Of a stretch of 64,000 nucleotides of DNA, positions 1-64,000 are shown piece after piece; within the stretch, counting starts at the first letter, position 1, and each line of letters opens with the position of its first letter. A model generated the notes under the pieces. The model ran no database searches. It was not told the DNA's origin and was given only the letters and a program-made list of their open reading frames with translations. Source of the stretch: Elusimicrobiaceae bacterium. GTDB taxonomy: Bacteria; Elusimicrobiota; Elusimicrobia; Elusimicrobiales; Elusimicrobiaceae. The stretch spans positions 305-64,304 of the forward strand of contig JAZRHA010000008.1 of assembly GCA_045644515.1 (NCBI GenBank). The letters are read 5' to 3'. The position numbers and the translations under genes are program-made.

Positions 1-646
1 TTTCAAACATTTTATACACAGCAATATATAATGTTATTGGGGCCATAATACCTGATTCTTCATCACTATTCGGATTTGAGTTATCGTCATCCGATATTAA
101 GAAAAAATAATCATAGTTTTTTACAAGTTCTTTCCTGTTAATACCATATTTTTTGGACTCATCTACTTTTGGGTTTTCAGTATTCCAATTTTTGGGCCGG
201 CCCATACCGTTTTCTAGATCTTCTTCGCTATCAGACGGTGTCTCTACATATTTAAGTTCCCATCTGCCTGCATTTTCTTTCGGATTAGAATTTATGTCCG
301 CCATAGCAGGAAAAGCACCTGCTAAACGAAATAAATCATAATAAGATATTTCATCCGGGCCTTCTGTTTGCGGATCACTCTTTTTTATGGTATCTGTCAT
401 ATTTTCCCTAAACACTCTGAACGGGAAAGCACCATTAACATAAGCCACAGCATTTAAGAAGTTAGAATACGAAGTAAGCTCAATAAAAGCAGCACTATCC
501 AAAGCAAACTGGTTGCGGATTTTAAAACGAGAAAGTTTAGCTGTTTCAAATAATAAATAGATAACCAGCAATATTGTGGGTATAAGTAAAATTGCCGGTA
601 AGACAATTTGTGCTTTTCTATTTTTTAAGCAGTTTAGAAACTTCAT
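1..646 (-). CDS. Partial (3' end off-window) membrane-anchored protein with a TadG/TadE-like N-terminus; putative pilus-associated
   Basis: Not in the ORF track because it has no stop in the window. Hand translation of the minus strand from ATG 646-644 to base 2 has no stops: MKFLNCLKNRKAQIVLPAILLIPTILLVIYLLFETAKLSRFKIRNQFALDSAAF... This resembles the Tad_N/TadG hydrophobic N-terminus. The ATG lies 1 nt after the stop of the upstream pilin gene. Confidence 0.5.
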   Translation of the reverse strand, partial: MKFLNCLKNRKAQIVLPAILLIPTILLVIYLLFETAKLSRFKIRNQFALDSAAFIELTSYSNFLNAVAYVNGAFPFRVFRENMTDTIKKSDPQTEGPDEISYYDLFRLAGAFPAMADINSNPKENAGRWELKYVETPSDSEEDLENGMGRPKNWNTENPKVDESKKYGINRKELVKNYDYFFLISDDDNSNPNSDEESGIMAPITLYIAVYKMFE

Positions 647-647
647 A

Positions 648-812
648 CTAACTTAAAATATTACCTATTATCGTAAAAAAACCGCCAACAAGTTCTTTAT
701 GAAAACTTACGGTAAATGCTAAAATAAATGCAACAATAGAGCCAAGCATCAGTAAAAACTCTGCCGTCTGCTGGCCTTTTTTATTTGCAATTATTTTGAG
801 CATTTGTTTCAT
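648..812 (-). CDS. flp: Flp-type / class III signal peptide pilin (54 aa), third copy
   Basis: Below the ORF-track size cutoff; hand translated: MKQMLKIIANKKGQQTAEFLLMLGSIVAFILAFTVSFHKELVGGFFTIIGNILS. It has the same KGQxTxE[YF] plus hydrophobic helix as the pilins at 15128-15535. Its ATG overlaps the response-regulator stop (TAATG). Confidence 0.6.
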   Translation of the reverse strand: MKQMLKIIANKKGQQTAEFLLMLGSIVAFILAFTVSFHKELVGGFFTIIGNILS

Positions 813-1477
813 TATTTATCGGAGGATATTATCCCCAATTTTATTGCTTTAACAACAGCTTCCGTTCTGCTTGTTACGCCAAGTTTATGGAAAGCGCTGT
901 TTAAGTGATTCTTAATAGTTTTAACACTACAATTAAGTTCAATGGCAAGTTCTTTATTGCTAAGTCCGGAGCCAAGCATATCCAAAACTTTAACTTCTGT
1001 TTTTGTAAGCATGGCTTGGGCTGGAGCATTAGGTTCACCCATTTTGCGAAGACCTTGTAAAAGTTTACTCATCATCTGTTGTGGAATCATTAAACCTTCA
1101 GTTGTAAAAGTGCGTATTGAGTTCACAAGTTCCGCTGCCGGCAACATTTTAGATAGATAACCGTTTGCACCTGCTTGTACGGCATCCATAACATGGGCTT
1201 CATCTTCAAAGCTTGAGAGCATTAAGATATTAATATTTGGTTCTACTTTTTTAATATTTTTTGTTGCGGTAATACCATCCATTTTAGGAAGTTTAATATC
1301 CATTAATATCACATCAGGTTTAAGTTTTTTAGCAAGAGCTACAGCTTCCTCGCCGTCAGCAGCTTCACCGACAACGGAAATCCACTTTTCCCCTGTCAAT
1401 ACATCCTTAATACCTTCCCTAAACAAGGTTTGGTCATCTGCAATTAATACCTTTACAATTTTCTTTTTAGTTGCCAT
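812..1477 (-). CDS. NarL/FixJ (LuxR-type HTH) response regulator
   Basis: REC domain (VLIADDQ...DVILMDIKLPKMDG) and C-terminal LuxR HTH (LSNKELAIELNCSVKTIKNHLNSAFHKLGV). SD AGGAGAT lies upstream of the ATG at 1477. Confidence 0.9.
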   Translation of the reverse strand: MATKKKIVKVLIADDQTLFREGIKDVLTGEKWISVVGEAADGEEAVALAKKLKPDVILMDIKLPKMDGITATKNIKKVEPNINILMLSSFEDEAHVMDAVQAGANGYLSKMLPAAELVNSIRTFTTEGLMIPQQMMSKLLQGLRKMGEPNAPAQAMLTKTEVKVLDMLGSGLSNKELAIELNCSVKTIKNHLNSAFHKLGVTSRTEAVVKAIKLGIISSDK

Positions 1478-1485
1478 AATATCTC

Positions 1486-2613
1486 CTATTTCTCAATAAG
1501 TGGCAAAGTGAAACAGAAAGAAGATCCTTTCCCCTTGCCCTCGCTTTCAGCCCAAATTTTACCACCATGGTTTTGTACAATATCTTGCGCTATGGACAAA
1601 CCCAAACCTAAACGCCCGCCACCTGTTGCACTTTGATAGAAACTTTTAAAAAGTTCCTTTGTTAGTTCAGGCTCAATACCATCCCCGGTGTCCTTTACTA
1701 TTACTTTAGCATTTTTATCGTCATTTTTCACTACCGAAATTGAAATTCTGCCTTCTTCCTTAGTATGCCTTATGCCGTTCTCGACGATATTGGATATAAC
1801 TTGCCTTATTCTTTTGGGATCACCAAAAACCATAAATTCGCCATTACTTTCGAAAGTCATCAAAATATTTTTAAGTTTGGCCTTTTCTCTAAAAACTTCA
1901 AAAGCGCTCTTAAGCATAGCGGTTAATTCAAATTCTTGCTTTTCTAAACGGAGTTTTCCCTTTTCAATAGCAGCCCAATCAACAAGATCTTTAACCAAGA
2001 CAAATATTTGCTCTAAACTTTGTTCCATATAGCCCATTTTTTTAGTTTGATCGGCATCAGGTTTCTTTATAGTACGTTGAAGCATTTGAAAACTCATATT
2101 CAATGCCATTAAAGAATTGGACAAATCATGCGATACAATGGAAAAGAATTTACTCTTCATTGTATTCAAATTGCTTAAATCAGCATTTGTTTTTTTAAGC
2201 TCGGCAAGAAGTTGGCGGTTACTTTGTTCCAAGTAAAACTTTTCAAGAGCCATTTTGATTGTCCTTTTAAGATAATCAAAATCAACCGGCTTCATCATAA
2301 AATCATACACACTTTCTTGTACTGCTTTGATTGCTGCATTCAAAGAGGCATGCGCTGTTATCATTATTATTTGACTCTTTTCATTAAAACGTCTGATTTC
2401 ATTTATAAGATCAAGGCCGGTACCGTCCCCTAAGTTATAGTCCATTAAAATAACATGGAAGAAATCCCCTTTAACGAGTTCCATACACTCTTTTGTGCTT
2501 TCAGCCTGATATACATCATAGCCCTCAAGCTCTAAGAGTTCTGCCAAAGTTTCCCTCAAATTATTATCGTCATCTACAACCAATACTTTTGCTTTTTGAT
2601 TATCTGTTATCAT
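1486..2613 (-). CDS. Hybrid receiver-histidine kinase (REC-HisKA-HATPase_c)
   Basis: REC (KVLVVDDD...ILMDYNLGDGTG), H-box (FSIVSHDLSN), G-boxes (DTGDGI, GGGRLGLGLSI). The ORF-track start at 2640 is TTG. I prefer the ATG at 2613 (MITDNQKAKVLVVDDD), 1 nt after the upstream kinase stop. Confidence 0.85.
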   Translation of the reverse strand: MITDNQKAKVLVVDDDNNLRETLAELLELEGYDVYQAESTKECMELVKGDFFHVILMDYNLGDGTGLDLINEIRRFNEKSQIIMITAHASLNAAIKAVQESVYDFMMKPVDFDYLKRTIKMALEKFYLEQSNRQLLAELKKTNADLSNLNTMKSKFFSIVSHDLSNSLMALNMSFQMLQRTIKKPDADQTKKMGYMEQSLEQIFVLVKDLVDWAAIEKGKLRLEKQEFELTAMLKSAFEVFREKAKLKNILMTFESNGEFMVFGDPKRIRQVISNIVENGIRHTKEEGRISISVVKNDDKNAKVIVKDTGDGIEPELTKELFKSFYQSATGGGRLGLGLSIAQDIVQNHGGKIWAESEGKGKGSSFCFTLPLIEK

Positions 2614-2614
2614 A

Positions 2615-4426
2615 CTATTTACCCACGAGTTTAAAAACAAATGTCATCTTTGTTCCTTTACCGACTTCACTTTTTAATTTAAAATCTACTTTATTCCTAG
2701 CACACACCTTTTTTACAACAGCAAGCCCAAGGCCTGTGCCACGCGCTTTTGTTGTGAAGAAAGGTGTGAAAATCTGTTCTTGCAATTCTTCCGGAATACC
2801 AGGGCCGTTATCTGTAACACTTAAAGAAGCATTTTCATCATTTACTTTTTTCGTCTTCACTACCAACATACCGCCTTTAGGCATAACTTCTATTGCATTT
2901 GCAACAACATTTCTTAATGCCTGTTTCATTTCTTCAGTATCAATAGTAATAGGCAAATCTTCACTATAAAAATAAGTTGTAAGTTGTATATTTGGGGGAA
3001 TAGGATAGGAAGACAATATTTCCCTTGCATATAAACTTAAATCTATAGTCGTAAGTATTTGATCACGTGTCCGGGCATAACCCAAAATTTCCTCAATAAT
3101 ACTGTTTGCCTGGTTTATTTCCTCATCAATTACTTTAAAATTTTTTGCTACTTTAACATCTGCACCACTACCTAAACGTGTTTTAATTAAATATACCGCA
3201 TTTTTAATAACAGCAAGCGGATTTTTAATTTCATGACTGACAATAGAAGCCATTTGCCCAATAGCAGCAAGACGTTCTTTTTTAATTAATTCATTTAAAG
3301 CTGTTCTTAATTCTTTAGTACGGCTGCCAACCCGGATTTGAAGCGATTGATTAAGCCCTTCCAAATCTTCCCTTTCCTGACGTAATTCATCAAAACGTAT
3401 TTTAAGGGAATCTAGCATCTTTGCAAATGCTAATGATAAAGCCCCTATCTCATTATCCGGAAAAGGTAAATCAGGTATTTGATCTGCTTTGCCCTGTTCT
3501 ATTTTTCTAAAAGCTCTTGTCATAGTATTTATTGGGGTTATCATTATACTGGAAATATAAATACTCATGAGTAAAGCAAAAAGAAAAACTATAGCAAGAA
3601 TTATAAGTATTTCCTTATAGAAACGTTTATATAAATTTATTAATCCACCTTCAATTTTATTTGATGAATCATAAGTATAAATAAGCCAACCGCTTAAACT
3701 GTTTACTGATAATACTCCTATATTTTCATCAGCCTCCACAGATACAAGAACGCCTTCTTCTGCCCTGGGAGCTAATATTGACATTTCCTTTTTATATGAA
3801 TTGGAATTCCCCTGATTTATTCCTTCTTCAGAAGAATAAATTAAAAAGCCATTTTTTGTAAAAATCAAAATATTTCCATACTCTGAAGGTAAATAATTTT
3901 TTAAATTATCTAAAGGAATTTGTGCGGCAACAAAATGTATTCTATTTAAAAAACTATTCTTTATAGCAATAGCGGCACTTAACCCTTTGTCTTTGACCAC
4001 CCCTAAACTACCGATACTTAAAGCCCCGGTTTGAACGGTATTCTTAATTTCTTGATTGAATTTAAATTTTGGATTTGGCCCAAAATAAGCATATTCTTTT
4101 GCAGATGAGTCAAAAAATGCTAAAGAAATAAACTCCGAACTTTCCTGGATAAAATCAGAAACATCTTTATGACTCAAATTAATATCTGTTCTATCGTGAA
4201 AAGTATGAATAGTTAAAAAATTGTCAAGTAAAATTGAATTATTTTGAAAAAATGAATCAATTCCCTTATCTACAAAAACATTAAAATTTTTTAGGAGATT
4301 TAATTCTTCCTCTTTTAATAATGCTTCTTCAGCATTATGTGTAAAGAAAAAAGATAAAACTAACGGTAATAATGCTACCGTCATTAAAGAGAGAAATATT
4401 AATTGTCTTAGTTGTCCCTTTCTCAT
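2615..4426 (-). CDS. Membrane sensor histidine kinase (periplasmic sensor domain, HAMP, HisKA, HATPase_c)
   Basis: N-terminal TM helix, about 250-aa extracytoplasmic region, second TM, HAMP-like linker, H-box (ASIVSHEIKNPL), N/G boxes (DNGPGIP, GTGLGLAV). Confidence 0.85.
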   Translation of the reverse strand: MRKGQLRQLIFLSLMTVALLPLVLSFFFTHNAEEALLKEEELNLLKNFNVFVDKGIDSFFQNNSILLDNFLTIHTFHDRTDINLSHKDVSDFIQESSEFISLAFFDSSAKEYAYFGPNPKFKFNQEIKNTVQTGALSIGSLGVVKDKGLSAAIAIKNSFLNRIHFVAAQIPLDNLKNYLPSEYGNILIFTKNGFLIYSSEEGINQGNSNSYKKEMSILAPRAEEGVLVSVEADENIGVLSVNSLSGWLIYTYDSSNKIEGGLINLYKRFYKEILIILAIVFLFALLMSIYISSIMITPINTMTRAFRKIEQGKADQIPDLPFPDNEIGALSLAFAKMLDSLKIRFDELRQEREDLEGLNQSLQIRVGSRTKELRTALNELIKKERLAAIGQMASIVSHEIKNPLAVIKNAVYLIKTRLGSGADVKVAKNFKVIDEEINQANSIIEEILGYARTRDQILTTIDLSLYAREILSSYPIPPNIQLTTYFYSEDLPITIDTEEMKQALRNVVANAIEVMPKGGMLVVKTKKVNDENASLSVTDNGPGIPEELQEQIFTPFFTTKARGTGLGLAVVKKVCARNKVDFKLKSEVGKGTKMTFVFKLVGK

Positions 4427-4444
4427 AAAATTTTGAGTTTAAAA

Positions 4445-4470
4445 ATTGGGGCATAATTTTATGCCCCAAT
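4445..4470 (-). terminator. Rho-independent terminator after the pilus assembly operon
   Basis: Perfect 10-bp stem attggggcat/atgccccaat with a 6-nt loop. On the minus strand it is followed by TTTTT. It lies between the stop at 4490 and the next gene start at 4426. Confidence 0.75.
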
Positions 4471-4489
4471 TTAAAAGTACGAAATTACT

Positions 4490-5434
4490 TTAGCATTGGC
4501 CTTGCGGGGCTGCATTGGCTGCTGAACCGCCGTAATTTTGTTTAAAGCCTTCAAGACCTTTAATATTACCTAAAGAACCTAAGTCTGTTACAGTTCTTCC
4601 TTGCCAAATTACTGTAGGTGAACCGGAAACATTATATTCTTCGGTAATTTTCATATCTTCTTTCAATTTTTCTAAACCAAAATTCCAATGCTTAGCAAAA
4701 ATTCTAGGGTTAATACCGGCTTTTTCAGCGGCTTTATCCCATAAGGAACTCTTGTAATCTTTATTTCTTATTTCAAGATATTTCCAGAATTTTTTAGGAT
4801 ATTTTTCACGAATAATAATTTGCCTTACATCTTCTTCCCATTCGGCAGAACCGTGCAAACTGTTAATTTCGCCGTTCCTTTCGCTGGCAATATAGCGGAC
4901 ATTGATTTTTAAGTCTTTAGGAAGTCTGCCAAGTTTCATCAAATCAATAATTTGATTTTCAGCTCTGACTCCATAAGGGCATTGAGACATTACAAACAAA
5001 TCAAGTTCCATAGGCCTTAATGCTTTATTAGCATAAACACCGTTTCTTGTTTGATGTTCAAAAACAAGTTGGCCGTTATGTTCTTTAATTTGACCTGACC
5101 TTATAAATCTGTCAAATTTTTCTTGCACTAAAGCATTTTTTTCAACCAAATATAAAGGCATAAAATCTAAATTTAAACCTTGATATTTGGGATCATTTAA
5201 TGCAGCTGAACGATTAACGGTTGTAACATTTAATTTCGCACCCAAAACTTGCTCTAAACCTGAATTCAAAGCAGAATCCACACCGCCGGTAGAATCATCA
5301 TCCATTATAATAACTGTAACCGGAATTTCTGTAACACTTGATTTTGTTTTAGCAGCATTATTTTTAGGGGTAGCTGCAAAAACAAAACCGAAACATATTG
5401 CTAACATTGCAAAAGCAGCAATAAACTTTTTCAT
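4490..5434 (-). CDS. Secreted thioredoxin-fold (DsbA/GILT-like) protein with a single-Cys CPYG motif
   Basis: Signal peptide (MKKFIAAFAMLAICFGFVFA). The C-terminal half has DsbA-like layout (LFVMSQCPYG...SGSPTVIWQG) but CPYG instead of CxxC. The protein ends in Cys. The assignment is weak. Confidence 0.35.
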   Translation of the reverse strand: MKKFIAAFAMLAICFGFVFAATPKNNAAKTKSSVTEIPVTVIIMDDDSTGGVDSALNSGLEQVLGAKLNVTTVNRSAALNDPKYQGLNLDFMPLYLVEKNALVQEKFDRFIRSGQIKEHNGQLVFEHQTRNGVYANKALRPMELDLFVMSQCPYGVRAENQIIDLMKLGRLPKDLKINVRYIASERNGEINSLHGSAEWEEDVRQIIIREKYPKKFWKYLEIRNKDYKSSLWDKAAEKAGINPRIFAKHWNFGLEKLKEDMKITEEYNVSGSPTVIWQGRTVTDLGSLGNIKGLEGFKQNYGGSAANAAPQGQC

Positions 5435-5452
5435 TTTAATAATCTCCTTTTA

Positions 5453-5752
5453 TTAATTTTCTTCTTTTACTTCTTCTTTGGATACAGGCTCTTCAACAGT
5501 AAATGTTAAACCCCTCATACCGAAAGAACAAAATAAATTGTATGCAAAAGCAGAAATAACAATCAGCACCAAATAAACCATTGTATCTACAAGCGTCCAC
5601 AATATAATCTGCAATATTTGTTGCATAATGCTCATATCCGGCATGCTTGACACTTGTAAAATATAATTTACAAGACATAAGACAAATACCAACAACGGAA
5701 ATGCTGAAAGTATTATCGATTTCAAGTTAATATTTTTTATTTCTATCTTCAT
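5453..5752 (-). CDS. Small integral membrane protein (3 predicted TM helices), unknown function
   Basis: 99-aa ORF with SD GAGGAT, hydrophobic segments and an acidic C-terminal tail (VEEPVSKEEVKEEN). Tightly packed in the operon. Confidence 0.55.
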   Translation of the reverse strand: MKIEIKNINLKSIILSAFPLLVFVLCLVNYILQVSSMPDMSIMQQILQIILWTLVDTMVYLVLIVISAFAYNLFCSFGMRGLTFTVEEPVSKEEVKEEN

Positions 5753-5766
5753 TTATCCTCCTAAAA

Positions 5767-6879
5767 TTATTGTTTTGGTTCCAAAATTACTATAGTTCTT
5801 ATTATACCACCTTTAGAAGCAAGTTGCAAAGCTTTTATTGAAAAGACATGGCTACCGCTTTTTGCGACAGTCCTAAATATCTTACCCGGATTATCCATAG
5901 CCCTACCGACTATGTTTACAATATCTTGCTGCGTGCCGCCAAATATATCCAACAAGTGAACCGGGCCTTCTTTTTGTATCTTCAACTCAAAATTGGCATG
6001 CATAATATTGTTGTTTTCGTCTACGACTATGGCCCTTGTACCTTTGGGTATCGTAACTGCCAAAATAGAAGACCACCACTCCTGTTCATAGTGCAAGCGG
6101 TTTTCCTCTATTTCTTCCTGTTCTTCAAGTTCCTTTTTAACTTTACCTAAAAAATTCTCAACAGCTTGCGCTAATATACCGATTTCATCCCCACGGGAAG
6201 AAAAGTTTAAAACGAAACTCTTAGTGGAAATATTATCTATACCTTCAGCTAGTTGCAAAAGAGGGTTTGTTACACTTCTTATGACAAAGATATATAGCAC
6301 AAAGCCCATTAAAATAAAAATGATTGCAGAACCTATTAAATACCAAGTCAATGCCTTTTTAATTTCTTCTTTCACTTGTTTCCTGGACACATCAATACTG
6401 ATGATACCGGCTATCTTATCCCCTTTGGCTTTAAGAGGTATGGCTATTTCGTAATAATTACCTTCTTTCTTAATTTTTACGCTTGGAAGGCCCGTTCTTA
6501 CCGCTTCTTCTATAGCATTTGTTTCCAAATAACCGCCGCGTTGATAATCTGTAATCGGCATATCAAGTAAATCAAGATTTTTATGCCATCTTACAGTACC
6601 GTTACCGTTAAAGTAAACTATGTTACTTATTCTGCTATCCTGACGAGGCCAAGAAGAAATTATTTCACTTTCAGGAACAGTCAAATAACCTTTTGGTGAT
6701 ACTAAGCCTTCAACCAAAACACTGGCATTTTGACGGACGGTATCAATAACCTGATTTTGTAAATTGAGGTCAAAAACCCTCTTAAACAAATTGAAATATA
6801 ACAAACCACCTACTATAATGGCATATATTGCTACCATCGTAAACCAAATGAACCATCTTGTACTTATTCTTCTAATCAT
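5767..6879 (-). CDS. Membrane HAMP-domain protein with periplasmic sensor-like domain and no recognisable output domain
   Basis: TM1, about 150-aa extracytoplasmic segment, TM2, HAMP (NPLLQLAEGIDNIS...GDEIGILAQAVENF), then about 110 aa of PAS-like region. No kinase, MCP or GGDEF motifs seen. Confidence 0.6.
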   Translation of the reverse strand: MIRRISTRWFIWFTMVAIYAIIVGGLLYFNLFKRVFDLNLQNQVIDTVRQNASVLVEGLVSPKGYLTVPESEIISSWPRQDSRISNIVYFNGNGTVRWHKNLDLLDMPITDYQRGGYLETNAIEEAVRTGLPSVKIKKEGNYYEIAIPLKAKGDKIAGIISIDVSRKQVKEEIKKALTWYLIGSAIIFILMGFVLYIFVIRSVTNPLLQLAEGIDNISTKSFVLNFSSRGDEIGILAQAVENFLGKVKKELEEQEEIEENRLHYEQEWWSSILAVTIPKGTRAIVVDENNNIMHANFELKIQKEGPVHLLDIFGGTQQDIVNIVGRAMDNPGKIFRTVAKSGSHVFSIKALQLASKGGIIRTIVILEPKQ

Positions 6880-6881
6880 AT

Positions 6882-8420
6882 TTACCTGTTACTATATTTC
6901 TCTTCAACTCTTTTTAAACCCAATGCGGCATCTGAATTTTCTGGATTTAAATTAAGAGCCGCTTGCCATTCCTCTTTAGCTTTTTCATAATTACCTTCGC
7001 TAAAAGCTGCCAAACCTAAGCGATAATGCTTAATAGAAGCTTGACGAGCAGCCTCTGAAACTCTTGTAGGAGTTTTATCAACTATTGCTTGTGCAGGGAA
7101 ATCTTCTTGTTCACCTTCTACATCCATATCTATAGGAGGCAATTTCTCACCTGTATTTTCCTTTACTTCACTTATAATCTTTGTTTGTGTTGTGGTTGTT
7201 GTTCCTTCCGGAGTTTCTTCTATATTAGTAACCACAGTTCTGGAAGTCGCAACTTCTTTGTTTTTAGAAGAATTTGCAACCGGCAACACTTCTTGAATCG
7301 TAGCATTATTATTTTCTTCAAAAATAACGGGGCAAGGTTTACATTTTAATTTCGGACAAGGAGGACATTTATCCCCTCTTTCCACCTTAGTCTCGGTAGT
7401 TGATGTTGAACTGCGGGTATTCTTTGCCACATAAGAAATACTTTTAGCTTTCTGTGCACTTCTTATCAACACTGAAATATCTTGCTGGCTGTAACCCCAT
7501 TTTTGAGCTTCTTTCCAATTAGTAATAGCCGTATTATATCTTCTCTCATTATAAGCTTTATTACCGGCATTATAATAACTGTTTGCAATTTCTTCCCTAA
7601 TTTGCAAAATAAATTTTTGTGTTTGTTGTTCACCCGGTTGTATTTCGTGAGCCCTATTAAACTCCCGGTAGGCATCAATAAGTTTGCCTTTTGAATAATA
7701 TTCAAAAGCCTGATCAAGTGCTTTTTGGCTTTCTTCTTTTTTAATTAAATTTTCTACTTCTGCAATCTTTAAATTTAAAGCAGGGTCATCTTTCCTAATT
7801 AACAAGACATTGTACCATTGGTTTAAAGCTTCCTGATAATCCCCTTGTTTATAAGCGTAATAACCTCTTCTAGTATGTATTTTTGTAAATTCATTATTAA
7901 TTCGCTCTATCCAAACACGTGCATCTTCTTCATTGGGGTTTAATGTCAAAATTTCTTCAAATTTATTTTGAGCCTCAACTAAATAACCTTGCTTATATAA
8001 GGAATACGCTTCCTTATATTTCATATCCAAAATTTCTTTTTCCGAAAGAGTTCCATAAGTTGCCATTTTAGTTGCGGTATTAGATAATGTCTTAGCTTTT
8101 TTCATGCTAGGATCTATACTTAAAATAACATCAGAAATTTCTGCAGCTCTTTGATAATCCCCCTGCTTATACATATTATAAGCATTATCATAAACCATAT
8201 TTAAAGTAAAATTTTGTATTCTTTGTTTTTCAAGCTGAACAGTAGAAAGGTACTGCCTTCTCTGTTCTACATTAGCCAAAGTACCAAGTGACATCTTCTG
8301 CAAATCAAGCATTAAACCAGCCTCTTTTCCTGTTTCCCTAAGAGGCCTGTCGGCCGCTCTTGCAAAAGAAAGTGACACTGCAAAAACTAAAAATAAAAAA
8401 GTATAAATGATTTTTTTCAT
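6882..8420 (-). CDS. Secreted TPR-repeat protein (TadD-like position in the pilus operon)
   Basis: Signal peptide. Repeated TPR signatures (YKQGDYQRA, YKQGYLVEA, YKQGDYQEA, GNYEKAKEEW). Central low-complexity linker containing CPPCPKLKCKPCP. Confidence 0.7.
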   Translation of the reverse strand: MKKIIYTFLFLVFAVSLSFARAADRPLRETGKEAGLMLDLQKMSLGTLANVEQRRQYLSTVQLEKQRIQNFTLNMVYDNAYNMYKQGDYQRAAEISDVILSIDPSMKKAKTLSNTATKMATYGTLSEKEILDMKYKEAYSLYKQGYLVEAQNKFEEILTLNPNEEDARVWIERINNEFTKIHTRRGYYAYKQGDYQEALNQWYNVLLIRKDDPALNLKIAEVENLIKKEESQKALDQAFEYYSKGKLIDAYREFNRAHEIQPGEQQTQKFILQIREEIANSYYNAGNKAYNERRYNTAITNWKEAQKWGYSQQDISVLIRSAQKAKSISYVAKNTRSSTSTTETKVERGDKCPPCPKLKCKPCPVIFEENNNATIQEVLPVANSSKNKEVATSRTVVTNIEETPEGTTTTTQTKIISEVKENTGEKLPPIDMDVEGEQEDFPAQAIVDKTPTRVSEAARQASIKHYRLGLAAFSEGNYEKAKEEWQAALNLNPENSDAALGLKRVEEKYSNR

Positions 8421-8429
8421 CCTAAACTC

Positions 8430-9323
8430 CTAAAACGGCATACCCCCATGCATAAAATCAGCAATCATAGGTGATAACATCATAATGAATACAACGGGGA
8501 ATATAAAAATAAATAACGGTATTAACATTTTTGTTGATGCTTGTGCAGCCAATTTTTCTGCTTTATTTAAACGCCTAAATCTTAAATCTGTAGAGAAATT
8601 ACGTAATAATTGCACCAAGCTCGTTCCTAATTCATCTGATTGTATAATCAACCCGACAAAAGATCTAATATCTTGCACCCCTGTTCTTGCGGCTAAACGT
8701 TCCAAAGACTCACGTCTGGAATAACCAAGTTTTGTCTCATTTAAGGTTTTTTCAATTTCAGTTTCAAGTAAAGTTTTTTCTTTAGCAATTTTTACTATAC
8801 GCTCAAAAGCCGTCATATAATCAAGACCTGATTCTATAACCAAAGCCATCAAATCTACCATTGTAGCAAAGTTTGCCAACATGTTTTGCTGACGTTTTTC
8901 AATCTCTGCTTTATAATATAAATCAGGCAAATAAAACCCAAGAGGTATAAAAAATATAACCAATAATGTACCAAAAAGTAAATATAAAATTAGAGGAGTT
9001 GCTATGGCAGAATAAATCTTATAGTAAAGCATATCCACCGGTTGAGGTTTTTCCGGGCTACCTAAAAGAACCCAAATATCTTCTAACGATTTTTCTAGGT
9101 GGAAAAAATCTAAGACATAAAAAGCAACTCTATCAAGTAAATTTTCATCCGGTTTTAATTTAGCAAAAGAAGATGCAGATTTTACTTGCTTTGCTTCCAA
9201 GTCAGAAATATCTTGGTCAGCCGGAGCAGGGGTTAAAAATATAATAACTGAGAGGAAAATACAAATCGTTCCGCCTATAGCTAGCAACAGCAACATCAAA
9301 TGTACCATTCCTAAATTGCTCAT
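8430..9323 (-). CDS. tadC: Tad pilus inner-membrane platform protein TadC (T2SS-F family)
   Basis: T2SSF-domain pattern (cytoplasmic helical domain flanked by TM helices). Follows tadB with a 4-nt overlap. Confidence 0.75.
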   Translation of the reverse strand: MSNLGMVHLMLLLLAIGGTICIFLSVIIFLTPAPADQDISDLEAKQVKSASSFAKLKPDENLLDRVAFYVLDFFHLEKSLEDIWVLLGSPEKPQPVDMLYYKIYSAIATPLILYLLFGTLLVIFFIPLGFYLPDLYYKAEIEKRQQNMLANFATMVDLMALVIESGLDYMTAFERIVKIAKEKTLLETEIEKTLNETKLGYSRRESLERLAARTGVQDIRSFVGLIIQSDELGTSLVQLLRNFSTDLRFRRLNKAEKLAAQASTKMLIPLFIFIFPVVFIMMLSPMIADFMHGGMPF

Positions 9324-10909
9324 ACTTTAATTTCCCCTAACTTGTTGACGGCCTTTATACCAATGAATATCCAAATTATACAAAATAACAACACAACTAT
9401 ACCAATCGGAGTCGTATAAAAGTTTATCATGGTATCAGGTTGGAATACAAACATAACACCCACCATAATCCATGGCATAATACCTACAACTATAGCTTGT
9501 ATCCTTTGCTGGGCGGTCATAGCCTGAAGTTTTTCTTCAAGTTTACTTTCTTCACGGATATTTTCTACGATACGTTCAAAAATTTTAGTTAAATTACCGC
9601 CGACTTGCCTTTGCAAAACTATCGCTTTTACCATATAAGAAAGCAAACGGGATTCCACACGTTCTTCCATCATTTCCAGAGATCTTTCAAACGGGGTACC
9701 CAAATTATAATTTTTTATTACTAAACCAAATTCTTCGGATATGGGTGGACGTAAATCTTTTGATACCATTTCAAAACCTTGCACAATATCCATACCTGAT
9801 TTTAAGGAATTTGAAAGCAAAATTAAAGCGTCCATAAGTTGTTTGTTTATTTTATTACCTCTTTGCCTTTTCAAAACTCTAAGCATAGAGCCCGGCATTT
9901 TAAGCCCCACATGCAAACCTATACCAAAGAAAACACATAAAACCACAAACCCAAAAATACCGCCCAAAGCCATGGCGAACATTATACCTAAGAAAGTAAA
10001 CAAAACAACAGTAGCAACAACCATATATTTTATGTTAATTCTAATAAATTGCCTGTTATAATCATCAACCCAAACAGATGTTTTTTGCAAATATTTATCT
10101 ATAGCACCACTGATAGCATCATTTTGATTATTCATTATCATCAAAACAGCCAAAAAAACAAGTAATGTACCTAACATGGTAAGAATTAGTAACATAACTT
10201 GGTTATTAGGCCTTTTAAAACGCGCTGGTGCTACCGCAAGCCATTGTTTCATCATGACAGTTGAATAGATAGAATTTGAGAGAATAGCAATACCTATAAT
10301 TGATTTCCTGAATTTACTGCGCCATTGTTTTGGAGATACTACGAAAGATTCCCCCACACTTACCATCTCTTTATTAATTAGCTCAAGTGTAGATATTATT
10401 TGCCTTCCGCGCCCTTCCATACTTTCGTAAAAAGCCGGCTCTGAAGCAATAATATCTAATGTAATTAAGAAACGAGTGCGCAGAAAACCAAATTGTTCCA
10501 TAATTTCTTGTGAAGTATAGGCGGTCCCTTCATTTATACCATCAGCTAAAGCTAAATATTCATGAATAATATTGAAAGCCCTTTGCCATATTTGCGCTTC
10601 ACTATAAGATTGAGTGCCGGTTTCAGTATCCTGCTGCCAAATTTGTTTCTTTGCCATTTCCGGTAAAGATTTTTCAAGCCAATCTGGCATCGGTATTGGT
10701 TTGCTTTTACCGCATTGTGAAGGATTAAAAGCCTTTTGATCCGAAGGTTTGTCAACATTTAAGAAATTATATACTGCATATATTTTTTCTTCCGCACATT
10801 TTAAAATTTGTGTTTGTTTATCTGTCAAAACTTGTTGAGCGAAACAAACACTTTGCCCTAATATCAGGGTTGCGATAAGGAAAAATAATACAGTTTTTAA
10901 GTTCTTCAT
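9320..10909 (-). CDS. tadB: TadB-like platform protein (T2SS-F domain) with about 230-aa N-terminal secreted extension
   Basis: The C-terminal 290 aa have T2SSF layout (LRVLKRQRGNKINKQLMDALILLSNSLKSG...). The N-terminus has a signal peptide and a soluble domain not usual for TadB. Confidence 0.7.
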   Translation of the reverse strand: MKNLKTVLFFLIATLILGQSVCFAQQVLTDKQTQILKCAEEKIYAVYNFLNVDKPSDQKAFNPSQCGKSKPIPMPDWLEKSLPEMAKKQIWQQDTETGTQSYSEAQIWQRAFNIIHEYLALADGINEGTAYTSQEIMEQFGFLRTRFLITLDIIASEPAFYESMEGRGRQIISTLELINKEMVSVGESFVVSPKQWRSKFRKSIIGIAILSNSIYSTVMMKQWLAVAPARFKRPNNQVMLLILTMLGTLLVFLAVLMIMNNQNDAISGAIDKYLQKTSVWVDDYNRQFIRINIKYMVVATVVLFTFLGIMFAMALGGIFGFVVLCVFFGIGLHVGLKMPGSMLRVLKRQRGNKINKQLMDALILLSNSLKSGMDIVQGFEMVSKDLRPPISEEFGLVIKNYNLGTPFERSLEMMEERVESRLLSYMVKAIVLQRQVGGNLTKIFERIVENIREESKLEEKLQAMTAQQRIQAIVVGIMPWIMVGVMFVFQPDTMINFYTTPIGIVVLLFCIIWIFIGIKAVNKLGEIKV

Positions 10910-13101
10910 TATTCCGCCTTTGCAAAAGTACTCTCCGGTACTTCAAGACCTTTAGCTTTAAATTCATCAAAGAAAGTGGGCTTTATACCTGTAGCCGTAA
11001 ATTGTCCTTCCACTTTTCCCTCCGGGTTAACACCCGTTTGATTATATCTAAATAAATCTTGTGTTTTAATCTCATCACCTTCTCTACCACAAATTTCCGT
11101 AATATATGTGACTTTTCTCGTACCATCGGAAAACCTTGAAAGTTGAACAACCAAGTTTACGGCAGAGGATATCATTTCCCTAATAGCCCAAATAGGAAGT
11201 TCCGCACTTGCCATCATACACATTGCTTCAAGACGGGTTAAACTATCCCTTGGGGTATTTGCGTGAATTGTGGCCAGTGAACCTTCGTGACCGGTATTCA
11301 TGGCTTGTAACATGTCCAAAGCTTCTGCGCCGCGACACTCACCGACTACGATTCTGTCCGGCCTCATACGCAAACAGTTAATAACTAAATCTTTAATCGT
11401 TATAGCACCCTTTCCTTCCACGTTTGGTGGGCGGCTTTCCAAAGACACCCAGTGTTCCTGTTGCAAACGAAGTTCTGCGGTATCTTCCACAGTAACAATA
11501 CGCTCATCACCGGGAATATAACTTGAAAGGGCATTTAAAAATGTTGTTTTACCTGTACCAGTACCACCGCTGATAATAATGTTTTTGCGGAGTTTGACAC
11601 AGTTTTCTAAGAAGAACATACACTCTTTATTGATAGTACCAAAGCGGTAATAATCTTCAGGCCCGAATGGTTTTTGAGAGAAACGCCTAATTGTAAGTGA
11701 AGGCCCTGAAACCGCAAGCGGTGCAATAATAGCATTAACACGGGAACCGTCTTTCAAACGGGCGTCCACCAAAGGTACTGATTCGTCAATACGCCTGCCA
11801 AGCGGGGCAACAATCCTTTTAATGACTTGTACAACCTGGTCATTATTCCTAAATTTATAACGTGTTAAGGTTAACTTACCTTTTTGTTCAATAAAAATCT
11901 TATCATAAGCGTTTACCATGATTTCGGTAACGGATGGATCCCTCATCAAAGCCTCTAATGGCCCAAGGCCCAAAATTTCATCCAAAAGTTCATTAATGAA
12001 ACGGAGTTTTTGGTCCCTTGATAACTGGACATTAGCCTTTTTCCTTAAAACATCATCAATAATTATGGCAACGCGTTTCCTTGTCTGCTCGTTTTGGGAA
12101 CCTTCCTCGCTAATAACGATACGTTCCACCTCTAAAGTTTTAATAACATCCTTGTGAACTTGTTGTTTTAAACTATCCCAATAAGAAAGTTCCTCACTTT
12201 TATCGGTATGGTTTGGTGCATGGCCTGTACTTACAACACTTAAAGCCTCCCATACTTCCTTGGAATTGGCTTTAAATGCTTCATTTGAAATGGATGTAGT
12301 CCAAGTCTTATCGATAGGGGTAGTTTCTTCTATAACTTTTAAAATGGGACGTAAACCTTCCTGTACCCAAGCAGAATTCCTATTAACTAAAATCTCTATT
12401 TCACGTTTATTGGAAGATTCAAAAACACTTTCTTCCCAAGTTAAATATACCAAAGGCTCACGCCCTAAACGTATAAAAAATTTATTGACTTCTTCATGCG
12501 GAATAGCACCGGGCAAGTTATATTGATTACAAATAATATCCAACCGGTCAATCGGGAAATGAAGTTCTTTAAAATCGGTGAACATACTTACTGTCGTATT
12601 TAAATGCGGACGCGTACAATTTGTAACCCAGAAAATTTTATCAGCGATATCAAACCCAAAAGCTTCCATAGGGAAACTTGAATCAATATCCAAAAATATA
12701 TCAAAATGCTGTTGTAAGCGGGACAAAATAGGTAATAAAACTTTAGGCGTAATTAAGGAAACTTCCTGCCTTGTGGAACCAAGCGGTAAAATACCGACAC
12801 CCACTTGTGTCATGGAAATTTTACCCCTTATAAGCGCAGCGGCAGATTCTATAGCAACATTATCCAAACCAAGTGCTTTAGATAAATCAGCTATTGTAAT
12901 GGGTTTTCTTATTCCCAAATAAAAACCATGCTCCTGCCTAGCAAGCGGATCCAAAGGCACGATAATAACCGGCCTTTTTTGCATCTCCGCCCAAGCAACT
13001 GCCAAGTTCAAAACAAGAGTCGTTTTACCGACACCTTCTTTTGGACCTGTAAATGCAATTACGCGCGGCGTTCCGAAAGCAGGGATTTGTGTATCTGTCA
13101 T
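10909..13101 (-). CDS. cpaF: Fused CpaE/TadZ-like ParA ATPase domain and CpaF/TadA secretion ATPase
   Basis: N-terminus: deviant Walker A of the MinD/ParA type (IAFTGPKEGVGKTTLVLNLA). C-terminus: T2SS-E/VirB11 ATPase with Walker A GGTGTGKTT, Walker B RPDRIVVGECRGAEA and His box GHEGSLATIHAN. Confidence 0.85.
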   Translation of the reverse strand: MTDTQIPAFGTPRVIAFTGPKEGVGKTTLVLNLAVAWAEMQKRPVIIVPLDPLARQEHGFYLGIRKPITIADLSKALGLDNVAIESAAALIRGKISMTQVGVGILPLGSTRQEVSLITPKVLLPILSRLQQHFDIFLDIDSSFPMEAFGFDIADKIFWVTNCTRPHLNTTVSMFTDFKELHFPIDRLDIICNQYNLPGAIPHEEVNKFFIRLGREPLVYLTWEESVFESSNKREIEILVNRNSAWVQEGLRPILKVIEETTPIDKTWTTSISNEAFKANSKEVWEALSVVSTGHAPNHTDKSEELSYWDSLKQQVHKDVIKTLEVERIVISEEGSQNEQTRKRVAIIIDDVLRKKANVQLSRDQKLRFINELLDEILGLGPLEALMRDPSVTEIMVNAYDKIFIEQKGKLTLTRYKFRNNDQVVQVIKRIVAPLGRRIDESVPLVDARLKDGSRVNAIIAPLAVSGPSLTIRRFSQKPFGPEDYYRFGTINKECMFFLENCVKLRKNIIISGGTGTGKTTFLNALSSYIPGDERIVTVEDTAELRLQQEHWVSLESRPPNVEGKGAITIKDLVINCLRMRPDRIVVGECRGAEALDMLQAMNTGHEGSLATIHANTPRDSLTRLEAMCMMASAELPIWAIREMISSAVNLVVQLSRFSDGTRKVTYITEICGREGDEIKTQDLFRYNQTGVNPEGKVEGQFTATGIKPTFFDEFKAKGLEVPESTFAKAE

Positions 13102-13102
13102 A

Positions 13103-13843
13103 CTATTCTACAATCTCCACAGTTACGAAGAGGAATAATGAGCGTTGGTCTTCCATTACGTTACGTGTCCTAAAAAAGGCACCAATCAATGGAATATTAC
13201 CAAGTATTGGCACTCTGTCTTCCGCAATAGAACGGTTACTGCTCTTTAAACCGCCGATAACTAAAGTTTCACCGCTATTTAATTCAACTTCTGTTCTTAA
13301 TTGCCTTTTATTTATAGACGGAACAGAAGTACCATTTAAAACAACAGGATTTGAATAATCAGGATTGGATAATTCAATGCTAAGTTGTACTACAATAATT
13401 TTATTGCGTTCAGGGATAATTGTCGGTAAAACATCAAGTATGATTCCGTAATCTTGAAAATCTACGCCGGCTGAATTGTTTTGCACAGTTGGGTAAGGGA
13501 TTTTGCCGCCCGCGAAAAAACTTGCACTGGTATTTGATCTAGCCATAACTTTTGGATTAGATAAAACCTGCGCTTTACCTTCCGTTTCCATTAATTTCAA
13601 ACGAGTACTTAAAAGTGATCTGCGTTCAAATTCCCCAATGGAAAATACACCTGGGATATTCTTTTCCTGGAAATCAAGCAATTGGTTCCAAGCAAAACCT
13701 TTTGAGGTTGAAAGCGAACCGCTGATTTCCACAATATCAGCACTGACGGCCACGAGATCTGTCTTTTTAGCATAACCTGTTTGCGCAAACAAAGCAAGTG
13801 CCAAAGGCAGAATAAATAATTTTAAGACTTGTTTATATTTCAT
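13103..13843 (-). CDS. cpaC: Minimal secretin (secretin C-domain only, 246 aa)
   Basis: Signal peptide followed almost directly by the secretin domain (LMETEGKAQVLSNPKV...GETLVIGGL...RVPILGNIPLIGAFFR). Confidence 0.8.
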   Translation of the reverse strand: MKYKQVLKLFILPLALALFAQTGYAKKTDLVAVSADIVEISGSLSTSKGFAWNQLLDFQEKNIPGVFSIGEFERRSLLSTRLKLMETEGKAQVLSNPKVMARSNTSASFFAGGKIPYPTVQNNSAGVDFQDYGIILDVLPTIIPERNKIIVVQLSIELSNPDYSNPVVLNGTSVPSINKRQLRTEVELNSGETLVIGGLKSSNRSIAEDRVPILGNIPLIGAFFRTRNVMEDQRSLFLFVTVEIVE

Positions 13844-13853
13844 AATTTATCCC

Positions 13854-14612
13854 TTAATAACTAAATAATTTTGAAAAACTTGAAACTGCCATCGGGTACA
13901 TTTTACTATCCCCACTGGAGCGAACAACTATTGTTACTTCCCCCTCTTCTTTTGCAAGTGCCAAATATTGTGCTTCAAGAGGAGTCAAAGCCAAACTCAA
14001 AACAGAACGGTCAGAAAATGCTGCCGCATTTGCTTCCCTTTCAGAATTTGCCGTCTTACCGGCAGCATCTAAACCTTGGCCTAAATTAGAACCTACACCC
14101 AAGACCAAGATGTTTTGCAAAATTGTTGCGGCCATATTTTCTTTAGCACCGCCTTTTAATGCTGCTTCAAAAGTAAGCAAGATATCAACTTTATCACCTG
14201 GTTTTACTAAATTTGAAACATTGTTATTAACTTCCAAAATAAAAGCGCGGTAATTTGGTGTTACTTTTAAACTGATACCGGCATCAGGGCTTAAGGAGGC
14301 TAAAGCTGACCTTGTTATTTGATCATCTTTAGAAATTGAAATACGGGTAACTAAATTTTCAATATCTGCAATATTATCCCCTTTAGATAAGACAAATGCT
14401 CCCCTTTGTACATATGCAGAAGGAATTTCTTTTGCAGTAATAAAATTTCTTTGCATTACTTTGCCTTCAGGTATATCAACATTAGCTACTGCTACTGTCA
14501 CTGCATTGCTTGCTTTTTGCAAGGAACTTTGTGCCATATTAAGTATCAAGAAATAAATAACCGCTGCAACTACTGCAAATAATAACGGTATTAAAGCATT
14601 TTTTTTGTTCAT
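13854..14612 (-). CDS. cpaB: Flp pilus assembly protein CpaB/RcpC
   Basis: N-terminal TM anchor, SAF-like domain (VTVAVANVDIPEGKVMQ), C-terminal RcpC-type region. Sits in the canonical position between tadE and the secretin. Confidence 0.75.
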   Translation of the reverse strand: MNKKNALIPLLFAVVAAVIYFLILNMAQSSLQKASNAVTVAVANVDIPEGKVMQRNFITAKEIPSAYVQRGAFVLSKGDNIADIENLVTRISISKDDQITRSALASLSPDAGISLKVTPNYRAFILEVNNNVSNLVKPGDKVDILLTFEAALKGGAKENMAATILQNILVLGVGSNLGQGLDAAGKTANSEREANAAAFSDRSVLSLALTPLEAQYLALAKEEGEVTIVVRSSGDSKMYPMAVSSFSKLFSY

Positions 14613-14644
14613 AACTCTCCTTAAAACTACTTAAATATTTCAAA

Positions 14645-15118
14645 TCAGTTAAGTAAGGGCCTTTCTATCGGCATACGGGCATTTGCCTTTAGCCATAAGA
14701 TACCCAACCTTTTTGGCTCACTTGCGAAAACATAACTCGTTAAAGGGTAAGCCAAATCTACCCTATAAACGATATTTACTACCAAATCTTCATTAGGGTG
14801 ATCTTTCACCTGCGGATCATTACTTGTGCGCACAATTTTTGAGGAAAACCTCACCTTCTTACCCGGGTCCGCCATACCGAGCATTTTTGATAATGCTGCA
14901 CGCATTTTGCCTTGCATACGGGTTGCATCTGTCGTACCGCTGTGTTTTTTTACACCGACCATAGAGCCAACCCTTGCAAGCTCGTAAGAAATATGGTGGG
15001 CAATTAAAGTATGATAGGCTATATTACCAAGTTCTAATACGACGAAAATTATCATCATAAAAATTGGTAATACTACAACAAGTTCAATTACTGTTTGCCC
15101 ACCCTTATTTCTTAACAT
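14645..15118 (-). CDS. tadE: TadE-like pseudopilin
   Basis: N-terminus MLRNKGGQTVIELVVVLPIFMMIIFVVLELG matches the TadE-like motif (G-x-x-x-x-E then a hydrophobic helix). Confidence 0.75.
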   Translation of the reverse strand: MLRNKGGQTVIELVVVLPIFMMIIFVVLELGNIAYHTLIAHHISYELARVGSMVGVKKHSGTTDATRMQGKMRAALSKMLGMADPGKKVRFSSKIVRTSNDPQVKDHPNEDLVVNIVYRVDLAYPLTSYVFASEPKRLGILWLKANARMPIERPLLN

Positions 15119-15127
15119 TTCAAAGAA

Positions 15128-15337
15128 CTATACTTGTGATGCAGAACCGGTAATTTTTTCTTTAATTTGATTAAATAATTCCGGCATATAATTTTTAATC
15201 AAAGCACCGACGGCAAATACTACGCCAATGATAACTAAAAGCATTAACAAGTATTCAATGGTGTTTTGACCTTTTTTATTCTTAACACTTTCAATAGCTT
15301 TATTAAAAGCTAAGTGCATTTTTGCGATATATTTCAT
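15128..15337 (-). CDS. flp: Flp-type / class III signal peptide pilin (69 aa)
   Basis: MKYIAKMHLAFNKAIESVKNKKGQNTIEYLLMLLVIIGVVFAVG...; SD GGAGGA upstream. Confidence 0.8.
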   Translation of the reverse strand: MKYIAKMHLAFNKAIESVKNKKGQNTIEYLLMLLVIIGVVFAVGALIKNYMPELFNQIKEKITGSASQV

Positions 15338-15361
15338 ACATCCTCCAATACTTTTAAATTT

Positions 15362-15535
15362 TTACGAATCCAGCTCGTACACTGATAAAATTATTTTTGC
15401 CCCGTTTTCAAACTGCCTGGGCACTATATGGCTATAAAGCTGGTAAAACAAAACAAAGGCAACAAAAAGTGCTGCTGTGGTTAAAATATATTCAACCGTT
15501 GTCTGCCCTTTGTTATTTTTTACCAAATTTTTCAT
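15362..15535 (-). CDS. flp: Flp-type / class III signal peptide pilin (57 aa)
   Basis: Below the ORF-track cutoff; hand translated: MKNLVKNNKGQTTVEYILTTAALFVAFVLFYQLYSHIVPRQFENGAKIILSVYELDS. 174 nt in frame from ATG 15535 to TAA 15362-15364. Confidence 0.7.
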   Translation of the reverse strand: MKNLVKNNKGQTTVEYILTTAALFVAFVLFYQLYSHIVPRQFENGAKIILSVYELDS

Positions 15536-15553
15536 ACAATCCCTTTCAATAAA

Positions 15554-16516
15554 CTAAAACTGCAACCTTACAGATAATTGATGTGCCGTACCTAAAGCAC
15601 CGGACGGCAACATAGCATAATCAATACCTAAACCGTATCCCATAATTTCACTGCTGTAAAACCCAAAACCGAAACTGAGTTTTGAGGTATCGGTAAGGCC
15701 GATTTTATCTGCCAAATCGCCGTCTTCTGCATATCCGGTATTTTCGCGGTTATAGTAACCGACGCGGATATCAAAAACAGCAACTTCAATTAAATCTTCC
15801 GGCAAATGTATTACAAGGCCAATACCGTAGCGGGCTTTATCGTCAACATATTTTACAAGTTCACCGGTTAAAGTATAATACTTGGTGTTAAAAGCAACAC
15901 CACCGCGTAAAGCTGTAGGGACCTCTTTTTTATCCCCTAAATTTTGCCCCATTAAGCCCAAAACTAAGGTGTCATTTCTGCCAAATCTCAAACGCCCGCC
16001 CACGTCAAAGGCCGGGTTAACATGTTTTACACCGACGTTATTTTCATTGATATACTTTGCTGTACCGCCGATATCAAGGAAACCCAAAAATGTTCTTGCC
16101 AAACTAACTGTAGCGACATAATCTTGTATAAATTGGCCGGTATAATTTTGGGGTATACCTTCAATATCGCGTGTTTCCAAACTGCCGAGTCTCAAATAAC
16201 GCAAAGTGAAACCGAGGTTTGTTTTCCCCAAAGGTTGAATATATGCAAGGGCGGTATCGCTAACGCCTTCAAACCATTGCATGTGGGAAACCTGGAATTC
16301 CCTGGTATTTGCCGTTGCAGCACCTGCAGGATTCCAAAATAAAGCCTGCGTTCCGTGGGAAAGTGCCGTAAAAGAGTTACCCAAAGCTTGCCCTTCCGGC
16401 GCACCTGTACCGAGTTTCATAAAAGCACCTGCAGAAGTACCTGCATCGCTATGAATATCAGCTTGCGCAGCAAGCGTTGCAAACATTATTACAAATATAA
16501 GTGTTAATTTTTTCAT
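15554..16516 (-). CDS. PorV/PorQ-family-like outer-membrane beta-barrel protein
   Basis: Signal peptide. N-terminal signature GTSAGAFMKLGTGAPEGQALGNSFTALSHGTQALFWNPAGAA, as in PorV-type proteins. Alternating beta-strand pattern with a terminal aromatic residue (RLQF). Confidence 0.6.
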   Translation of the reverse strand: MKKLTLIFVIMFATLAAQADIHSDAGTSAGAFMKLGTGAPEGQALGNSFTALSHGTQALFWNPAGAATANTREFQVSHMQWFEGVSDTALAYIQPLGKTNLGFTLRYLRLGSLETRDIEGIPQNYTGQFIQDYVATVSLARTFLGFLDIGGTAKYINENNVGVKHVNPAFDVGGRLRFGRNDTLVLGLMGQNLGDKKEVPTALRGGVAFNTKYYTLTGELVKYVDDKARYGIGLVIHLPEDLIEVAVFDIRVGYYNRENTGYAEDGDLADKIGLTDTSKLSFGFGFYSSEIMGYGLGIDYAMLPSGALGTAHQLSVRLQF

Positions 16517-16573
16517 TTTAATTCCTTATAAATTTATTTTACTTCTTTTAAAACCTTGCATTACTTCCTTTTG

Positions 16574-16693
16574 TTCCTCTCCCCTTTACTCGTAAAGGTG
16601 GAGAGGTTAGGGGTGGGGTTATTAAATTTGTATTCCTTATTTTTCAACCCCACCCCCTACCCCTCCACCTTTGTAAACAAAGGGGCGGGGAGT
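16574..16693. repeat. Composite REP-like palindrome: unit F1 (16574-16620), 25-nt spacer, inverted unit R1 (16646-16693)
   Basis: ttcctctcccctttactcgtaaaggtggagaggttaggggtggggtt ... aaccccaccccctacccctccacctttgtaaacaaaggggcggggagt. Each unit is a hairpin plus a GGGGTGGGG tail. The same units recur at 21711-21974, 22336-22449, 35830-35868 and 36602-36648. Confidence 0.9.
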
Positions 16694-16735
16694 ATAAGGA
16701 AATACTACTTCATTTTTTAAAAGAACAACTACCTT

Positions 16736-19700
16736 TTACGGTATTAAAATCTTTATCACTCTTTGTGATTTCTTTGCATTACCTCTCAAAGGATCTAAGG
16801 TCATGATGGCATAATACAATCCGCGTGCAACTCTCTTGCCTGCGTTGTTATTCTTATCCCATTTACACCTCATTGCAAAATTGCGCCCTAGTGCATGGCT
16901 GCCTAGCAAGTCTTGAGAAATTGTACCTCCAGCATTAAGTGGATTGCTATATCCGCCTGCATTCCAATCTGGTGAAACGCCACCATAGACAGTATTGAAG
17001 TCTTCCAATGTTGCCACAGTACCTATTGCATTGACGCATTTATAACCGCTATCCCTTACCAAGTCTCCGGCAATATTATATATCTTAATATTTACTGTTC
17101 CCGGGGCAGGTACTTTGGTTATTTCAAAGAAACCGTTATCTTCCCTTAATGGGTTCGGGTAGAACATTGTAACTTTTGGATCTTTCCAATCAATATCAGC
17201 ATACCAGCTATCACCGTTTACTACGTTGATTACGCTCATATTAATGTATTTATCCCAATCCATAACGACTTCTGATATTTCATCATACTGCCCGGAATAA
17301 TCGATATTTCCGTCGTCATCCTCTCCTGGCTCATCCAATACTGGGTCGCCGGTAATACTGTTCATCCTATAACTATCTAAAACCGTTACAAACCTAAACG
17401 GATATATACCATCCGGTACTTTTTGGCCGGCATAATCTGTACCGTCCCAGATTTCTTCCAAACTTACTAAGTTCGGGCGTACACCAACTATTGCTTTAAC
17501 CAAAACATCACGTGTATCTGTTGAATACACATTACCATAACCTTGTATCGGGTTCTCTAATTCACCGGTAGCTAAGTTTACTATCCTTGTACCAGGTTTA
17601 AAGATTTGGATTGCCGTCTTCATCGGTACTGAGATTTGATAGGCAAATTTCCCTTGGTTCTTGTTTTGGGTTGCAACATCCCAAATATATCTGTCAAATA
17701 CTTGGAAGTTGTTTACCACCAAATTCCTGTTTTCTACAGTTATATTCAAGCCCGGATCTGTTATACCGTCGCTTAAATATGGTTCTGCGGTAAATTTGAC
17801 TTGGTAATTTGCAGTCTTTACATAATTACCTTTTGCGTCTTTACCATCCCAGTACAATGTATTTAGAACATCAGCATCATATATATTATAGTCTACCAGT
17901 GAACTGTTAACAAAGTTTGTTCTTGTTAATGTTCGGCAGGTTACACCTTGAGCATTGTTGCCAAATTCATCATAACAGGCACCGGGTACTGTGCTGATAA
18001 TTTCTACAGTCACACTGCTTACACGGTTTACGCTAAATTCTACTTCATAAGGTGCAAGTTCAACTGTTGCGCTACTGTAATATTGGGTTGGATGTGTTGC
18101 CCTTATATTAATATCGGTAAAGTATACAGGCCCGCGGGATACTGTTATATATCCGGTTACTTTATCAGTTGCGATCATAGCATCTAATGGGTGCCACGGA
18201 CCGTTTAACGGATACACTACTGCGGTATCTGTGCTATAATATTGGGCACCCGGCACTGATGCGCTTGCTATTATAATGTAAGGATATAAACCATCGGGCA
18301 TCATTTCGGTTGCTGTTTGGTTTGCATCTACTTTATAGCCGTCCCAGTAATCTGTTATTGTATAGCCTTCACCTTGGCGTGTGCCTTTAAATTCTTTAAT
18401 TGGATTTATTGGATTAGTATATGCGGCATCATGTATACAACAATCCGGATCCGTTGCCCAAACACTACAATTTTGTGGTTCTTCCGCCGGCCAAGGGCAG
18501 TTAGGACCTGTCGGTATAATTACGCCCTTGTCATAAATTTTTACTGAAGCTTCCATACTCTTTGAAAGCATATAACTTATGCTTGCAAGGCCGCTTGAAG
18601 TATTGCTGCTGCCCAGTTCAAGTAAAGGTGTTGTGGTTACATCAACTATCCTAAACATATCAACAGGGAACTCTATTGTTCTTGTTACCATTTTGGCAGG
18701 GAACAAGGCATCTTTTGCAGTTATCCTTAACATATAGTTACCGGCACTTGCATATCGGCCATTATCGTCAAGACCATCCCAGTAATATGTATTTTTTGTT
18801 AAGGCTTCTTTTACTTCATTTTCTGAAATTGTTTTTACTTTATAAGGTGCACATTTATCCGGCAATGCACCTGAAGGATCACTCTCACAAACACCGGCTG
18901 TATATGTGTCACTTGATGCTATTGTATAAATACCGGCATCTACATAACTATCCCTGCTCAAACTATAGCTGATTACGAACGGATCCAAACCATTTGCTAT
19001 TGGGCTGCTACCGATTGTGGAATATGAAACTGCATCAATAGTTATTTCCGGGTAGCCCCTGTTTATCGGCATTATACCATTATATATCATATAGGTTTTA
19101 ACGCCGCTCCATTTAACATTATTTACATTTACTATATTATTTTCCGGGTCAAAATTGGCACCGCCGTTTGAACCCGAGGAACTGCCATAAGGTATTTCCG
19201 CCCAGAGCAAGTACACATAATCGCCGTCCGGCAATGCACCGCCGTAGGCATAACCTGTGTTAGTTGTACCGGACCCCGGCTTTCCCGGATCTGATCCGCA
19301 GTTTGTTTCATCCCAACACATACCGTCCCATTTGCTATTTACAAGTACCCTGCGTGCTTTTTGTTCGGTATAACTTGCCACTCTCAAACCTGTTGGGGTA
19401 ATAGCAGGTACATTTGTAGTACCTGAAGATGGATGTATAGCAGTTGCACAATCACCTGCGTTTATTACATTACATATATTTAAGTTACTAAATGTTGTAC
19501 CGGGGGTGAAAATTTCAAGGTGTACGGTTGCGGCCTCTGTCAACATATAATCTATTTTGGCATAGGCTGTTGATTCTTTACTTAAACCTGTCACCGCAAT
19601 ATCTGTGATTTTTAACGGGTCCAAACTTAATTGGCGTGTTACTGCACGGGATAAATCTAAATCATTCGGTCCGGTCCATTCATCACGGCTTGAGGCCTGT

Positions 19701-21547
19701 ATGCTTACCATATAATTACCGTAAGGTAATAATCTGCCTTGGTCATCACGCCCGTCCCAGCTGTCTTCATTTGTTATAACTAAATCGTTTTGCGCACCGC
19801 CCTGGAAGCCCTCGCCGTCACGCGGTTGACCAATTACCAAATGGCGGTGGATTTTAAAATAGTTGCCCCATTGTGATGATAATTCAGGGTCAATAATATC
19901 TATTGTAGTTGTAGCATCTTTACTTAATCTATACCTTATTCTATATGGTGCAGTTATCACTGCAGGTGTTGTACCAACTAATGTTGGGCTGCTGCGTACT
20001 GAATGCACATTTGTTACATCAACCTGCATCGGTATTTGTGTGTCACCGGGGTATGCTATCATGTGTTCAATATTTAAATCGCTTGTTACTGAAATACCGT
20101 CACCCGGGTAATTTGTTTTTATTGTTGTTCTAAAACCAAACTGGCCATTACTTTTACCAAATTCACCGTCTATTTCATAACTGCCGTCCCACGGTGTGCA
20201 GAAATGTAATTTTTTTAAACCTGCTCTACAAGCATTTTTAGAAGGAAAAGATTGAACAGAATTACAGTCATCCGGATGATTACAGTGAAAAGAACCAGTT
20301 GGAGGTATCCACTGGCAATAATTATTTGCAGTTCCTGATGTACAATCGCCTTCTAATAAACCTACACAAGGTGAAGGATCTAATGGGGAACAACTAACAG
20401 GATCAGGAGCACAAACATCACTATCACATTGTCCGGTAGCTAAGAAATTAGTAGCACAAATATTTGAATTTTTGTATCTACATCCAACACCTTCTACCCA
20501 CTCACAAATATCTCCATACATACCGGTGCAGTTTACCTCTAATGCACCTTCATCAGCACATCTGTCAACTTGAAGATTGCGGCATCCCGGTCTACGAGAG
20601 CAAACATCCGAATCACATTCCCCATTAGCTATAAAATTGGTACTGCAAATATTTGCATTTTTGTATCTACATCCACTATTTACCCACTCACAAACATGTC
20701 CATACATACCGGTACATATCTGTTGTGTTGTACCTTCCTCGGCACAACTATCTGTAGAATGATTCACACAAGCACCTATATGGTAATCACAGAACTGGGC
20801 ATTACAACTAGACACGTTTTGACAAGTATCTGGCTTAGCCGAACAATGACCGGTACCAGTTGGCCACGTACAATCTTCGCAACAAGATTTCTTTTCTTCA
20901 GGATAAATATTGCAATCTTCACCACTACAAAAGACTGGTACCCCTTTGCATATATTGTCTATATCAGAACCTTGTGCTGGGTACATTGCTATAGTTCTTA
21001 TCGGTGGGGTTGTATCAGGGTTATATGGGTTTGAACCGGCTTGATATTTAAAAATATCAAATAAAATTGTTTGGATAGGAAAGTCCCCACTTGCGATGGT
21101 ATTTATTACTGTCGCGGTACCACTGGAATTGGAACTTTCTGTTAGTCTTACAGGGTTTGAACAAGTGACTTCAGCACATAAAGTTAAACAATGGTTAGGA
21201 TAAGGTGCGGGTGTTGATTCATCAGGGTAAACCTTATCAAATTCAATTAATGCGGAATTTACCCAAGGATCTTCTGAAGCCTGATTATAACCATTTACAA
21301 ACCAATGGTTCGGATTTAAGAAAAATGAACGATTTCCGTACGATTTGGAATTCGGATAATTAGATGGATCTATTTTACATTGATAATTGGCAACTTGGTC
21401 TTGTGTACCAGGATAATAGACGAAATTATTTGTAACCATCGCTGTTTGGGAAAATAAATTTACCGCCCCAAAGATAATAAAACAAAGCACCCCTAAAATA
21501 GGAAATGCCCTAAAAAAAGAAATCCTATTAAATGTAATATTTTTCAT
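16736..21547 (-). CDS. Giant secreted Cys-rich protein with about 7 FlgD-Ig-like modules and a T9SS-type C-terminal domain; putative adhesin
   Basis: Signal peptide; Cys-rich tandem repeats (aa 262-381). Recurrent WDG[RKLT]D..G..[LV]P.G.Y motifs (WDGRDDQGRLLPYGNYMV, WDGLDDNGRYASAGNYML, WDGKDAKGNYVKTANYQV, WDGTDYAGQKVPDGIYPF). C-terminus FYPNPL...VNIKIYNIAGDLVR...ARGLYYAIMTL...RVIKILIP. The ORF-track start at 21553 is TTG. The ATG at 21547 has SD GAGGTG. Confidence 0.8.
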   Translation of the reverse strand: MKNITFNRISFFRAFPILGVLCFIIFGAVNLFSQTAMVTNNFVYYPGTQDQVANYQCKIDPSNYPNSKSYGNRSFFLNPNHWFVNGYNQASEDPWVNSALIEFDKVYPDESTPAPYPNHCLTLCAEVTCSNPVRLTESSNSSGTATVINTIASGDFPIQTILFDIFKYQAGSNPYNPDTTPPIRTIAMYPAQGSDIDNICKGVPVFCSGEDCNIYPEEKKSCCEDCTWPTGTGHCSAKPDTCQNVSSCNAQFCDYHIGACVNHSTDSCAEEGTTQQICTGMYGHVCEWVNSGCRYKNANICSTNFIANGECDSDVCSRRPGCRNLQVDRCADEGALEVNCTGMYGDICEWVEGVGCRYKNSNICATNFLATGQCDSDVCAPDPVSCSPLDPSPCVGLLEGDCTSGTANNYCQWIPPTGSFHCNHPDDCNSVQSFPSKNACRAGLKKLHFCTPWDGSYEIDGEFGKSNGQFGFRTTIKTNYPGDGISVTSDLNIEHMIAYPGDTQIPMQVDVTNVHSVRSSPTLVGTTPAVITAPYRIRYRLSKDATTTIDIIDPELSSQWGNYFKIHRHLVIGQPRDGEGFQGGAQNDLVITNEDSWDGRDDQGRLLPYGNYMVSIQASSRDEWTGPNDLDLSRAVTRQLSLDPLKITDIAVTGLSKESTAYAKIDYMLTEAATVHLEIFTPGTTFSNLNICNVINAGDCATAIHPSSGTTNVPAITPTGLRVASYTEQKARRVLVNSKWDGMCWDETNCGSDPGKPGSGTTNTGYAYGGALPDGDYVYLLWAEIPYGSSSGSNGGANFDPENNIVNVNNVKWSGVKTYMIYNGIMPINRGYPEITIDAVSYSTIGSSPIANGLDPFVISYSLSRDSYVDAGIYTIASSDTYTAGVCESDPSGALPDKCAPYKVKTISENEVKEALTKNTYYWDGLDDNGRYASAGNYMLRITAKDALFPAKMVTRTIEFPVDMFRIVDVTTTPLLELGSSNTSSGLASISYMLSKSMEASVKIYDKGVIIPTGPNCPWPAEEPQNCSVWATDPDCCIHDAAYTNPINPIKEFKGTRQGEGYTITDYWDGYKVDANQTATEMMPDGLYPYIIIASASVPGAQYYSTDTAVVYPLNGPWHPLDAMIATDKVTGYITVSRGPVYFTDINIRATHPTQYYSSATVELAPYEVEFSVNRVSSVTVEIISTVPGACYDEFGNNAQGVTCRTLTRTNFVNSSLVDYNIYDADVLNTLYWDGKDAKGNYVKTANYQVKFTAEPYLSDGITDPGLNITVENRNLVVNNFQVFDRYIWDVATQNKNQGKFAYQISVPMKTAIQIFKPGTRIVNLATGELENPIQGYGNVYSTDTRDVLVKAIVGVRPNLVSLEEIWDGTDYAGQKVPDGIYPFRFVTVLDSYRMNSITGDPVLDEPGEDDDGNIDYSGQYDEISEVVMDWDKYINMSVINVVNGDSWYADIDWKDPKVTMFYPNPLREDNGFFEITKVPAPGTVNIKIYNIAGDLVRDSGYKCVNAIGTVATLEDFNTVYGGVSPDWNAGGYSNPLNAGGTISQDLLGSHALGRNFAMRCKWDKNNNAGKRVARGLYYAIMTLDPLRGNAKKSQRVIKILIP

Positions 21548-21570
21548 AATCAAAAAAACACCTCAAATAT

Positions 21571-21599
21571 ATTTTCGCAACTTTTGAGCAAAATGTCAA
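21571..21599 (-). promoter_or_regulatory. Sigma-70-type promoter of the giant-protein gene
   Basis: Minus strand reads TTGACA (21599-21594), a 17-nt spacer ending in TGc, then GAAAAT (21576-21571). SD and ATG follow within 25 nt. Confidence 0.55.
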
Positions 21600-21710
21600 C
21601 AACTTTTTTAAATCCCCTATACACTCAAAACTTTTTCCCTTTTCCCTGCCCTTATTTTTTAATGTATGTAAGTCATAACCTGGGTTATTAAATAAAACTT
21701 TTTTCCTTTT

Positions 21711-21974
21711 TCTCTTCCCCCCTTTTTAAGGTGGGGAAGTTGGAAGCGGGGTTATTAAATTTGTTTCCTTTTATTCCTCTCCCCTTCCCAAGGTGGAGAG
21801 GTTAGGCGTGGGGTTGTCAAATCTGATTTCCTTTATTTTATAACCCCACCCCCTGCCCCTCCACCTTTCTAACGAAAGGGGCGGGGAGTACTTGAAATAT
21901 TTCCTAATTTAACAAAAATTTACTTCCTATTTTTCCTCTCCCCTTCCTAAGGTGGAGAGGTTAGGTGTGGGGTT
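21711..21974. repeat. Array of four REP-like units (21711-21753, 21774-21815, inverted 21842-21889, 21933-21974)
   Basis: Read directly from the sequence. Unit 21842-21889 is identical over 48 nt to 22402-22449. Unit 21933-21974 overlaps the 3' end of the DUF559 CDS. Confidence 0.9.
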
Positions 21975-22313
21975 GTCTGCAATAGCCTTATATATAACCG
22001 CTAAAACAGTTTGTAAATTAAGAAATATATCTCTGTTCCAAAAACGTAAAACCGTATAACCTTTACTTCTTAAAAATTCATCTCTTACTTTGTCTTTTTC
22101 CTTAGTATGTTGCCCGCCGTCACATTCTATTATCAATTTATTTTTTATTGCAACAAAATCTGCAATATACCTACCGATTTGATATTGCCTTCTAAAATGA
22201 ATTTGTGAAAATTTATCTCGTAAATGATACCATAAAAATCTTTCAGCTTCAGTAGAAGTATGCCTCATTGTTTTTGCTAAATTTTGTATATTTTTACTTC
22301 TCTTTTTAATCAT
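21927..22313 (-). CDS. DUF559 (Vsr-like, PD-(D/E)xK fold) endonuclease-domain protein
   Basis: ERFLWYHLRDKFSQIHFRRQYQIGRYIADFVAIKNKLIIECDGGQHTKEKDKVRDEFLRSKGYTVLRFWNRDIF is the classical DUF559 signature. The last 14 codons (NPTPNLSTLGRGEE) are read from a REP unit. Confidence 0.85.
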   Translation of the reverse strand: MIKKRSKNIQNLAKTMRHTSTEAERFLWYHLRDKFSQIHFRRQYQIGRYIADFVAIKNKLIIECDGGQHTKEKDKVRDEFLRSKGYTVLRFWNRDIFLNLQTVLAVIYKAIADNPTPNLSTLGRGEEK

Positions 22314-22335
22314 TTTTTAAATTTATTTCCTTAAA

Positions 22336-22449
22336 CTCTTCCCCCCTTTTTAAGGGGGGGAAGTTGGAAGCGGGTTTATTAAATTTGTTTCCTTATTTTT
22401 CAACCCCACCCCCTGCCCCTCCACCTTTCTAACGAAAGGGGCGGGGAGT
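22336..22449. repeat. Composite REP-like palindrome (variant unit 22336-22377, spacer, inverted unit 22402-22449)
   Basis: Near-identical direct copy of the outer parts of the 21711-21889 array, with the same attaaatttgtttcctt spacer. Confidence 0.9.
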
Positions 22450-22465
22450 GTAATGTATCACTTTT

Positions 22466-24040
22466 TTATTTTGTTTCCTTCTTTGCCTTATTAAGCCCCT
22501 TTTTGGCTGCTTTATTTTTGGGGTTAATTTTTAAAACGCTTTCATAATTTTTTATTGCATTTTCAAAATCTTTCAAAGCATAATTAACAGCTGCTTTATG
22601 CAAATAAATTTCTTCATCTTTTACTTCAGGGAAACTGCTTAAAATTTTATTTGCTTCCGCAAAATTCCCGGCCTTAAAATAATACCAAGCAAGTGAATCT
22701 TGATAGGCAATTTCACCCGGTTTCAAACTTAATGCTTTGGAAATTAATTTGTAGCCTTCTTCTAAATCTTTTTTGCTGCCTTTATCCACATAAAAATATC
22801 CAAGGAAATTTAAAGCCTGCGCATTATCCGGGTTTATGGTAAGAAGTTTTCTTAAAACTTCTTCCATCTTTTTATACTTTTTTTGCTCATAAAGCACCGC
22901 GGAATAATTGAAAAGTATAAGTTCGTTTTCCGGCACATTTTGCAAAATTTCTTCAAAAACTTTTGAGGCTTTATTATACTTTTTACCGTCTATCAAAGCC
23001 AAAGCATAATAATAAGAAATTTCATTATTGTCAGGGAATTTTTTATGCGCGCTTTCCATTAAATTTAAAAGTTCTTCTTGCTTCGAAAGCATGCTTAAAT
23101 AATAACCGGCTTTAATTTGCATGGCAGGAACTTCGTCAAAATCACGCGCTTTTTTGAGATAGTTTAAAGCGCTTTCATAACGCCCTTGGTTTTGTTCATA
23201 AACCGCAAAATAACGCGCTGCATATGGGTTTTTATCGTCTAAAATAAAAAGTTCTTCAAAATATTTTTTAGCATTATCCTCATCATTTTCCAACACTGCC
23301 AAAGCGCCCAACTTTTCAAGCATTTCTGTGTTTATAAAACCGTCTTTATGCATGGCTTGATAAGTGGAATAAAGTTTTTTTGTGTCCTTTTTTCGCTCGT
23401 AAATTTTAACTAGATTTAGGTAAATTTCTTCTTTATTTCTTACAGTTTTTAAAGATTTTTCCAACACATAAATTGCTTTGTCTTCCTCTTTATTTTTTAA
23501 GTAAATATCTGCAATTTTCAGTTTTATAAAACTTTCCGCTTGCGGGTATTCTTTTGCTAAGTTACTTAAGTAATTTATTGCAGCCTGTTGGTTTTTACTT
23601 GCCAAAATCCCGGCGTAGTGGAAGGATAAATCTAAATTTTCCGGGTTAAGTTTTAAGGCTTTTTTGTATTCGTTTAATGCTTGTGTTAAAGAGCCTTCAC
23701 GCAAATAATAATCACCCAAAAGGGTATGATCTTGCCAAGATTTCTCTTTTAAATTTTCATGCGCAGTTTTGCAAAAATTAAATTCCTCTTTTTTATTATC
23801 AAGCGCAAGGTAACAGTACTCATGTATTATGTGTTTATCTTCGGGGGTTTGGTCCAAAAGTTCTTTAAGAAGTGCAAGGGCCTCTTGTTTATTATTTTCC
23901 TTTTCAAACTTTAAGGCCTGCAAAAATTTATTATAAAAATCTGCCTGTTTTTGTGCATTCTCAGACAACTCAAAATTACCGTCAAATGCAAAAATTACGC
24001 CGGAAAGTAAACATAAAAAAATAGTAGTCTTTATCTTCAT
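22466..24040 (-). CDS. Secreted TPR-repeat protein
   Basis: Signal peptide and many TPR-like A/Y/L heptads (ALNEYKKALKLNPEN, AIKNYESVLKINPKN). Confidence 0.75.
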   Translation of the reverse strand: MKIKTTIFLCLLSGVIFAFDGNFELSENAQKQADFYNKFLQALKFEKENNKQEALALLKELLDQTPEDKHIIHEYCYLALDNKKEEFNFCKTAHENLKEKSWQDHTLLGDYYLREGSLTQALNEYKKALKLNPENLDLSFHYAGILASKNQQAAINYLSNLAKEYPQAESFIKLKIADIYLKNKEEDKAIYVLEKSLKTVRNKEEIYLNLVKIYERKKDTKKLYSTYQAMHKDGFINTEMLEKLGALAVLENDEDNAKKYFEELFILDDKNPYAARYFAVYEQNQGRYESALNYLKKARDFDEVPAMQIKAGYYLSMLSKQEELLNLMESAHKKFPDNNEISYYYALALIDGKKYNKASKVFEEILQNVPENELILFNYSAVLYEQKKYKKMEEVLRKLLTINPDNAQALNFLGYFYVDKGSKKDLEEGYKLISKALSLKPGEIAYQDSLAWYYFKAGNFAEANKILSSFPEVKDEEIYLHKAAVNYALKDFENAIKNYESVLKINPKNKAAKKGLNKAKKETK

Positions 24041-24489
24041 AAATTTAATTTTAGGATTTGTGCATCCTCCCCCATATTATAAAATTTTTTGCGAGTGTTT
24101 ACATTAACAAATTTAAATTTTTTATAAAATTCCTTCGCCGCTGTGTTTGCTGAAGACACTTCCAAAGTAATTTCTTTTACACCTTTCCCTTTTAAAAAAT
24201 TTAAAGTATATGTAAAAAGTTCCGTCCCGTAATGTTTACGTTGCATTTGCGGGCACACGGCGAAATTTGTTATTTCTGCCGTCTCATAAGCAAAACGCAC
24301 AGCACAAAAACCAAGTACGGTTTTTATGTTATTTCGGTCATCACTGATTATAAAAATCTTTGATGTTTTTTGTGTGGCTTCTGTTTGAAAATCACCGGTA
24401 CTCCACGCCGCGGCGGTTTTTGTTTGCACGCAAATTTCAGCCAATGTTTGGGCAGTTTCTCCACCTGAAAAAGTACTTATTTCCCACAT
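24037..24489 (-). CDS. rimI: GNAT acetyltransferase, ribosomal-protein-alanine N-acetyltransferase RimI-like
   Basis: GNAT acetyl-CoA motif (QRKHYGTELF). Canonical tsaE-tsaB-rimI gene order. Confidence 0.7.
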   Translation of the reverse strand: MWEISTFSGGETAQTLAEICVQTKTAAAWSTGDFQTEATQKTSKIFIISDDRNNIKTVLGFCAVRFAYETAEITNFAVCPQMQRKHYGTELFTYTLNFLKGKGVKEITLEVSSANTAAKEFYKKFKFVNVNTRKKFYNMGEDAQILKLNL

Positions 24490-25139
24490 AATTCAAAACG
24501 CGCCGGCTTTAAGTAAAGCGGTGTTAAAACTTCTTCTTTACTTTGTTTGCCTAAATGTTTTTGTGCTGCACAAAGTAAAATTTCAGGCGTCAAAAAATTT
24601 GTTTTTGAGTACGCATAATTTTTGCCGAAATATTTTTTTAAACTCTCTTTTGCACCGGCCCAACCAGCCAAAAACAAAGGTACTTTTTGTGCGCAAAGTT
24701 CTTTATTTAAATCTTCAATATTAAGCCATTTTGGGTTATTTTCACCGATAAAACTTGCAAAATATTCTTCCCTGAAAGCAGGTAAAATTATAATTGCTTT
24801 GCCTTTCGGGTTTTTGGTTTTCCATTTTTTAAAATCTCCACTTTCCAAAATAGCAGGGCCAAGCACATTAAAAATATCGGCACTTGCAATATCTGTGCCG
24901 TTAATTTCCGCCAGCACCGATGCTAGTGTGACACCGATTCTAATACCCGTAAAACGCCCGGGGCCTTTTATAAAAAAGAAGTTTTTCGTATCTTTAAATT
25001 TTTTACCGGCTTTCTTATAAAGTTTTTTAAGTAGCGGGAATAAAAGTTCCTCTTGCTTAATGCCGTCTTTACTCGCAGAATAAATTTTGCCGTCTGAAAC
25101 TAACGCCGCAAGCAAAGGGGCAGTTGAACTATCAAGCAT
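24477..25139 (-). CDS. tsaB: tRNA t6A37 biosynthesis protein TsaB
   Basis: MLDSSTAPLLAALV...FFFIKGPGRFTGIRIGVTLASVLA. The ORF-track start at 25205 is TTG and overlaps tsaE by 50 nt. The ATG at 25139 lies after the tsaE stop; the ATG at 25184 is also possible. Confidence 0.8.
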   Translation of the reverse strand: MLDSSTAPLLAALVSDGKIYSASKDGIKQEELLFPLLKKLYKKAGKKFKDTKNFFFIKGPGRFTGIRIGVTLASVLAEINGTDIASADIFNVLGPAILESGDFKKWKTKNPKGKAIIILPAFREEYFASFIGENNPKWLNIEDLNKELCAQKVPLFLAGWAGAKESLKKYFGKNYAYSKTNFLTPEILLCAAQKHLGKQSKEEVLTPLYLKPARFELCGK

Positions 25140-25155
25140 TAAAGTTAAACCCAAA

Positions 25156-25650
25156 TCATTTTGTTTTGATACTATTTTTTGCATAAATTTTATGTAAAAC
25201 CTCAAGTAAATTTCCTGCCTTTTTGCCTAATGCCTTTAAGGTAATTTTGCGTTTATCTCCTTCAAGCAAAGCAACAGTTATTTCAAGGCGCGAATTTGGG
25301 AAAAAGTTTTTTGCCGGTTCCGGCCATTCCACCAGCAAAACTGCGTTTTCATCTTCTAACATTTCTTCAAAACCAAGGTTAAACATTTCCCCTTCTTCCA
25401 GGCGGAACAAATCAGCATGATACAAATTAAATTTTTTGCCCTTATATTTTTTTAAGAGTGAAAAACTTGCACTTACCGGCATTTTTTTAACCCCAAAAGT
25501 TTTAACAATTTCTTTAACCATCACCGTTTTGCCGGCACCTATCGGGCCCTCAAAAAATAAAATTTCCCCCCCTTTTAAGAGGGTGGCGATTTTACGGGCA
25601 ATGTTTTTTGTCTCCGCAGGGGATAAAGAAGTTAATTTTAAACTTTTCAC
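25156..25650 (-). CDS. tsaE: tRNA t6A37 biosynthesis ATPase TsaE
   Basis: Walker A GPIGAGKT and HADLFRL motif. GTG start. Confidence 0.8.
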   Translation of the reverse strand: MKSLKLTSLSPAETKNIARKIATLLKGGEILFFEGPIGAGKTVMVKEIVKTFGVKKMPVSASFSLLKKYKGKKFNLYHADLFRLEEGEMFNLGFEEMLEDENAVLLVEWPEPAKNFFPNSRLEITVALLEGDKRKITLKALGKKAGNLLEVLHKIYAKNSIKTK

Positions 25651-26087
25651 TATTTAACCTCTAAAATATTATAAACTTCGCCTTCTAAAGTTATTTTTGC
25701 GGAACTTTCATCAAGTGCGGTTTTGCCGTCAACTAAAAAACGGTATTTATATTTGCCCCTAGGTAAAGCAAGATTTAAAGTGAATATTTCAATATCATTT
25801 TCACTCTTATTTAAAGTTAAAGGATATGCACCCCAAGCGTTAAAATCACCAACAATTTGCACTTCTTTTGCCGCCGGTGAAACATAAGAAAATGTTACCC
25901 TTTGCGGTTTTAAATTTTCAACTGCCTTTTCTTGCGCAAATGTTTGTTTATACTTCGGTCGCACAATAATTCGCGGTGAATAAAAATTGTTAAAATGTTG
26001 AAAACTAATTATAAATATCACCACTAAGGCACCGCATAAAAGGCCGTAAAAAATAAGGGCAGGAATATTTAGGGCTTTACTATGCAT
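25650..26087 (-). CDS. Membrane-anchored glycogen-binding (CBM48/AMPK-beta GBD-like) domain protein
   Basis: TM helix then VQIVGDFNAWGAYPLTL...LPRGKYKYRFLVDG. ATG at 26087; the track's first M is TTG. Confidence 0.6.
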   Translation of the reverse strand: MHSKALNIPALIFYGLLCGALVVIFIISFQHFNNFYSPRIIVRPKYKQTFAQEKAVENLKPQRVTFSYVSPAAKEVQIVGDFNAWGAYPLTLNKSENDIEIFTLNLALPRGKYKYRFLVDGKTALDESSAKITLEGEVYNILEVK

Positions 26088-26694
26088 CAAAATACTCCCT
26101 TACAAAAAATTTAGCACCAAGCGAGCCCGCAAGTTTTTTTGCTTTTTCCGCGTCAATACCTTGATTACTGACAACAGATACCGCAACTTCCTTTATGTTT
26201 TTAGCAGCACAACGTACAAAATCTTGCATGGCAAGGAAAGATCTTTCCGCATACTTCGGTGCCGGGCGGACTATTTTAAGCCAAGTTTCATTATCGGTAG
26301 CATTTAAACTGACATTTATCTTATCAATGTACGGTGCAAGTTCTTTTGTAATATCGCGCCCCCAAACTAGTGAACCAAGCCCCAAAGTATTTAGACGTAA
26401 ATGGTAAGCATATTTTGCTTTTAAATTTTTGGCTGTTTCAAGCAAAACAGGGAGTGCCATTGTCGGCTCCCCATAGCCGCAAAAAATAATTTCTTTAGGT
26501 GTAAAACCTGCAGAAATTTGTTTATCAATTTCTGTTAAAACTTCCTCGGCAGTAGGTTCTTTACCACCTAAATCCAAATTATAACCATTAAACATTTTGC
26601 TGCCCTTAGATTTAGCGCAAAACACGCAAGCATTTGGGCAACGGTTGGTTAAATTTATATACAAAGACTCTTTAAACTGATAAACAATAGTCAT
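26080..26694 (-). CDS. Radical SAM protein (small, TatD-associated-type)
   Basis: CPNACVFC (CxxxCxxC) near the N-terminus. The track start at 26709 is TTG. The ATG at 26694 gives MTIVYQFKESLYINLTNRCPNACVFC. Confidence 0.7.
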   Translation of the reverse strand: MTIVYQFKESLYINLTNRCPNACVFCAKSKGSKMFNGYNLDLGGKEPTAEEVLTEIDKQISAGFTPKEIIFCGYGEPTMALPVLLETAKNLKAKYAYHLRLNTLGLGSLVWGRDITKELAPYIDKINVSLNATDNETWLKIVRPAPKYAERSFLAMQDFVRCAAKNIKEVAVSVVSNQGIDAEKAKKLAGSLGAKFFVREYFDA

Positions 26695-26700
26695 ACATAA

Positions 26701-26725
26701 ATTATACAATTTTAATTGGTATAAT
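26701..26725. promoter_or_regulatory. Back-to-back -10 boxes of a 37-bp divergent promoter region
   Basis: Minus strand: TATAAT (26706-26701), 6 nt, ATG 26694. Plus strand: TGgTATAAT (26717-26725), 6 nt, ATG 26732. Confidence 0.55.
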
Positions 26726-26731
26726 TAAGTT

Positions 26732-27268
26732 ATGGCAAAATTACTTTTACTTTCCTGTTGCGCCCCTTGCAGTGCAGGTGTAATTAAGAAACTTGCCTCC
26801 GAAAATAGGCAATTTACCGTTTTATTTTTTAACCCAAATATCGCGCCGCTTGAAGAATACAAACTCCGCCTAGAAGCCAATAAAAAAGTGTGCAAACATT
26901 TTGGTATAGATTTTATTGAATTACCTTATGGCCATGAGGCCTGGTATAAAACAGTTGCCGAGGGTTTTGAAAATGAACCGGAGCGCGGCGCGCGTTGCAA
27001 AAGATGCTTTTTATACCGTTTAAGACAAGCTGCAAAATATGCCAAAGAAAACGGTTTTGACGAATTTAGTTCCGTACTTGGAATTTCCCGCTACAAAGAT
27101 TTAGAAAGCGTAAACGCCGCCGCAGAAATTGCACAAAAAGAATTTAATATTCTTTATAATTTTACAAATTGGCGTAAAAATTCCGGCGAGCAGGAAGGCC
27201 TTAAAATAGCAAAAAAACTTAATTTATACTTACAAAAATACTGTGGTTGCGAATTTAGCAAAAAATAA
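26732..27268 (+). CDS. queH: Epoxyqueuosine reductase QueH (DUF208)
   Basis: N-terminal LLLSCCAPCS motif and C-terminal Cys cluster (CKRCFLYRL, YCGCEF) typical of QueH. Confidence 0.8.
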   Translation: MAKLLLLSCCAPCSAGVIKKLASENRQFTVLFFNPNIAPLEEYKLRLEANKKVCKHFGIDFIELPYGHEAWYKTVAEGFENEPERGARCKRCFLYRLRQAAKYAKENGFDEFSSVLGISRYKDLESVNAAAEIAQKEFNILYNFTNWRKNSGEQEGLKIAKKLNLYLQKYCGCEFSKK

Positions 27269-27276
27269 ACAACTAA

Positions 27277-28767
27277 TTATTCATCGTGATAGATTTCACA
27301 ATTCTGAATATTTAAATTTGCACACAAAGCATTTAAATCGTCTTCCCCTTTTGCAATAAGTAAAACTTTATCACCTTCCTGAAGTTCTGTCGTAGCACGC
27401 GCAATTATATACTTACCAGCACGTTTCAACATGATAGGCAAGGCATTATTTTCAAGCCCTAGTTGACGGATGGTATTGCCATGTTTTAATAATTCCGGCG
27501 TTACCTTAATTTCAGAAGTAATTGCAATATCTTCAGGAACATATACGGCAAAATCTTTATGCTTATAATTTTCATCTATTAAACCAAGCAGACGTGCAAA
27601 TAAAGGAACTGTCGCGCCCTGCAAAACCAACGAAATAATTGTTATAAAAAATACTATATTAAAAATTATTTTCGCAAAAGGCACACCTTCGACATAAGGA
27701 TACGTGGCAAAAATTATAGGTACAGCACCGCGCAACCCAACCCAAGAAATAAATAATTTACCGTTTTTTGTAATTTTCTTAAAGGGCAGTAAACATAAAA
27801 ACACTGTTGCTGGCCTTGCAATAAAAGTCATAAACAAAGCAATAGCAATCGCCAAAGGTGCAATGGAAATAAGTTCACGCGGATTAACTAAAAGTCCGAG
27901 TGCCAAAAACATTACAATTTGACAAAGCCAGGCAACACCATCAAAAAATACTGTTACACTCTTTTTATACGCCACTTTATTATTACCTACGACAAGCCCG
28001 GCAATATAAACTGCCAAATAGCCATTACCATGCAAAGCATCAGTAGCAGAAAATATAAATAAGGAAATTGCCAAAAGTAAAACGGAATATAATGAAGAGT
28101 AATCTAAATTTATTTTATTCATTACGACAATTGCAATCCGCCCCAAAATATAACCCAAAACTATACCTAAAAAGAATTGTATAGCCAAAGTCCAAAGCAT
28201 AACATCAAAGGTTAAATTACTAAGTTTGATAAAACTAATCAGCATAATTGTAAGCATATAAGCCATTGGATCATTACTGCCGCTTTCAAGTTCAAGTAAA
28301 GCACGAACATTACCTTGAATGTGTAAATTCCTTGCCCTTAAAATTGAAAAGACTGAAGCTGAATCTGTTGATGACATTACCGCCGCAAGTAACAAACATC
28401 CCATTAAACCAAGTTCTAATTTCAGAGATGGAAAAATATAAGCAAATACTCCTGTAAATAAAGCAGTTAAAACAACACCAACAGTAGATAAAATTATGCC
28501 TTCTTTCGCAATGGGCTTTATATCACTTCCACGTGTATCCATACCACCTGAAAATAAGATAATACTTAAAGCCACCATACCAATAAATTGTGTTACTTTA
28601 TAATTGGAAAATTGTATACCAAGGCCATCACTGCCAAAAAGCATCCCGACCAGTAAAAATAAAAGTAAAGCCGGTACCCCAAAACGATATCCTGTTTTCC
28701 CAGCTAAGATGCTGACAAACAATAAGATAGATCCAATCAACAAAAAATTTCCTGCACTAAGTACCAT
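27277..28767 (-). CDS. K+/H+ (cation:proton) antiporter, NhaP2/CvrA type with C-terminal TrkA-C domain
   Basis: About 12 TM helices. CPA1-type motifs (ELESGSNDP). C-terminal soluble RCK_C-like domain (LQEGDKVLLIAKGEDD). Confidence 0.75.
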   Translation of the reverse strand: MVLSAGNFLLIGSILLFVSILAGKTGYRFGVPALLLFLLVGMLFGSDGLGIQFSNYKVTQFIGMVALSIILFSGGMDTRGSDIKPIAKEGIILSTVGVVLTALFTGVFAYIFPSLKLELGLMGCLLLAAVMSSTDSASVFSILRARNLHIQGNVRALLELESGSNDPMAYMLTIMLISFIKLSNLTFDVMLWTLAIQFFLGIVLGYILGRIAIVVMNKINLDYSSLYSVLLLAISLFIFSATDALHGNGYLAVYIAGLVVGNNKVAYKKSVTVFFDGVAWLCQIVMFLALGLLVNPRELISIAPLAIAIALFMTFIARPATVFLCLLPFKKITKNGKLFISWVGLRGAVPIIFATYPYVEGVPFAKIIFNIVFFITIISLVLQGATVPLFARLLGLIDENYKHKDFAVYVPEDIAITSEIKVTPELLKHGNTIRQLGLENNALPIMLKRAGKYIIARATTELQEGDKVLLIAKGEDDLNALCANLNIQNCEIYHDE

Positions 28768-28776
28768 TAAAACCTC

Positions 28777-29496
28777 TTACATTTTAAAATTTTCACCTAA
28801 ATATAATTTACGGGCCTTTTCATCATTCAATAGTTTATCAGGGCTGCCTTCAACTAAGATTTTGCCGTCATAAATTAAATAGGCGCGTTCGGTTAAGGGT
28901 AAAGTTTCGCGGACATTGTGATCCGTAATCAAAATACCAAGGCCGCGGCTTTTGAGTTTAAAAATCATTTCCCTAAGTTCTGCCACTGTTATGGGATCAA
29001 TGCCGACAAAAGGCTCATCAAGTAAAATTATTTTTGGGTTGCTTATCATACAACGGGCAATTTCCATACGGCGTTTTTCGCCGCCGGATAATGTCCATGC
29101 TTTTTGTTTGGCAAGCTTTGTAAGGCCAAATTCCGTTAAGAGTTGATCCACCCTATCAGCACGTTTTTTGGCATCGGCTTCAAGACGTTCCAAAATGGCA
29201 AGCAAATTTTCCTCGACAGTTAAACCGCGGAAAATTGTTGGCTCTTGTGCGAGATAGCCAAGCCCACAGCGTGCACGTTCATACATAGGTAAAGCAGTTA
29301 CATCTTTACCGTCAATAAAAACTTTGCCGGAAGTAGCAGCAATAAAACCTACTATCATATAAAATGAAGTTGTTTTACCTGCACCGTTTGGGCCAAGCAA
29401 ACCCACAATTTCCCCGGAATTTATCTTTAAAGATACACCTTTAACTACAAGTCTTTCTTTATATGCTTTTTTTAAATCTACGCCTTTAAGTTCCAT
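28777..29496 (-). CDS. lptB: LPS export ABC transporter ATPase LptB
   Basis: Walker A GPNGAGKTT, signature LSGGEKRR, Walker B ILLDEP. Sits downstream of lptC-lptA. Confidence 0.9.
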   Translation of the reverse strand: MELKGVDLKKAYKERLVVKGVSLKINSGEIVGLLGPNGAGKTTSFYMIVGFIAATSGKVFIDGKDVTALPMYERARCGLGYLAQEPTIFRGLTVEENLLAILERLEADAKKRADRVDQLLTEFGLTKLAKQKAWTLSGGEKRRMEIARCMISNPKIILLDEPFVGIDPITVAELREMIFKLKSRGLGILITDHNVRETLPLTERAYLIYDGKILVEGSPDKLLNDEKARKLYLGENFKM

Positions 29497-29498
29497 AA

Positions 29499-30209
29499 TT
29501 ATTTCCTTGAACGTTTAAAATTTCCCTGTGTTATTAAATCTTTTTCCAAAGTCAGCCAACCTTGAGGTTTACCTGTTGCATTAAATTTACCTGTTTTGGT
29601 ATTTACAACCATTTTATCTGCTTCTAAAGCATAACTACCGTCTTTATTTTTACCAAGTACTATAGGCCTAACTGACAATGCCTCAAAAATTCCGCTGTTT
29701 CTATCAAATGTAATTTCTTCAGCTTTTAAAGTATTTTCTTTATCGCTTAACTGCACTTTGCCGCTTGCTTTAAAGAAATTTGCTTTGTTTGAAAATTCTA
29801 TTTTATTTGCAAGCAAAGTATAAACATTTTCAGGTGTAGTGTAAACTATTTTAACTTGCGATTTTTTTGCACTAGTTGCAAAACCTATATCTTTTTTTTG
29901 ATTATAAAAAACACGCCCTGCATTTAAAGTTATTGTTGTATTATCTTCACTGCGCGATAAAAAGACATTACCGGAAAGTTCATAAGTCTTATCTTTTCTT
30001 TTTGATAATACTTTATCAGCCGCAATTTTATACATTTCGTTTTCATAGTGGACATTACCGATAAACTCCTCTTCAAAAGCATCTTTTCTTATAATCCACT
30101 TATCACTTTTTACCATACCGCCAAGCAACATAGACAAATCTTCTTCCGTCTGGCTATAAATTAACGGGGTGAGTAAAATAAAGATAAAAAGTAAAAATAA
30201 TTTCCTCAT
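29499..30209 (-). CDS. lptA: LptA/OstA-like periplasmic LPS transport protein
   Basis: Signal peptide, repetitive beta-jellyroll-like sequence, position between lptC and lptB. Confidence 0.65.
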   Translation of the reverse strand: MRKLFLLFIFILLTPLIYSQTEEDLSMLLGGMVKSDKWIIRKDAFEEEFIGNVHYENEMYKIAADKVLSKRKDKTYELSGNVFLSRSEDNTTITLNAGRVFYNQKKDIGFATSAKKSQVKIVYTTPENVYTLLANKIEFSNKANFFKASGKVQLSDKENTLKAEEITFDRNSGIFEALSVRPIVLGKNKDGSYALEADKMVVNTKTGKFNATGKPQGWLTLEKDLITQGNFKRSRK

Positions 30210-30724
30210 TTTAATGCTTTTAATCCCTTTAAATCAGGAGGTAAATCTGTAACCTGCTTAAAAATTTCAATATTTGAAAACCCTTTATCTGCTTTAAGTG
30301 CCTTACCTTTAATGGTGATACCGCCGCGTTTTAATACGAAGGGAACATCAGTCCATGCTACTTTAGTTTGTGTGTTGTAATAGAGTTTGGAAGTTGTCAG
30401 TTCTAAATCTTCTTCTTTAGAAATAACTACTACAGATTTGGTAAAAGTTATTATACCGTCTTTAAAAGTTCCTTTATCGGCAGTTAAAACAGCATCACCT
30501 TCTTTTTGATTAAATGTAATTTTAGGATTATCCATTAAAACATCCTGATTATCATAAAAATCTGCAGATGTCGCTTTTAACTGCCAGGAGCTTTCGCCGG
30601 CGGCAGTTTCCCTCATAATAACCCCTTCCGCTCTTTGTGCAGGTATATCAGCACCGTCGCCTGAAGTATTTTTCTGGCAAGCGCTAAGTAAAATTAAAGA
30701 GGTTAAAATTAAAAGCTTTTTCAT
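30206..30724 (-). CDS. lptC: LptC-like LPS export protein (lipoprotein signal LLSAC)
   Basis: MKKLLILTSLILLSAC lipobox. Size and position upstream of lptA. The track start at 30745 is TTG; the ATG at 30724 follows the kdsD stop. Confidence 0.6.
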   Translation of the reverse strand: MKKLLILTSLILLSACQKNTSGDGADIPAQRAEGVIMRETAAGESSWQLKATSADFYDNQDVLMDNPKITFNQKEGDAVLTADKGTFKDGIITFTKSVVVISKEEDLELTTSKLYYNTQTKVAWTDVPFVLKRGGITIKGKALKADKGFSNIEIFKQVTDLPPDLKGLKALK

Positions 30725-30725
30725 T

Positions 30726-31718
30726 TTATTTTTTTGCAAGAGCAATAAATTCTATTAAATTATCCTTATCCAAAAAACCGATAACTTTATTTTTTTTGTC
30801 TACCACAGGTGCATTATCAAATTTGCGCGCATTGATTATTTTTGCCGCTTCAATAGCAGGCATATCTTGGGGGAAAGCAAAAGGGTTTTTTGTCATAACA
30901 TCTGTAATTTTTAAATCTAAAACATCTTGCTTTTTTTGAAGCAAGCGTCTTAAATCACCATCGGTAAAAAAACCTTTTAACAAACCTTTTTTATCAACAA
31001 TAGCTGCGGCACCTGTTTTATTTTTTGTCATAACAAACAAAGCATCTTGTACTGTAGCACCTTCTAAAACAACAGGGTTTTTGCCTTTAAACATAATGTC
31101 CTTAACAAAGTAAGTTAGAAGTTTACCGAGTGTTCCGCCCGGATGGAAAAAAGCAAAATCTTCTTTATGAAAATTTTTTATTTTCATTAAACAAATTGCC
31201 AAAGCATCACCGAGTGCGAGCATTGCTGTAGTGGAAGATGTAGGCGCTAAATTATAAGGGCAAGCCTCACGTTTAATTTTAACTTCAAGGCAAATATCGG
31301 CCATTTTACCGAGTGTAGAATTTTTATGCCCGGTTAAAGCGATAATTTTAATTTTTTCTTTTTTAAGCGGGGTTAAAATTTTACTAAGTTCTTCAGTTTC
31401 GCCGGAAAATGATAAAGCCAAAACTATATCTTTACCTGTTATCATACCAAGATCACCATGCAAGGCTTCTGTGGGATGCACAAAAAATGAAGGTGTTCCG
31501 GTTGATGCTAAAGTAGCTGAAATTTTGCGGCCTATATGCCCGCTTTTTCCGATACCGACAACCACAAGCCGCCCGCCCGATTTACTTACAAGCGTAACCG
31601 CTTTAACAAAATTTTGGCCTAAAATTTTGGAAGTATCTTTAAGGGCAGTTTCTTCTGAAATAAAAACTTCTTTTGCAATTTTTAAAATATCTGCGCTTTG
31701 CAGGTTTATTTTAGCCAT
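30726..31718 (-). CDS. kdsD: Arabinose-5-phosphate isomerase KdsD/KpsF (SIS + 2 CBS domains)
   Basis: SIS motifs (GRLVVVGIGKSGHIGRKISATLASTGTPSFFVHP) and a C-terminal CBS pair. Confidence 0.9.
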   Translation of the reverse strand: MAKINLQSADILKIAKEVFISEETALKDTSKILGQNFVKAVTLVSKSGGRLVVVGIGKSGHIGRKISATLASTGTPSFFVHPTEALHGDLGMITGKDIVLALSFSGETEELSKILTPLKKEKIKIIALTGHKNSTLGKMADICLEVKIKREACPYNLAPTSSTTAMLALGDALAICLMKIKNFHKEDFAFFHPGGTLGKLLTYFVKDIMFKGKNPVVLEGATVQDALFVMTKNKTGAAAIVDKKGLLKGFFTDGDLRRLLQKKQDVLDLKITDVMTKNPFAFPQDMPAIEAAKIINARKFDNAPVVDKKNKVIGFLDKDNLIEFIALAKK

Positions 31719-31876
31719 GGGGTAACCTCCGCTGAAATTGTTCTTTTGTGATAAGGTTTAGGTAATTTGTCTGTTACTCTACTTACGGCAAAAAACAATG
31801 CAAGCAAAACAGCATAAATAATAAGAACTGCCTTTAAAGTTTTAGATAAAGTTTCCTTTAATTCATCTTTTGGCAT
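31706..31876 (-). CDS. Candidate 56-aa single-TM small protein bridging kdsA and kdsD (speculative)
   Basis: Hand translated: MPKDELKETLSKTLKAVLIIYAVLLALFFAVSRVTDKLPKPYHKRTISAEVTPWLK. It fills an otherwise 139-nt gap in a tight operon and overlaps both neighbours out of frame. Confidence 0.25.
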   Translation of the reverse strand: MPKDELKETLSKTLKAVLIIYAVLLALFFAVSRVTDKLPKPYHKRTISAEVTPWLK

Positions 31877-32700
31877 TTTGTAACCTCATCAATCGCAATC
31901 ATTTGCTTTATAACTTCTTTTAATTCTGTTAAATTTAAAGTATTAGCTTTATCGGAAAGTGCTTTTTCCGGGTGCGGATGTGCTTCAAAAAACACGCCGG
32001 CAATACCGGCTCCAGCCGCGGCACGTGCCAAAGTTAAAGCGACGGTTTTGTCCCCTCCTGTTGAACCCACACCTGCAGGCTTTTGCATGGAATGAGTTAA
32101 ATCAAAAATAACAGGGTAACCGCTGCGGCGCATAATTTCAAAACTGCGCATATCAACCACCAAATCACCGTAACCGAAACTTGCCCCGCGCTCCGTAAGC
32201 AAAATATTTTTATTGCCTGTACTTTCAATTTTTTTGATTATTTCACTAACACCTTGCGGTGCTAAAAATTGGCCTTTTTTGACGTTTATAACTTTCCCTG
32301 TTTTTGCGGCTGCCAAAACCAAATCTGTTTGACGGCAAAGAAAAGCCGGGATTTGCAAAATATCTGAAACTTTGGCAACCTCTTTTGCTTGATAAGGCTC
32401 ATGAATATCAGTTAAAATAGGCACATTATATTTTTGTTTAACTTCAGCGAGCAAAGCAAGCCCTTTATCTAGCCCGACACCGCGGTAAGCATTAATTGAA
32501 CTTCTGTTTGCTTTATCAAAAGATGCTTTAAAAATGAAAGGAACTTTTGCCTTTTTCATTAAAGTACAAATTTGTTTTGCGGTATCTAAAAACACTTTTT
32601 CGCCTTCAATAACACAAGGCCCACCGATAAAAACTAAAGGTAAAGTGTTTGAAAATTTTATTTTGCCGACTGTTACTGTTTTTTGTTTTATATTTTTCAT
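31858..32700 (-). CDS. kdsA: 3-deoxy-8-phosphooctulonate (KDO-8-P) synthase KdsA
   Basis: Conserved KdsA blocks (FKASFDKANRSS, LQIPAFLCRQTDL, ERG..FGY..LVVD). Confidence 0.9.
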   Translation of the reverse strand: MKNIKQKTVTVGKIKFSNTLPLVFIGGPCVIEGEKVFLDTAKQICTLMKKAKVPFIFKASFDKANRSSINAYRGVGLDKGLALLAEVKQKYNVPILTDIHEPYQAKEVAKVSDILQIPAFLCRQTDLVLAAAKTGKVINVKKGQFLAPQGVSEIIKKIESTGNKNILLTERGASFGYGDLVVDMRSFEIMRRSGYPVIFDLTHSMQKPAGVGSTGGDKTVALTLARAAAGAGIAGVFFEAHPHPEKALSDKANTLNLTELKEVIKQMIAIDEVTKCQKMN

Positions 32701-32702
32701 AA

Positions 32703-33344
32703 TTAACGGTCCAAACTTATAATTTCCTTGAAGGTTAATAATTTTTTGAAAATCGTTTTAAAAGTTTTTTCGGACATATCCGTTACAAGTTTTATAACAA
32801 GTTTACCCTCAACTTTATAAAAATGACTTTTAATTACGGTTACGCCTTCGCTTTTAAGGACATCTTCAATTTTCGTAACGATTTGGATATCAGGTTCGCA
32901 TTTAATTGTGATATATTCAAAAGTTTTTACCGACTCAAAAGTATTTAAAATTTTACTACGGAAAACTTGCAAAATTAAAGCTAGAACAACGGCAAAACCT
33001 GCAATAGCAAACTCTCCGTAACCTGTTGCCATACCGATAGCGGCAACAACCCAAATACCTGCTGCAGTTGTTAAACCGGAAATTTTATTGCCTTCCCTGA
33101 TAATTGAACCTGCACCCAAAAAACCTACGCCGGTTACGATTTGGGCTGCAATTCTTGCCGGGTCCCCACCGTAATATTGTGCAGACATTAAGGAAATTAA
33201 AGCAAATATAGTTGAGCCCATACAAATCAAAGTGTTTGTGGAAAACCCGGCCGGCTTTTCATGATACTGCCTTTCAAAACCGACGATAGCACCTAAAAAG
33301 AAAGATACTGTTAAACGAATTAATGCACCTGTTAAAGTTATCAT
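32703..33344 (-). CDS. mgtC: MgtC/SapB family membrane protein
   Basis: MgtC N-terminal membrane domain (GAIVGFERQYHEKPAGFSTNTLICMGS...GVGFLGAGSIIREG) and C-terminal ACT-like domain. Confidence 0.8.
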   Translation of the reverse strand: MITLTGALIRLTVSFFLGAIVGFERQYHEKPAGFSTNTLICMGSTIFALISLMSAQYYGGDPARIAAQIVTGVGFLGAGSIIREGNKISGLTTAAGIWVVAAIGMATGYGEFAIAGFAVVLALILQVFRSKILNTFESVKTFEYITIKCEPDIQIVTKIEDVLKSEGVTVIKSHFYKVEGKLVIKLVTDMSEKTFKTIFKKLLTFKEIISLDR

Positions 33345-33345
33345 T

Positions 33346-34389
33346 TTATTTCACCTTCGGCAAAAGTTCAAGCAATATAAAATAAACCAACATGCAAGCA
33401 ACACCTATCGGTAAAGCTTGTTTTGCCCACTCCTTACTTTTAATTTTAAATTTTGAAGCACAAATAATGTTGGGGATATTCCCCGGTATTAAGAAACCGC
33501 CTGAAATTATTAAACCCATAAGCAAAAATTCAATTTGGGTATTGCTCATTGTCGGTACAATTTCAGCGGCGGCAAGCGTTGCATTATCCAAGATTGCGGA
33601 AATTGAGTTTGCCCAGTATAAAGCCGCCAAAGGCAGTTTCATAATACTGATTTCAGCCAAAGGCGTAAGCCCGTGGCCGAAGAAAACCAAAGCCATAATA
33701 AACAAATATACTTTTGCGGCGCGGATTAAAATATCTTTTGAACTATCAATTTCAACATGTTGTTGGCTTTTAATCTGCTCATCTTTTGTGCGCCCTGCCA
33801 TATAAGCAAAAAATGCAACACCGGGAATAATCAAATACCAAAGCAAATGAAGCAAATAAAAGAAACCTGCATTGTGCGGTTCGCCGGAAAGTTTACTGAC
33901 AACTATTGTGGAAAGCGGTTCACCGATAGGCGTTAAAATTGCCCCAAGGCCTATCGCAAAACAGCCCATAACTATAACGTGTATCGTATCGCGCCTTGTT
34001 AAACGCAAAGTAGCGGCAATTTCGCAAAGTATTAAAGCGGCGACTATGGCTGTTATTACGCTTGAAAAAAGCCCCAAAACACCGACGAGTAAAATAATAG
34101 TTTTTTTAAGCCCGATTTTAAGTTCAATATGTTCAATAAGATGTGCTATATTTAATCTAAATCTTCTAAAGAGCAAGCCGATAATTAAAACCGCTAAAGA
34201 GATTTTTATAGGTTCTACAAGTGCCATACCCACCAACGGCCAGGACCAAGCCCCTATAGCAGTAACAGCAATAATACCCAGGACAAATAAAAAAGATTCC
34301 AATTGCTGTTCTACGGCGTGGACCGTAAAAGGCAAAAAGAGCGCCAGCAAAATTACTAAGGTTAAAATTATTATTACGAGCGTACTCAT
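33346..34389 (-). CDS. Polytopic membrane protein, putative cation transporter (DUF1646-like)
   Basis: About 10 TM helices, 347 aa, translationally coupled to mgtC. The family assignment is from memory only. Confidence 0.4.
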   Translation of the reverse strand: MSTLVIIILTLVILLALFLPFTVHAVEQQLESFLFVLGIIAVTAIGAWSWPLVGMALVEPIKISLAVLIIGLLFRRFRLNIAHLIEHIELKIGLKKTIILLVGVLGLFSSVITAIVAALILCEIAATLRLTRRDTIHVIVMGCFAIGLGAILTPIGEPLSTIVVSKLSGEPHNAGFFYLLHLLWYLIIPGVAFFAYMAGRTKDEQIKSQQHVEIDSSKDILIRAAKVYLFIMALVFFGHGLTPLAEISIMKLPLAALYWANSISAILDNATLAAAEIVPTMSNTQIEFLLMGLIISGGFLIPGNIPNIICASKFKIKSKEWAKQALPIGVACMLVYFILLELLPKVK

Positions 34390-34427
34390 AAAACTCCCCT
34401 TTTTATATTATACTAAAAAACTACTAT

Positions 34428-34622
34428 CATGACGAACTATATTAATTAGTGTGCATGTTCTTGCAAATTTAAGTGCTTTTTAATTTTTCAACTCCTAGAG
34501 TACCGAGATGTCGCTTCGCTCCACGTTCTTCTTGGTACTCGTCGTCGTAGTAAAAATCAAAAATCATCTTAAATTTGCTGCGTCGCACAAAATGCACTCG
34601 TACGCTTTGGTTCTAAACTCTA
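34428..34622 (-). repeat. Long-palindrome element, copy A (minus orientation; palindrome 34463-34578)
   Basis: Its reverse complement aligns along its length with copy C (39961-40160). Arms are gcaaatttaag/cttaaatttgc. Core is gagtacc-N27-ggtactc. Confidence 0.85.
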
Positions 34623-34683
34623 GAGTTTTTATGAACTTTCCTGAAAAATAAAAGTAGAAATAAAAGCCTTATTATAAAAATTT

Positions 34684-34712
34684 AACCCCCGTTCAATTTT
34701 TAAACGGGGGTT
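34684..34712 (-). terminator. Intrinsic terminator hairpin downstream of the 34734-35678 gene
   Basis: 10-bp stem aacccccgtt/aaacgggggtt with a 9-nt loop, flanked by T/A runs on both strands. Confidence 0.6.
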
Positions 34713-34733
34713 TTGTGTTCTTAAAATACTCTT

Positions 34734-35678
34734 TTATTTTGCTTCCGTTCTTAAACGTTCGGCAAAATTGTGAATATAATCTGCCCTTTCTTCGGTAGTT
34801 AAATTTTGCCAATATCTTGTTTGGGTATAAAGGCGTGCCGACATATTTTCAACATTTGGGTTTTTGGAAGTATAGTATTCAATATCCACAGCATCATATA
34901 AGATTTGCGCGCAATCTTTGCTCTTGTGATAAAATAATTCAAAATCGCTCACACCTTTTTTATCAAAAGAAATAAGTGTTTGGAAAGGACTGTCAAGAAA
35001 CTTATTTTTTGTTTCATAAGGTGTTAAATTGGGACTAAAATAAGGTACGGAAGGGTTTGTAAATAATAAAAATGCTAGCAAGACTGCTACCCCAACCCCT
35101 AAACTTGCATATAAAACGCCCTTTCCAGTATATCCAGAAAGTAATAGGCAAAACATTGTCATGCTCCCTATAAACATGGAACCCACAGCAGAACCCGCAT
35201 AATAACCAAATTTCTCGTCTTTATATGTGTTTTCCGCGTTTATGCCCTCTTGTATTTGATCAAATAAAACCGTATAAAAAGCATCGCGCAACATTTCTTC
35301 TTTGGTTTTATTACCATAATATTCAGGATCTTCGTTTATTCTCTTTACTGCTTCTTCTTTTAAGAAATTTACATAATCTTCACGTTCTTTTAGAAAGGTT
35401 TCATTTTTTTCAAATTCTTCCAAATTCTTTTGATTATTTTCAACGGAAAGTTGATAGCGTTTCTTTATAACCTCAATATCCGGTATACCTTCATAAAGAG
35501 GTTTTTTAGGCTTGATAATTTCTGACATTGAAATAGATGCGGCAATTTCTTTTTTAAGTTCATTTAATTGTGCTACATCTAAATCAGCAACAACATCTGC
35601 TGCCTGCAAAACAGGGGTAGTAGTAAATAGTATAATTACTGCCATTGTTAAACTGATTATTTTGTTTAGTATTTTCAT
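34734..35678 (-). CDS. Hypothetical secreted/membrane protein (signal peptide, coiled-coil-like region, 2 TM helices)
   Basis: 314-aa ORF with SD AAGGAGA. I recognise no family. Flanked by repeat elements on both sides. Confidence 0.6.
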   Translation of the reverse strand: MKILNKIISLTMAVIILFTTTPVLQAADVVADLDVAQLNELKKEIAASISMSEIIKPKKPLYEGIPDIEVIKKRYQLSVENNQKNLEEFEKNETFLKEREDYVNFLKEEAVKRINEDPEYYGNKTKEEMLRDAFYTVLFDQIQEGINAENTYKDEKFGYYAGSAVGSMFIGSMTMFCLLLSGYTGKGVLYASLGVGVAVLLAFLLFTNPSVPYFSPNLTPYETKNKFLDSPFQTLISFDKKGVSDFELFYHKSKDCAQILYDAVDIEYYTSKNPNVENMSARLYTQTRYWQNLTTEERADYIHNFAERLRTEAK

Positions 35679-35782
35679 AAATTCTCCTTGCGATATTTTA
35701 TATTATATATATTTTTAAAAAACAACAAAAGGGCCATTAGGCCTATTAAAAAGTACCCCAAAAACCTATTTAAAGGCCAAAC

Positions 35783-35868
35783 CATGTACCCAAACCCGGC
35801 AAGTATTTTTGAGGAAATTTTAGTTTTATAACCCCACCCCTTTACCCCTCAAACAAAGGGGCGGGGAA
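35783..35868. repeat. Arm module (35783-35826) plus truncated REP-like unit (35830-35868)
   Basis: ggccaaaccatgtacccaaacccggcaagtatttttgaggaaatttt recurs at 36673-36722 and 41878-41930. It is followed by aaccccacccctttacccctcaaacaaaggggcggggaa. Confidence 0.8.
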
Positions 35869-35889
35869 TATAAGGAAATAATTTTAAAG

Positions 35890-36070
35890 TTCAAAACCGT
35901 AGCGTGCGAGAATGGTTTCGCATCGCGTAGCAAATTTAAGATGATTTTTTATTTTCTCCTTGACGACGAATACCCAGAAGTATAGGAGCGTAGCGATTTT
36001 CGGTATTCTAGGAAAGGGAAAATAAAAAAGGGCTTAAATTTGCAAGCGCGTTATATGCGTTTGTGGACAT
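35890..36070 (+). repeat. Long-palindrome element, copy B (palindrome 35930-36043; core hairpin 35968-36008)
   Basis: gcaaatttaag-atgattttttattttctcc-ttgacgac-gaatacc-N27-ggtattc-tagg-aaagggaaaataaaaaag-gg-cttaaatttgc. Confidence 0.85.
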
Positions 36071-36109
36071 AATGCGGGGACACGACACGTCAAAACAAAT
36101 TCCCTATTT

Positions 36110-36118
36110 TGCTATAAT
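36110..36118 (+). promoter_or_regulatory. Extended -10 promoter of smpB (leaderless configuration)
   Basis: TGcTATAAT, then 6 nt (atatat), then ATG at 36125. There is no room for an SD. Confidence 0.55.
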
Positions 36119-36124
36119 ATATAT

Positions 36125-36595
36125 ATGAGTAGAAAAAAAGGTATAGAAGTAATCGCTACCAATCGCCAAGCCATGCACGAATATTTTATTTTAGATACTT
36201 TTGAGGCAGGCCTTGTCTTGCTTGGAGCGGAAATTAAATCAATACGCAACAAAGAATGTTCTTTGAGGGCGGCCTTCGTGCGTGTAGCTGACGGGGAAGC
36301 ACAAATACTTAATTTAAATATTAAGCCTTATGCTTTTAACACTCATACAGCATTAGATCCTACCAGAACACGCAAATTGCTTTTAAACCGCCGGGAAATA
36401 AACAAACTTGCAGCCGCAAGTGAAGTTAAGGGGCAAACAATAGTTCCGCTTGAACTTTATATCAAAGACGGTTGGGCAAAAGTTAAAATTGCTTTGGCAA
36501 AAGGTAAACACTTGTACGACAAACGCAAAACATTAAAAGATAAAGCCGTTGCACGTGATATGGAACGCAATTTCAAAAATAAATTTAAGTTGTAA
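36125..36595 (+). CDS. smpB: SsrA(tmRNA)-binding protein SmpB
   Basis: IATNRQAMHEYFILDTFEAGLVLLGAEIKS... and C-terminal basic tail; typical SmpB. Confidence 0.95.
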   Translation: MSRKKGIEVIATNRQAMHEYFILDTFEAGLVLLGAEIKSIRNKECSLRAAFVRVADGEAQILNLNIKPYAFNTHTALDPTRTRKLLLNRREINKLAAASEVKGQTIVPLELYIKDGWAKVKIALAKGKHLYDKRKTLKDKAVARDMERNFKNKFKL

Positions 36596-36601
36596 ATGTA
36601 T

Positions 36602-36648
36602 AACCCCACCCCTAACCCCTCCACCTTTGCAAGCAAAGGGGAGAGGAA
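36602..36648. repeat. REP-like unit 6 nt downstream of the smpB stop
   Basis: aaccccacccctaacccctccacctttgcaagcaaaggggagaggaa; same family as 16646-16693. Confidence 0.85.
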
Positions 36649-36672
36649 TTACAGGAAGTATTTTTTATTAAA

Positions 36673-36822
36673 GCCAACCTGTGCATATAACCCCGGCAAG
36701 TATTTTTGAGGAAATTTTGATTTTTTCTGCGACGACTAGTACCGCGAAGTATAGGAGCGTAAGCGACGTATCGGTACTTTAGGAGCTGAAAAATCAAAAT
36801 TTACCAAAAAGAATTAGCCGGC
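36673..36822 (+). repeat. Long-palindrome element, copy D (palindrome 36712-36802, alternative arms)
   Basis: Perfect 14-bp arms aaattttgattttt/aaaaatcaaaattt around the core tagtacc-N-ggtactt. The core loop gaagtataggagcgtaagcga is conserved with copies B and E. Confidence 0.85.
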
Positions 36823-36910
36823 ACAAAATGTAAATTGCAAATTTCCTATCTTGAACAATAATAAGTTGTAATTTGATATACTATATATATACATCAATCA
36901 AGGGGATTTT

Positions 36911-39460
36911 ATGAAAATTCATTCATTTAAAGTTACACCGGATTTGCCGGATAATATGAAATTTTTGGAAGAACTTTCCAACAATATGTGGTTTGCGTGG
37001 AATTGGGACGCAATCAATTTATTTGTCAAAATAGACGAAAAACTTTGGGAACAAAGTTTACGTATGCCAAAATGGCTTATGGCAACGGTTTCACAAAAAC
37101 GCTTGGAAGAACTTAGCAAAGATAAAGATTTCATTGCACAACTTAATTATGTAGAATCTCTTTACAGAAATTACCAAAAAGAACAAAATACTTGGTTCAA
37201 TAAAATTAAAGGCCAAGGGAAAGACAACTTTTTAACGGCATACTTTTCAATGGAATACGGTATCGGCGAAGGTTTACCTATTTATTCCGGCGGTCTTGGT
37301 ATGCTTTCAGGCGACCATATTAAAAGTTCAAGCGACCTCGGGTTACCTTTAATCGGTGTAGGTTTGTTTTATCAAAAAGGTTATGTAAAACAAGTTTTAA
37401 ATAAAGACGGCTGGCAAGGCGAACAATACCCGGAAAATGACTGGGCACACATGTCCGTTGAACCTATATTAAAAGCAGATGGTAATCATTTGACTGTAGA
37501 TATTCCACTCGGCCGCGAAACAATTAAAGCAATGATTTGGCGCGTGCCTGTCGGCCGCACTTCCTTATTTTTACTTGATACTAATTTACCGGAAAACCCA
37601 CCCCAACATAGAACTATTACCGAACAACTTTACGGCGGTGATAGGGAAAACAGAATTAAGCAGGAAATTGTCCTCGGCGTAGGTGGTGTAAAAGCATTAA
37701 AAGCACTAGGTTTAAAACCGACAGTTTACCATATTAATGAAGGGCACTCCGCATTTTTGCTTTGCGAACGCATTATTGAAATTATGCAAGAACGCAAAAT
37801 TTCCTTTGACGAAGCACGTGAAATTGTTTGGGCAACTTCAGTTTTTACCACTCACACACCTGTTATTGCAGGTAATGAACATTTTGATTTTAATTTGGTC
37901 AAAAAATTTATGGAACCTTATGTAATGCAACTCGGCATCGGCTGGGACAGATTTTTAGATTACGGTAAAGAAACACCGGAATCCCCCATGTTTTGCATGA
38001 CTGTTTTTGCTTTAAAACTTTCCGCTTACTTAAACGGTGTTGCAAAATTGCACGGTAAAGTTTCCCGCGAAATGTGGCATAAAGTTTGGCCTAATTTAAA
38101 TGTAAACGAAGTGCCGATAACAAGCATAACAAACGGTGTACACTCGGCAAGTTGGGTAAGCCATGAACATAATGATTTATACAAAAAATATTTGGGTAAT
38201 ACTACAAACCCGTTAGATAATTTTGACCAAAATGTTTGGAATAAAGCATATGATATTCCTGCCGATGAACTTTGGAATACACATAATATACGTAAAGACA
38301 AACTCATTAAACATATCCGCGCAAAAGCAGTGCGCCAAGCACACCGCATGGCAGCAAGTTTGCAAACAGTAAAGATTGCGGAAAATGTTTTGGAAGAAGG
38401 TGTTTTGACTATCGGTTTTGCACGCCGTTTTGCCACTTATAAACGTGCGACATTGCTTTTTAAAGATCCTGAAAGATTAGCAAAAATCGTTAATAATCCA
38501 AACAGACCGGTTCAGTTTGTTTTCGCCGGTAAAGCACACCCGGCAGACAGTGCAGGTAAAGAATTTATCAAAAAAATATTTACCTATATGCTTGACCCTA
38601 GATTTAAAGGTAAAATCGTTTTTGCCGAAGATTATAACATGAACCTTGCCCGTTATATGGTTCAAGGTGTTGATGTTTGGTTAAATAACCCGATTAGGCC
38701 TATGGAAGCATCCGGCACAAGCGGTATGAAAGCCGCTTTAAACGGTGCTTTGGCCTTATCAATCCTTGACGGATGGTGGGATGAAGTCGGCCCATGTGAT
38801 TTCAGTTGGTCAATCACCGGTTCTGATACTTATAAAGACGATAATGAACGCGATGAAGTGGAAAGCCAAGCACTTTATAACTTGCTTGAACAGGAAGTTA
38901 TCCCGACATATTATGATAGAGATGCCGACGGCTTACCGCAAAAATGGATCAAAAAGATGAAAGATTCCATTTCAAAAATAGTACCTTTCTTTAATACACA
39001 CCGCATGGTGCAAGAATATTATGATAAATTCTACACCAAAGCCCATTATTACGGAAGTATGTTAAACACCACAGGCCGCACCGCAGAAGTTGCCGCATGG
39101 CGCAAAAAAATTGCAGACAACTGGCCGCAAGTATCAATTACAGATACAACAGGCCAAATTGACGGTGAAGTATTAGTCGGCCAAAAGATAAAAATTAAGG
39201 CTGATGTTACTTTAGGTTCTTTAAAACCGCAAGATGTTGTGGTACAACTACAAGTCGGTACACGCGGTATGGGCGGTGCTTTTGAAAGTTCAAAAGATAT
39301 GGCAATGAATTTTGTAAAACAGGAAAACGGCATATATAAATATGAACTTGAATTAAAGCTTGAAACAAGCGGTCGTCAAGATTATGTTTTAAGAATTTTG
39401 CCTTTCAACGCAAATGTACCCCATCCGTTTACTCCGCTTTTTGTACGTTGGGAAATTTAG
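36911..39460 (+). CDS. glgP: Alpha-glucan (glycogen/maltodextrin) phosphorylase, GT35, archaeal/Thermotoga-type
   Basis: 849 aa. YFSMEYGI...GGLGMLSGDH, EASGTSGMKAALNG (PLP-Lys region). SD AAGGGGA. Confidence 0.9.
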   Translation: MKIHSFKVTPDLPDNMKFLEELSNNMWFAWNWDAINLFVKIDEKLWEQSLRMPKWLMATVSQKRLEELSKDKDFIAQLNYVESLYRNYQKEQNTWFNKIKGQGKDNFLTAYFSMEYGIGEGLPIYSGGLGMLSGDHIKSSSDLGLPLIGVGLFYQKGYVKQVLNKDGWQGEQYPENDWAHMSVEPILKADGNHLTVDIPLGRETIKAMIWRVPVGRTSLFLLDTNLPENPPQHRTITEQLYGGDRENRIKQEIVLGVGGVKALKALGLKPTVYHINEGHSAFLLCERIIEIMQERKISFDEAREIVWATSVFTTHTPVIAGNEHFDFNLVKKFMEPYVMQLGIGWDRFLDYGKETPESPMFCMTVFALKLSAYLNGVAKLHGKVSREMWHKVWPNLNVNEVPITSITNGVHSASWVSHEHNDLYKKYLGNTTNPLDNFDQNVWNKAYDIPADELWNTHNIRKDKLIKHIRAKAVRQAHRMAASLQTVKIAENVLEEGVLTIGFARRFATYKRATLLFKDPERLAKIVNNPNRPVQFVFAGKAHPADSAGKEFIKKIFTYMLDPRFKGKIVFAEDYNMNLARYMVQGVDVWLNNPIRPMEASGTSGMKAALNGALALSILDGWWDEVGPCDFSWSITGSDTYKDDNERDEVESQALYNLLEQEVIPTYYDRDADGLPQKWIKKMKDSISKIVPFFNTHRMVQEYYDKFYTKAHYYGSMLNTTGRTAEVAAWRKKIADNWPQVSITDTTGQIDGEVLVGQKIKIKADVTLGSLKPQDVVVQLQVGTRGMGGAFESSKDMAMNFVKQENGIYKYELELKLETSGRQDYVLRILPFNANVPHPFTPLFVRWEI

Positions 39461-39481
39461 TAATTTACAGGAAGGTGCGTT

Positions 39482-39931
39482 TTGAATATTGTTCTTATTA
39501 ACCCGGAAATTCCGTTTAATACGGGCAATGTCGGCCGCACTTGCGTGGCAACAAATACTCATTTATTCCTTGTCGGCAAACTCGGATTTAAGATTTCCGA
39601 CAAGGAAATACGCCGCAGCGGCCTTGATTATTGGCCCAAATTAAAATATACCGTTATACCTACTTGCGATGAATTTTTTGACAGTTTACCTAAAAATGCA
39701 CGCTTGTTTTTCTTCTCCACAAAAGGCAAAAAATGTTTTTGGGATGCTAAATTTGAAAAAGATGATTATTTAATTTTCGGTTCGGAATTTTGCGGGTTTC
39801 CGCGTGATTTTTACACAAAGTATGCCGACAGATTATACACTATCCCAATGCCGGGGGAAGTACGTTCCCTAAACCTTTCTACCTCAGCCGCGATTTGTTT
39901 ATATGAAGCCTTAAGACAAACAAGGAAATAA
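39482..39931 (+). CDS. trmL: tRNA (cytidine/uridine-2'-O)-methyltransferase TrmL (SpoU/TrmH family)
   Basis: (M)NIVLINPEIPFNTGNVGRTC...LIFGSE..G...LNLSTSAAICLYEALRQ. TTG start with SD AGGAAGG 7 nt upstream. Confidence 0.85.
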   Translation: MNIVLINPEIPFNTGNVGRTCVATNTHLFLVGKLGFKISDKEIRRSGLDYWPKLKYTVIPTCDEFFDSLPKNARLFFFSTKGKKCFWDAKFEKDDYLIFGSEFCGFPRDFYTKYADRLYTIPMPGEVRSLNLSTSAAICLYEALRQTRK

Positions 39932-39960
39932 TCAATAAAAATAAAGTAAAATATTTGTAA

Positions 39961-40160
39961 GTGCACGGGATTTTAAAACCAAAGCGTATGGGAATGATTT
40001 TGTGCGACGCAGCAAATTTAAGATGATTTTTTATTTTTCTTTGACGACGTGTACCAAGAAGTAAAACGAACGGAGTGAGTTTGCGGTACTCTAGAAAAAG
40101 AAAAATAAAAAAGGGTTTAAATTTGCAAGAACATGCACACTATTTAACGTAATTCGTCAT
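39961..40160 (+). repeat. Long-palindrome element, copy C (palindrome 40012-40126)
   Basis: Closest relative of copy A, in the opposite orientation. Core gtgtacc-N-ggtactc. Confidence 0.85.
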
Positions 40161-40175
40161 AACGAATAAAACATT

Positions 40176-41366
40176 ATGAACCCAAAAGTTATTTTATTGA
40201 TTCTTTTTTTAATAAACCTGTTTAATTACATTGACAGGCAGGTGCTTTTCGCCGTCTTTCCGTTACTTGCAAAAGATTTAAATTTAAATGATGCGCAACT
40301 TGGTTTACTCGGTTCAGTTTTTATGATTGTATACACTTTAACTGCACCGGTTATCGCATATTTTGCAGACCGCTCACCAAGGCAAATTTGGGTTTCCGTT
40401 TGTGCGGCTTTGTGGAGCGGTGCAACCGCGTTTACTGGTATGGCAAAAAACTTTTTTCATATTGCAATTGCTCGTAGTTTTATAGGTGTGGGTGAGGCCG
40501 GGTTTACAAGTGTTTCCCCCTCCCTTACGGCGGAAGGTTTTAGTAAGGAAGTACGCGCACGCATACTTGCAATTTTGGGGCTTGCCTTGCCGCTTGGCAG
40601 CGCGCTTGGATATTTGCTGGGCGGCTTAATCGGCCAACATTACGGATGGCGCATGGCATTTTATATTTTAGCTGTTCCGGGTTTTTTACTCGCTTTTTGG
40701 GCCTTGTTTTATATTAAAGATAAACGCAAAACGCAAGACAGTAAAAAAATAAAAATCTCAAATTACTTACAATTTTTTAAAAGCAAAAGTTTTGTTTATT
40801 TATGTTTAGCGGAGGCTATGGCAACTTTTACTTTGGGCGGCCTTGCGGCGTGGATGCCCACATATTTCCACCGCTACTTCGGCTTTAGTATAGCAGAGGC
40901 AGGCACAAAATTCGGTTTAATGATAATTATTGCAGGGCTTATCGGCACTTTGGGCGGCGGTGTACTTTCGGACTTTTTGATTAAGAAAACAAAACGCGCT
41001 TATTTTTATACTACTTTGCTTGGTTATATGATGGCTTTGCCGCTTGGGCTTTTTGCACTTTTGTGCGAGAGCCAAACTATATCCCTTATTTGTTTTGGTG
41101 CGGCAATGAGTTTTGTATTCTTGCAAACAGGTGCTTTAAATGCGGCAATTATCAGTTTGACTTCACTTGAAATAAGGTCTATGGCATTTGCCTTCAATAT
41201 TTTTATTATTCACGCTTTGGGGGATGCAATTTCCCCAATGACTATCGGTAAAATTTCGCAAGCATTTGATTTACAACTTGCGGTTTTTATAGCCATAGTA
41301 TTTTTAATACCTGCCATTGTGTTTTGCTATTTTTCCGCGCGCACTTTTAAAGGGCAAGAACTTTAA
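40176..41366 (+). CDS. MFS transporter
   Basis: 12 TM helices and an MFS loop motif (ADRSPRQIW). Substrate unknown. Confidence 0.8.
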   Translation: MNPKVILLILFLINLFNYIDRQVLFAVFPLLAKDLNLNDAQLGLLGSVFMIVYTLTAPVIAYFADRSPRQIWVSVCAALWSGATAFTGMAKNFFHIAIARSFIGVGEAGFTSVSPSLTAEGFSKEVRARILAILGLALPLGSALGYLLGGLIGQHYGWRMAFYILAVPGFLLAFWALFYIKDKRKTQDSKKIKISNYLQFFKSKSFVYLCLAEAMATFTLGGLAAWMPTYFHRYFGFSIAEAGTKFGLMIIIAGLIGTLGGGVLSDFLIKKTKRAYFYTTLLGYMMALPLGLFALLCESQTISLICFGAAMSFVFLQTGALNAAIISLTSLEIRSMAFAFNIFIIHALGDAISPMTIGKISQAFDLQLAVFIAIVFLIPAIVFCYFSARTFKGQEL

Positions 41367-41372
41367 AAAATA

Positions 41373-41381
41373 TGTTAAAAT
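41373..41381 (+). promoter_or_regulatory. Extended -10 promoter of the DtxR-like regulator (leaderless configuration)
   Basis: TGtTAAAAT, then 6 nt, then ATG at 41388. Confidence 0.45.
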
Positions 41382-41387
41382 TGTTTT

Positions 41388-41750
41388 ATGGGTGTTACGG
41401 AATCTAAAGAAAATTATTTGGAAATCATACACATTTTGGCCGCCAAGCAAAAAGAGGTGCATGCCGTTGATATCGCAAATTACCTCGGTTTTGCCAGGGC
41501 AAGCGTGAGTATTGCTTTAAAAACACTTAAGGACGAAAAATATATTGCGATAGACGATAAACTGCACATCACCCTAACCCCAAAAGGCAAAGCCGTTGCA
41601 AAAAAAGTTTACGACAAGCACAAAACACTTTCCACCTGGTTTATGTTTATGGGTGTGGACGAGAAGACTGCACTTAAGGATGCTTGCAAGATTGAGCATA
41701 TAATATCGGAAAAAACTTTCAAAGCAATTAAGAGGTTTCTCAAGAAGTAG
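41388..41750 (+). CDS. DtxR/MntR-family metal-dependent transcriptional regulator (short form)
   Basis: ESKENYLEIIHIL...VHAVDIANYLGFARASVSIALKTLKDEKYI is a winged-helix region typical of DtxR/MntR. Confidence 0.75.
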   Translation: MGVTESKENYLEIIHILAAKQKEVHAVDIANYLGFARASVSIALKTLKDEKYIAIDDKLHITLTPKGKAVAKKVYDKHKTLSTWFMFMGVDEKTALKDACKIEHIISEKTFKAIKRFLKK

Positions 41751-41770
41751 GAAGTCTGCAATTTGAGTTT

Positions 41771-42028
41771 TTTGCTAGCGGCGTCTTTCTGGTAAATTTT
41801 GATTTTTACTGCGATTTTACAAGAGCGTAAACCCGTAGCGTGTGAGAATAATATCGCGCCGCGCAAAATTAAATAAAGCCAAACCGTGTGCATAAGCCTA
41901 GCAAGTATTTTGGAGATAATTTAAATCTTTTCTTTGACGACGAATACCCAGAAGTATAGGAGCGGAGCGACTTTCGGTATTCTAGGAAAAGAAAAATTTA
42001 AATTAGCCCAAAAGACGCCGCTAGCAAA
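41771..42028 (+). mobile_element. MITE-like composite element, copy E, bounded by perfect 18-bp terminal inverted repeats
   Basis: tttgctagcggcgtcttt (41771-41788) and aaagacgccgctagcaaa (42011-42028). The interior holds arm modules shared with copy D and 35783-35826, plus the core palindrome 41917-42005. No coding capacity. Confidence 0.7.
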
Positions 42029-42081
42029 TAATGAAAACTGCAAATCATTCCATTCGTAAAGACACAATGCGTAAAATAAGA

Positions 42082-42087
42082 TATAAT
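42082..42087 (+). promoter_or_regulatory. -10 box upstream of dnaB
   Basis: TATAAT, then 8 nt, then ATG at 42096. No SD in between. Confidence 0.4.
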
Positions 42088-42095
42088 ATATAAGT

Positions 42096-43493
42096 ATGAT
42101 AAACGAAAAATTACCCCCACAAGCATTAGACGCCGAAATGGCACTCCTCGGATCCATGATGATTGAGCAAGATGCACTTGAACGCGCTGTCGGTATAGTC
42201 AGTGCAGAACATTTCTATAAAACCGCACATCAAAAAATCTTTACGGCGATGAAAACCCTCTCCGATAAAGACCAGGCGGTTGACCTTATTACAGTAACCG
42301 AAGAACTTAAACGCGAAGGCTTTTTGGCCGAAATCGGCGGGGAAAGGTATTTGGCGGAACTTATGTCTAAGGTTTCCACTGCAGCACATGTGGAACATTA
42401 TGCCAAAATCGTTTATGATACGGCACTTGTCAGGGAACTTATAAAAATTTCCACTTCCACCGTTGAAAGTTGCTATAAAGATACGGACCAGGAACCAAGC
42501 AATTTAATTGACGAGGCGCAGAGCAAACTTTTCACTTTAAACCAAAAGCAGGTTAAACAGGGGCTTGTTTCCACAAAAGACATGTCCCAAGAAGCGATGG
42601 ACCAAATTGAAAAACTTATCGTCAATAAAGACCCCATTAAAGGTGTGCCGACAGGTTTTACGGAGTTTGATACAATGACAGGCGGCCTAAGGAAAGGCGA
42701 CCTTATTATACTCGCAGCCCGCCCTTCTCAAGGAAAAACCGCAATGGCATTAAATATTATTCAAAATGCACTTGATAAAAATTTCCCGGTTGCATTATTT
42801 TCTTTAGAAATGGGGCGCTTTCAAATTTACCAAAGAATGGTTTGCACCGCCGCGCAAGTTAGTTTACATAATGTAAGTACGGGCGTTTTCCAAAAATCAA
42901 GGTGGCGTGAACTTTCAACAAAAATTCAAAAACTCGGAGAACAACCGCTTTTTATTGACGATACCCCGGCCGTAACTATAACAGAAATACGCATGCGCGC
43001 AAGACGCTTAGCCCGCGAACTGCAAAAAGCCGGCAAAGAACTTGGCCTTATTGTAATTGACTATATCGGCCTTATCCGCAGCGGCAAGGCAAAAGTGGAA
43101 TCCCGCCAACAGGAAGTTTCAGAAATTTCAAGAATGTTAAAAGAACTTGCAAGAACTATGAATGTCCCTGTTCTTGCCCTTTCCCAACTTAACAGAAATA
43201 CCGAAAAGGGCCGCGCGGATAACCGCCCTCAACTTTCGGACTTAAGGGAATCAGGCTCTATTGAACAAGATGCTGACGTCGTCGCCTTAATACACCGCGA
43301 AGGTTACTATAAGTGGAACGATGAAACTTTAAGAAATAAAGCAAACCTTATCTTAGCAAAACAACGCAATGGCCCGGTGGGTACTATTGACCTTAATTGG
43401 TATAGCGAATATACTTTGTTTACCAATCCGGCCCTTGTAAGTGATGAAGAAGCCGCCGTAGCTATGGCAGCCCCGGGCGATATACCGCTATGA
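42096..43493 (+). CDS. dnaB: Replicative DNA helicase DnaB
   Basis: LPPQALDAEMALLGSMM, Walker A ARPSQGKTA, Walker B LIVIDYIGL, QLSDLRESGSIEQDADV. Confidence 0.95.
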   Translation: MINEKLPPQALDAEMALLGSMMIEQDALERAVGIVSAEHFYKTAHQKIFTAMKTLSDKDQAVDLITVTEELKREGFLAEIGGERYLAELMSKVSTAAHVEHYAKIVYDTALVRELIKISTSTVESCYKDTDQEPSNLIDEAQSKLFTLNQKQVKQGLVSTKDMSQEAMDQIEKLIVNKDPIKGVPTGFTEFDTMTGGLRKGDLIILAARPSQGKTAMALNIIQNALDKNFPVALFSLEMGRFQIYQRMVCTAAQVSLHNVSTGVFQKSRWRELSTKIQKLGEQPLFIDDTPAVTITEIRMRARRLARELQKAGKELGLIVIDYIGLIRSGKAKVESRQQEVSEISRMLKELARTMNVPVLALSQLNRNTEKGRADNRPQLSDLRESGSIEQDADVVALIHREGYYKWNDETLRNKANLILAKQRNGPVGTIDLNWYSEYTLFTNPALVSDEEAAVAMAAPGDIPL

Positions 43494-44587
43494 TACCGAT
43501 CCTTCGCCCTACGATTGCGGAAGTAAATTTAGCTGCTTTAAAAAATAATCTTTTAAAAGCTAAAGGTTTAATTGCGCAAAGAGGGCAAGAAAATTCAAAA
43601 ATTTTACTTTTGGCAAAAGCAAATGCTTACGGGCATGATGCCGGGCTTGTTTCCAAATACGTGCAAGATAATAAACTTGTTGATTTTTTGGGTGTTGCTT
43701 CTATAGAAGAAGGTATGGAACTGCGCCAAAAAGGCATAACTTTGCCTATTTTAGTTCTTGGCAGTATTTGGCCTTTTGAATGTTTTGAATATGCCATAAA
43801 AAATAAATTATCTGTTGCAATAGCAAGTGTAAGAGCGGCAAAATTTTTGGCGGAACTTTCCGCAAAACTAAAACTTAAAGCATACGCACATGTAAAGCAG
43901 GAAACAGGCATGAACCGCATAGGTTCGCGCAGGCCTGCAGCAATAGAAATACTTAAAATTTTAAACGCTGCGCCTTTTGTGGAAGTGCAAGGAACTTTCA
44001 GCCACTTCGCTAAAGCAGATGACGCGGAATATTCCAAGCAGCAATTCACTTATTTCACAGAACTTTTGCAAGATGCAGAAAACTTAAATTTAAATACGGG
44101 TTTGCGGCATTTATCTGCATCCCAAGCATTTTTAAATTTCCCAAAAGCGCAATTTGATATGGTTCGCCTTGGCCACCTTGCTTATGGGTTGGAGCCGGGC
44201 TTTGAGCCGGTGCTATCTTTAAAATCTAAAGTAGTGTTTATAAAAGATATTAGGGAAAATGTGTCTGTGGGCTACCAAAGAACATTTATTACCAAAAGGC
44301 CCTCAAAAATTGCTACTATACCTATAGGGTATGGCGATGGTTACCCACGCGCTTTATCAAATAAAACGGAAGTAGAAATTTTGGGTAAGCGTTGCCCGCA
44401 AGTGGGTAATATCACTATGGATATGATGATGGTTGATATTACCGAACTTGGCGATATAAAAATCGGCACCGAAGTAACATTAATAGGCAAAAATTTGCCT
44501 GCTTTGGAACTAGCCGAAAAATGCGGAACCATTGATTATGAGATATTAACATCTATTGCGCGCCGCGTTCCGCGTATAGGGGTTTAA
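43490..44587 (+). CDS. alr: Alanine racemase
   Basis: PLP-Lys motif LLAKANAYGHD; C-terminal motifs VGYQRTF and IPIGYGDGYPR. ATGA overlap with dnaB. Confidence 0.9.
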   Translation: MIPILRPTIAEVNLAALKNNLLKAKGLIAQRGQENSKILLLAKANAYGHDAGLVSKYVQDNKLVDFLGVASIEEGMELRQKGITLPILVLGSIWPFECFEYAIKNKLSVAIASVRAAKFLAELSAKLKLKAYAHVKQETGMNRIGSRRPAAIEILKILNAAPFVEVQGTFSHFAKADDAEYSKQQFTYFTELLQDAENLNLNTGLRHLSASQAFLNFPKAQFDMVRLGHLAYGLEPGFEPVLSLKSKVVFIKDIRENVSVGYQRTFITKRPSKIATIPIGYGDGYPRALSNKTEVEILGKRCPQVGNITMDMMMVDITELGDIKIGTEVTLIGKNLPALELAEKCGTIDYEILTSIARRVPRIGV

Positions 44588-45364
44588 ATGTTTAAAAAGA
44601 CGGGGAAATTTGTAATTTTCTTTTTTACTCAATTCGGCCAAGCAACCGAAATGATTAAAGATGCCGCTTTTTGGTTTATCAAAACCCCGCTTGAAGTTAA
44701 TCAAACTCTCCAACAAATAGTAAAAATAGGTGTTGAAAGTATACCTGTTATTTTGATGACGGGTTTATTTGTGGGTATGGTGCTTGCTTTGCAGGCAGGG
44801 AACACCATGCAAAGTATTTTAAGCGAACCTTTGTATATCGGTTTGCTTGTAAGTTTTTCCTTAGTTCGTGAACTTGGCCCGGTACTTACCGCCTTTGTGC
44901 TTTCGGGCCGCGCAGGTGCTGCAGTTACTGCCGAAATCGGCACAATGAAAGTTACCGAACAAATTGATGCTTTAAGCACACTCGGAACAAATGCGATAAG
45001 ATATTTAGTTATCCCGCGTTTAATTGCTTTTACCGTATCAATACCGATACTTACAATATTTTCAATTTTAATGGGTATCCTCGGCGGGTATATAGTAAGT
45101 GTTGAAGGCTTAGGTGTTCCTTCGAGCACTTATATAGGGGATATTACCACATATTTAGGCGTAGATGATTTAATGCACGGCCTTATAAAAGCGACTTTCT
45201 TTGCTTTTACTATCGGCGTAATTTGCTGCTATAAAGGGCTTAATACAAGGGGCGGTGCGGAAGGTGTGGGTAAATCTACAACGGGTGCTGTGGTCGTCAG
45301 CATGGTAATGATTTTAGTTATTGACTACTTCTTAACAGCGATTTTACACGCTTTTGGGGTATAA
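44588..45364 (+). CDS. mlaE: Mla-type ABC transporter permease MlaE
   Basis: MlaE/YrbE pattern (VRELGPVLTAFVLSGRAGAAVTAEIGTMKVTEQIDAL). Confidence 0.9.
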   Translation: MFKKTGKFVIFFFTQFGQATEMIKDAAFWFIKTPLEVNQTLQQIVKIGVESIPVILMTGLFVGMVLALQAGNTMQSILSEPLYIGLLVSFSLVRELGPVLTAFVLSGRAGAAVTAEIGTMKVTEQIDALSTLGTNAIRYLVIPRLIAFTVSIPILTIFSILMGILGGYIVSVEGLGVPSSTYIGDITTYLGVDDLMHGLIKATFFAFTIGVICCYKGLNTRGGAEGVGKSTTGAVVVSMVMILVIDYFLTAILHAFGV

Positions 45365-45366
45365 GT

Positions 45367-46125
45367 ATGATTAAAATAGAAAATTTACAAAAACATTTTG
45401 GCCCAAAAAACATTTTAAACGGTGTTAATTTGGAAATTAAAGACGGCGAAGTTACAACTATTATCGGCGGATCAGGTACAGGTAAAAGCACATTAATTAA
45501 ATGTATTATCCGCTTGCTTGAACCGGACGGCGGCAAAATTATTGTTGACGGGAAGGATATAACACATTTAAATAATGAGTTTGAACTTGCAAAACTGCGC
45601 AAGAACTTCGGTTATTTATTCCAGGAAGGTGCTTTATTTGACTCTTTAACCGTTGGGGAAAATGTAACTTTCGGCCTAAAATACTTAACAGATACACCAA
45701 AAAGCGAATATGCTAAAATTGCAAAAGAAAAACTTGCGCTTGTCGGCTTAAAAGATATTGAAAATTTACGGCCTTCGGAACTTTCCGGCGGTATGAAAAA
45801 GCGTGTTTCACTCGCGCGTGTTTTGGCAACAAACCCAAAAGTAATTTTATATGATGAACCAACAAGCGGGCTTGACCCGATAATGTCGGAAATCATCAGC
45901 CAATTGATTTTAGATTTGAAGAAAAAACTTGGTGTAACATCCATAGTTATTACGCATGACATGAAAAGTGCCTTTGAAATTTCAGACACCCTTGCCATGC
46001 TTTATGAGGGTAAAGTGCAACTTGCCGCACCAAAAGCAGAATTTAAAAGAACACAAAACCCTTATGTTAAACAATTTATTGAGGGGTCGGCAAATGGGCC
46101 GATACAGATGAAAATCTCAAATTAA
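45367..46125 (+). CDS. mlaF: Mla-type ABC transporter ATPase MlaF
   Basis: Walker A GGSGTGKST, signature LSGGMKKR, Walker B ILYDEPTSGLD. Confidence 0.9.
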   Translation: MIKIENLQKHFGPKNILNGVNLEIKDGEVTTIIGGSGTGKSTLIKCIIRLLEPDGGKIIVDGKDITHLNNEFELAKLRKNFGYLFQEGALFDSLTVGENVTFGLKYLTDTPKSEYAKIAKEKLALVGLKDIENLRPSELSGGMKKRVSLARVLATNPKVILYDEPTSGLDPIMSEIISQLILDLKKKLGVTSIVITHDMKSAFEISDTLAMLYEGKVQLAAPKAEFKRTQNPYVKQFIEGSANGPIQMKISN

Positions 46126-46135
46126 AGAGGTATTT

Positions 46136-47413
46136 ATGAGTACAGAAACAAAAGTCGGTTTATTTACTTTTATAGGTTTGGCACTATTGGGGCTTTGTAT
46201 TTTTGCCTTGGGCAGTTTTTCTATAACAAAAGGCTATGATATTACCGTACACTTTACGGATGTTTCGGGGTTACCGGCGAAATCAAATGTCCGCTTAAAC
46301 GGTGTTGAGGTGGGTAAAGTAAAGGAACTTAAAATTGAAGGCGGTGAAATTTTGGCCTTGCTTAAAATTAATGAGGGCGTAGCTATTTATAAAGATTCTA
46401 AATTCGCAATAGCAGCCACAAGTTTAATCGGTACAAATTATTTACAAATTGAACAAGGTAACCCAAAAAGCGGTATTTTAGGACCGGGTTCCCATGTAAC
46501 AGGTATGAGTTTACCTTCAATTACAAATATGATAACCGATGCCTTAAATTCCATACAGAACTTAACTTACGGTATAAACGATAATGGCAGGTTCGGTGAA
46601 GATTTACATGCTACACTTCAAAATCTACGTGAACTTTCCAGCAATTTAAATGATTTAGTCTTTTCTTTAAGGCCTTATTTAACAAAATCAATGTCGGAAG
46701 TCAGCGAACTCACAAAAGCATCAAATGAAGTTATGCAAGACCTGCAAACAGGCAAAGGTTTGTTCCCGGCTTTAGTTTCAGATGAAAAAATGAAACAAGA
46801 TGTTGAGCAAACTTTAGCCAATATTAAACAAGTTTCAGCAGACGCAAAAACATTTATCGGCCAGATGGCAAAATTCAAAATTTTCTGGTTATATGATGCT
46901 TATTATCAACCGAAAGGAGGATTAGGCACCTCTGATTTATTTATTAAATTTGTGCCGGGTAACGGTTATACTTATTATAGTGCCGGTGTTGCTAATTTAG
47001 GTAATAAAGACAATATGCCAAAAAATAACAGAGACTTCAGGGATTATAATCAAATTGATGTACGCCTCGGCGTATACAATCAATGGGCCGATTTGGCTGT
47101 TGGTATGATCCGCGGTTCCGGCGGTGTAAGGGCAGCTGTTAAACCGTTCTACAAAGCAAATAATTTTATTGTTAAGAATTTTGCCTTATACGGCGAAGCA
47201 ACTGATTTCGGCCGCAAACGTATTATCAACGGACGTATGTTTGATAAACCTTTCTATGCCGTTGGTGCACAAGCATGGATTAACAAAAATGTAGCTTTCA
47301 ATGTAAGATATAATGATATTGCCGAGGCCTCTGCCTTGCAAATCGGTGCGAATTTATCGTTTGAAGATAAGGAGCTTGCATCCTTGCTCGGCCTTGCAAG
47401 AATGGCAAATTAG
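46136..47413 (+). CDS. mlaD: MCE/MlaD-domain protein with about 230-aa beta-rich C-terminal extension
   Basis: TM anchor and MCE domain (VRLNGVEVGKVKEL), a helical segment, then a long Y/G/N-rich alternating region. Confidence 0.75.
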   Translation: MSTETKVGLFTFIGLALLGLCIFALGSFSITKGYDITVHFTDVSGLPAKSNVRLNGVEVGKVKELKIEGGEILALLKINEGVAIYKDSKFAIAATSLIGTNYLQIEQGNPKSGILGPGSHVTGMSLPSITNMITDALNSIQNLTYGINDNGRFGEDLHATLQNLRELSSNLNDLVFSLRPYLTKSMSEVSELTKASNEVMQDLQTGKGLFPALVSDEKMKQDVEQTLANIKQVSADAKTFIGQMAKFKIFWLYDAYYQPKGGLGTSDLFIKFVPGNGYTYYSAGVANLGNKDNMPKNNRDFRDYNQIDVRLGVYNQWADLAVGMIRGSGGVRAAVKPFYKANNFIVKNFALYGEATDFGRKRIINGRMFDKPFYAVGAQAWINKNVAFNVRYNDIAEASALQIGANLSFEDKELASLLGLARMAN

Positions 47414-47422
47414 TAGGTATTT

Positions 47423-48769
47423 ATGAAATTTAAAACTGTTTATACTTGTCAAAAATGCGGTTTTAACTCCCCAAAATGGCTTGGGCGTTGCCCTGATTGC
47501 GGGGAGTGGAATAGTTTCGCCGAAGAAGTCATACAGGAAGAATCAAAAACAGCAAAAACAAAAAAATCTTTTACGGAATTTTCGTCTGAAATTACACCGT
47601 TAAAAGAAGCAAGCGCAAAAGAAGAAAAACGCACACCGACAGGTATAACGGAATTTGACCGCTTAACTTCCGGCGGCCTTGTTGACGGGCAAATTACATT
47701 GCTTGCCGGCGCACCGGGTATCGGTAAAAGCACTTTGATGCTGCAAATTGCATCAGCCCTATCAAAAAATCAAAAAGTTTTGTATATTTCAGGCGAGGAA
47801 TCTTTGGAACAAATTGCCTCTCGTGCAAAACGTTTGAAAGCTGACGGGGAAAATATCTTTTTGCTTTCTGAAACTAATATTCAGCGCATTTTGGATGCCA
47901 TAAAAAAAGTTGCACCACAAGTTTTGATAGTAGATTCCATACAAACAGTCTATCATCCGGAATTTAATTCTGCCTCCGGCACTTTAAGCCAAGTACGTGA
48001 AAGTGCAGGCGAAATTTTGCGTGCCACAAAACCAAACGGCATAATCACTTTTATTTTGGGCCATGTTACTAAAGACGGCGCACTTGCCGGGCCGAAAGTT
48101 TTGGAACACATGGTGGACACCGTTTTGTATTTTGACAGTGATTCAGATAATATTTTGCGCATACTCCGCGCACATAAAAACCGCTTTGGTTCTACTTCTG
48201 AAATTGCTTTATTTAAAATGACAGCAACCGGCCTTGAAGATGTTTTGGACGCAAGCGCGTATTTTGCGCAAACCTCGCGCAGTAAAAAAATTATCGGCAG
48301 GGCATTTTCAATTGCTTTAGAAGGTACGCGCCCGATTTTAACTGAAGTGCAAGTTTTAACTTCGGTAACGCATTTCCCGTACCCACGCCGAATTGCAACG
48401 GGGCTTGATTTAAACCGCTGCCAAATGCTCTTGGCTGCGCTTGAAAAACATATCGGGCTAAATTTAGATAATAAAGATGTTTATATTTCCCTAACAGGCG
48501 GCACAAAAATTAATGATCCGTCACTAGACCTTGCAATTTGCGCTGCTGTGATAAGTTCCGTTAAAGATAAGCCAATTTCCGGCACTTCCGCTTTTATTGG
48601 GGAAGTGGGAATTTTAGGGCAAGTTGCGCCTGTACCATTAACTGAGCGCCGTATTAAAGAGGCCGCGCGCCTTGGCATGAAAGAAATTTTCACACCAATT
48701 TTAAAAGAAACCCCAAAAGAAAAGGTAGAACAACTTGAAGATTTGTACAGTTTATCTGTAAAATTATAA
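47423..48769 (+). CDS. radA: DNA repair protein RadA/Sms
   Basis: Zn finger CQKCGFNSPKWLGRCPDCGEWNSF, Walker A GAPGIGKST, KNRFG motif, Lon-like C-terminal domain. Confidence 0.95.
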   Translation: MKFKTVYTCQKCGFNSPKWLGRCPDCGEWNSFAEEVIQEESKTAKTKKSFTEFSSEITPLKEASAKEEKRTPTGITEFDRLTSGGLVDGQITLLAGAPGIGKSTLMLQIASALSKNQKVLYISGEESLEQIASRAKRLKADGENIFLLSETNIQRILDAIKKVAPQVLIVDSIQTVYHPEFNSASGTLSQVRESAGEILRATKPNGIITFILGHVTKDGALAGPKVLEHMVDTVLYFDSDSDNILRILRAHKNRFGSTSEIALFKMTATGLEDVLDASAYFAQTSRSKKIIGRAFSIALEGTRPILTEVQVLTSVTHFPYPRRIATGLDLNRCQMLLAALEKHIGLNLDNKDVYISLTGGTKINDPSLDLAICAAVISSVKDKPISGTSAFIGEVGILGQVAPVPLTERRIKEAARLGMKEIFTPILKETPKEKVEQLEDLYSLSVKL

Positions 48770-48772
48770 TAT

Positions 48773-50557
48773 ATGAAAAATAATATAAAAGTTTCTGCAA
48801 TTTGCCCTAATGTTTGCTTGGCTGAAACTAATACAAATGCAAAAAATATAATTAGATTAACTAAACTTGCCGTCAAACAAGGTGCGCAAATTATAACAGC
48901 GCCCGAGCTTTCAATAACCGGCGCAACCTGTGGGGATTTATTTCTAAAACCACTCTTAATTAACAATGCTTTAAAAGCATTAAACACAATTTTAAAAGAA
49001 ATAAAGAAATTAAATGCCGTCTTAATTGTCGGCTTACCTTTGCAGATATCCGGGCAGATAATAAATGCAAGTGCTGTATTATACAAGGGTAAAATTTTGG
49101 GTATTGTTCCGGCTGGAAATTGCGAAATACGCTACTTTACCCCGGCAAAAGAAATTAAGCAAAATAAAATTTTATTACTTGGGCAAAAAATTCCACTTGG
49201 TACAAATTTAATTTTTAAAATGTTTGGAATAACTTTTACAGTTAAAACAGGGCTTGATTTAAATAAACAAATCCCCCCCATGCCAAAAGCGGGAATTATT
49301 TTAAATCCGTCGACAAATTATGAATATTTAGGTAAACAGGAAAGGCTTAAAGATTTAATTTCAACATATTCCGCCGTAAAAAATTGCACTTATGTTTATG
49401 CTTCAAGCGGATTTGGGGAATCATCTGCTGAAGCGGTTTACAGCGCAAATATTTTAGTTTATAATAAAGGCAAACTTATTGCCCAAGCACCGCGCCTAAC
49501 AATGCAAGATCAAATTTTAACTTGTGAAATTAATAATGTTGCCAAAACAAAACCTGCTAAAATTTTATATAAACACGATACAAAACATCCTTTCAGCCCG
49601 GCAAATAAACAAGAATTGCTTGAAGTTTTAGATTTGCAAGCACTTGCACTTGCAAGGCGTTTAGAACAAACAAGAATAAACAAAGTTATTTTGGGTATTT
49701 CCGGCGGGCTTGATTCCACTTTGGCCTTGCTTGCCGCAGTTCACACATTTAAAAAATTAAATTTGCCGCTTAAAAATATTTTTGCTTACACTTTACCCGG
49801 GCTTGGCACGACCAAAAAAACAAAAAATAATGCGGAACTTTTATGTAAAGCACTTGGTGTTAGTTTTGATGAAATTGATATAAAGCCCTCAGTTTTACAA
49901 CATTTTAAAGATATAAAACACAACAAAAATATCGTTGATACCGCCTATGAAAATGCCCAGGCACGCGAACGTACACAAATTTTATTTGATATTTCAAACA
50001 AAATCGGTGCTTTAGTTTTGGGTACAGGTGATATGTCAGAATTTGCCTTAGGTTGGGCAACTTACGGCGGTGATCATCTTTCAATGTATGGTATAAATGC
50101 CGGTATTCCTAAAACTTTAATTCAGGAAATTGTGGCGGAATATGCTAAAAATGCACCGGCAAAAGTTAGCAAAGTTTTAAAAGATATTTTGGCTACACCG
50201 ATTTCCCCTGAACTTAAACCGGCAAGCAAAGGTAAAATCACGCAAAAGACGGAAGATTTAGTTGGTCCATACATCTTGCACGATTTCTTTTTATATCACT
50301 TTTTAGTAAATAATTTGGGCCCAAAAGAAATTTATAAACTTGCGCTTTCCGCTTTCAAAAATGACTTTAATAATGCGACAATTAAGCATTGGCTTGAAGT
50401 ATTTTTTAGACGGTTTTTTAATCAGCAATTCAAGCGTTCTTGCTCAGCAGAAGGCCCAAAAATACTAACAGTATCTTTAAGCCCCCGTACAGATTTAAGG
50501 TTACCGAGTGATGTTTCTTCCGCCCTTTGGCTTGAAGAAATTAAGAAGCTAAACTAA
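48773..50557 (+). CDS. nadE: NAD+ synthetase NadE, long form with N-terminal CN-hydrolase-like domain
   Basis: PP-loop GISGGLDSTLALL in the C-terminal half. Nitrilase-like N-terminal half (ITAPELSITG); see the finding on a missing catalytic Cys. Confidence 0.85.
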   Translation: MKNNIKVSAICPNVCLAETNTNAKNIIRLTKLAVKQGAQIITAPELSITGATCGDLFLKPLLINNALKALNTILKEIKKLNAVLIVGLPLQISGQIINASAVLYKGKILGIVPAGNCEIRYFTPAKEIKQNKILLLGQKIPLGTNLIFKMFGITFTVKTGLDLNKQIPPMPKAGIILNPSTNYEYLGKQERLKDLISTYSAVKNCTYVYASSGFGESSAEAVYSANILVYNKGKLIAQAPRLTMQDQILTCEINNVAKTKPAKILYKHDTKHPFSPANKQELLEVLDLQALALARRLEQTRINKVILGISGGLDSTLALLAAVHTFKKLNLPLKNIFAYTLPGLGTTKKTKNNAELLCKALGVSFDEIDIKPSVLQHFKDIKHNKNIVDTAYENAQARERTQILFDISNKIGALVLGTGDMSEFALGWATYGGDHLSMYGINAGIPKTLIQEIVAEYAKNAPAKVSKVLKDILATPISPELKPASKGKITQKTEDLVGPYILHDFFLYHFLVNNLGPKEIYKLALSAFKNDFNNATIKHWLEVFFRRFFNQQFKRSCSAEGPKILTVSLSPRTDLRLPSDVSSALWLEEIKKLN

Positions 50558-53500
50558 TCTTCAACTTTAATTATAAAACTGTTACTGTGTGCGCTAACTT
50601 CTGGTGCAAACATGCTCTGCATTATGCTTGAACCGACATTAAACACACCGCTTGCCGTAGGGCGCAAAACATATTTAAGTTCATAAGTCCCCACAGGCAC
50701 ATAATCCATAAAGAAATTTGTTTGTGCAAGTTGTAAATCTTCGTAACGTGAAAGGCCGTCCCACACCCAGCCGGAAAGTAATTTTTCTGTGTCAAAAGCA
50801 GCAGGCTTTTTATCTTGAATCATCACAAAATCAAAGTTATGTTCTGCTTTTATAGTTAAGCGAACTTCAATTTTATCTCCGACTTTGATGGTTTCGTTTT
50901 CACGCAGCGGCCTGACGGTATTTTCCTTAATCAAGTAATAAGATTTTGTGATATTTAAAATACCTTTCGGGCTTGCTTCTTGCGGTAAATCGCTTATAAC
51001 TAAATTACTCAAAGTTGCAAAACTCGGCAAAGTTTTTTGTGCTTTTTTGCCTTGCGTTGTTGTGGTATTTTGTGTAATTTTGGCTTTCAAACTTTCATTA
51101 TTTGCCTTCGGTTCATATACGCTGAAAACAGTCTTACTTTCTTTGGCAAGCGGGCCGAAATCAAGTGTATAATTTTGCCCGTTCCAAGCAATATCATAAT
51201 GTTTATTTTGGCTCAAAACACCCCAAGTCTTTATTGCATCAAGCAAACTGTAAACTGCTTTTGCGGCATTTGTAGTACTGCCCCACATTGTTGCTTTTTT
51301 ATTAAAGAGTATCCATTTAATTATACCGTCAATACGTGTGCTGTTCGGATCTACTTCAAGCAACATACGCAATGCCTCAGCGTGTAAATTTAAGCTATCA
51401 TGGAACCATTGCCAAGAGCGTTCTTCCATAGCAAAACTTGTGCCGGTAACGTCATTTTCTTTAGCGGTTTCAAAAAGCATATTGATATATTTTTTTGCTT
51501 TTTGAGGATTGCCTAAACGATGGTAAATAACCGCCATATAAACTTTGCCCAAAGGTGCTAGAATTTCTTTTTGTTTATCAATATAATCGGCCAAAGTTTG
51601 AACTTCTTGACGCGTTTCTTTAACGAGCAAAGTTTTATCAAAAGCACTTATTACATAGGCATAATATATTGCTTCAAAAGGATAAAAAGGTTTTGAAAAA
51701 TCAAATTTTTTATATTCGTTATGCAAATATTTTAAGGCATTTTGCGTAATATCCATCGGCGGTTTTACGCCAAAATATGATGCCTGAGCCAAACGGTCAA
51801 CAACATAAAGCGTTACATATAAACTGCTTTTACCGCCTTTTATCCAGGCAAAACCGCCGTCTGAATTTTGATATTTTTTAAGGTCTTCCGTATACTCTTT
51901 TTGTTTTTTGGCGACGGTGTTAGAATCAAAAATATTTATGAAATTGTTTGACTCACAACCACCCTTTGAAAGATTATACCAAGGGGAAAGTTCTGTGTCT
52001 TTCAGTAATATTTCAGAGGTCTGCTTATTCCACTTTTCCGTTTTTGTTTTACGCGATATTTGGCTGATTGCTTTCTTAAAATTAACGTTTTCATTAAGTT
52101 TGTTTATTATGGCTATCGGCAAATAACGGTCAATAGTGCTTGTTGCGGTTTTAAATGTTTGTTCGGATAATAATGGCATAGCGGATACAATGGGAACTAA
52201 CAAAGAAGTATCCAAAGTTAAATGTGCGGCATTTAAAACTTCTCCTTCTTTTATCGGGGCAAGTTCAAAAGTGTTTGCACCTTCTTTTAACGCAATTGTT
52301 TTGCTTTTGGGTAGATATTGAAGGCTGGTTAAGAGCGGTAAAGTTCTTGTTTCCCCGTCTATCATATTGCCGGAGCGGATAGCCGCGGTAACAGTAATTT
52401 CCCCAAGTTCTTTAGGAGCGGTATAGGCCCAAGTTAAGGTTTTTTCTTCCCCTGCTTTTAAGGAAACCTGTTGCGGTTTAAAAGTATTTTCCGCCGTTTC
52501 ACCGTTCACATTAAGGGTTAAAGAAACCTCACCCTGCAAAGTTCTTTTGCCATTATTTCTAGCTAGGGTTTTTATGACAATTTTATCATTCTGGCGCAAG
52601 AATGTGGGTGTTTCAAGGCGCAAGGTTAATTCTTTACGCGTCTTGAAATTAACTTGCGTTTGCCCTGTTTGCAAGGTTTTGCTAAAGACGATTGCGGCGG
52701 CAGTCCACTCCGTTAAACTATCCGGCATTGTAAAATTAAAGTTTGCTTTACCGTTTTTAAGATCTGCCCTTGGGTTAAAGTAAGCAGTCGGTGCAAAATC
52801 TGAACGTGTAGCATTTGAATCAGGCATACTAACTGCAGATGATGTTTTCATTGCCTTCATATTTATAGAATCTTCCATACCTTCTGTGGCAAAATCATTA
52901 GCAGCATGTCGTGGACCTGCTGACGCTGCATAACTTGATCTTCCGACATACTCCCTGTAAAAATTAATATTATGCGTTTGGAAGGAATTTGAAATATTTC
53001 CACCACCAAAATGTTGTAAATATAATAACGGTAAACTAAAACTATGCGGCTTATAATAATCGAGTGCTTTATCGTAAACGGTTATCATAGCACGCGCATT
53101 TTGCAAAGGTTTACCGTCAACCGTTGCATTTAAATTAAGTTCTGCTTTTTTGCCGGGTTCTAAATTTTCCGGTACATTGAGTTTCACATCTACATCTTTT
53201 CCTACATAAGGCACTTCTATATTAAGTGTTCCGCCGTAACTTGCGTAATCATATACACCAAACCAACGCAAACTTATACCGCCCTGATATTCGGGTAAAA
53301 TGGGTAAAGTTAAAAATTGTAAGGGCTTATTAGATAATTGCATACGTTTTACAAAAAAACCGTTTTTATAAATTTCCACATATTTAGGCCCTTTTGCCTT
53401 ATTTGCACCAAGTAAAATTTTTGCATTTTCACCAACAATATATTTTTTATTTTCAGCAAGCGTGATATTACCTTGCACTTCTAAATTAGGATTTTTACTG

Positions 53501-56079
53501 TCATATACTTGGAAAATAAAATCTTCACTTTCTTCACCATATGCTTTTAATTTTGCACTGTAAACACCTTCTTGTAATATAGGCAGTTTTTGGGAGATTT
53601 CATTACCGTTAAATTCTATCTCAGTACCGAAAACAGGTTCTTTAGCCAAATCATATGTTGCCTCATAATAAGGCTGATCTTTCTTTTGTTTTGCTTTAAA
53701 AACTTCAAAAACTGCCTTGCCTTTTTGTGGTTTACCGGCGGCATTTTGCATTTTTAAAGTCAAAGTGTTTTCAGTATCATTTAAGAAAAAACCTTTAGCT
53801 CTTTCTAGACTAAAAAAGTATTTTTGATTTGCTACATACAAGCTTGTTTCACCTGAAATTGTATGGCCGTTTGTGCCGGTAACTTCTACACTAATAGAAT
53901 ACCTTGCGGGTAAAACTTTTTCCTTTTTGGCTTTTGGGGTAAAAGTTATTTTAAAGTTACCGTCTTTATCTGTTTTAGTTTCGGCATTTATTTGGGGTTC
54001 ATCTTCAAATTCAAAGCCACCCCATCTATAACAGCAAGGGTAAAAAGCGCTTTTTGCAATACTATATTTTACCTTTGCATTTGCTAAAGCCTCGCCGGAA
54101 TAATAAGTGGCTTTACCATTAATAGTAACCGGCTTATTAAAACTATAAGTGCTGTCAGGCGTATTTAAAGTCAAAGTAAATTCTGGCTGCTTAAACTCTT
54201 CCACTTGGAAACTTCCATAACCATGATAACCCATCCTGTGCGGATCTTTTTCATCTGTTCTGACATTTATAGTAAAGTAACCTAGCCTTGTTTCTTTCGG
54301 TATTTTAAAGGTATATGTTGCTTGACCGAAACTATCAAGTGTTAAACTATCCTTAGCAAGCACTTTATAAGAAGTATCACTAACTGTAATAATCCATTTA
54401 TCCTGCCCTTCATAAGTAAAATATTTATTATCTTTCTTTCCTATTACATTGACTACAATTTTCACTTCCTCACCAGGTTTATAAATTGATCTATCTGTAT
54501 TTATATAAACCGATACAGATACCCCTGAATTCCTGGAACTATAACCTTGTTTATTATTAAGATAATCTATCAAAGCATAATTATCCTTATATTTAGCCAC
54601 GATATTTTGTAAAGTGTCCGTAGATTTTACATTTACTTGACCGTTTTTATTTGTTTTTACATTTAATTCACCGATTTTAGTCGGATTATTCCAATAATAA
54701 CCTCTAATTTTATCAGCTTTAATATTAACATTTGGAATTAAATTACCGTTTTGCGCGGAAAGCGTATAAAAATTTATGCTTGTATCTTTATAATTTAAGG
54801 TATTTAAATCGTCTGTATTGACATAATTTGTAGTCAAAAGTGCCAAATCGGTAACATTGATATAAGATCCGTAACTGCTATTGTGATTTCCCTCATAATC
54901 AAGGGAAAAAACATAAAAACCACGTTCTAACCCCGGCAATTCAAATTTAAAATCTTTAGGCGTATACGGTTTATCATAAGTTAAATCTTGAGGATAAACT
55001 TTAAATGGGTCAAGTTCTTTAAGTTTTAGTGGGTTTTCCCTATCTATAACTTGTTCTAAAGAAAGTTTATAAAGTTTAAAATTAACTTGTTTGACATTTC
55101 TTGCCTTAAATTCAAGGGGTAATACAGTATTCGGTTTATAATTTTGAGAAAAACCTTTAGTTAAATAAGCACTTGGGGATTCAAGGCTCTTTACTAAAGA
55201 TACACAAGCCGCCCTAGGGGAACAATATACGGCAAGATCATGCGCTTTTTGATAATCTTCAATATTTTCATACAAACGTGCACTTTCCAAAGCACTAAAG
55301 TATTTACCGTATTCTTTTGCTTCAAAAAAGTATTTTTTATATTTACCGTTATAATTTTTACTAAAGCTGGCAATGGCAGCATAAAATTCTGCCAAATCTT
55401 TTTGTTGTTCTTTATATAATTCAGGTGATGTTTGTGGTTTTTGTTGTTCGATTTTCATATCGATATATTTGAGATGCCAATATTCTCTAACATTACCACG
55501 ATTTTTACCGACCAATTTATATGATTCTTCATATACCTTTTCACGCGGTTTAATATCAACGAAATAACGCACATGGCTATTACCATATCCATAATAAAAA
55601 TCACCGCGATATAAATCATAATCATCCGGAGCTGATCCATCTACCAATACATCATACAGACTCATATAATATACTTTTGTGGTTTCCCTATTTAAATACT
55701 TCTTATAATTTTTATACGGCATATTAACAAGGGTTGTACGCAAATTCCACAAATCTTTATAAGATTCTTTTATGGCGTCTTGTTTTTGTTTGTTGGTAAA
55801 TTTGGTCGGGTCGGTTTTGCTTTCAACTAAATTATTTGCATAGTAAGGCGTGCTTTCAAGCGCTTTAATTTTGGCGAGATAATAAAGCACTCTTTCCTCT
55901 TTATTAGACGGAACTTTCACGGAGTATATCAATTTAAGTGCAGCATCATATTTGTGTTGGTTTATCAAAGTTATAGTTTGTTCAATATCATCTTGTTTTG
56001 TTGTTTGGGTTTGGTTCGTCGCAAAAACAGGCAAGGCCAAAAGCGCTGAAATTAAAAAATAAAATAAAAATTTTTTCAT
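50554..56079 (-). CDS. Bacterial alpha-2-macroglobulin family protein (1841 aa), apparently thioester-less
   Basis: Signal peptide. MG-domain signature TDRSIYKPGEEVKIVV; bait/TED-region motifs SLTEWTAAAIVF and QNSDGGFAWIKGG. The CxEQ position reads LLSEQT. Confidence 0.8.
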   Translation of the reverse strand: MKKFLFYFLISALLALPVFATNQTQTTKQDDIEQTITLINQHKYDAALKLIYSVKVPSNKEERVLYYLAKIKALESTPYYANNLVESKTDPTKFTNKQKQDAIKESYKDLWNLRTTLVNMPYKNYKKYLNRETTKVYYMSLYDVLVDGSAPDDYDLYRGDFYYGYGNSHVRYFVDIKPREKVYEESYKLVGKNRGNVREYWHLKYIDMKIEQQKPQTSPELYKEQQKDLAEFYAAIASFSKNYNGKYKKYFFEAKEYGKYFSALESARLYENIEDYQKAHDLAVYCSPRAACVSLVKSLESPSAYLTKGFSQNYKPNTVLPLEFKARNVKQVNFKLYKLSLEQVIDRENPLKLKELDPFKVYPQDLTYDKPYTPKDFKFELPGLERGFYVFSLDYEGNHNSSYGSYINVTDLALLTTNYVNTDDLNTLNYKDTSINFYTLSAQNGNLIPNVNIKADKIRGYYWNNPTKIGELNVKTNKNGQVNVKSTDTLQNIVAKYKDNYALIDYLNNKQGYSSRNSGVSVSVYINTDRSIYKPGEEVKIVVNVIGKKDNKYFTYEGQDKWIITVSDTSYKVLAKDSLTLDSFGQATYTFKIPKETRLGYFTINVRTDEKDPHRMGYHGYGSFQVEEFKQPEFTLTLNTPDSTYSFNKPVTINGKATYYSGEALANAKVKYSIAKSAFYPCCYRWGGFEFEDEPQINAETKTDKDGNFKITFTPKAKKEKVLPARYSISVEVTGTNGHTISGETSLYVANQKYFFSLERAKGFFLNDTENTLTLKMQNAAGKPQKGKAVFEVFKAKQKKDQPYYEATYDLAKEPVFGTEIEFNGNEISQKLPILQEGVYSAKLKAYGEESEDFIFQVYDSKNPNLEVQGNITLAENKKYIVGENAKILLGANKAKGPKYVEIYKNGFFVKRMQLSNKPLQFLTLPILPEYQGGISLRWFGVYDYASYGGTLNIEVPYVGKDVDVKLNVPENLEPGKKAELNLNATVDGKPLQNARAMITVYDKALDYYKPHSFSLPLLYLQHFGGGNISNSFQTHNINFYREYVGRSSYAASAGPRHAANDFATEGMEDSINMKAMKTSSAVSMPDSNATRSDFAPTAYFNPRADLKNGKANFNFTMPDSLTEWTAAAIVFSKTLQTGQTQVNFKTRKELTLRLETPTFLRQNDKIVIKTLARNNGKRTLQGEVSLTLNVNGETAENTFKPQQVSLKAGEEKTLTWAYTAPKELGEITVTAAIRSGNMIDGETRTLPLLTSLQYLPKSKTIALKEGANTFELAPIKEGEVLNAAHLTLDTSLLVPIVSAMPLLSEQTFKTATSTIDRYLPIAIINKLNENVNFKKAISQISRKTKTEKWNKQTSEILLKDTELSPWYNLSKGGCESNNFINIFDSNTVAKKQKEYTEDLKKYQNSDGGFAWIKGGKSSLYVTLYVVDRLAQASYFGVKPPMDITQNALKYLHNEYKKFDFSKPFYPFEAIYYAYVISAFDKTLLVKETRQEVQTLADYIDKQKEILAPLGKVYMAVIYHRLGNPQKAKKYINMLFETAKENDVTGTSFAMEERSWQWFHDSLNLHAEALRMLLEVDPNSTRIDGIIKWILFNKKATMWGSTTNAAKAVYSLLDAIKTWGVLSQNKHYDIAWNGQNYTLDFGPLAKESKTVFSVYEPKANNESLKAKITQNTTTTQGKKAQKTLPSFATLSNLVISDLPQEASPKGILNITKSYYLIKENTVRPLRENETIKVGDKIEVRLTIKAEHNFDFVMIQDKKPAAFDTEKLLSGWVWDGLSRYEDLQLAQTNFFMDYVPVGTYELKYVLRPTASGVFNVGSSIMQSMFAPEVSAHSNSFIIKVED

Positions 56080-56148
56080 AATATCTCCGTATATAATAAG
56101 GTATATATTTTTATTTTACTATTTTTAAATTTTTGTGTAAAATAAAAC

Positions 56149-56171
56149 ATCCCCGAAAATTTATCGGGGAT
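56149..56171 (-). terminator. Rho-independent terminator after the thrC-DUF4912-GH57 operon
   Basis: Stem atccccga/tcggggat with a 7-nt loop. The minus strand continues GTTTTATTTT. Confidence 0.7.
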
Positions 56172-56194
56172 ATTTAAATTAAGCGGAACAAAAA

Positions 56195-57784
56195 TTACCT
56201 GTAAACGTTGTAGTCAATATCCTGGAAAATATTATCCTTCCACTCAAGTTCTTTTAAATAATTCTCATCAATGCGGTTGCCGACAATCATCTCATAAAGC
56301 GCGGTAAAGCGTTTAACGTGGTCCTTGGTACGTTTGGTGGAATATTCCTTGGCAGTTCCTACCGTCATTAAAAATGCCCAGTCTGAAGACTGCATTAAAA
56401 CAAGTTCCCTCGCACATTGGTTTAAGGCACGCCTTAAAACACCGTCGGCATTTGGAAAGCGGTTTGCAAGTTCTATCATACGCTCCGCCGCTTTAATGAG
56501 GTGGCGGTAAATCCAATCATTTCCGCTGTTAAGCCAAACATCATTGTAGCCTTTATCGCCCCAAGAGGACGGGGAAGGCTGGACAACTTGGTTAACAGGA
56601 TATTTTTCCAAATATTCAAAAGGTGTAATTAACTTGATATCTTTTTGATCATAATAGATTTTTTTGAATAAAAATTCCAAGAAATCTATACCTTCATACC
56701 ACCAATGACCGTAAAGTTCTGCGTCATACATGGAAACAACTAAAGGTTTACGGTCCGTTATAACGCTTGATAAATATTCCACTTGTTTTTGGCGGTTGAA
56801 CATAAAGTTCCCGGCATGGCTTGCAGCAACATCTAAGGCATCACTTGGGTAATAAGGTTGCTTTTGGTTTAAAGCAACTTTACCGGTGATTTTATAGTAT
56901 TTCATGCCGATATTTCTTCTTACGCCGTCACTATGCAAATAGTTTTTGACATAATCGTAATCAAGGTCATAACCAAGATCCCGATAAAATTCGCGGTAGC
57001 GCGGATCGCCGGGATAGCCACTTTCGGCACTCCAAACCTGTTGGGCAGATTCCATATCGCGAGCGAAAGCCGCAACACCTTGAGGGGTATAAACCGGCGC
57101 ATAAATACCGTATTTGGGGCGCGGAACGCCGTGCATAACACCATGTGATTCCATAAAGAAGAACCTTATGCCTTCTTCCTTTAAATATTTATCTACATCG
57201 TAATTATAGGCACATTCAGCGAGCCAAATGCCGCGCGGCGAACGCCCAAAATGTTTGCGGTAATTGTTTGCAGCAATTTTAATTTGAGCTTTAATGCTTT
57301 GCTCTTGTACCTGTAGAGGTAAATAACCGTGTGTGGCACAGCAAGTAATAATTTCAAGTTTACCCATATTTTGGAATTTTTTAAAACCTTCCAAAATGCG
57401 GCCGTGATAATAATTTTCAAAAAGTTCGCGGTATCTGTGGAATTTATCATGGTACATTTTTGCTACATAAGCAAATTCCGTATTTTTTGTGCGCTCAAGT
57501 TCCTTTTCAGATAACTCAATTCTTTGGTTTAAATAATGGCGGAAACGCTGGATAAGAAGTTCATCGGACATCATTTCGCAAAGCGGTGGGGTAAGCGACA
57601 TTGTTACCCTAAAATCCACGCCTTGCGCCGTCAAATTTTCATAGACATTTAAAAGCGGTAAATATGTTTCCACCATCGCTTCAAAAAACCAATCTTCTTC
57701 AAGAAAATCGGGGTACTCCGGGTGGCGGATAAACGGCAAATGGGCATGCAAAACTAAAGAAAGGTAACCCTTTTCCTGTTCCAT
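56195..57784 (-). CDS. GH57-family 1,4-alpha-glucan branching enzyme
   Basis: YLSLVLHAHLPFIRHPEY and WLAECAY, typical GH57 blocks. 529 aa. Confidence 0.85.
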   Translation of the reverse strand: MEQEKGYLSLVLHAHLPFIRHPEYPDFLEEDWFFEAMVETYLPLLNVYENLTAQGVDFRVTMSLTPPLCEMMSDELLIQRFRHYLNQRIELSEKELERTKNTEFAYVAKMYHDKFHRYRELFENYYHGRILEGFKKFQNMGKLEIITCCATHGYLPLQVQEQSIKAQIKIAANNYRKHFGRSPRGIWLAECAYNYDVDKYLKEEGIRFFFMESHGVMHGVPRPKYGIYAPVYTPQGVAAFARDMESAQQVWSAESGYPGDPRYREFYRDLGYDLDYDYVKNYLHSDGVRRNIGMKYYKITGKVALNQKQPYYPSDALDVAASHAGNFMFNRQKQVEYLSSVITDRKPLVVSMYDAELYGHWWYEGIDFLEFLFKKIYYDQKDIKLITPFEYLEKYPVNQVVQPSPSSWGDKGYNDVWLNSGNDWIYRHLIKAAERMIELANRFPNADGVLRRALNQCARELVLMQSSDWAFLMTVGTAKEYSTKRTKDHVKRFTALYEMIVGNRIDENYLKELEWKDNIFQDIDYNVYR

Positions 57785-58662
57785 TAGGCCTCCTCGCGTT
57801 TTGCGCGGATGGTGATAAATCTTTGCTTTTCCTCTTTGGTTTTATGCTGGGCTTTGATAGGCATATCAACATTTTGCCCGGCATTTAAAGGGAAGCGGAA
57901 AGAGAAACTGCCGTCTTCGTTAACACTGATTTTTTCCCCTTTTATATAGACATCAGCATTTTTGCTTGCTTGGCCGTAAATAATGATTTCGCAAGCAGCT
58001 TTTAGCCAAATATCTTCATCAGTTTGAGGTTTGTGTAAAGTATATGAACCCCAAGAAGAAAGATGTGAAGACGGATTTGTATCACGCCCGATTTCAAAGG
58101 CTTTCCAGCGTTGTGCAAAAATGTGCTGCAACTTTTCGCTTGCGCCTGTGCCAAACATATCAGCACCGGACATTTTTAAAATCTTTTCATACTCGCCTTC
58201 AACCATCATCCATTTTTCATCTATTATATTGGAGATTTGGCCTGTCGGCACTGTTGTTTTATTGGAACGGGTTAACAAAATAAACTCCCCGCTAGGTAGA
58301 ATTGCACCGATATCGCAAATATAAGTGCGCCCGCTTGGGACTTGCAAATACCAGCTTCTTGCATCTAAAACAACCGGAACATCAAAATAAGAATTGGCAT
58401 TTGTACCGTCAAAATTTTTATCTGTTATATCATATACGCGGATAACCGTGCGTGCATTATCAAAGACATTTTGCCCCTTTTTATCTTTAATTTGTTCAAA
58501 AGTTTCGTTCACGATTTCCCAAAAAAGGAACATCCAATTTGGATCTTTAGGGAGTAAAAAACTCTCAGTTTTGCCATAATTTTGCGGCAAGTCATATTGC
58601 GCTTCGCGCGCGGCTGCCGTATCAATTTTAATAACGGCGGTAGACGATAATTTTTCGTCCAT
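57784..58662 (-). CDS. DUF4912-like protein (usual partner of GH57 branching enzymes)
   Basis: N-terminal LPQNYGKTESFLLPKDPNWMFLFWEI motif and 1-nt overlap with the GH57 gene. The family name is from memory. Confidence 0.55.
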   Translation of the reverse strand: MDEKLSSTAVIKIDTAAAREAQYDLPQNYGKTESFLLPKDPNWMFLFWEIVNETFEQIKDKKGQNVFDNARTVIRVYDITDKNFDGTNANSYFDVPVVLDARSWYLQVPSGRTYICDIGAILPSGEFILLTRSNKTTVPTGQISNIIDEKWMMVEGEYEKILKMSGADMFGTGASEKLQHIFAQRWKAFEIGRDTNPSSHLSSWGSYTLHKPQTDEDIWLKAACEIIIYGQASKNADVYIKGEKISVNEDGSFSFRFPLNAGQNVDMPIKAQHKTKEEKQRFITIRAKREEA

Positions 58663-58671
58663 AACTCCTCC

Positions 58672-59913
58672 TTAATTTTCTTTCGGTAATAACCCCAAGT
58701 TTACAATTTCATCTAAATTAGGCTTCACAAGATTTTGTGAAATCTGTATAGATTTTGCCGCTGCATCAATATCTTTTAGGCCGTTTCCTCCAACTACGAT
58801 AGCAACGGTTTCATCTTTCTTAATTGCGCCTTGCGCTACCATCTTTTTAAGGCCGGCATAAACTGCCGCGCCGCCCGGTTCTGCAAAAACGCTTGAAGCA
58901 CGTGCAAGTTCCGGAATAGCTGCAATAATTTCCGCGTCACTGACGGTAACTGCGCTCCCCTCTGATTCCTTTAAAGCCTGCAAGGCCAAAAAACCGTCGC
59001 GCGGAACATTTACGGAAATACTGTCTGCAATCGTATTTGCCTGTACAGGTTCAAGTTTCCCGTCATTAAACCAGGCTTTTGTTACTGCGGAACTACCCTC
59101 AGCCTGAACGGCAATCATTTGCGGCATTTTGTCAATAATACCAAGTTTATTGAAATCTTGAAAGCCGCGCCACATACCGCTCAAAATTGTACCGTCACCA
59201 ACGGCAACTAATACTTTATCCGGTGCTTCCCATTGCATCTGCTCGCAAATTTCAAAGGCACAGGTTTTTTTACCTTCCCTTGCATAAGGGTTAAATCCGG
59301 CTGCGCGGTTATACCAATTAAAACGTTCGGTTGCTTTACGGCAAATTTCAAAAGCGTCGTCGTAAGTGCCATCAATTCTTATAACTTCCGCGCCATAAAT
59401 GTAAAGCTGGACAAGTTTCGGCTCCGGCGTATTTTTAGGTGCAAAAATTACAGTTTTTAAATTTATACCGGCGGTAATACAAGCAAGTGAATCACTTGCA
59501 TTTCCGCTTGAAGCATCCGTAATAACTTTTGCATCAACTTCCAAAGCACGCGCGACTGCAACGGCACTTCCCCTATCTTTAATTGAACCGGTCGGGTTTC
59601 TGCCTTCGTCTTTAATCAATAGTTTGCGGATGCCCAATTTTTCGGCAAGTTCATCGGCCTGATATAGCGGCGTCCAACCTACCTGTACCGGCGGTAATTC
59701 GTCGTGATCATCAATCGGAAGTAAGTCTAAATAACGCCATATATTATATGAATGATTATTCTCAAGTACATCATAATCAAAACGCTTTTTGATTAATTTA
59801 TAATCATAATTTATAGCGAGCGGCCCCCCACATGCAGTACAGACATAATCTGACTCACGGGTTTTGTGTTCCTTGCCGCAGATGGCACACTGAAGGTTTA
59901 ATATCTTCTTCAT
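58672..59913 (-). CDS. thrC: Threonine synthase (PLP-dependent, with N-terminal Zn-ribbon)
   Basis: CAICGKEH...CTACGG zinc ribbon. PLP-Lys motif NPTGSIKDRG. Glycine-rich loop GNASDS. Confidence 0.8.
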   Translation of the reverse strand: MKKILNLQCAICGKEHKTRESDYVCTACGGPLAINYDYKLIKKRFDYDVLENNHSYNIWRYLDLLPIDDHDELPPVQVGWTPLYQADELAEKLGIRKLLIKDEGRNPTGSIKDRGSAVAVARALEVDAKVITDASSGNASDSLACITAGINLKTVIFAPKNTPEPKLVQLYIYGAEVIRIDGTYDDAFEICRKATERFNWYNRAAGFNPYAREGKKTCAFEICEQMQWEAPDKVLVAVGDGTILSGMWRGFQDFNKLGIIDKMPQMIAVQAEGSSAVTKAWFNDGKLEPVQANTIADSISVNVPRDGFLALQALKESEGSAVTVSDAEIIAAIPELARASSVFAEPGGAAVYAGLKKMVAQGAIKKDETVAIVVGGNGLKDIDAAAKSIQISQNLVKPNLDEIVNLGLLPKEN

Positions 59914-59978
59914 ATAAATATTTTAACATTTTTATGGGTTTTTTGTCTTTATTTATGGGGCCTCACATCCCCTCAATA

Positions 59979-59987
59979 TGATATAAT
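59979..59987 (+). promoter_or_regulatory. Extended -10 promoter of tRNA-Ala
   Basis: TGaTATAAT ending 9 nt before the first tRNA base. Confidence 0.55.
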
Positions 59988-59996
59988 ATAAGTGTC

Positions 59997-60069
59997 GGGC
60001 GTGTAGCTCAGTTGGGAGAGCGCCTCGTTCGCAACGAGGAGGTCGTCGGTTCGATCCCGATCACGTCCA
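59997..60069 (+). tRNA. tRNA-Ala (anticodon CGC)
   Basis: Hand-folded cloverleaf: acceptor gggcgtg/cacgtcc with G3:U70; D arm gctc-agttggga-gagc; anticodon arm cctcg-ttCGCaa-cgagg; T arm gtcgg-ttcgatc-ccgat; discriminator A. CCA is not encoded. Confidence 0.9.
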
Positions 60070-60088
60070 ATATCTATTTTCCATCATA

Positions 60089-60114
60089 AAACCCCCGCTT
60101 AAAAACGGGGGTTT
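60089..60114. terminator. Bidirectional intrinsic terminator between tRNA-Ala and the convergent TPR gene
   Basis: 9-bp stem aaacccccg/cgggggttt with an 8-nt loop and A/T runs on both sides. Confidence 0.7.
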
Positions 60115-60139
60115 ATAATTTCGTTAATTTTTTAATAGG

Positions 60140-61468
60140 TTATTGCTCAACAGGCTGTTTAACAGGTTTCCCGGGCAAATTAGTTTTTGCCGGTTGCACC
60201 GTTTTTTCTGTTGTTAATTTACCTTTTGCAATAGCCTTATCTAAAGAATTAATTTTCTTTTGTGCCTTTACTGCAATTTTACTTTGCGGGCGGTTTAAAA
60301 TAACTTTACTATATTTTTCCTTTGCTTTAGCAATTTCACCGAATTTCTCAGTAAGTTCAGCCGCACGGTATAAAGCCTCAACACCGTTTTCGGTATTTGG
60401 AAAACGAACTGCAATATCCTCTAAAACATTTCGTTCGGCATAGTTGTCTTTAAGTTTTTTGGCCTGAATTTGCGCTTCTTTTTGTTTAGCCATTACATAA
60501 TATTGTTCATCAGCAGGCATAAGGTCTGCCGCAACTTTTAAAGTTTCCACAGCGGAAGTATAATTTTTTAAATTCTTTTCCTGCACTTCAGCTTTCAACA
60601 TCAAGGCATTATAAGCTTCCAGCTTTTGTCCATCTTTTAAATATCCTTCATAAGCTTTTTGTGCTTTATCTATTGCTATTTCGTAATTTTTTGTGTCGGC
60701 TTCAAGCATAGCAAAATGTTTATAGACAGTGGATATCTCTACAGAATTTGGAAAATCATTTAAAACTTGGTTATAATAACTTTTGGCCTTTTCAAAATCT
60801 TTAAGTTCACTTGCATAAATATCACCCTTCATGCGAAGTGCGGCCGCTTTATATTTGGTTGAAGGGTAAATCTTCCACACTTTATCATATTTTGATAAAG
60901 CGGAAAGATAATTACCGTCATTCCTGTAAGAATCACCGAGTAAAAGTTCAATTTTATCTTTGTTTTCATAAACGGGGAAACGTGTAAAGAACATAGCATA
61001 GTCTTTAAGTAAATGTTCATGTGCATCTTTTAAATTTAATTTATTTGCGGCAGTAAAAAACATATTTAAGCGGTCTTCTGTTGCTTGTGGCAAATTTTTT
61101 GGGGCAAGTGCCCTCATAAGTTCCAATTGTTGTTTGTTTGGAAATTCCGTTACAATTTGATTAGCAAAATTTCTAGGTAATTTTTTTGTAGGGAATTCAT
61201 AAGTATACTTAAGGAGTGTTAAATAGGCCGGTGTATATTGTTTATTTAAATATTCCACTTTTGCCCTTTGAAGCAGTGCATCAGATGCTGAAGGCAAGGA
61301 ATAATTTTGCTCAAGCCAGGAATTTAAATCCCACTCAAGTGCCGATAATTGTTTCTTGTCAGCTGTATTGATTTCATTTTTATAAAATTCAAGTTCCTTT
61401 TCCGCGCTTTGTGCAAAAAGCGGGGCAAGACAAAATAAAAATAATGTTAGAGTTATAATCTTTTTCAT
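60140..61468 (-). CDS. Secreted TPR-like repeat protein
   Basis: Signal peptide and TPR-like repeats (GDSYRNDGNYLSALSKYDKV, YASELKDFEKAKSYYNQVL). Confidence 0.7.
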   Translation of the reverse strand: MKKIITLTLFLFCLAPLFAQSAEKELEFYKNEINTADKKQLSALEWDLNSWLEQNYSLPSASDALLQRAKVEYLNKQYTPAYLTLLKYTYEFPTKKLPRNFANQIVTEFPNKQQLELMRALAPKNLPQATEDRLNMFFTAANKLNLKDAHEHLLKDYAMFFTRFPVYENKDKIELLLGDSYRNDGNYLSALSKYDKVWKIYPSTKYKAAALRMKGDIYASELKDFEKAKSYYNQVLNDFPNSVEISTVYKHFAMLEADTKNYEIAIDKAQKAYEGYLKDGQKLEAYNALMLKAEVQEKNLKNYTSAVETLKVAADLMPADEQYYVMAKQKEAQIQAKKLKDNYAERNVLEDIAVRFPNTENGVEALYRAAELTEKFGEIAKAKEKYSKVILNRPQSKIAVKAQKKINSLDKAIAKGKLTTEKTVQPAKTNLPGKPVKQPVEQ

Positions 61469-61471
61469 ATT

Positions 61472-61966
61472 CTACCTATAATTTGTAAATTGAAGTTCAA
61501 GGCCGAAGTCTTTGCCCCTTAAAAGTGCAATAGTATTTTGCAAAGCATCTTTTGAAGCACTAGAAACACGTAACTGTTCACCTTGAATACTTGCGTTGAC
61601 TTTCAATTTACTTTCCTTAATAATTTTTACAATTTCTTTGGCTTTATCGGCCGGAATACCTTGCTGAATTTTTACTTCCTGTTTAGCACTGCCGCCAAGG
61701 CCGGATTCTATTTTTTGCGGAATAAAATTCTTTAAGGCAATGCCCCTTTTGGAAAGGCGTGTAAGCAAAATGTCATAAAGGGCTTTAACCTTATATTCAT
61801 CTTTGCAGGAAAGTTTTAATTTGTTTTCCTTAGCAAGCAATTCAAGCGTGGGGTTTGCATCCTTAAAATCATAGCGGTTTGAAACTTCCTTTTTTGCAAT
61901 ATTTATTGCTTCTTCAACTATATTTAAATCTACTTTGGATACGACATCAAAAGAAAAATCTGCCAT
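61472..61966 (-). CDS. yajQ: YajQ-family nucleotide-binding protein (UPF0234)
   Basis: MADFSFDVVSKVDLNIVEEAINIAKKEVSNRYDFKD is the YajQ hallmark N-terminus. SD AGGAGGA. Confidence 0.9.
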   Translation of the reverse strand: MADFSFDVVSKVDLNIVEEAINIAKKEVSNRYDFKDANPTLELLAKENKLKLSCKDEYKVKALYDILLTRLSKRGIALKNFIPQKIESGLGGSAKQEVKIQQGIPADKAKEIVKIIKESKLKVNASIQGEQLRVSSASKDALQNTIALLRGKDFGLELQFTNYR

Positions 61967-61982
61967 AATTCCTCCTATATAT

Positions 61983-63098
61983 TTAAATTATAATATTTTT
62001 AAACTTACTGCACAAATAAAAACTGCCGCAAATTAAAATGTTACAGGGCAAGTTTTTGAAATTTACGGTTTTTGGGTTAGTGCAAATTTGCGCGGAAGGA
62101 AAATATTTTTTTAGTTCTGCGGCAGGTACGGCAGTTTGAGTAACTTCGGTTACGATTATATTTTTAAAAAGCGGGTTCAAAATTTTGGACATTGTTTTAT
62201 AATCTTTATCGGCAGAACAGGCAAAAATTAAAGTGTTTTCTTTATTGTAATAAGGCGAATTTTTGTAAATTTTTGCAAGTTCTTTAATGGCTTCCGGGTT
62301 ATGTGCGCCATCTTTAATAATAAATTTACCCCCTCTTTTAAGCACTTCAAAGCGGCAGGGCAAATTTAAATTTAGAGTTTTTCTTTTTAGCCCTAAAATT
62401 CCGGCTGCTGCCAACACAATATTTTGGTTTTCTTCAAGTTTTGTTTTGGCTTTTTTGATTTCAAAAACAGGTGCTTTTTTGCTTGCCGCAATATTTTTAA
62501 TTTCCGCTTTTGCCGACGGTGGCAAAACACCTATTATGCAAGGTATTTTTGGTTTTATTACCCCCCCTTTTTCAAAAGCAATTTGTTTTAAAGTACTTCC
62601 TAAAATTTGTGTATGTTCTAAAGATACGGACGTAATTATACTCAAGCACGGTTTTATAATATTTGTACTGTCTTTACGTGCGCCTATACCGCATTCTATG
62701 ACGGCAAAATCAACTTTTTTATCTTTAAAATAAAGCAAAGCAAGCAAAGTCAAAATTTCAAAAAATTTAAGTTTTACCGTTTCTTTTTTAAGAACTTTTG
62801 AGAGATATAAAGCAAAATCTTTTTTACTTATTTTTTTGCCGTTAATTTGCACGCGCTCGCAAATATCAACAATGTGCGGTGACGTAAACAAACCCGTTTT
62901 AAAACCGTTTAATTTTAAGTTTTTTGCAAGCAAAAAACAAACTGTTCCTTTACCGTTAGTTCCGCTTACATGCACAGTCTTATAAGTCAAATTTTTTAGA
63001 CCGAGTGCGGCGGTGGTTTTCTTAACTTCCGCTAAATTATTTTTTTTATTTCCGTGCCCGCGCGCTTCAAGCAAAGCAAGGGCCTGTTTAAAATTCAT
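61983..63098 (-). CDS. folC: Folylpolyglutamate synthase / dihydrofolate synthase FolC
   Basis: Mur-ligase P-loop VSGTNGKGTV. The track start at 63137 is GTG and overlaps murA. The ATG at 63098 (MNFKQALALLE) follows the murA stop by 1 nt. Confidence 0.8.
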   Translation of the reverse strand: MNFKQALALLEARGHGNKKNNLAEVKKTTAALGLKNLTYKTVHVSGTNGKGTVCFLLAKNLKLNGFKTGLFTSPHIVDICERVQINGKKISKKDFALYLSKVLKKETVKLKFFEILTLLALLYFKDKKVDFAVIECGIGARKDSTNIIKPCLSIITSVSLEHTQILGSTLKQIAFEKGGVIKPKIPCIIGVLPPSAKAEIKNIAASKKAPVFEIKKAKTKLEENQNIVLAAAGILGLKRKTLNLNLPCRFEVLKRGGKFIIKDGAHNPEAIKELAKIYKNSPYYNKENTLIFACSADKDYKTMSKILNPLFKNIIVTEVTQTAVPAAELKKYFPSAQICTNPKTVNFKNLPCNILICGSFYLCSKFKNIII

Positions 63099-63099
63099 A

Positions 63100-64000
63100 T
63101 TAAATTTGTACGGGGTTATAACGTTTAATTTTTGCACCGAGCGCGGTTAATTTTTGCTCAAATTCCTCATAACCGCGGTCAATGTGGTAAACACGCTCAA
63201 CGCAACTTTGCCCTTTTGCCGCCAAAGCCGCAAGTACGAGGGCCGCGCCGCCGCGTAAATCTGAGGCCATAACGGTAGCAGGCGTAAGTTTTGCAACACC
63301 TGTAACTTTTGCAACATTTTTTTCAATAACAATATTTGCACCCATGCGGACAAGTTCCGGCGCGTGCATAAAACGGTTTTCAAAAATATCTTCGCTAACT
63401 TCGGTATTACCTTTTGCCAAAGTCATCAAAGCAAGCCAAGGGGCCTGCAAGTCCGTCGCAAAACCGGGGAAAGGCGCGGTTTTAATATTTACGGGTTTAA
63501 TTGTTTTGGGTGCTTTTATTTTTACCCAATTTGCGCCCGTTGTAATTTTTGCGCCGGCTTCCTGCAAATATTCAAGCAAAATTTCATTATCTTCCGGCAC
63601 GCAATTTTTGACGGTAATTTCGCCTTTAGTTATTGCGCCGGCAATCAAGAAAGTGCCTGTTTGTATACGGTCAGCACAGACGGTGTGCTTCATGCCTTTT
63701 AACTTTTCTACACCGTCAACAATCAAGCGTCCTTGCTGGTCCATACAAATTTTTGCACCCATAGATTTAAGGGCATTTATAAGGTCAAAAACTTCAGGCT
63801 CACGCGCAATATTTTCAAAAACTGTTTTACCTTTAATTAAGCAGGCGCACATCAAAAGATTTTGCGTTGCGCCGACGCTTGGGAAACTTAAAATAATTTT
63901 TGTCGGTGCAAGTTTTTTTGCTTTTAAGACGATATTACCCTCATTTAAAATTACTTTTGCGCCGAGTTTTTTAAAACCCTTTAAATGAATATCAACCGGC
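63100..64000 (-). CDS. murA: UDP-N-acetylglucosamine 1-carboxyvinyltransferase MurA (partial; N-terminus beyond the window end)
   Basis: The frame stays open to base 64000 upstream of the track's internal Met. Motifs: IAREPEVFDLINALKSMGAKI, FPGFATDLQAPW, LRGGAALVLAALAA. Confidence 0.9.
   Translation of the reverse strand, partial: PVDIHLKGFKKLGAKVILNEGNIVLKAKKLAPTKIILSFPSVGATQNLLMCACLIKGKTVFENIAREPEVFDLINALKSMGAKICMDQQGRLIVDGVEKLKGMKHTVCADRIQTGTFLIAGAITKGEITVKNCVPEDNEILLEYLQEAGAKITTGANWVKIKAPKTIKPVNIKTAPFPGFATDLQAPWLALMTLAKGNTEVSEDIFENRFMHAPELVRMGANIVIEKNVAKVTGVAKLTPATVMASDLRGGAALVLAALAAKGQSCVERVYHIDRGYEEFEQKLTALGAKIKRYNPVQI

Follow-up and report, generated by a model that had tools for sequence, protein, structure and literature searches.

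A complete Tad/Flp pilus cluster without TadV in an Elusimicrobiaceae bacterium, most likely served by the single PilD of the genome

The stretch of DNA analysed here (64,000 nucleotides in all, referred to as the window) encodes a complete bacterial pilus of the Tad/Flp type (type IVc) in one gene cluster, in which the missing prepilin peptidase TadV is most likely replaced by the single PilD of the genome. The cluster belongs to a widespread bacterial sub-clade that is marked by fusion of TadZ to CpaF and by pilins and pseudopilins with Gln at position +1. The host is a gut or rumen Elusimicrobiaceae bacterium, represented by a metagenome-assembled genome (MAG) of 1.2 Mb that is 88.8% complete and divided over 85 contigs. 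Elusimicrobia are symbionts of gut, rumen and termites with tiny genomes, and the cluster conserved among them is likely to be an adhesion organelle. Tad systems in Elusimicrobia were listed earlier by Denise et al. 2019 (PMC6668835).

All genes of the Tad cluster, including the three small pilin ORFs, are located on the minus strand (ORF reading of the window), and by profile (Pfam/NCBIfam) the cluster contains TadE, RcpC/CpaB, Secretin, T2SSE, two T2SSF and ParA-like domains. Starting from the head of the cluster, its features are the following:

15554–16516, minus strand: PorV/PorQ-like outer-membrane barrel at the cluster head (NCBIfam PorV_fam 81.4 bits, cut-off 90; Pfam UPF0164 26.1 bits)
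15362–15535, minus strand: Flp-type pilin paralogue 1, 57 aa, leader MKNLVKNNKG/QTTVEY (Class_IIIsignal 14.8 bits)
15128–15337, minus strand: Flp-type pilin paralogue 2, 69 aa, leader ...VKNKKG/QNTIEY (Class_IIIsignal 22.0 bits; Flp1_like 19.7 bits)
14645–15118, minus strand: TadE-like pseudopilin, 157 aa, leader MLRNKGG/QTVIEL (Pfam TadE 35.6 bits)
13854–14612, minus strand: CpaB/RcpC alignment protein (TIGR03177 pilus_cpaB 121 bits; Pfam RcpC 64.3 bits)
13103–13843, minus strand: minimal secretin, 246 aa (Pfam Secretin 150.8 bits, residues 85–246)
10909–13101, minus strand: fused TadZ/CpaE-like ParA domain and CpaF/TadA ATPase, 730 aa (N-terminal CbiA/AAA_31; T2SSE 207.5 bits, residues 378–656)
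9320–10909, minus strand: TadB-like platform protein, 529 aa, with a long secreted N-terminal extension (T2SSF 69.2 bits, residues 362–486)
8430–9323, minus strand: TadC-like platform protein, 297 aa (T2SSF 58 bits)
6882–8420, minus strand: TPR protein with signal peptide, 512 aa (TPR_2 70.9 bits)
2615–6879, minus strand: HAMP protein, small membrane protein, DsbA/thioredoxin-like protein and sensor histidine kinase, inside the cluster (Pfam HAMP; weak Thioredoxin_5/DSBA; HisKA and HATPase_c)
812–2640, minus strand: hybrid receiver-histidine kinase and LuxR-type response regulator (Response_reg, HisKA and HATPase_c; Response_reg and GerE)
648–812, minus strand: third Flp-type pilin, 54 aa, leader ...ANKKG/QQTAEF (Class_IIIsignal 14.2 bits)
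1–646, minus strand: N-terminal part of a 316-aa protein that extends past the window (full ORF read from contig C8)

The three small pilin genes and the TadE gene with related N-termini, as well as the secretin and CpaB, had already been named in the initial annotation of this DNA, and all are present. Ribosome-binding sites precede the genes of the 57-aa and 69-aa pilins, that of the latter being GGAGG. The 57-aa paralogue has orthologues at the equivalent position in Elusimicrobial loci, and the 69-aa paralogue, the homologues of which go by the database names 'class III signal peptide-containing protein' or 'Flp/Fap pilin component', is likely the major pilin. The secretin consists of a signal peptide and a secretin domain and nothing else, without N domains (secretins of other fused-ATPase loci measure 481–563 aa), and each of the two platform proteins contains a single T2SSF domain. 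The TPR protein occupies the place expected of a TadD-like pilotin, a putative role, while the 316-aa protein, which has a pilin-like hydrophobic N-terminus (NRKAQIVLPAILL) lacking Glu at +5 and for which a Pfam search gave no family, may be a putative TadG-like protein. Whether the PorV/PorQ-like barrel is a member of the pilus system is uncertain. Scans of positions 14400–16800 returned five promoter-like elements against a shuffle mean of 6.6, and five terminator-like elements against a shuffle mean of 2.4 (sd 1.6), both counts lying close to the shuffles.

The inventory is that of canonical Tad/Flp systems (Aggregatibacter tad, Caulobacter cpa, Pseudomonas flp-tad-rcp), with which the cluster has in common a CpaF ATPase, CpaB/RcpC, a secretin and a TadE pseudopilin, the platform proteins TadB and TadC (a single T2SSF domain in each), TadZ function and small Flp pilins with the G/XXXXEY motif. 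It differs from these in having no dedicated TadV/CpaA, in the fusion of TadZ to the ATPase, in +1 Gln pilins that are missed by the Flp_Fap HMM and in a secretin devoid of N domains.

The three small pilins and TadE share the leader [NK]KG/Q-x-x-x-E-[YFL]. An alignment of 16 pilins taken from Elusimicrobial loci, with ATPases 55–98% identical to that of the window, shows no variation at G, Q and E and at least 90% conservation of Y, and because of this conservation the motif stands above chance; G/Q..EY is found in all Elusimicrobial loci whose sequence includes the pilin region. The bacterial Flp rule G/XXXXEY is followed by KKG/QNTIEY and NKG/QTTVEY, the third pilin having EF instead. The suspicion that these are no ordinary Flp_Fap pilins proved correct: Flp_Fap (PF04964) gave no match to the window pilins at E≤1, nor any genome-wide at E≤10, and the pilins lean to Class_IIIsignal (PF04021, DUF361), though all three stay below its cut-off of 23.7 bits. 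Related bacterial pilins score 13.7–23.7 bits on Flp_Fap, the cut-off of which is 32.2, and PF04021 is passed by an E. simillimum orthologue (27.9 bits) and by one non-Elusimicrobial bacterial pilin (27.5 bits). Because non-Elusimicrobial bacterial pilins score on it, one of them above the cut-off, the Class_IIIsignal model cannot tell Bacteria from Archaea. Gln at +1 is common among bacterial Flp pilins (PMC3875500) and is present in all pilins and pseudopilins read in the nine non-Elusimicrobial fused-ATPase Tad loci (9/9). For annotators this means that +1 Gln and Pfam Class III signal matches, normal as they are across a large Tad clade of bacteria, should not be read as a sign of archaeal origin. 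A tblastn search of plasmids with the 69-aa pilin gave a marginal match alone (E = 0.1), in a pilus-like cluster on a Paenibacillus plasmid, and was uninformative.

The ATPase was compared with PDB chains, among which Caulobacter CpaF gives 398 bits, archaeal GspE2 150 and FlaI 137. With the TadA-family model TIGR03819 the score is 333.5 bits, under the cut-off of 373 for that subfamily, and the FlaI and BasE models of NCBIfam score low. In a tree of ATPase C-domains, rooted on the PilT of the host genome, built without archaeal Epd/Aap sequences and with many backbone forks unresolved, the Elusimicrobial proteins form a clade (SH-aLRT 97) that is nested, with a support of 96, among other fused TadZ-CpaF proteins of bacteria, and the window ATPase lies within a bush of bacterial CpaF proteins on no long branch. 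Of the comparison initially envisaged, with bacterial CpaF and with archaeal Epd/Aap ATPases, this tree covers the bacterial half, and placement relative to Archaea is taken from the bit scores against PDB chains and the NCBIfam models.

These results bear on the alternative that the Elusimicrobial system, or the whole fused TadZ-CpaF G/Q clade, is an early-branching Tad that has kept an archaeal Epd-like leader (Gln at +1, basic residue at −2), which we consider unlikely. The pilins do fit Class_IIIsignal better than Flp_Fap, and JGI gives some homologues the name UPF0333, a family that is mainly archaeal. Tad has moreover been proposed to derive from an Epd-like archaeal pilus (PMC6668835), and in the substrates of EppA the residues at +1 (Gln) and +5 (Glu) are conserved (PMC3875500). 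The Epd pili of Methanococcus maripaludis are alike in their short pilins and in a class III signal whose last residue is Gly, followed by Gln (+1) and Glu (+5), and window pilins and relatives score sub-threshold to threshold on PF04021; Epd pilins, unlike those of the window, lack Tyr at +6 and the Flp motif (PMC3875500). Epd systems further have no secretin or CpaB and employ the EppA peptidase, in contrast to the bacterial PilD type and the CpaF-like ATPase encoded here. Every bacterial accretion (secretin, CpaB, TadE, TadZ domain) is present in the cluster, its ATPase resembles the CpaF of Caulobacter far more than it does archaeal ATPases, and an archaeal-type peptidase was not found in the host genome or in 60 family genomes, the sole A24 enzyme of the host having the bacterial A24_N_bact domain. 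In the trees of Denise et al., it is Proteobacteria and not Elusimicrobia that are basal to Tad in 18 out of 20 cases (PMC6668835). With G/XXXXEY including Tyr at +6, the universal +1 Gln of other bacterial loci and a CpaF-like ATPase, the divergent or intermediate archaeal-like lineage put forward in the initial annotation is unsupported and has been removed. Just as improbable is the version in which the fused TadZ-CpaF G/Q clade, Elusimicrobia included, would be the earliest-branching Tad, with its universal +1 Gln retained from an archaeal Epd-like ancestor. If the early-branching reading were true, Elusimicrobia would show a wholesale transfer of such pilins to a bacterial PilD enzyme.

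Replacement of TadV by PilD, the reading we prefer, draws on a census of A24 peptidases. In agreement with the initial annotation, no A24 gene was found in the window with PF01478 or with a custom A24 HMM, nor was a canonical tadV found just outside it. The genome-wide search that had been suggested yielded no enzyme of the TadV type and one of the PilD type: the single PF01478 match in the host genome resides on another contig (C16) and is a PilD-type enzyme of 257 aa, with a CxxC...CxxC N-domain (A24_N_bact 124.8 bits) and a GGGD motif. Each of the other 60 Elusimicrobiaceae genomes, of which 51 are at least 90% complete, contains an A24 match, and 58 of the 60 contain exactly one; all full-length matches lie in PilD-sized frames of 256–340 aa. 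Where a second match exists (two genomes), it is a further PilD-sized frame in one and a sub-threshold match in the other. A short TadV-sized frame is absent from the host genome and from all 60 family genomes, and in 51 Elusimicrobial Tad loci, searched together with the flanks that were fetched, no A24 gene is present. Of five Elusimicrobia genomes that are more distant but contain the locus, four have one PilD-sized A24 enzyme and no short TadV, and the fifth has a sub-threshold match alone. One bacterial family and at least four of the five sampled members of the wider class thus combine a TadV-less Tad pilus with a single PilD-type peptidase, which matches the experiments in Bdellovibrio discussed below. 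Short A24 genes from other Elusimicrobiota families (L060–L063) were considered as the lost TadV and rejected, as they are orphans outside any Tad locus.

Less probable still than early branching is that a dedicated peptidase was missed, either in the unassembled ~11% of the MAG or as a non-A24 or highly divergent protease within the cluster. Such an oversight is made conceivable by the incompleteness and the 85 contigs of the assembly and by several cluster proteins without family assignment, for instance membrane proteins, yet no short TadV-sized frame turned up in the 60 family genomes, nor an A24 gene in the 51 loci counted above. Those cluster proteins that have no family are either of insufficient size or without the layout of several helices and two Asp residues, and the membrane protein of 99 aa gives no A24 signal.

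Processing of the Flp pilins and TadE by a PilD shared with type IVa-like pilins is a likely mechanism because the type IVa-like pilins of the host genome, which start with M..[NK][KR]G/F[TS]L.E, carry a matching KKG leader; the proposal is built on sequence and on analogy with Bdellovibrio bacteriovorus. Shared peptidases are an accepted Tad variant (PMC6668835). Tad locus 1 of B. bacteriovorus likewise encodes a TadZ-TadA (TadZA) fusion, TadV is missing from its tad loci, and the T4aP-associated PilD was shown experimentally to be the shared prepilin peptidase, Flp1 being cleaved by PilD in E. coli, whereas for Elusimicrobiaceae we infer it; also alike are the regulatory genes, including a histidine kinase, and the TPR proteins that adjoin the tad genes (bioRxiv 10.64898/2026.07.08.737194). 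Full-length fused relatives of the window ATPase occur in Bdellovibrionota and other bacteria, some being annotated as Bdellovibrionales or Bdellovibrionota, but the Elusimicrobial ATPase, from another phylum, groups with another fused set and not with the Bdellovibrionota clade. In contrast to Bdellovibrio, the Elusimicrobial genes are in one cluster, the secretin is short (246 aa) and TadB carries a long extension at its N-terminus.

In the proposed mechanism, the inner membrane would receive the three Flp pilins and TadE, after which the only prepilin peptidase of the genome, a PilD of the bifunctional type (A24_N_bact and Peptidase_A24), would cut after the Gly of the KKG leader, this one enzyme also processing ten or more type IVa-like pilins with a KKG leader. 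The predicted mature N-terminus is Gln, which would be N-methylated or cyclised to pyroglutamate. The fused TadZ-CpaF motor would polymerise the pilins on the TadB/TadC platform, the filament would exit via CpaB and the minimal secretin, and the system is probably controlled by the embedded histidine kinases and the LuxR regulator. Against this reading stand the failure of the pilins on the Flp_Fap model and the incompleteness of the host genome (88.8%), from which the PilB gene of relatives is absent.

Among the nine non-Elusimicrobial fused-ATPase loci, a TadV of 157–172 aa is encoded in seven and none in two; those of the loci that are named are Bdellovibrionota. We considered a basic leader at −2/−3 as the mark of TadV-less loci, reflecting PilD adaptation, and an acidic one as that of TadV-bearing loci. 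This rule fits five of the seven TadV-bearing loci and both TadV-less loci but fails for the two others (L070 and L071), which pair RRG/Q with TadV, and pseudopilins are basic everywhere. The shared KKG leader therefore lends weak support to PilD adaptation, because a basic −2 residue occurs in these TadV-bearing loci as well. The least probable reading is that of a remnant in decay or without function, with pilins left unprocessed after loss of TadV: the small, reduced genome and the truncated secretin might suggest it, but all cluster genes are intact, and across Elusimicrobia with ATPases 55–98% identical the cluster as a whole is kept, together with its leader motif and its short form of secretin, a conservation that points to purifying selection.

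The Tad cluster of the window lies on contig C8, part of a MAG of 1.2 Mb (85 contigs, 88.8% complete) and is a single minus-strand run from 16516 down to 1, with the following genes in order:

15554-16516, minus: PorV-like barrel at the cluster head (81.4 bits, slightly below the PorV_fam cut-off)
after the barrel, minus: two small pilin genes (57 and 69 aa)
after the two pilins, minus: TadE (Pfam, 35.6 bits)
after TadE, minus: CpaB/RcpC (TIGR03177, 121 bits)
13103-13843, minus: secretin, 246 aa (Secretin, 150.8 bits)
after the secretin, minus: 730-aa protein, a ParA/MinD-like N-domain fused to a T2SSE ATPase
9320-10909, minus: TadB, 529 aa, one T2SSF domain
after TadB, minus: TadC, 297 aa, one T2SSF domain
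after TadC, minus: TPR protein, HAMP protein, small membrane protein and DsbA-like protein
before the third pilin, minus: two histidine kinases and a LuxR-type response regulator
towards the cluster end, minus: third pilin, 54 aa
cluster end, minus: 316-aa protein with a hydrophobic N-terminus, for which no Pfam family was found

Both upstream pilin genes have ribosome-binding sites, and two pilin paralogues occupy the same position in every Elusimicrobial locus that takes in that region. The PorV/PorQ-like barrel (15554-16516) is adjoined by a 1605-aa Cys-rich secreted protein (16736-21553); the phylum Elusimicrobiota is not known to use type IX secretion.

In line with the initial annotation, neither profile searches nor a custom A24 HMM (trained on seven TadV proteins and PilD, and recovering every control) found an A24 peptidase gene anywhere in the window, and the custom HMM likewise gave no match in any of 51 Elusimicrobial Tad loci. 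The genome-wide profile search returned a single PF01478 match, on contig C16, which by its domain content is a PilD-type enzyme, since it combines, in 257 aa, a bacterial A24 N-terminal domain (124.8 bits, CxxC...CxxC), a Peptidase_A24 domain and a GGGD motif. An A24 match was present in 60/60 other sampled Elusimicrobiaceae genomes, exactly one in 58 of these (52 of the 61 genomes searched being at least 90% complete, with the window's own genome included and below that threshold). All full-length matches fall in frames of 256-340 aa, and the second matches in the two remaining genomes are one PilD-sized frame and one sub-threshold match. Among more distant Elusimicrobia, five genomes with the locus were examined: four likewise carry a single PilD-sized A24 without a short one, and the fifth gives a sub-threshold match only. 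The single-peptidase pattern is thus not an assembly gap. A second, short A24 does occur in some further families of the phylum, as an orphan outside any Tad locus in all four loci read (168-174 aa; L060:9808-10332, L061:8901-9407, L062:9559-10071 and L063:9790-10314) and adjoined in two of them by a dihydrouridine-synthase-like gene. Directly upstream of pilD on C16 (L001:1780-2160) lies a 126-aa protein whose N-terminus is hydrophobic (MTKNSIFAREIIVTVFLIILL) and which shows neither a canonical G/F cleavage motif nor a Pfam family; it could be a pilin-like protein that has diverged.

In complete relatives the fused Tad ATPase is accompanied by a PilB-like and two PilT-like ATPases; the window's MAG has two PilT-like genes without PilB, presumably owing to incompleteness. 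The genome holds at least 10 type IVa-like pilins with leaders of the form M..[NK][KR]G/F[TS]L.E, and these share a short basic "KKG" leader with the Tad pilins. We infer that one PilD would serve both the type IVa and the Tad system, cleaving Tad prepilins behind the Gly that ends the KKG leader. [quoted passage not shown] That type IV filament systems share peptidases is an assumption of Denise et al. 2019 (PMC6668835) and has been discussed with respect to the Myxococcus Kil system.

The leaders of the three pilins and TadE (NNKG/QTTVEY, NKKG/QNTIEY, NKKG/QQTAEF and NKGG/QTVIEL) stand as first described, with sequences and profile scores checked; their reading as an archaeal sign is not supported. 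Among 16 aligned Elusimicrobial pilins G, Q and E never vary and conservation of Y is 90% or more, and cleavage after Gly would place Gln at +1, Glu at +5 and Tyr at +6 of the pilins, exactly the bacterial Flp rule G/XXXXEY. EppA substrates do carry +1 Gln and +5 Glu, but archaeal Epd pilins lack the +6 Tyr, and bacterial Flp pilins are already described as commonly having Gln at +1 (Nair et al., PMC3875500). None of the three window pilins matched Flp_Fap in the profile search; they scored 22.0, 14.8 and 14.2 bits on Class_IIIsignal, under the 23.7 cut-off, which the E. simillimum orthologue clears at 27.9 bits, and one scored 19.7 bits on Flp1_like. We sampled nine Tad loci from other bacteria, each with a full-length fused TadZ-CpaF and found by representative and homologue searches; they are picks from one homologue list, several closely related to one another, with named members from Bdellovibrionales, Bdellovibrionota, "Deltaproteobacteria" and "Proteobacteria" MAGs. 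In all nine, Gln occupies position +1 of each pilin and pseudopilin read (as in EEEG/QTTVEY, EEDG/QTAVEY, NKKG/QTAVEY and RRAG/QSVVEY), and these pilins straddle the overlapping Pfam models Class_IIIsignal, Flp1_like and Flp_Fap, that of L068 scoring 27.5 (above cut-off), 24.8 and 23.7 bits respectively. Elusimicrobial homologues are already annotated publicly as "class III signal peptide-containing protein", "Flp pilus assembly pilin Flp" or "Flp/Fap pilin component" (Emin_1210). Given the bacterial scores and these annotations, a Class_IIIsignal (PF04021) match is no domain-of-life marker; the Flp-rule fit, the published substrates, the nine bacterial loci and the overlapping scores together argue that the leader is not specifically archaeal. 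A short TadV (157-172 aa) lies inside seven of the nine loci and is absent from two; basic leaders as a mark of TadV-less loci are suggestive, and the pattern is not clean because L070 and L071 pair RRG/Q leaders with TadV. The ATPase tree groups L065-L068, L072 and L073 with named Bdellovibrionota. In these loci the fused TadZ-CpaF gene precedes a single called T2SSF platform gene (~290 aa), and immediately behind the latter comes a DUF6531/RHS-YD-shell protein of 530-600 aa, a conserved pairing (near 12200-14900 for L065-L068 and 10200-12850 for L072 and L073).

The C-terminal 420 residues of the ATPase score 398 bits against Caulobacter CpaF versus 150 for Archaeoglobus GspE2 and 137 for FlaI among PDB chains, and the best NCBIfam match is the TadA family (333.5 bits), followed by VirB11 (226), FlaI (201) and the archaeal bindosome ATPase (114). 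Among 1.84 billion representatives, full-length relatives are many (about 700-760 aa, 38-44% identity) and unfused CpaF proteins reach 50-62% identity over the C-domain. Close relatives of the window's ATPase belong without exception to Elusimicrobiaceae, Elusimicrobium and other Elusimicrobiota MAGs (rumen, gut, termite, groundwater). In a C-domain tree of 154 proteins Elusimicrobial ATPases fall into a single clade (SH-aLRT 97), which nests with further fused TadZ-CpaF proteins at a support of 96 and shows no long branch, on a poorly resolved backbone. The suggestion of an archaeal-like or intermediate Tad lineage is not supported: the ATPase groups among bacterial fused proteins, and placement "inside bacterial CpaF" is indicated by score gaps and bacterial neighbours, as the tree, rooted on the genome's own PilT, contained no archaeal Epd or Aap sequences. 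Top-scoring representatives P0121-P0125 (876-1605 aa) each contain two to four separate CpaF-like stretches and could reflect tandem ATPase fusions or artefacts of gene calling.

Tad systems in Elusimicrobia have been reported from comparative genomics (PMC6668835), and the fused TadZ-CpaF with PilD-dependent, TadV-less arrangement has been described for Bdellovibrio (bioRxiv 10.64898/2026.07.08.737194). What appears new is the lack of TadV across the whole sampled family and sampled wider class alongside a single PilD, the uniform +1 Gln across the sampled fused-ATPase clade, and two Elusimicrobial peculiarities: a secretin of 246 aa without N domains, where other fused-ATPase Tad loci have 481-563 aa, and a TadB carrying a signal peptide and a secreted N-terminal extension of about 230 aa, which may compensate for each other. 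A pilus-like cluster on Paenibacillus polymyxa plasmid pSb31l (L064:3993-9759) encodes a T2SS/T4P/T4SS-family ATPase of 695 aa and a DUF4320 protein. Its hydrophobic small protein of 85 aa shows weak similarity (E = 0.1) to the 69-aa pilin of the window, and an A24-like ORF lies ~5 kb downstream.

Follow-up and report, generated by a model that had tools for sequence, protein, structure and literature searches.

A PorV/PorQ-like outer-membrane barrel and a giant protein with a type IX-like C-terminal domain head the Tad locus of Elusimicrobiaceae

Introduction

Members of the UPF0164 family of Treponema are regarded as FadL-like importers. Other relatives of this barrel type serve as anchors in a secretion system of Bacteroidota, type IX (T9SS). 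PorU and PorZ, two proteins of the PorQ/PorV/PorU/PorZ attachment complex, have uncleaved C-terminal domains that exceed those of cargo proteins in length (PMC11285876). SprF/PorP-type barrels anchor the type B protein encoded next to them via its C-terminal region, one cargo to one barrel (PMC9143113). The TXSScan survey detected T9SS in 60 genomes, all of them Bacteroidetes, and a review reports T9SS genes as absent outside the FCB phyla. Elusimicrobiota lie outside the FCB group. Tad systems have been noted in Elusimicrobia, and Tad and T2SS are members of a single filament superfamily, within which secretion systems evolved on several occasions (PMC6668835). Here, we describe a Tad locus from this phylum, which is headed by a PorV-like barrel and a giant protein with a T9SS-like tail.

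Results

The giant and barrel genes head a conserved Tad block

The window analysed here is a 64-kb stretch of an Elusimicrobiaceae genome (gut Elusimicrobium), and all features described below are on its minus strand. Two open reading frames had been assigned to positions 15554-16516 and 16739-21547 in the initial annotation, and both are located exactly there. The latter (16739..21547) encodes a giant, putatively secreted protein of 1603 aa starting from an ATG at 21547, with the stop codon at 16736-16738; an upstream TTG at 21553 as alternative start would yield 1605 aa. The former (15554..16516) encodes a 320-aa outer-membrane protein. The two genes had been described as adjacent, and they are indeed neighbours ahead of the flp genes, but they do not abut. 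In the window they are 219 nt apart and this gap is occupied by an inserted palindromic repeat element, which is missing from a 96%-identical relative with a gap of 21 nt. Just upstream of the giant gene we noted a weakly supported promoter-like site (TTGACA-17-TGnGAAAAT, 21571..21599), but such sites are no more numerous in the region than expected from shuffled sequence.

The barrel gene is followed by two genes for Flp-type prepilins carrying the G/XXXXEY motif, one of 57 aa in conserved position (KG/QTTVEY, 15362..15535) and one of 69 aa (KG/QNTIEY, 15128..15337). Next come a TadE-like pseudopilin (14645..15118; PF07811, 35.6 bits), CpaB/RcpC (13854..14612; TIGR03177, 121 bits) and a minimal secretin of 246 aa, which consists of the secretin domain only (13103..13843; PF00263, 150.8 bits, aa 85-246). 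A TadZ-TadA fusion ATPase of 730 aa (10909..13101) combines a CbiA/ParA-like N-terminal part with a T2SSE domain (TIGR03819, 333 bits), and the platform proteins TadB (9320-10909) and TadC (8430-9323) each carry a T2SSF domain. The conserved block closes with genes for a TPR protein, which is a possible TadD analogue (6882-8420), and a HAMP-domain protein (5767-6879). There is no prepilin peptidase in the window and profile searches of the window recognised no RcpB-like gene.

In E. minutum Pei191 the gene order is giant, barrel, flp, flp, tadE, cpaB, secretin, tadZA, tadB, tadC, TPR, HAMP. The giant-barrel-Tad order is identical in all 80 genomes taken as species representatives, as far as their flanks reach, and in 24 metagenome loci. 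Co-occurrence of the pair with Tad loci in related genomes, a check named in the initial annotation, is supported: the two genes open the Tad block of each Elusimicrobiaceae locus examined. Two loci (L012, L017) have two tandem giants ahead of one barrel. In three deep-branching environmental relatives (barrel 36-41% identical), a gene for a protein with such a C-terminal domain is directly followed by the barrel gene. More distant PorV-family barrels also adjoin C-terminal-domain proteins, without Tad genes nearby, and barrel-cargo coupling is therefore the older link. The link to Tad may be specific to this family.

The strict synteny with Tad genes might also point to a structural accessory role of both proteins in the pilus machine, the barrel for instance as outer-membrane partner or pilotin substitute of a secretin without N-domains, and the giant as pilus adhesin or scaffold. 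The unusual shortness of the secretin, the fusion of TadZ with TadA and the lack of a recognised RcpB-like gene would fit such roles. However, the barrel relatives that pair with C-terminal-domain proteins in Tad-less loci argue against them, and so do two properties of the giant described below, its Sec rather than prepilin signal and an evolution much faster than that of the machine parts. We consider the accessory roles quite unlikely.

The giant is a rapidly diverging multi-Ig protein

In the giant, a signal peptide and an N-terminal domain precede a Cys-rich region, which is followed by six FlgD_ig-like Ig repeats and the C-terminal T9SS-type domain. Its probable Sec signal peptide (MKNITFNRISFFRAFPILGVLCFIIFGAVNLFSQ; 21443..21547), read straight from the sequence, is not of the class III prepilin type and has no canonical lipobox. 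The Cys-rich region (aa 200-450; 20198..20950) contains 37 of the 53 cysteines of the protein and has two repeats of about 75 aa of the type GMYG..CEWV..CRYKN.NIC.TNF.A.G.CDSDVC. No part of the E. minutum orthologue aligns with this region, and the alignment restarts at aa 449 (37% identity across aa 449-1605). The Ig repeats (17231..20197; 66.7 bits for FlgD_ig in the profile search) all carry a W-D-G...G-x-Y motif, with WDG at aa 597, 740, 923, 1068, 1233 and 1367, and most of them have a Cys pair in an inserted loop.

Comparison with the close relative L002 indicated a fast and patchy divergence of the giant. Its whole-protein identity is 79%, with local values down to 37-65% at aa 651-800, 1001-1050 and 1101-1150, and these hot spots fall within the Ig repeats. 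The other genes of the block are 92-99% identical to those of L002 except for the two flp genes (89% and 77%), the lower value being that of the second prepilin, which diverges fastest among the Tad genes.

The giant ends in a T9SS-type domain

The C-terminal module of the giant (aa 1440-1603; 16739..17230, core 16739-17170) follows the pattern FYPNP ... IKIYNIAGDLV ... (insertion) ... RCKWDKxNxxGKxVARGLYY ... QRVIKILIP-COOH, and the strings quoted for it in the initial annotation (FYPNP, VNIKIYNIAGDLVR, ARGLYYAIMTL, RVIKILIP) are all present. The T9SS-type domain (last ~145 aa) is interrupted by an insertion of 45-60 aa with two invariant cysteines at its bounds. In the distant orthologues P0148, P0151 and P0152 the domain is of normal length without insertion, and P0152 has a precomputed Por_Secre_tail match.

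When orthologous tails were compared with profile models, all 18 matched the C-terminal domain of PorZ and all 18 that of PorU, 17 of 18 matched Por_Secre_tail and 16 of 18 weakly matched CHU_C, all these matches being under the curated cut-offs. For the tail in the window, Por_Secre_tail (TIGR04183) gave 22.1 bits at a cut-off of 23. A tail HMM scored 210 bits on the tail and 1.0 bit on any internal repeat of the giant. Thus, the module is not simply another Ig repeat, and its assignment as a T9SS-type C-terminal domain, here with an insertion, is supported. AF2 models it as an Ig-like sandwich, and PorU ranks high among its structural matches, but the fold search is generic, since Ig/Fn3 domains of the streptococcal C5a-peptidase outrank PorU, and the AF2 models of tail and barrel are of moderate confidence (pLDDT 66-67).

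Conservation is far stronger in the terminal strand than elsewhere in the giant. In 75 of the 75 loci that include the gene end, the protein finishes with Q[KR]V[VI]KIL[IV]P, an end of the form ...VKKILIP being almost invariant, and KILIP-like endings occur in most of the ~50 giant-protein clusters found at E<=1e-30. We found no KILIP-ending tail on proteins outside this giant family, which points to a dedicated one-cargo anchor. A shuttle role of the barrel for many cargoes, as known for PorV and invoked earlier for this locus, is therefore not indicated.

The barrel is a relative of PorV and PorQ

HMM scores and the AF2 model (pLDDT 66.9) describe the 320-aa protein as a 14-stranded barrel. 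Its signal peptide ends with ...LAAQA (next residue D), an N-terminal plug region is present, and the strings AFMKLGTGAPEGQALGNSFTA and ALFWNPAGAA, from which a PorV/PorQ-type protein had been proposed, were found in its translation. On the NCBIfam model PorV_fam (NF033709) the barrel reached 81.4 bits (E 8.7e-23) at a cut-off of 90, and its orthologues scored 77-92 bits (E 1e-21 to 1e-26), some of them clearing this cut-off. The only Pfam family matched above threshold was UPF0164 (26.1 bits, gathering score 21.4; E 5e-6). The T9SS-specific equivalog models were missed widely, with 30 bits for PorV (cut-off 250) and 47 bits for PorQ (cut-off 220), and thus the barrel is a superfamily relative and not a PorV. 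The proposed PorV/PorQ type holds in this wider sense and not for a true PorV or PorQ.

In the fold search, the best PDB matches of the barrel were F. johnsoniae PorV chains 8gl6_F and 6h3i_F (E 4e-9, TM 0.62-0.65). These chains come from SprA-PorV complexes, one entry including a bound RemA C-terminal domain. TodX, FadL and TbuX followed as close second matches; identity was 17% to PorV and 8-12% to the FadL-type channels. We retrieved 472 homologues of the barrel, and the source names among the 120 matches listed are all Elusimicrobia. In the genomes scanned the barrel is single-copy and always located at the Tad locus.

The barrel might instead import hydrophobic compounds as a FadL/UPF0164-type protein, or be a generic outer-membrane protein. 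The giant would then be an unrelated protein of the surface or the periplasm, and the two genes would be neighbours through co-regulation of envelope genes rather than through physical contact of their products. UPF0164 as sole above-threshold Pfam match, the second rank of TodX, FadL and TbuX and the very low equivalog scores speak for this explanation. However, the PorV_fam E-values are far stronger than that of UPF0164, and PorV leads the fold search in rank and identity. Moreover, a C-terminal-domain gene still adjoins barrels with identities as low as 36% and is met again near more distant PorV-family barrels, and the terminal strand of the tail is conserved far more strongly than the remaining giant. 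We consider an importer unlikely. Model scores and predicted fold together support the membership of the barrel in the PorV/PorQ (FadL-like) superfamily and speak against an unrelated family of outer-membrane proteins.

Secretion machinery

As stated in the initial annotation, the window holds no other T9SS component: no core gene was found among its scanned ORFs of at least 110 aa, which are nearly all of its ORFs. For E. minutum (NC_010644), which among the complete genomes surveyed by TXSScan is the nearest relative, the table lists zero T9SS calls. However, the Tad system of E. minutum was missed as well, so these zeros are not strong evidence. A full T9SS elsewhere in the genome would make the pair one ordinary cargo plus a PorV/PorQ paralogue, and both the limited sensitivity of TXSScan in this phylum and the inspection of the genome over 64 kb only leave room for it. 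Against this stand the restriction of TXSScan positives to Bacteroidetes, the review mentioned above, the single barrel copy at the Tad locus of each genome scanned and a tail restricted to one protein family instead of many cargoes. We regard an ordinary T9SS as very unlikely.

No T9SS translocon is evident, and the Tad secretin is the only wide channel encoded nearby. It is conceivable that a Tad-type machine exports the giant, with the Flp/TadE filament acting as piston, the secretin passing the folded, disulfide-rich protein in a T2SS-like manner and the PorV-like barrel capturing its C-terminal domain; the 14-gene block would then be one hybrid secretion-and-display system. The giant would need a wide channel because it has 53 cysteines and is probably folded in the periplasm. 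The constant position of the pair at the head of the block, the lack of a reported T9SS in this lineage and the repeated origin of secretion in the T2SS/Tad superfamily (PMC6668835) are compatible with such an exporter. However, this scenario is conjectural throughout, Tad systems are known for pili rather than for the export of large proteins, and the secretin is minimal. In addition, the distant barrel-C-terminal-domain pairs without nearby Tad genes suggest that export is not generally Tad-dependent. Taken together, export by the Tad machine is improbable.

Discussion

Computation shows the folds, the family relationships, the conserved synteny of giant, barrel and Tad genes and the rapid, patchy divergence of the giant. 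As the most plausible explanation we propose, with roughly even confidence, that giant and barrel form a dedicated cargo-and-anchor pair co-expressed with the Tad/Flp pilus. Both proteins would reach the periplasm via Sec, the barrel as a 14-stranded outer-membrane protein of the PorV/PorQ type and the giant as a multi-Ig, disulfide-rich, adhesin-like protein. The T9SS-type domain would serve as docking module and not as general sorting tag. By adjacency and by analogy, it may bind the cognate barrel and stay bound, as in the anchoring of PorZ by PorQ, of PorU by PorV and of SprB by the neighbouring SprF in Bacteroidota. We infer that the giant is secreted, kept on the cell surface and adhesive, and the pair and the pilus would then constitute a joint adhesion apparatus of the cell. 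A PorV-like barrel and a T9SS-like tail occur here in a phylum reported to be without type IX secretion.

FadL, TodX, TbuX and the Treponema UPF0164 proteins share with the barrel the 14 strands, the N-terminal plug and an NPA(G)-type motif. The structural matches are second-tier, and the UPF0164 score is above gathering. In contrast, the barrel is less identical to FadL-type channels than to PorV, it does not match the FadL-type (Toluene_X) Pfam family, and FadL proteins are not known for a conserved pairing with a C-terminal-domain protein.

The Aggregatibacter flp-rcp-tad and Caulobacter cpa loci (type IVc) resemble the block in their G/XXXXEY Flp prepilins, TadE-like protein, CpaB/RcpC, secretin, TadZ, TadA, TadB, TadC and TPR protein. 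Unlike these loci, the present one has a secretin cut to 246 aa, fused TadZ-TadA and no prepilin peptidase in the window, and the genes for the PorV-like barrel and for the giant with its C-terminal domain lie at its head. The literature searched contained no description of such a Tad locus, and we know of none.

SprB-SprF and PG1035-PorP are similar in that a giant repetitive surface adhesin adjoins its own dedicated 14-stranded barrel, and the weak CHU_C matches of 16/18 tails recall the type B proteins. However, our barrel is of the PorV/PorQ type without a PorP/SprF HMM match, the cargo gene precedes the barrel gene, both opening a pilus operon, and SprB needs SprA and the Gld/Por motor, neither of which is seen here.

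From the Porphyromonas gingivalis pairs PorZ-PorQ and PorU-PorV the locus differs in several respects. The barrel attains only 30-62 bits on the equivalog models (cut-offs 250, 220), and the giant has neither the PorU peptidase nor the PorZ beta-propeller region, so that the tails alone match, and these bear the 45-60 aa insertion between two invariant cysteines. There is no evident SprA translocon, PorKLMN motor or A-LPS pathway here, and the host belongs to a phylum that is not part of the FCB group. Nevertheless, in these pairs, too, a large secreted protein, which retains a C-terminal Ig-like domain longer than that of cargo proteins, is combined with a PorV/PorQ-family barrel that is FadL-type and 14-stranded. 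The NCBIfam models of PorZ and PorU are matched by 18/18 tails, and among known structures the barrel matches PorV best. In Bacteroidota, porU and porV are adjacent genes, as are the giant and barrel genes of the Elusimicrobiaceae.

Results

Gene block in the window

The giant protein is encoded on the minus strand from 21547 to 16739 (1603 amino acids counted from the ATG) and its gene is followed, after a spacer of 219 nt, by that of the 320-amino acid barrel on the same strand (16516 to 15554). Behind the barrel gene we found two small minus-strand reading frames (57 and 69 amino acids), which code for Flp prepilins with the G/XXXXEY motif, and the downstream order on this strand is TadE, CpaB/RcpC, a 246-amino acid secretin, a 730-amino acid TadZ-TadA fusion, TadB, TadC, a TPR protein and a HAMP protein. 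With its Flp proteins, the TadA ATPase, the TadB/TadC platform, CpaB/RcpC, the secretin and a TadE-like pseudopilin, the block has the constituents of a Tad/Flp pilus. The secretin (13103-13843) comprises the secretin domain only and its counterpart in E. minutum Pei191, a cultivated and completely sequenced relative, has 248 amino acids. TadZ and TadA form a single protein (10909-13101), as does the 742-amino acid counterpart in E. minutum. Among the window reading frames scanned (nearly all of at least 110 amino acids), no match to a prepilin peptidase (TadV/CpaA; peptidase A24) was obtained, and the gene for this enzyme may lie in another part of the genome. The other reading frames of this set have housekeeping functions, among them Lpt, Mla, TsaBE, DnaB, glycogen enzymes and an alpha-2-macroglobulin-like protein. 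All sequence motifs quoted in the initial annotation were recovered in the translated sequences, and its statement that the window holds no other component of the machinery for type IX secretion (T9SS) agrees with our scan, in which neither the SprA/Sov translocon nor PorU nor any other T9SS core gene was detected among these reading frames.

Upstream of the giant, E. minutum has other genes and, therefore, the conserved block begins at the giant. A promoter and terminator scan of the region gave counts that did not exceed shuffled expectation, so that the promoter-like site upstream of the giant is suggestive at best. Just downstream of the Tad block, a 314-amino acid protein (4490-5434) showed a weak DsbA-like Thioredoxin_5 match (21.9 bits; cut-off 27), which could be relevant to a giant with 53 cysteines. 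The alpha-2-macroglobulin (50554-56079; MG2, A2M bait region, A2M, bMG10) is the second very large protein of the window (1841 amino acids) and does not carry a T9SS-type tail.

The spacer that separates the giant gene from the barrel gene holds an inserted GC-rich palindromic repeat, which is REP/MITE-like (16562-16704). The repeat consists of two inverted arms of 66 nt each with a calculated RNA fold of -85 kcal/mol (z = -9), and it is missing from L002, the closest relative (96% identical), in which the gap measures 21 nt. The 24-mer core AACCCCACCCCTAACCTCTCCACC occurs five times in the window (0 expected), and further copies of the repeat were located at 21792-21815, 21951-21974 and 36602-36625, which places copies on both sides of the giant gene. 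One copy overlaps the 3' end of a DUF559 reading frame (Vsr-like endonuclease fold, 21927-22313) situated between the giant gene and a TPR gene upstream. The element could act as attenuator or as mRNA-stabilising hairpin.

Family and fold of the barrel

When the barrel was compared with curated protein family models, it matched PorV_fam (NF033709) with 81.4 bits (E 8.7e-23; cut-off 90). Six barrel orthologues scored 77-92 bits with this model and two of them passed the cut-off (P0046, 90.9 bits; P0075, 92.1 bits). The T9SS PorQ model (NF033711) gave 46.7 bits, below its cut-off of 220 (orthologues 38-62 bits); it was the top-scoring equivalog model for the window barrel, and the best or second-best for every orthologue scanned. 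The T9SS PorV model (NF033710) yielded 30.4 bits, below its cut-off of 250, and among the six orthologues scanned it was matched by P0046 only (37.7 bits). None of these six approached the T9SS-specific cut-offs for PorV and PorQ. The Pfam family UPF0164 (PF03687) was matched above its gathering threshold (26.1 vs 21.4 bits), here over amino acids 43-152 only, and precomputed matches to PF03687 exist for many barrel homologues. An HMM scan returned no PorP/SprF-family match for the barrel. Database searches retrieved 472 homologues, and the source names given among the 120 listed were all Elusimicrobia. The closest among the matches listed (96% identity) is named as an Elusimicrobiaceae MAG protein. 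The E. minutum orthologue (Emin_1212), which UniRef names as PorV/PorQ family protein, shares 49% identity with the window barrel.

An AF2 model based on 14 orthologues predicted, with moderate confidence (pLDDT 66.9), 14 strands after a short helical plug region. The best Foldseek matches in the PDB were PorV chains, solved in complex with SprA of F. johnsoniae (8gl6_F, 6h3i_F; E 4-5e-9, TM 0.62-0.65, 17% identity), followed by TodX, FadL and TbuX (8-12% identity). A profile of the barrel orthologues found no match among PDB sequences at E<=1, and here the fold comparison alone was informative. Taken together, the model scores and fold matches suggest that the barrel has diverged within the PorV/PorQ branch of the FadL-like superfamily and is no orthologue of either PorV or PorQ. 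The initial annotation was probably right about the superfamily (PorV_fam score just short of the cut-off, PorV as best fold match), but an assignment to the PorV equivalog is not tenable (30.4 of 250 bits). For the product of 15554-16516, the PorV fold came ahead of the FadL-type structures, both in rank and in identity.

The C-terminal module of the giant

The giant starts with a Sec-type signal peptide and an N-terminal domain, continues with a stretch that holds 37 cysteines and with six FlgD_ig-like repeats (motif WDG...GxY in every one), and ends in a C-terminal module (tail) of about 145-165 amino acids. The tail reads FYPNP ... IKIYNIAGDLV ... Y-x-C, then a variable stretch of 45-60 amino acids, then R-C-x-W-D-K-x-N-x-x-G-K-x-V-A-R-G-x-Y ... 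Q-R-V-I-K-I-L-I-P-stop, and the pair of cysteines flanking the variable stretch was invariant in an alignment of 18 tails. The C-terminal parts of the PorZ and PorU models were matched by all 18 tails, Por_Secre_tail by 17 of the 18 orthologous tails (E<=0.1) and CHU_C by 16 of the 18, in each case below the curated cut-off and in alignments that the insertion interrupts. For the window protein, TIGR04183 gave 22.1 bits with the full giant and 20.8 bits with the tail alone (cut-off 23), while the tail reached 18.3 bits with Por_Secre_tail (PF18962) and 19.5 bits with CHU_C (PF13585; cut-off 27 for either). Only the first half of the Por_Secre_tail models aligned since the insertion splits the domain. 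Three distant tail relatives (P0148, P0151, P0152) are free of insertion and cysteine pair and resemble a normal C-terminal domain of about 85 amino acids; two of the three retain the KILIP ending and one carries a precomputed Por_Secre_tail match.

The AF2 model of the tail suggests an Ig-like beta-sandwich (core pLDDT 73-90) with a disordered insertion. A fold search with this model was generic, with Ig/Fn3 domains of C5a-peptidase ranking first, PorU (6za2) sixth and FlgD far down, and thus the predicted fold does not separate a T9SS-type domain from other Ig domains. We also considered that the tail might be one more internal repeat. However, an HMM of the tail gave 210 bits with the tail itself, against 1.0 bit with the highest-scoring internal repeat, and the two share only the short WDG...GxY motif. 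These data indicate that the tail is related to the repeats, yet is a distinct module. Thus, the T9SS-type C-terminal module proposed initially is supported by PorZ and PorU matches of all 18 tails, albeit below cut-off, and its reduction to an internal Ig repeat failed.

In Bacteroidota, porU and porV are adjacent. The giant is not PorU, since only its last 40-50 residues or so match the PorU model (12-14 bits vs a cut-off of 420). Searches of the giant against PHROGs and PDB sequences returned nothing useful.

An exhaustive search of 1.84 billion representative proteins with the tail profile gave 4561 matches at E<=1e-3, of which 50 reached E<=1e-30. These strong matches were giants of 725-1804 amino acids or fragments of giants, with the match at the extreme C-terminus and, in most of them, with the ending ...VKKILIP. 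The weaker matches were ordinary FlgD_ig or C-terminal-domain proteins with other endings. Thus, the tail marks a single protein family, which fits a dedicated anchor and not a many-cargo shuttle. A word-indexed protein database returned just 8 and 32 short fragments for the tail alone and as profile, respectively; these searches missed full-length giants including that of E. minutum and cannot show absence of paralogues.

Conservation and divergence of the locus

E. minutum Pei191 has the identical 14 genes in identical order. Scanning one genome per species, we found 129 relatives and kept 80 loci, which belong to Elusimicrobiaceae or Elusimicrobiales except for a few mislabelled bins. The gene order was the same in these 80 loci and essentially every gene that the flank could hold was present. 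In all 75 loci holding the end of the upstream gene, its product terminates with Q[KR]V[VI]K[IV][LI][IV]P, in some cases extended by R or K, and the stop codon of the giant lies 18-350 nt before the barrel. Two loci (L012, L017) contain tandem giants, both ending in KILIP, ahead of one barrel. Another 24 loci of this type came from a metagenome scan, so that the association of the pair with Tad loci held in E. minutum, in the species-level set and in metagenomes. On three short environmental contigs, the tail-bearing gene directly precedes a barrel gene whose product is 36-41% identical.

No Tad genes were found in 56 loci whose PorV-family barrels are more distant still, and in 13 of the 56 a reading frame with a C-terminal-domain-like end adjoins the barrel. 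The barrels tested from these loci scored 187-219 bits with PorV_fam and are not PorV or PorQ equivalogs; a check of the neighbours ruled out that the upstream proteins are PorU. Since distant pairs occur without Tad genes, the adjacency of barrel and cargo extends beyond the Tad linkage and is probably the older of the two. Four environmental contigs of unknown phylum with strong PorV_fam barrels (L107, L154, L163, L164; 187-219 bits) illustrate such neighbourhoods. On L107 (332-8734, 9896-10852, 10919-20434), the barrel lies between proteins of 2801 and 3172 amino acids, the former of which is glycosidase-like and exceeds the Por_Secre_tail threshold (36.7 bits). On the other three, the barrel comes directly after a large reading frame whose end weakly resembles a C-terminal domain. 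On all four contigs, the neighbours of the barrel are proteins other than PorU and no Tad genes lie nearby. Placing cargo beside the barrel may be a general habit of the PorV_fam family.

Pairwise identities were calculated with L002 as reference. Here, we found 79% identity for the giant, 89% and 77% for Flp prepilins 1 and 2, 96% for the barrel and 92-99% for all remaining block genes. The divergence of the giant is patchy (37-68% identity at amino acids 651-800, 1001-1050, 1101-1150, 1401-1450 and in the tail insertion), a pattern typical of exposed, diversifying surface proteins, to which the giant may belong. The E. minutum giant aligns over amino acids 449-1605 with 37% identity and its tail is kept through the last residue. 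At least 12 MAG contigs start within the 3' end of the giant gene, which indicates that assemblies break there. Contigs starting inside the giant, 70-270 nt upstream of the barrel, are L003, L004, L005, L007, L008, L013, L014, L034, L050 and L075. The pair marks what is likely the principal adhesin and variable surface antigen in a lineage that is widespread in gut and rumen, which would account for these breaks.

Discussion

Across more than 100 loci of Elusimicrobiaceae, a PorV/PorQ-like barrel is strictly linked to a protein that carries a T9SS-type tail; the two are joined to a Tad operon, and no translocon or motor is evident beside them. The best-supported model, to which we assign about an even chance, is that of a cargo-and-anchor pair. 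According to this model, the barrel would sit in the outer membrane, the retained C-terminal domain of the giant would dock on it, and the multi-Ig body would be displayed as an adhesin made along with the Flp pilus. Its weak point is the passage through the outer membrane, because these loci contain no known translocon.

Two other, overlapping readings make the Tad machine the exporter. The Tad secretin and filament might export the folded, disulfide-rich giant in a T2SS-like manner, the barrel then catching its C-terminal domain; we consider this improbable. Equally doubtful to us is a stand-alone module of C-terminal domain and PorV-like barrel, which would work without SprA or PorKLMN in a non-FCB phylum and be served by the co-encoded Tad-type machine, with the secretin as exit and the barrel as catcher of the C-terminal domain. 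If true, half of this hybrid would be a type IV filament system and the other half the anchoring part of type IX secretion; it would suggest that the barrel's recognition of the C-terminal domain is older than the T9SS translocon or exists apart from it. The remaining probability is split among a plain FadL-like importer, which shares the superfamily but ranks behind PorV in the fold comparison, a structural Tad accessory, consistent with the constant place beside the flp genes, and ordinary T9SS cargo.

The last of these depends on a T9SS in the lineage. TXSScan detected T9SS in a single clade, Bacteroidetes (60 of 97 genomes; PMC4793230), and its supplementary file 2 lists zero in every system column for E. 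minutum Pei191 (PMC4793230). The sensitivity of TXSScan in this phylum is limited since it missed the Tad locus of E. minutum, and these zeros illustrate that standard models under-call secretion and pilus systems in Elusimicrobiota. A later survey found Tad systems in Elusimicrobia (PMC6668835). According to a 2024 paper, phyla other than those of the FCB group have no T9SS genes, and species without T9SS also lack C-terminal-domain proteins (PMC11285876). Elusimicrobiota are placed outside the FCB group (NCBI taxonomy). In current accounts, T9SS genes and C-terminal-domain proteins co-occur, and do so only within the FCB phyla, Bacteroidota among them (PMC4793230, PMC11285876). Should the tail dock on the barrel, as in the cargo-and-anchor model, the half of type IX secretion that does the anchoring would form a module that is separable, older or transferable, and the exit route of the giant would become a concrete question that is testable in cultivated E. 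minutum.

Our literature search found no description of this gene pair. Precedents for its presumed working are the C-terminal domains of PorU and PorZ, which are uncleaved, longer and part of the PorQ/PorV/PorU/PorZ attachment complex (PMC11285876), and the type B C-terminal-domain proteins, which are held by a PorP/SprF barrel encoded beside them (PMC9143113). The barrels of the attachment complex and PorP/SprF are all 14-stranded FadL-family proteins (PMC9143113). By analogy, the giant-barrel pair would most resemble PorZ-PorQ, PorU-PorV and SprB-SprF, although curated thresholds place it outside the PorV, PorQ, type A-cargo and type B-cargo families. As in type A cargo, the tail stands at the extreme C-terminus and has a predicted Ig-like beta-sandwich, but it is not a sorting tag on many cargoes, its strong matches (E<=1e-30) being giants or fragments. 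From every described case the pair differs in having no apparent T9SS, in its phylum (Elusimicrobiota) and in its fixed place at the head of a Tad operon.

Follow-up and report, generated by a model that had tools for sequence, protein, structure and literature searches.

A DUF559 nuclease gene bounded by BoxC/PIT/TM repeat units resembles a compact mobile element in diverse bacterial phyla

The repeat units that bracket the lone DUF559 gene of the window (the whole 64-kb stretch of Elusimicrobiaceae DNA under analysis) belong to the known BoxC / PIT / intrastrand-triplex-motif (TM) repeat family, of which they form an AT-rich version, and are not classical REPs. The arrangement of gene and units looks like a compact mobile element, which recurs in ∼20 phyla. 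On balance, the locus is probably a TM-ended selfish DUF559 cassette, whose homing-like spread would be driven by its own nuclease.

The features of the window are collected in Table 1. All of the coordinates and sequence statements given for 21711-22449 in the preliminary description were reproduced, and the ORF of its lone 128-aa DUF559 gene is intact. Six units within 740 bp were also recounted, while the total of 11 was not upheld: a profile made from the units and run over the whole 64 kb gave nine significant matches (E≤2e-9; next match, E=0.08), including the six at DUF559, two at 16573-16694 and one at 36601-36650. The clustering of the units around the gene far exceeds chance. The gene is located between those of a TPR protein and a 1605-aa surface protein (the giant gene), and the inserted block lies between the TPR stop codon and a conserved promoter-like site (TTGACA-17-GAAAAT) ahead of the giant gene. 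Units C and F are identical (48 nt), units A and E differ at two positions, and the spacer ATTAAATTTGTTTCCTT is found 3' of both A and E. Unit D, read on the minus strand, corresponds to NPTPNLSTLGRGEEK plus the stop codon and supplies the last 14 codons of DUF559, as had been claimed for the C-terminus. An E-F-type doublet ahead of the ATG was also observed in two other loci (L001 and L104). The DUF559 nuclease is the sole ORF of the element, and DDE, HUH and serine/tyrosine transposases are absent from it; similarly, a scan of 20 mid-size ORFs of the window detected no RAYT, Y1 or other transposase, consistent with the lack of a RAYT noted earlier. Searches of Rfam at gathering and permissive thresholds revealed no family for the units, only chance miRNA-like hairpin matches.

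Table 1. Position of the DUF559 gene, repeat units, insertions and related sites in the window
Feature	Position	Strand	Description
DUF559 ORF, 128 aa	21927..22313	minus	Vsr-like PD-(D/E)xK nuclease; Pfam PF04480, E=1.2e-34
DUF559 domain layout	residues 1-113 and 114-128		1-113 folded; 114-128 disordered tail from unit D
Unit A	21712-21755	+	downstream composite
Unit B	21775-21816	+	downstream composite
Unit C	21841-21889	-	downstream composite
Unit D	21933-21975	+	3' terminal unit of DUF559 gene
Unit E	22336-22378	+	variant unit, 10-bp stem; upstream of DUF559 gene
Unit F	22402-22449	-	type B-like, CAG linker; oriented as canonical 5' terminal unit
A-B-C composite 3' of gene	21712..21889		near-duplicate of E-F doublet plus inserted unit B
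E-F inverted doublet 5' of gene			23-nt spacer at 22379-22401
Ribosome-binding site AAGGAA of DUF559 gene	within 22314-22335
Whole inserted block, 849 bp	21611..22459	-	six units, DUF559 and degenerate tail
Left 9-bp direct repeat TAAAAAAGT	22460..22468	-	contains TPR stop codon; bounds inserted block
Right 9-bp direct repeat TAAAAAAGT	21602..21610	-	followed by TTGACA-17-GAAAAT site
Gene-less inverted doublet	16573..16694	+	type A unit, 25-nt spacer, type B unit; separate intergenic spacer
267-bp insertion directly 3' of smpB stop codon	36596..36862		solo unit plus second, unrelated repeat
Solo unit in smpB insertion	36601-36650	minus
Direct repeat AAGTTGTAA bounding smpB insertion	36587-36595 and 36863-36871
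SpoU-methylase to MFS-transporter spacer	39932..40175	+	empty: no unit, no DUF559

The units had been described as REPs, a designation which did not survive: their three-block structure, linkers and doublets are those of the BoxC/PIT/TM family. In a TM unit, a pyrimidine block is followed, across a short loop, by the purine block that complements it, and a third, G-rich block mirrors the purine one; the units often occur as inverted doublets of types A and B, for which the pairing rule was given by Holder et al. 2015 (PMC4666352). The hairpin of pyrimidine and complementary purine blocks is present in all nine window units. In terms of the third block, a mirror copy fitted better than a direct copy in 77 of 136 informative units, worse in 16 and equally well in 43; the mirror match of the window's own units is moderate (∼7/10 in a hand alignment of unit B). 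The window units share with the E. coli repeats (TMECO) the same three blocks, the linkers (TTA in type A, CNG in type B) and the intergenic, inverted A+B doublets. The doublet at 16573..16694 is built like the TMECO pairs, and both it and the composites at 21.7-22.4 kb are collinear with the E. coli doublet 164,547-164,631, although in the AT-adapted window version the loops are longer and the spacer measures 25 nt (versus 16 nt).

BoxC was recognized in the 1990s as a palindromic repeat of E. coli and in 2000 the Maher group rediscovered it under the name PIT element (cited in PMC4666352). No function has been reported for TM repeats, and explicitly no mobility gene has been linked to them (PMC4666352); in contrast, the units of the window bracket a nuclease gene. 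The intrastrand triplex was observed in vitro, with E. coli oligonucleotides only, and not in vivo, while in vitro the units can block polymerases, and they mark loci that are unstable (PMC4666352). BoxC/PIT/TM repeats occur in >260 genomes.

The association of gene and units was analyzed further in 80 DUF559 loci from ∼20 phyla, ranked by a query that includes the unit-encoded tail. The suspected association was borne out: unit density is ∼60-fold higher at the DUF559 ends (160 units in 27.6 kb versus 83 in 917 kb), which amounts to 5.5-6.1 units per kb at the gene ends and 0.09 per kb at distances of more than 1 kb. The orientation of the units is biased both upstream (58:16) and downstream (62:24), and 46 of 77 loci carry units at both gene ends. 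A 3' unit placed and oriented like unit D was detected in 56 of 78 loci from other phyla, a figure which, unlike that for the 5' unit, may be inflated by the tail in the query. Deinococcus is among the lineages in which the unit orientation is reversed, and this counts against the cassette reading. Since a MAFFT alignment of the gene-anchored 3' regions was too gappy for RNAalifold to give a consensus, a gene-anchored, alignment-free stem test was used, which is independent of the unit detector. Perfect stems of ≥7 bp were found at the 3' end of 54 of the 78 loci, compared with 2.6% of shuffles, and 34 different stem arms were represented.

The canonical architecture in the other loci is a single inverted unit pair abutting the ORF and is simpler than that of the window, with its upstream doublet and three-unit downstream composite. 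The start codon lies 0-15 nt past the 5' unit in at least 33 of 56 loci, and the homologues of other phyla finish in P-x-P-[SL]-P-x-x-G-[ER]-G-E, so that the repeat-derived tail suggested earlier extends beyond this genome. The median identity between the 5' unit and the reverse complement of the 3' unit is 0.79, reaching up to 1.00 (L029, L026, L003 and L014). The 5' and 3' units of the same element exceed units from different genomes in likeness by only a modest margin (0.79 versus 0.72), another point against the cassette reading. Of the three convergent far unit pairs that span 200-2000 bp, two enclose further DUF559 domains, and one far inverted pair (L071) encloses a response-regulator ORF. 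In a unit-centred sample, 42 of 44 loci were without DUF559, and many of them were doublets with uniform spacers, a distribution which fits few autonomous and many non-autonomous copies. In E. coli, ycjD has a decayed unit at its end and is followed, 168 bp downstream, by TMECO no. 9; the pair is a relic of the gene-unit arrangement. E. coli strains that lack ycjD retain TM units, which again counts against a cassette.

The proposal that the DUF559 gene is a small mobile cassette received direct support from filled and empty orthologous sites. The TPR-to-giant spacer is 912 bp long here and 56 and 61 bp in two close relatives (L092 and L095, respectively), both of which are empty; TAAAAAAGT occurs as a single copy at the L095 site. 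In L088-L091 the spacer measures 398 bp, with units present and the gene absent. Conversely, the SpoU-MFS site, empty here, carries a canonical unit-DUF559-unit cassette in L086 and L087, between flanking genes that share 83-86% nucleotide identity. In L084 and L085, the cassette is directly 3' of SpoU, with another downstream neighbour (N_methyl). In L084 and L086, which carry the gene together with its flanking units and not without them, the smpB insertion site is empty. Direct repeats of 9-10 bp were found at both ends of two insertions (two junction pairs), whereas the L084 junction shows instead a ∼38-nt duplication from the 3' end of the neighbouring gene. All three of the insertion sites encountered are at the stop codon of a gene.

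Homologues of 65-80% identity occupy at least four genomic contexts. Between contexts, the divergence of the copies equals or exceeds that of the host genes (pS 0.45-0.7), which weighs against the preferred reading. Such saturated synonymous divergence indicates that movement is old or proceeded via horizontal transfer, and a recent transposition burst is thereby rejected. A plasmid or phage vehicle was likewise rejected, relatives being present in no more than three phage records and 45 plasmid records, most of the latter from megaplasmids or chromids. In-frame insertions were detected in hsdS of four phyla (L020, L040, L064 and L079) and in prmA of two organisms (L006 and L068), in each gene at one and the same conserved position; further in-frame insertions are in trmD, recO, aroE and priA. 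DUF559 is enriched among predicted inversion targets, with an odds ratio of 14 (PMC9881135). Programmed inversion was rejected as an explanation, as this enrichment is probably due to the cassettes in hsdS and their inverted units, and it is thus not counted as independent support.

A Pfam search with the 128-aa protein yielded DUF559/MTES_1575 only. Its PDB profile matches were 3HRL (E=4.5e-38) and 3R3P (E=0.004), and the AlphaFold2 model (pLDDT 84.9, below 50-68 in the tail) gave Foldseek TM-scores, normalised by target length, of 0.87 for 3hrl and 0.79 for 3r3p, with a 1vsr match at E=0.055. The nuclease is most similar to NGO0050 and to the homing endonuclease I-Bth0305I, the latter being its closest characterised structural relative. 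I-Bth0305I is the prototype of the EDxHD (Vsr-like) homing endonucleases (PMC3239194; PMC2677866), whose family features include an N-terminal NUMOD/HTH DNA-binding region and residence in an intron or intein (PMC3239194). The modelled protein has two short N-terminal helices beside the catalytic domain and a disordered tail, and neither a NUMOD/HTH DNA-binding region nor an intron or intein was detected in the protein or locus (Pfam and model). The catalytic residues, on which the preliminary description had made its proposal depend, are retained: none of D52, E63, D65, H69 and D74 varies among 32 homologues, and dN/dS values of 0.08-0.26 signify purifying selection. These acidic and histidine residues and the dN/dS values mark the protein as functional. 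The closest homologue among GTDB representatives (74% identical) is from an Elusimicrobiaceae MAG, while the best matches elsewhere are distributed among many unrelated phyla at similar identity (∼45-53%). The DUF559 family comprises >20,000 clusters at 50% identity. No C5-cytosine methyltransferase adjoins the gene here, and the other contexts are SpoU/MFS and similar; a Vsr-Dcm repair reading was rejected on this absence of a methyltransferase neighbour.

According to the cassette reading, the element would consist of a ∼115-codon DUF559 gene with inverted BoxC/TM copies at both ends, in total ∼420 bp, with hardly any DNA of its own besides the nuclease domain. In the canonical form, the G-rich third block of the 5' unit, which stops 0-15 nt before the start codon, serves as the Shine-Dalgarno sequence, and the 3' unit is read through to give the disordered P-x-P-S-P-x-x-G-E-G-E tail up to the stop codon. 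Since the units lack stop codons, the cassette can reside in frame within host genes; the window copy appears to have gone in at the TPR stop codon. The solo units and inverted doublets (25-27-nt spacers), seen here and in hundreds of genomes, are MITE-like or REPIN-like and would represent gene-less relatives of the cassette. The candidate nuclease may recognise the TM unit or the doublet, perhaps in a folded, single-stranded form, and nick or cleave there, after which repair or replication would copy the cassette or doublet into the cut, such that the units would act both as target and as homology arms. This homing-like spread would be the PD-(D/E)xK counterpart of REP-RAYT. The putative recognition of the hairpins by the nuclease, as also envisaged in the preliminary description, fits the evidence. 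As PD-(D/E)xK/Vsr nucleases nick or cut DNA and carry out no strand transfer, the nuclease alone does not explain the 9-10-bp junction repeats, which counts against the proposed mechanism. In its most far-reaching form, put forward here tentatively as a possibility and not as the expected outcome, DUF559 would be the missing BoxC/PIT/TM enzyme, which recognises the folded single-stranded unit and drives the copying of both the cassette and the gene-less doublets. It would then constitute a second, mechanistically independent REP-RAYT-like replicator, spread horizontally over most bacterial phyla and resident in frame in essential genes (trmD, recO, prmA and priA) without an intein or intron.

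The recurrence of one insertion position in hsdS and prmA of distant taxa, together with a fold nearest to that of I-Bth0305I, would also be expected of a classical homing-endonuclease gene with structured ends, which cuts cassette-free targets (such as the hsdS and prmA positions or gene 3' ends) and not TM units. The units would then be packaging only: they would provide the Shine-Dalgarno sequence and a stop-free read-through that permits in-frame residence, form hairpins in RNA or DNA by which a toxic gene is stabilised or silenced, and offer homology to the repair machinery, while the dispersed TM units would be decay products or would have spread by another route. The derivation of the Shine-Dalgarno sequence from the 5' unit and the lack of a unit in the empty SpoU-MFS site of the window agree with this alternative, which we nevertheless regard as unlikely: the protein comprises a catalytic domain and two helices without the NUMOD-like module (cf. 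PMC3239194), and the intergenic insertion sites have no obvious common target sequence. It also leaves unexplained the conservation, from E. coli to Elusimicrobia, of both the unit sequence and its three-block geometry, as well as the uniform spacer of the gene-less doublets.

A host-beneficial, non-mobile nuclease, which processes or repairs TM structures (e.g., at stalled forks) or acts in mismatch repair, is a good deal less probable. Its flanking TM units would autoregulate the gene, and the apparent mobility would reflect differential loss of old paralogues. Strong purifying selection and the age of the copies are in keeping with such a role, as are the polymerase-blocking TM units at unstable loci (PMC4666352) and the Caulobacter DUF559 protein VsrA, a proposed VSP-repair enzyme (PMC12907096). 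However, the gene here adjoins no cytosine methyltransferase, close relatives lack it in the same spacer and carry it at another site, the cassette interrupts genes in frame, direct repeats mark the junctions, and the best protein matches are scattered over unrelated phyla. Finally, a coincidence, whereby TM repeats pile up by any horizontally acquired small gene, might account for the many unit-centred loci not beside DUF559 and for the far pair around the response-regulator ORF, but is extremely improbable and already effectively refuted by the enrichment, the fixed register and orientation across ∼20 phyla and the stem test; the far pairs around further DUF559 domains and the building of units into the translation signals of the gene also speak against it.

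The association had been thought undescribed, and full-text literature searches indeed gave no paper that joins the BoxC/PIT/TM repeat to a DUF559 nuclease; searches for the tail peptide (GEGLGVR and similar) returned nothing relevant. DUF559 is the first candidate enzyme for these repeats. If the cassette reading is true, two orphans, TM repeats without a function and DUF559 without an assigned role, would explain each other, and a PD-(D/E)xK counterpart would be added to the HUH-based REP-RAYT paradigm, in the form of a minimal selfish element of ∼420 bp able to sit in frame in conserved genes. A repeat-built nuclease gene is a testable candidate for the origin of the repeats and for TM loci as rearrangement hot spots. 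The cassette would also account for the odd PxPSPxxGEG tails and N-terminal extensions of which there are thousands among annotated proteins, and it flags chimeric "fusion" ORFs (HsdS-DUF559 and PrmA-DUF559) as insertions.

Among known systems, the REP/REPIN-RAYT elements are similar in that a nuclease-type gene lies between inverted, short, structured repeats, which are also dispersed as solo units and inverted doublets. In contrast to the RAYT, an HUH/Y1 (IS200/IS605-like) transposase, the enzyme here is a Vsr-like PD-(D/E)xK protein; TM sequences are conserved across phyla, whereas REPs are species-specific, and the TM units overlap the translation signals of the gene, in a cassette that also enters genes in frame. 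The EDxHD homing endonucleases (I-Bth0305I) share the catalytic fold, the conserved E/D/H/D residues and a selfish lifestyle with repeated insertion at one conserved host-gene position, but the element described here has no NUMOD/HTH, intron or intein, is bounded by TM units, and many of its copies are intergenic. MITEs and small insertion sequences resemble it in their ∼40-nt inverted terminal units, abundant gene-less doublets and the 9-10-bp direct repeats at two filled/empty junctions, a likeness drawn from too few junctions to define a fixed duplication length. They differ from it in that the present element has no DDE or other transposase and that its terminal repeats, which have an internal structure, fall into two types (A and B).

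The Rickettsia palindromic elements (RPE) are selfish repeats that reside in frame in protein genes and carry no gene. Like them, the TM units are stop-free palindromic repeats translated within host proteins; in the present case, however, the repeats flank a nuclease domain, which is itself translated inside the host protein. The Vsr very-short-patch repair endonuclease has a distantly related fold (1vsr). Unlike Vsr, the DUF559 protein has no partner cytosine methyltransferase, is much nearer to NGO0050 and I-Bth0305I, and behaves in genomes like a mobile cassette.

The DUF559 gene stands alone amid six repeat units (A to F), and the layout given in the preliminary description was borne out. 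Units C and F are the same at 48 of 48 nt, units A and E differ at two positions, and the spacer ATTAAATTTGTTTCCTT follows A and E alike. Read on the minus strand, unit D encodes the C-terminal residues NPTPNLSTLGRGEEK and the stop codon of the DUF559 protein. In keeping with that description, neither RAYT nor any other transposase was detected among the 20 mid-size window ORFs scanned. The count of 11 units was too high, since a profile made from the units gave exactly nine significant copies in the 64 kb: the six around DUF559, an inverted doublet and a solo unit. None of the window units matched an Rfam family.

Coordinates of the DUF559 gene, repeat units and insertions (window positions, unless a locus from another genome is named)
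Feature	Position	Strand	Remarks
DUF559 ORF	21927..22313	minus	128 aa; Pfam DUF559 E=1.2e-34
Unit A	21712-21755	+	
Unit B	21775-21816	+	
Unit C	21841-21889	-	
Unit D	21933-21975	+	
Unit E	22336-22378	+	
Unit F	22402-22449	-	
Inverted doublet	16573-16694		outside DUF559 region
Solo unit	36601-36650		
Inserted block	21611-22459		849 bp, bounded by direct repeat TAAAAAAGT
Direct repeat TAAAAAAGT, two copies	22460-22468 and 21602-21610		single copy in empty sites
hsdS insertions	L020 8858-11188; L040 8810-11065; L064 2623-4171; L079 4821-7070		
prmA insertions	L006 3-1337; L068 9242-10675		

The naming of these units as REPs also requires revision. Each comprises a pyrimidine block (CCTCTCCCC), a short loop, a complementary purine block (GGTGGAGAGG), a linker of 2-3 nt and a second G-rich block (GGCGTGGGG), an architecture published as BoxC, then as the PIT element and then as the intrastrand triplex motif, TM or TMECO, whose consensus in E. 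coli is CCCTCGCCCCTYTGGGGAGAGGGTTAGGGTGAGGGG (Holder et al. 2015, PMC4666352). Of 136 informative units drawn from many phyla, 77 had a third block that mirrors the second, 16 had a direct copy and 43 were ties; the mirror form is the purine-motif triplex geometry of PMC4666352. Aligned with the E. coli doublet at 164,547-164,631, the window doublets are collinear, and in both a unit with a TTA linker (type A) is paired with one carrying a C-N-G linker (type B). Because of the three-block layout, the mirror geometry and the collinear doublet with shared linker types, the window units are an AT-adapted member of this known, very widespread TM family, rather than classical REPs. The motif was recorded in more than 260 genomes without a function being found, and transposases, integrases or other mobility activities were never found near it (Holder et al. 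2015, PMC4666352), a paper in which endonuclease, Vsr and ycjD go unmentioned.

The co-localisation of gene and units extends far beyond this genome. In a scan of one genome per species, at least 594 relatives of the window protein were found, the best 80 of which span about 20 phyla. In 1.10 Mb around these best 80 loci, a simple three-block detector located 74 units in the 150 nt upstream of DUF559, a figure that the ranking cannot have affected, and 86 at its 3' end, a figure that may be inflated, as the ranking query contained the unit-encoded tail. Beyond 1 kb from the genes, only 83 units were scattered over 917 kb. The densities are thus 5.5 (upstream) and 6.1 (3' end) versus 0.09 per kb, a roughly 60-fold enrichment, and 160 units adjoin the genes where the background rate predicts about 2.5. 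The units keep a fixed orientation: those upstream run pyrimidine-purine-purine toward the gene in 58 cases versus 16, downstream units were the inverse of the upstream orientation in 62 versus 24, and 46 of 77 loci had units on both sides. Typically, one unit ends about 20 nt ahead of the protein match, while the other begins about 35 nt before the match end. In a detector-independent test of the 84 nt beginning 18 codons past the conserved FWN motif, a perfect stem of at least 7 bp was present at 54 of 78 loci (versus 2.6% of shuffles); 34 distinct stem arms were observed, and pairing has therefore been kept while the sequence changed.

Unit-derived tails were likewise observed in other phyla. 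Homologues from Betaproteobacteria, Gallionellaceae, Elusimicrobiota and others end in P-x-P-[SL]-P-x-x-G-[ER]-G-E, and the peptides at the start of their over-extended ORF calls, for example PSPRKRGEGLGERG, are translated from units. The arrangement is present in Pseudanabaena with a lineage-specific unit (CCCCCCAGAATTGGGGGGCTAGGGGGG), in Deinococcus in reversed orientation, and partly around N. gonorrhoeae NGO0050 (the protein of PDB 3HRL). Loci without a detected unit were mostly of the in-frame class, whose variant units carry an extra hairpin in the second linker. The 5' and 3' units of one element share an identity of 0.79, only modestly in excess of the 0.72 between genomes.

The canonical element measures about 40 + 5 + 340 + 40 nt. 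In 33 or more of 56 loci, the start codon follows the 5' unit by 0-15 nt, which places the unit's third block (GGGGAGAGGG) at the expected Shine-Dalgarno position; the 3' unit is translated as the DUF559 tail. An AlphaFold2 model of the window protein (mean pLDDT 84.9) shows the domain spanning residues 1-113, followed by a disordered tail. In the window copy, an inverted doublet (F, spacer, E) ahead of the ribosome-binding site replaces the single unit, and a near-duplicate of the F-E doublet, with unit B inserted, lies downstream. The upstream doublet also occurs in L001, the closest species-level relative of the window copy, and the simple form in L084 and L086, which contain closer homologues than L001.

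The whole gene-plus-TM element is present or absent between close relatives, at differing sites. The TPR and giant genes, which flank the window cassette, adjoin in close relatives (TPR identity 74-80%). Their spacer measures 56 bp in L092 and 61 bp in L095, where the cassette is absent and the TPR stop codon is followed directly by conserved promoter-like sequence; 398 bp in L088-L091, with four units and no gene; and 912 bp in the window, with six units and DUF559. In two other pairs of relatives (L084/L085 and L086/L087), homologues sharing 80% and 65% identity with the window protein directly follow a SpoU-methylase gene, the latter cassette lying between SpoU and MFS-transporter genes. 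The window SpoU-MFS spacer (39932-40175) contains neither unit nor DUF559, and its flanking genes share 83-86% nucleotide identity. Two further homologues (79% and 74% identical) occupy other contexts again. Downstream of smpB, the solo unit lies in a 267-bp insertion with AAGTTGTAA at both ends (36587-36595, 36863-36871); this insertion is missing in L084 and L086. A duplicated stretch of about 38 nt from the SpoU 3' end flanks the L084 cassette. Each of the three insertion sites lies where the upstream gene ends, at its stop codon or 3' end.

Other features of these regions were also recorded. The giant protein (16736-21553; 1605 aa) is Cys-rich with a TTG start, and its orthologues in relatives faintly match FlgD_ig/CHU_C. 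The conserved promoter-like site of its gene, TTGACA-17-GAAAAT (21599-21571), lies directly after the right-hand direct repeat of the insertion, which therefore did not part gene and site. The smpB-glgP-SpoU-DUF559 block has different neighbours on both sides in L084 (1-6700) and L086 (1-7700), the MFS/Fe-repressor/dnaB genes being inverted to its other side; a rearrangement breakpoint therefore coincides with the cassette. Besides the TM units, a second and unrelated repeat family is present, with the core gacgac.gt.tacc..gaagta....cg.a.g.ga....cggtact and its own A/T-rich inverted repeat on the flanks; one copy (36700-36790) lies within the smpB insertion and one (40020-40110) in the SpoU-MFS spacer, and no Rfam family matched it at the gathering threshold. 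GC skew changes sign at about 34000-37000, which may be a replication-origin region: the cumulative minimum lies near 36 kb, gene orientation switches from minus to plus exactly there, and dnaB is at 42096-43493.

The cassette is also able to interrupt genes in frame. Outside this lineage, it was found within hsdS, past the conserved WF[VI]DFDPV, in four phyla (Nitrospira, Binatia, Actinomycetota and Pseudohongiellaceae; L020, L040, L064, L079), within prmA at one shared profile position in two organisms (L006, L068), and within a peptidase M14 gene (L047). The 33 long proteins among the top 150 representatives include 19 HsdS, two RecO and two GHMP kinases; TrmD, AroE, PriA, an Eco57I-type methylase and a biotin-lipoyl protein are each represented once. 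Insertions of this kind probably account for many proteins annotated as "fusions".

Many gene-less units accompany the cassette. In a metagenome scan with the Elusimicrobial unit pattern, DUF559 was found at only two of 44 loci (154 kb), so that most units are gene-less, as expected of non-autonomous copies; two is nevertheless far above chance for a roughly single-copy gene of about 400 bp. Inverted doublets were frequent among the 44, with a spacer of conserved sequence and uniform length (25-27 nt). The ycjD region of E. coli K-12 (L081, 1,348,500-1,352,500) preserves a relic of the arrangement: the DUF559 protein YcjD ends in ..RRSPSP* within a decayed unit, a fragment duplicating the ycjD 3' end follows, and TMECO no. 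9 (1,351,204-1,351,239; Holder's Table 1, PMC4666352) lies 168 bp past the stop. A sapF-ycjD-fabI query had no match covering at least 80% in 2,080 of 5,426 complete E. coli genomes (~38%). In the one such genome inspected (L098), the eefRABC efflux operon replaces the ycjD-plus-TM segment between sapF and fabI; TM units persist in strains with this replacement.

The catalytic residues have been retained, D52, E63, D65, H69 and D74 being invariant across 32 homologues. Six Elusimicrobial copies from at least four contexts have dN/dS of 0.08-0.26 and synonymous sites near saturation; the nuclease is therefore kept by selection and its copies are old. The family is very large, counting 20,619 clusters (50% identity) at E<=1e-3 and 6,305 at E<=1e-10, with few plasmid or phage relatives. 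By profile, the nearest solved structure is 3HRL (NGO0050; E=4.5e-38), followed by 3R3P (E=0.004), which represents the homing endonuclease I-Bth0305I by its catalytic domain. A NUMOD/HTH region is present in I-Bth0305I but not in the window protein. Fold comparison gave TM-scores, normalised to target length, of 0.87 (3hrl) and 0.79 (3r3p), with Vsr only marginal. Among the Foldseek neighbours of the model are several mitoribosomal proteins from Toxoplasma and Tetrahymena, so the Vsr-like fold is also found in organellar RNA-binding proteins. Human FASTK, of a Vsr-like-fold family, reportedly prefers G-rich single strands (title of PMC12871924), which is no more than a lead for the choice of substrate.

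A conserved, selected nuclease gene is thus physically part of an inverted pair of TM units, and we favour, with some confidence, a mobile-cassette model. The nuclease would recognise the TM unit or doublet, perhaps in a folded single-stranded form, and would cut there, after which repair or replication would copy the cassette or doublet. That DUF559 is the enzyme generating TM repeats is put forward more tentatively. The model leaves unexplained the E. coli TM units without ycjD and the modest likeness of 5' and 3' units, and a Vsr-type nuclease alone does not account for the 9-10-bp junction repeats. The main rival, which we consider rather unlikely, is a classical homing endonuclease aimed at host sequences, with the units serving merely as structured, stop-free ends. 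A non-mobile nuclease of benefit to the host fits poorly and is improbable; plain coincidence of gene and units, equally ill-fitting, is barely credible. DUF559 and the TM repeat are each known, while their link and the resulting element appear undescribed: no publication tying them together was found in the full-text literature, whose subscription coverage is incomplete, so that an earlier description is possible. Under the mobile-cassette model, the homing-like process would be a PD-(D/E)xK analogue of REP-RAYT, and the nearest known kinds to the TM-DUF559 element are repeat-plus-nuclease replicators and homing-endonuclease cassettes.
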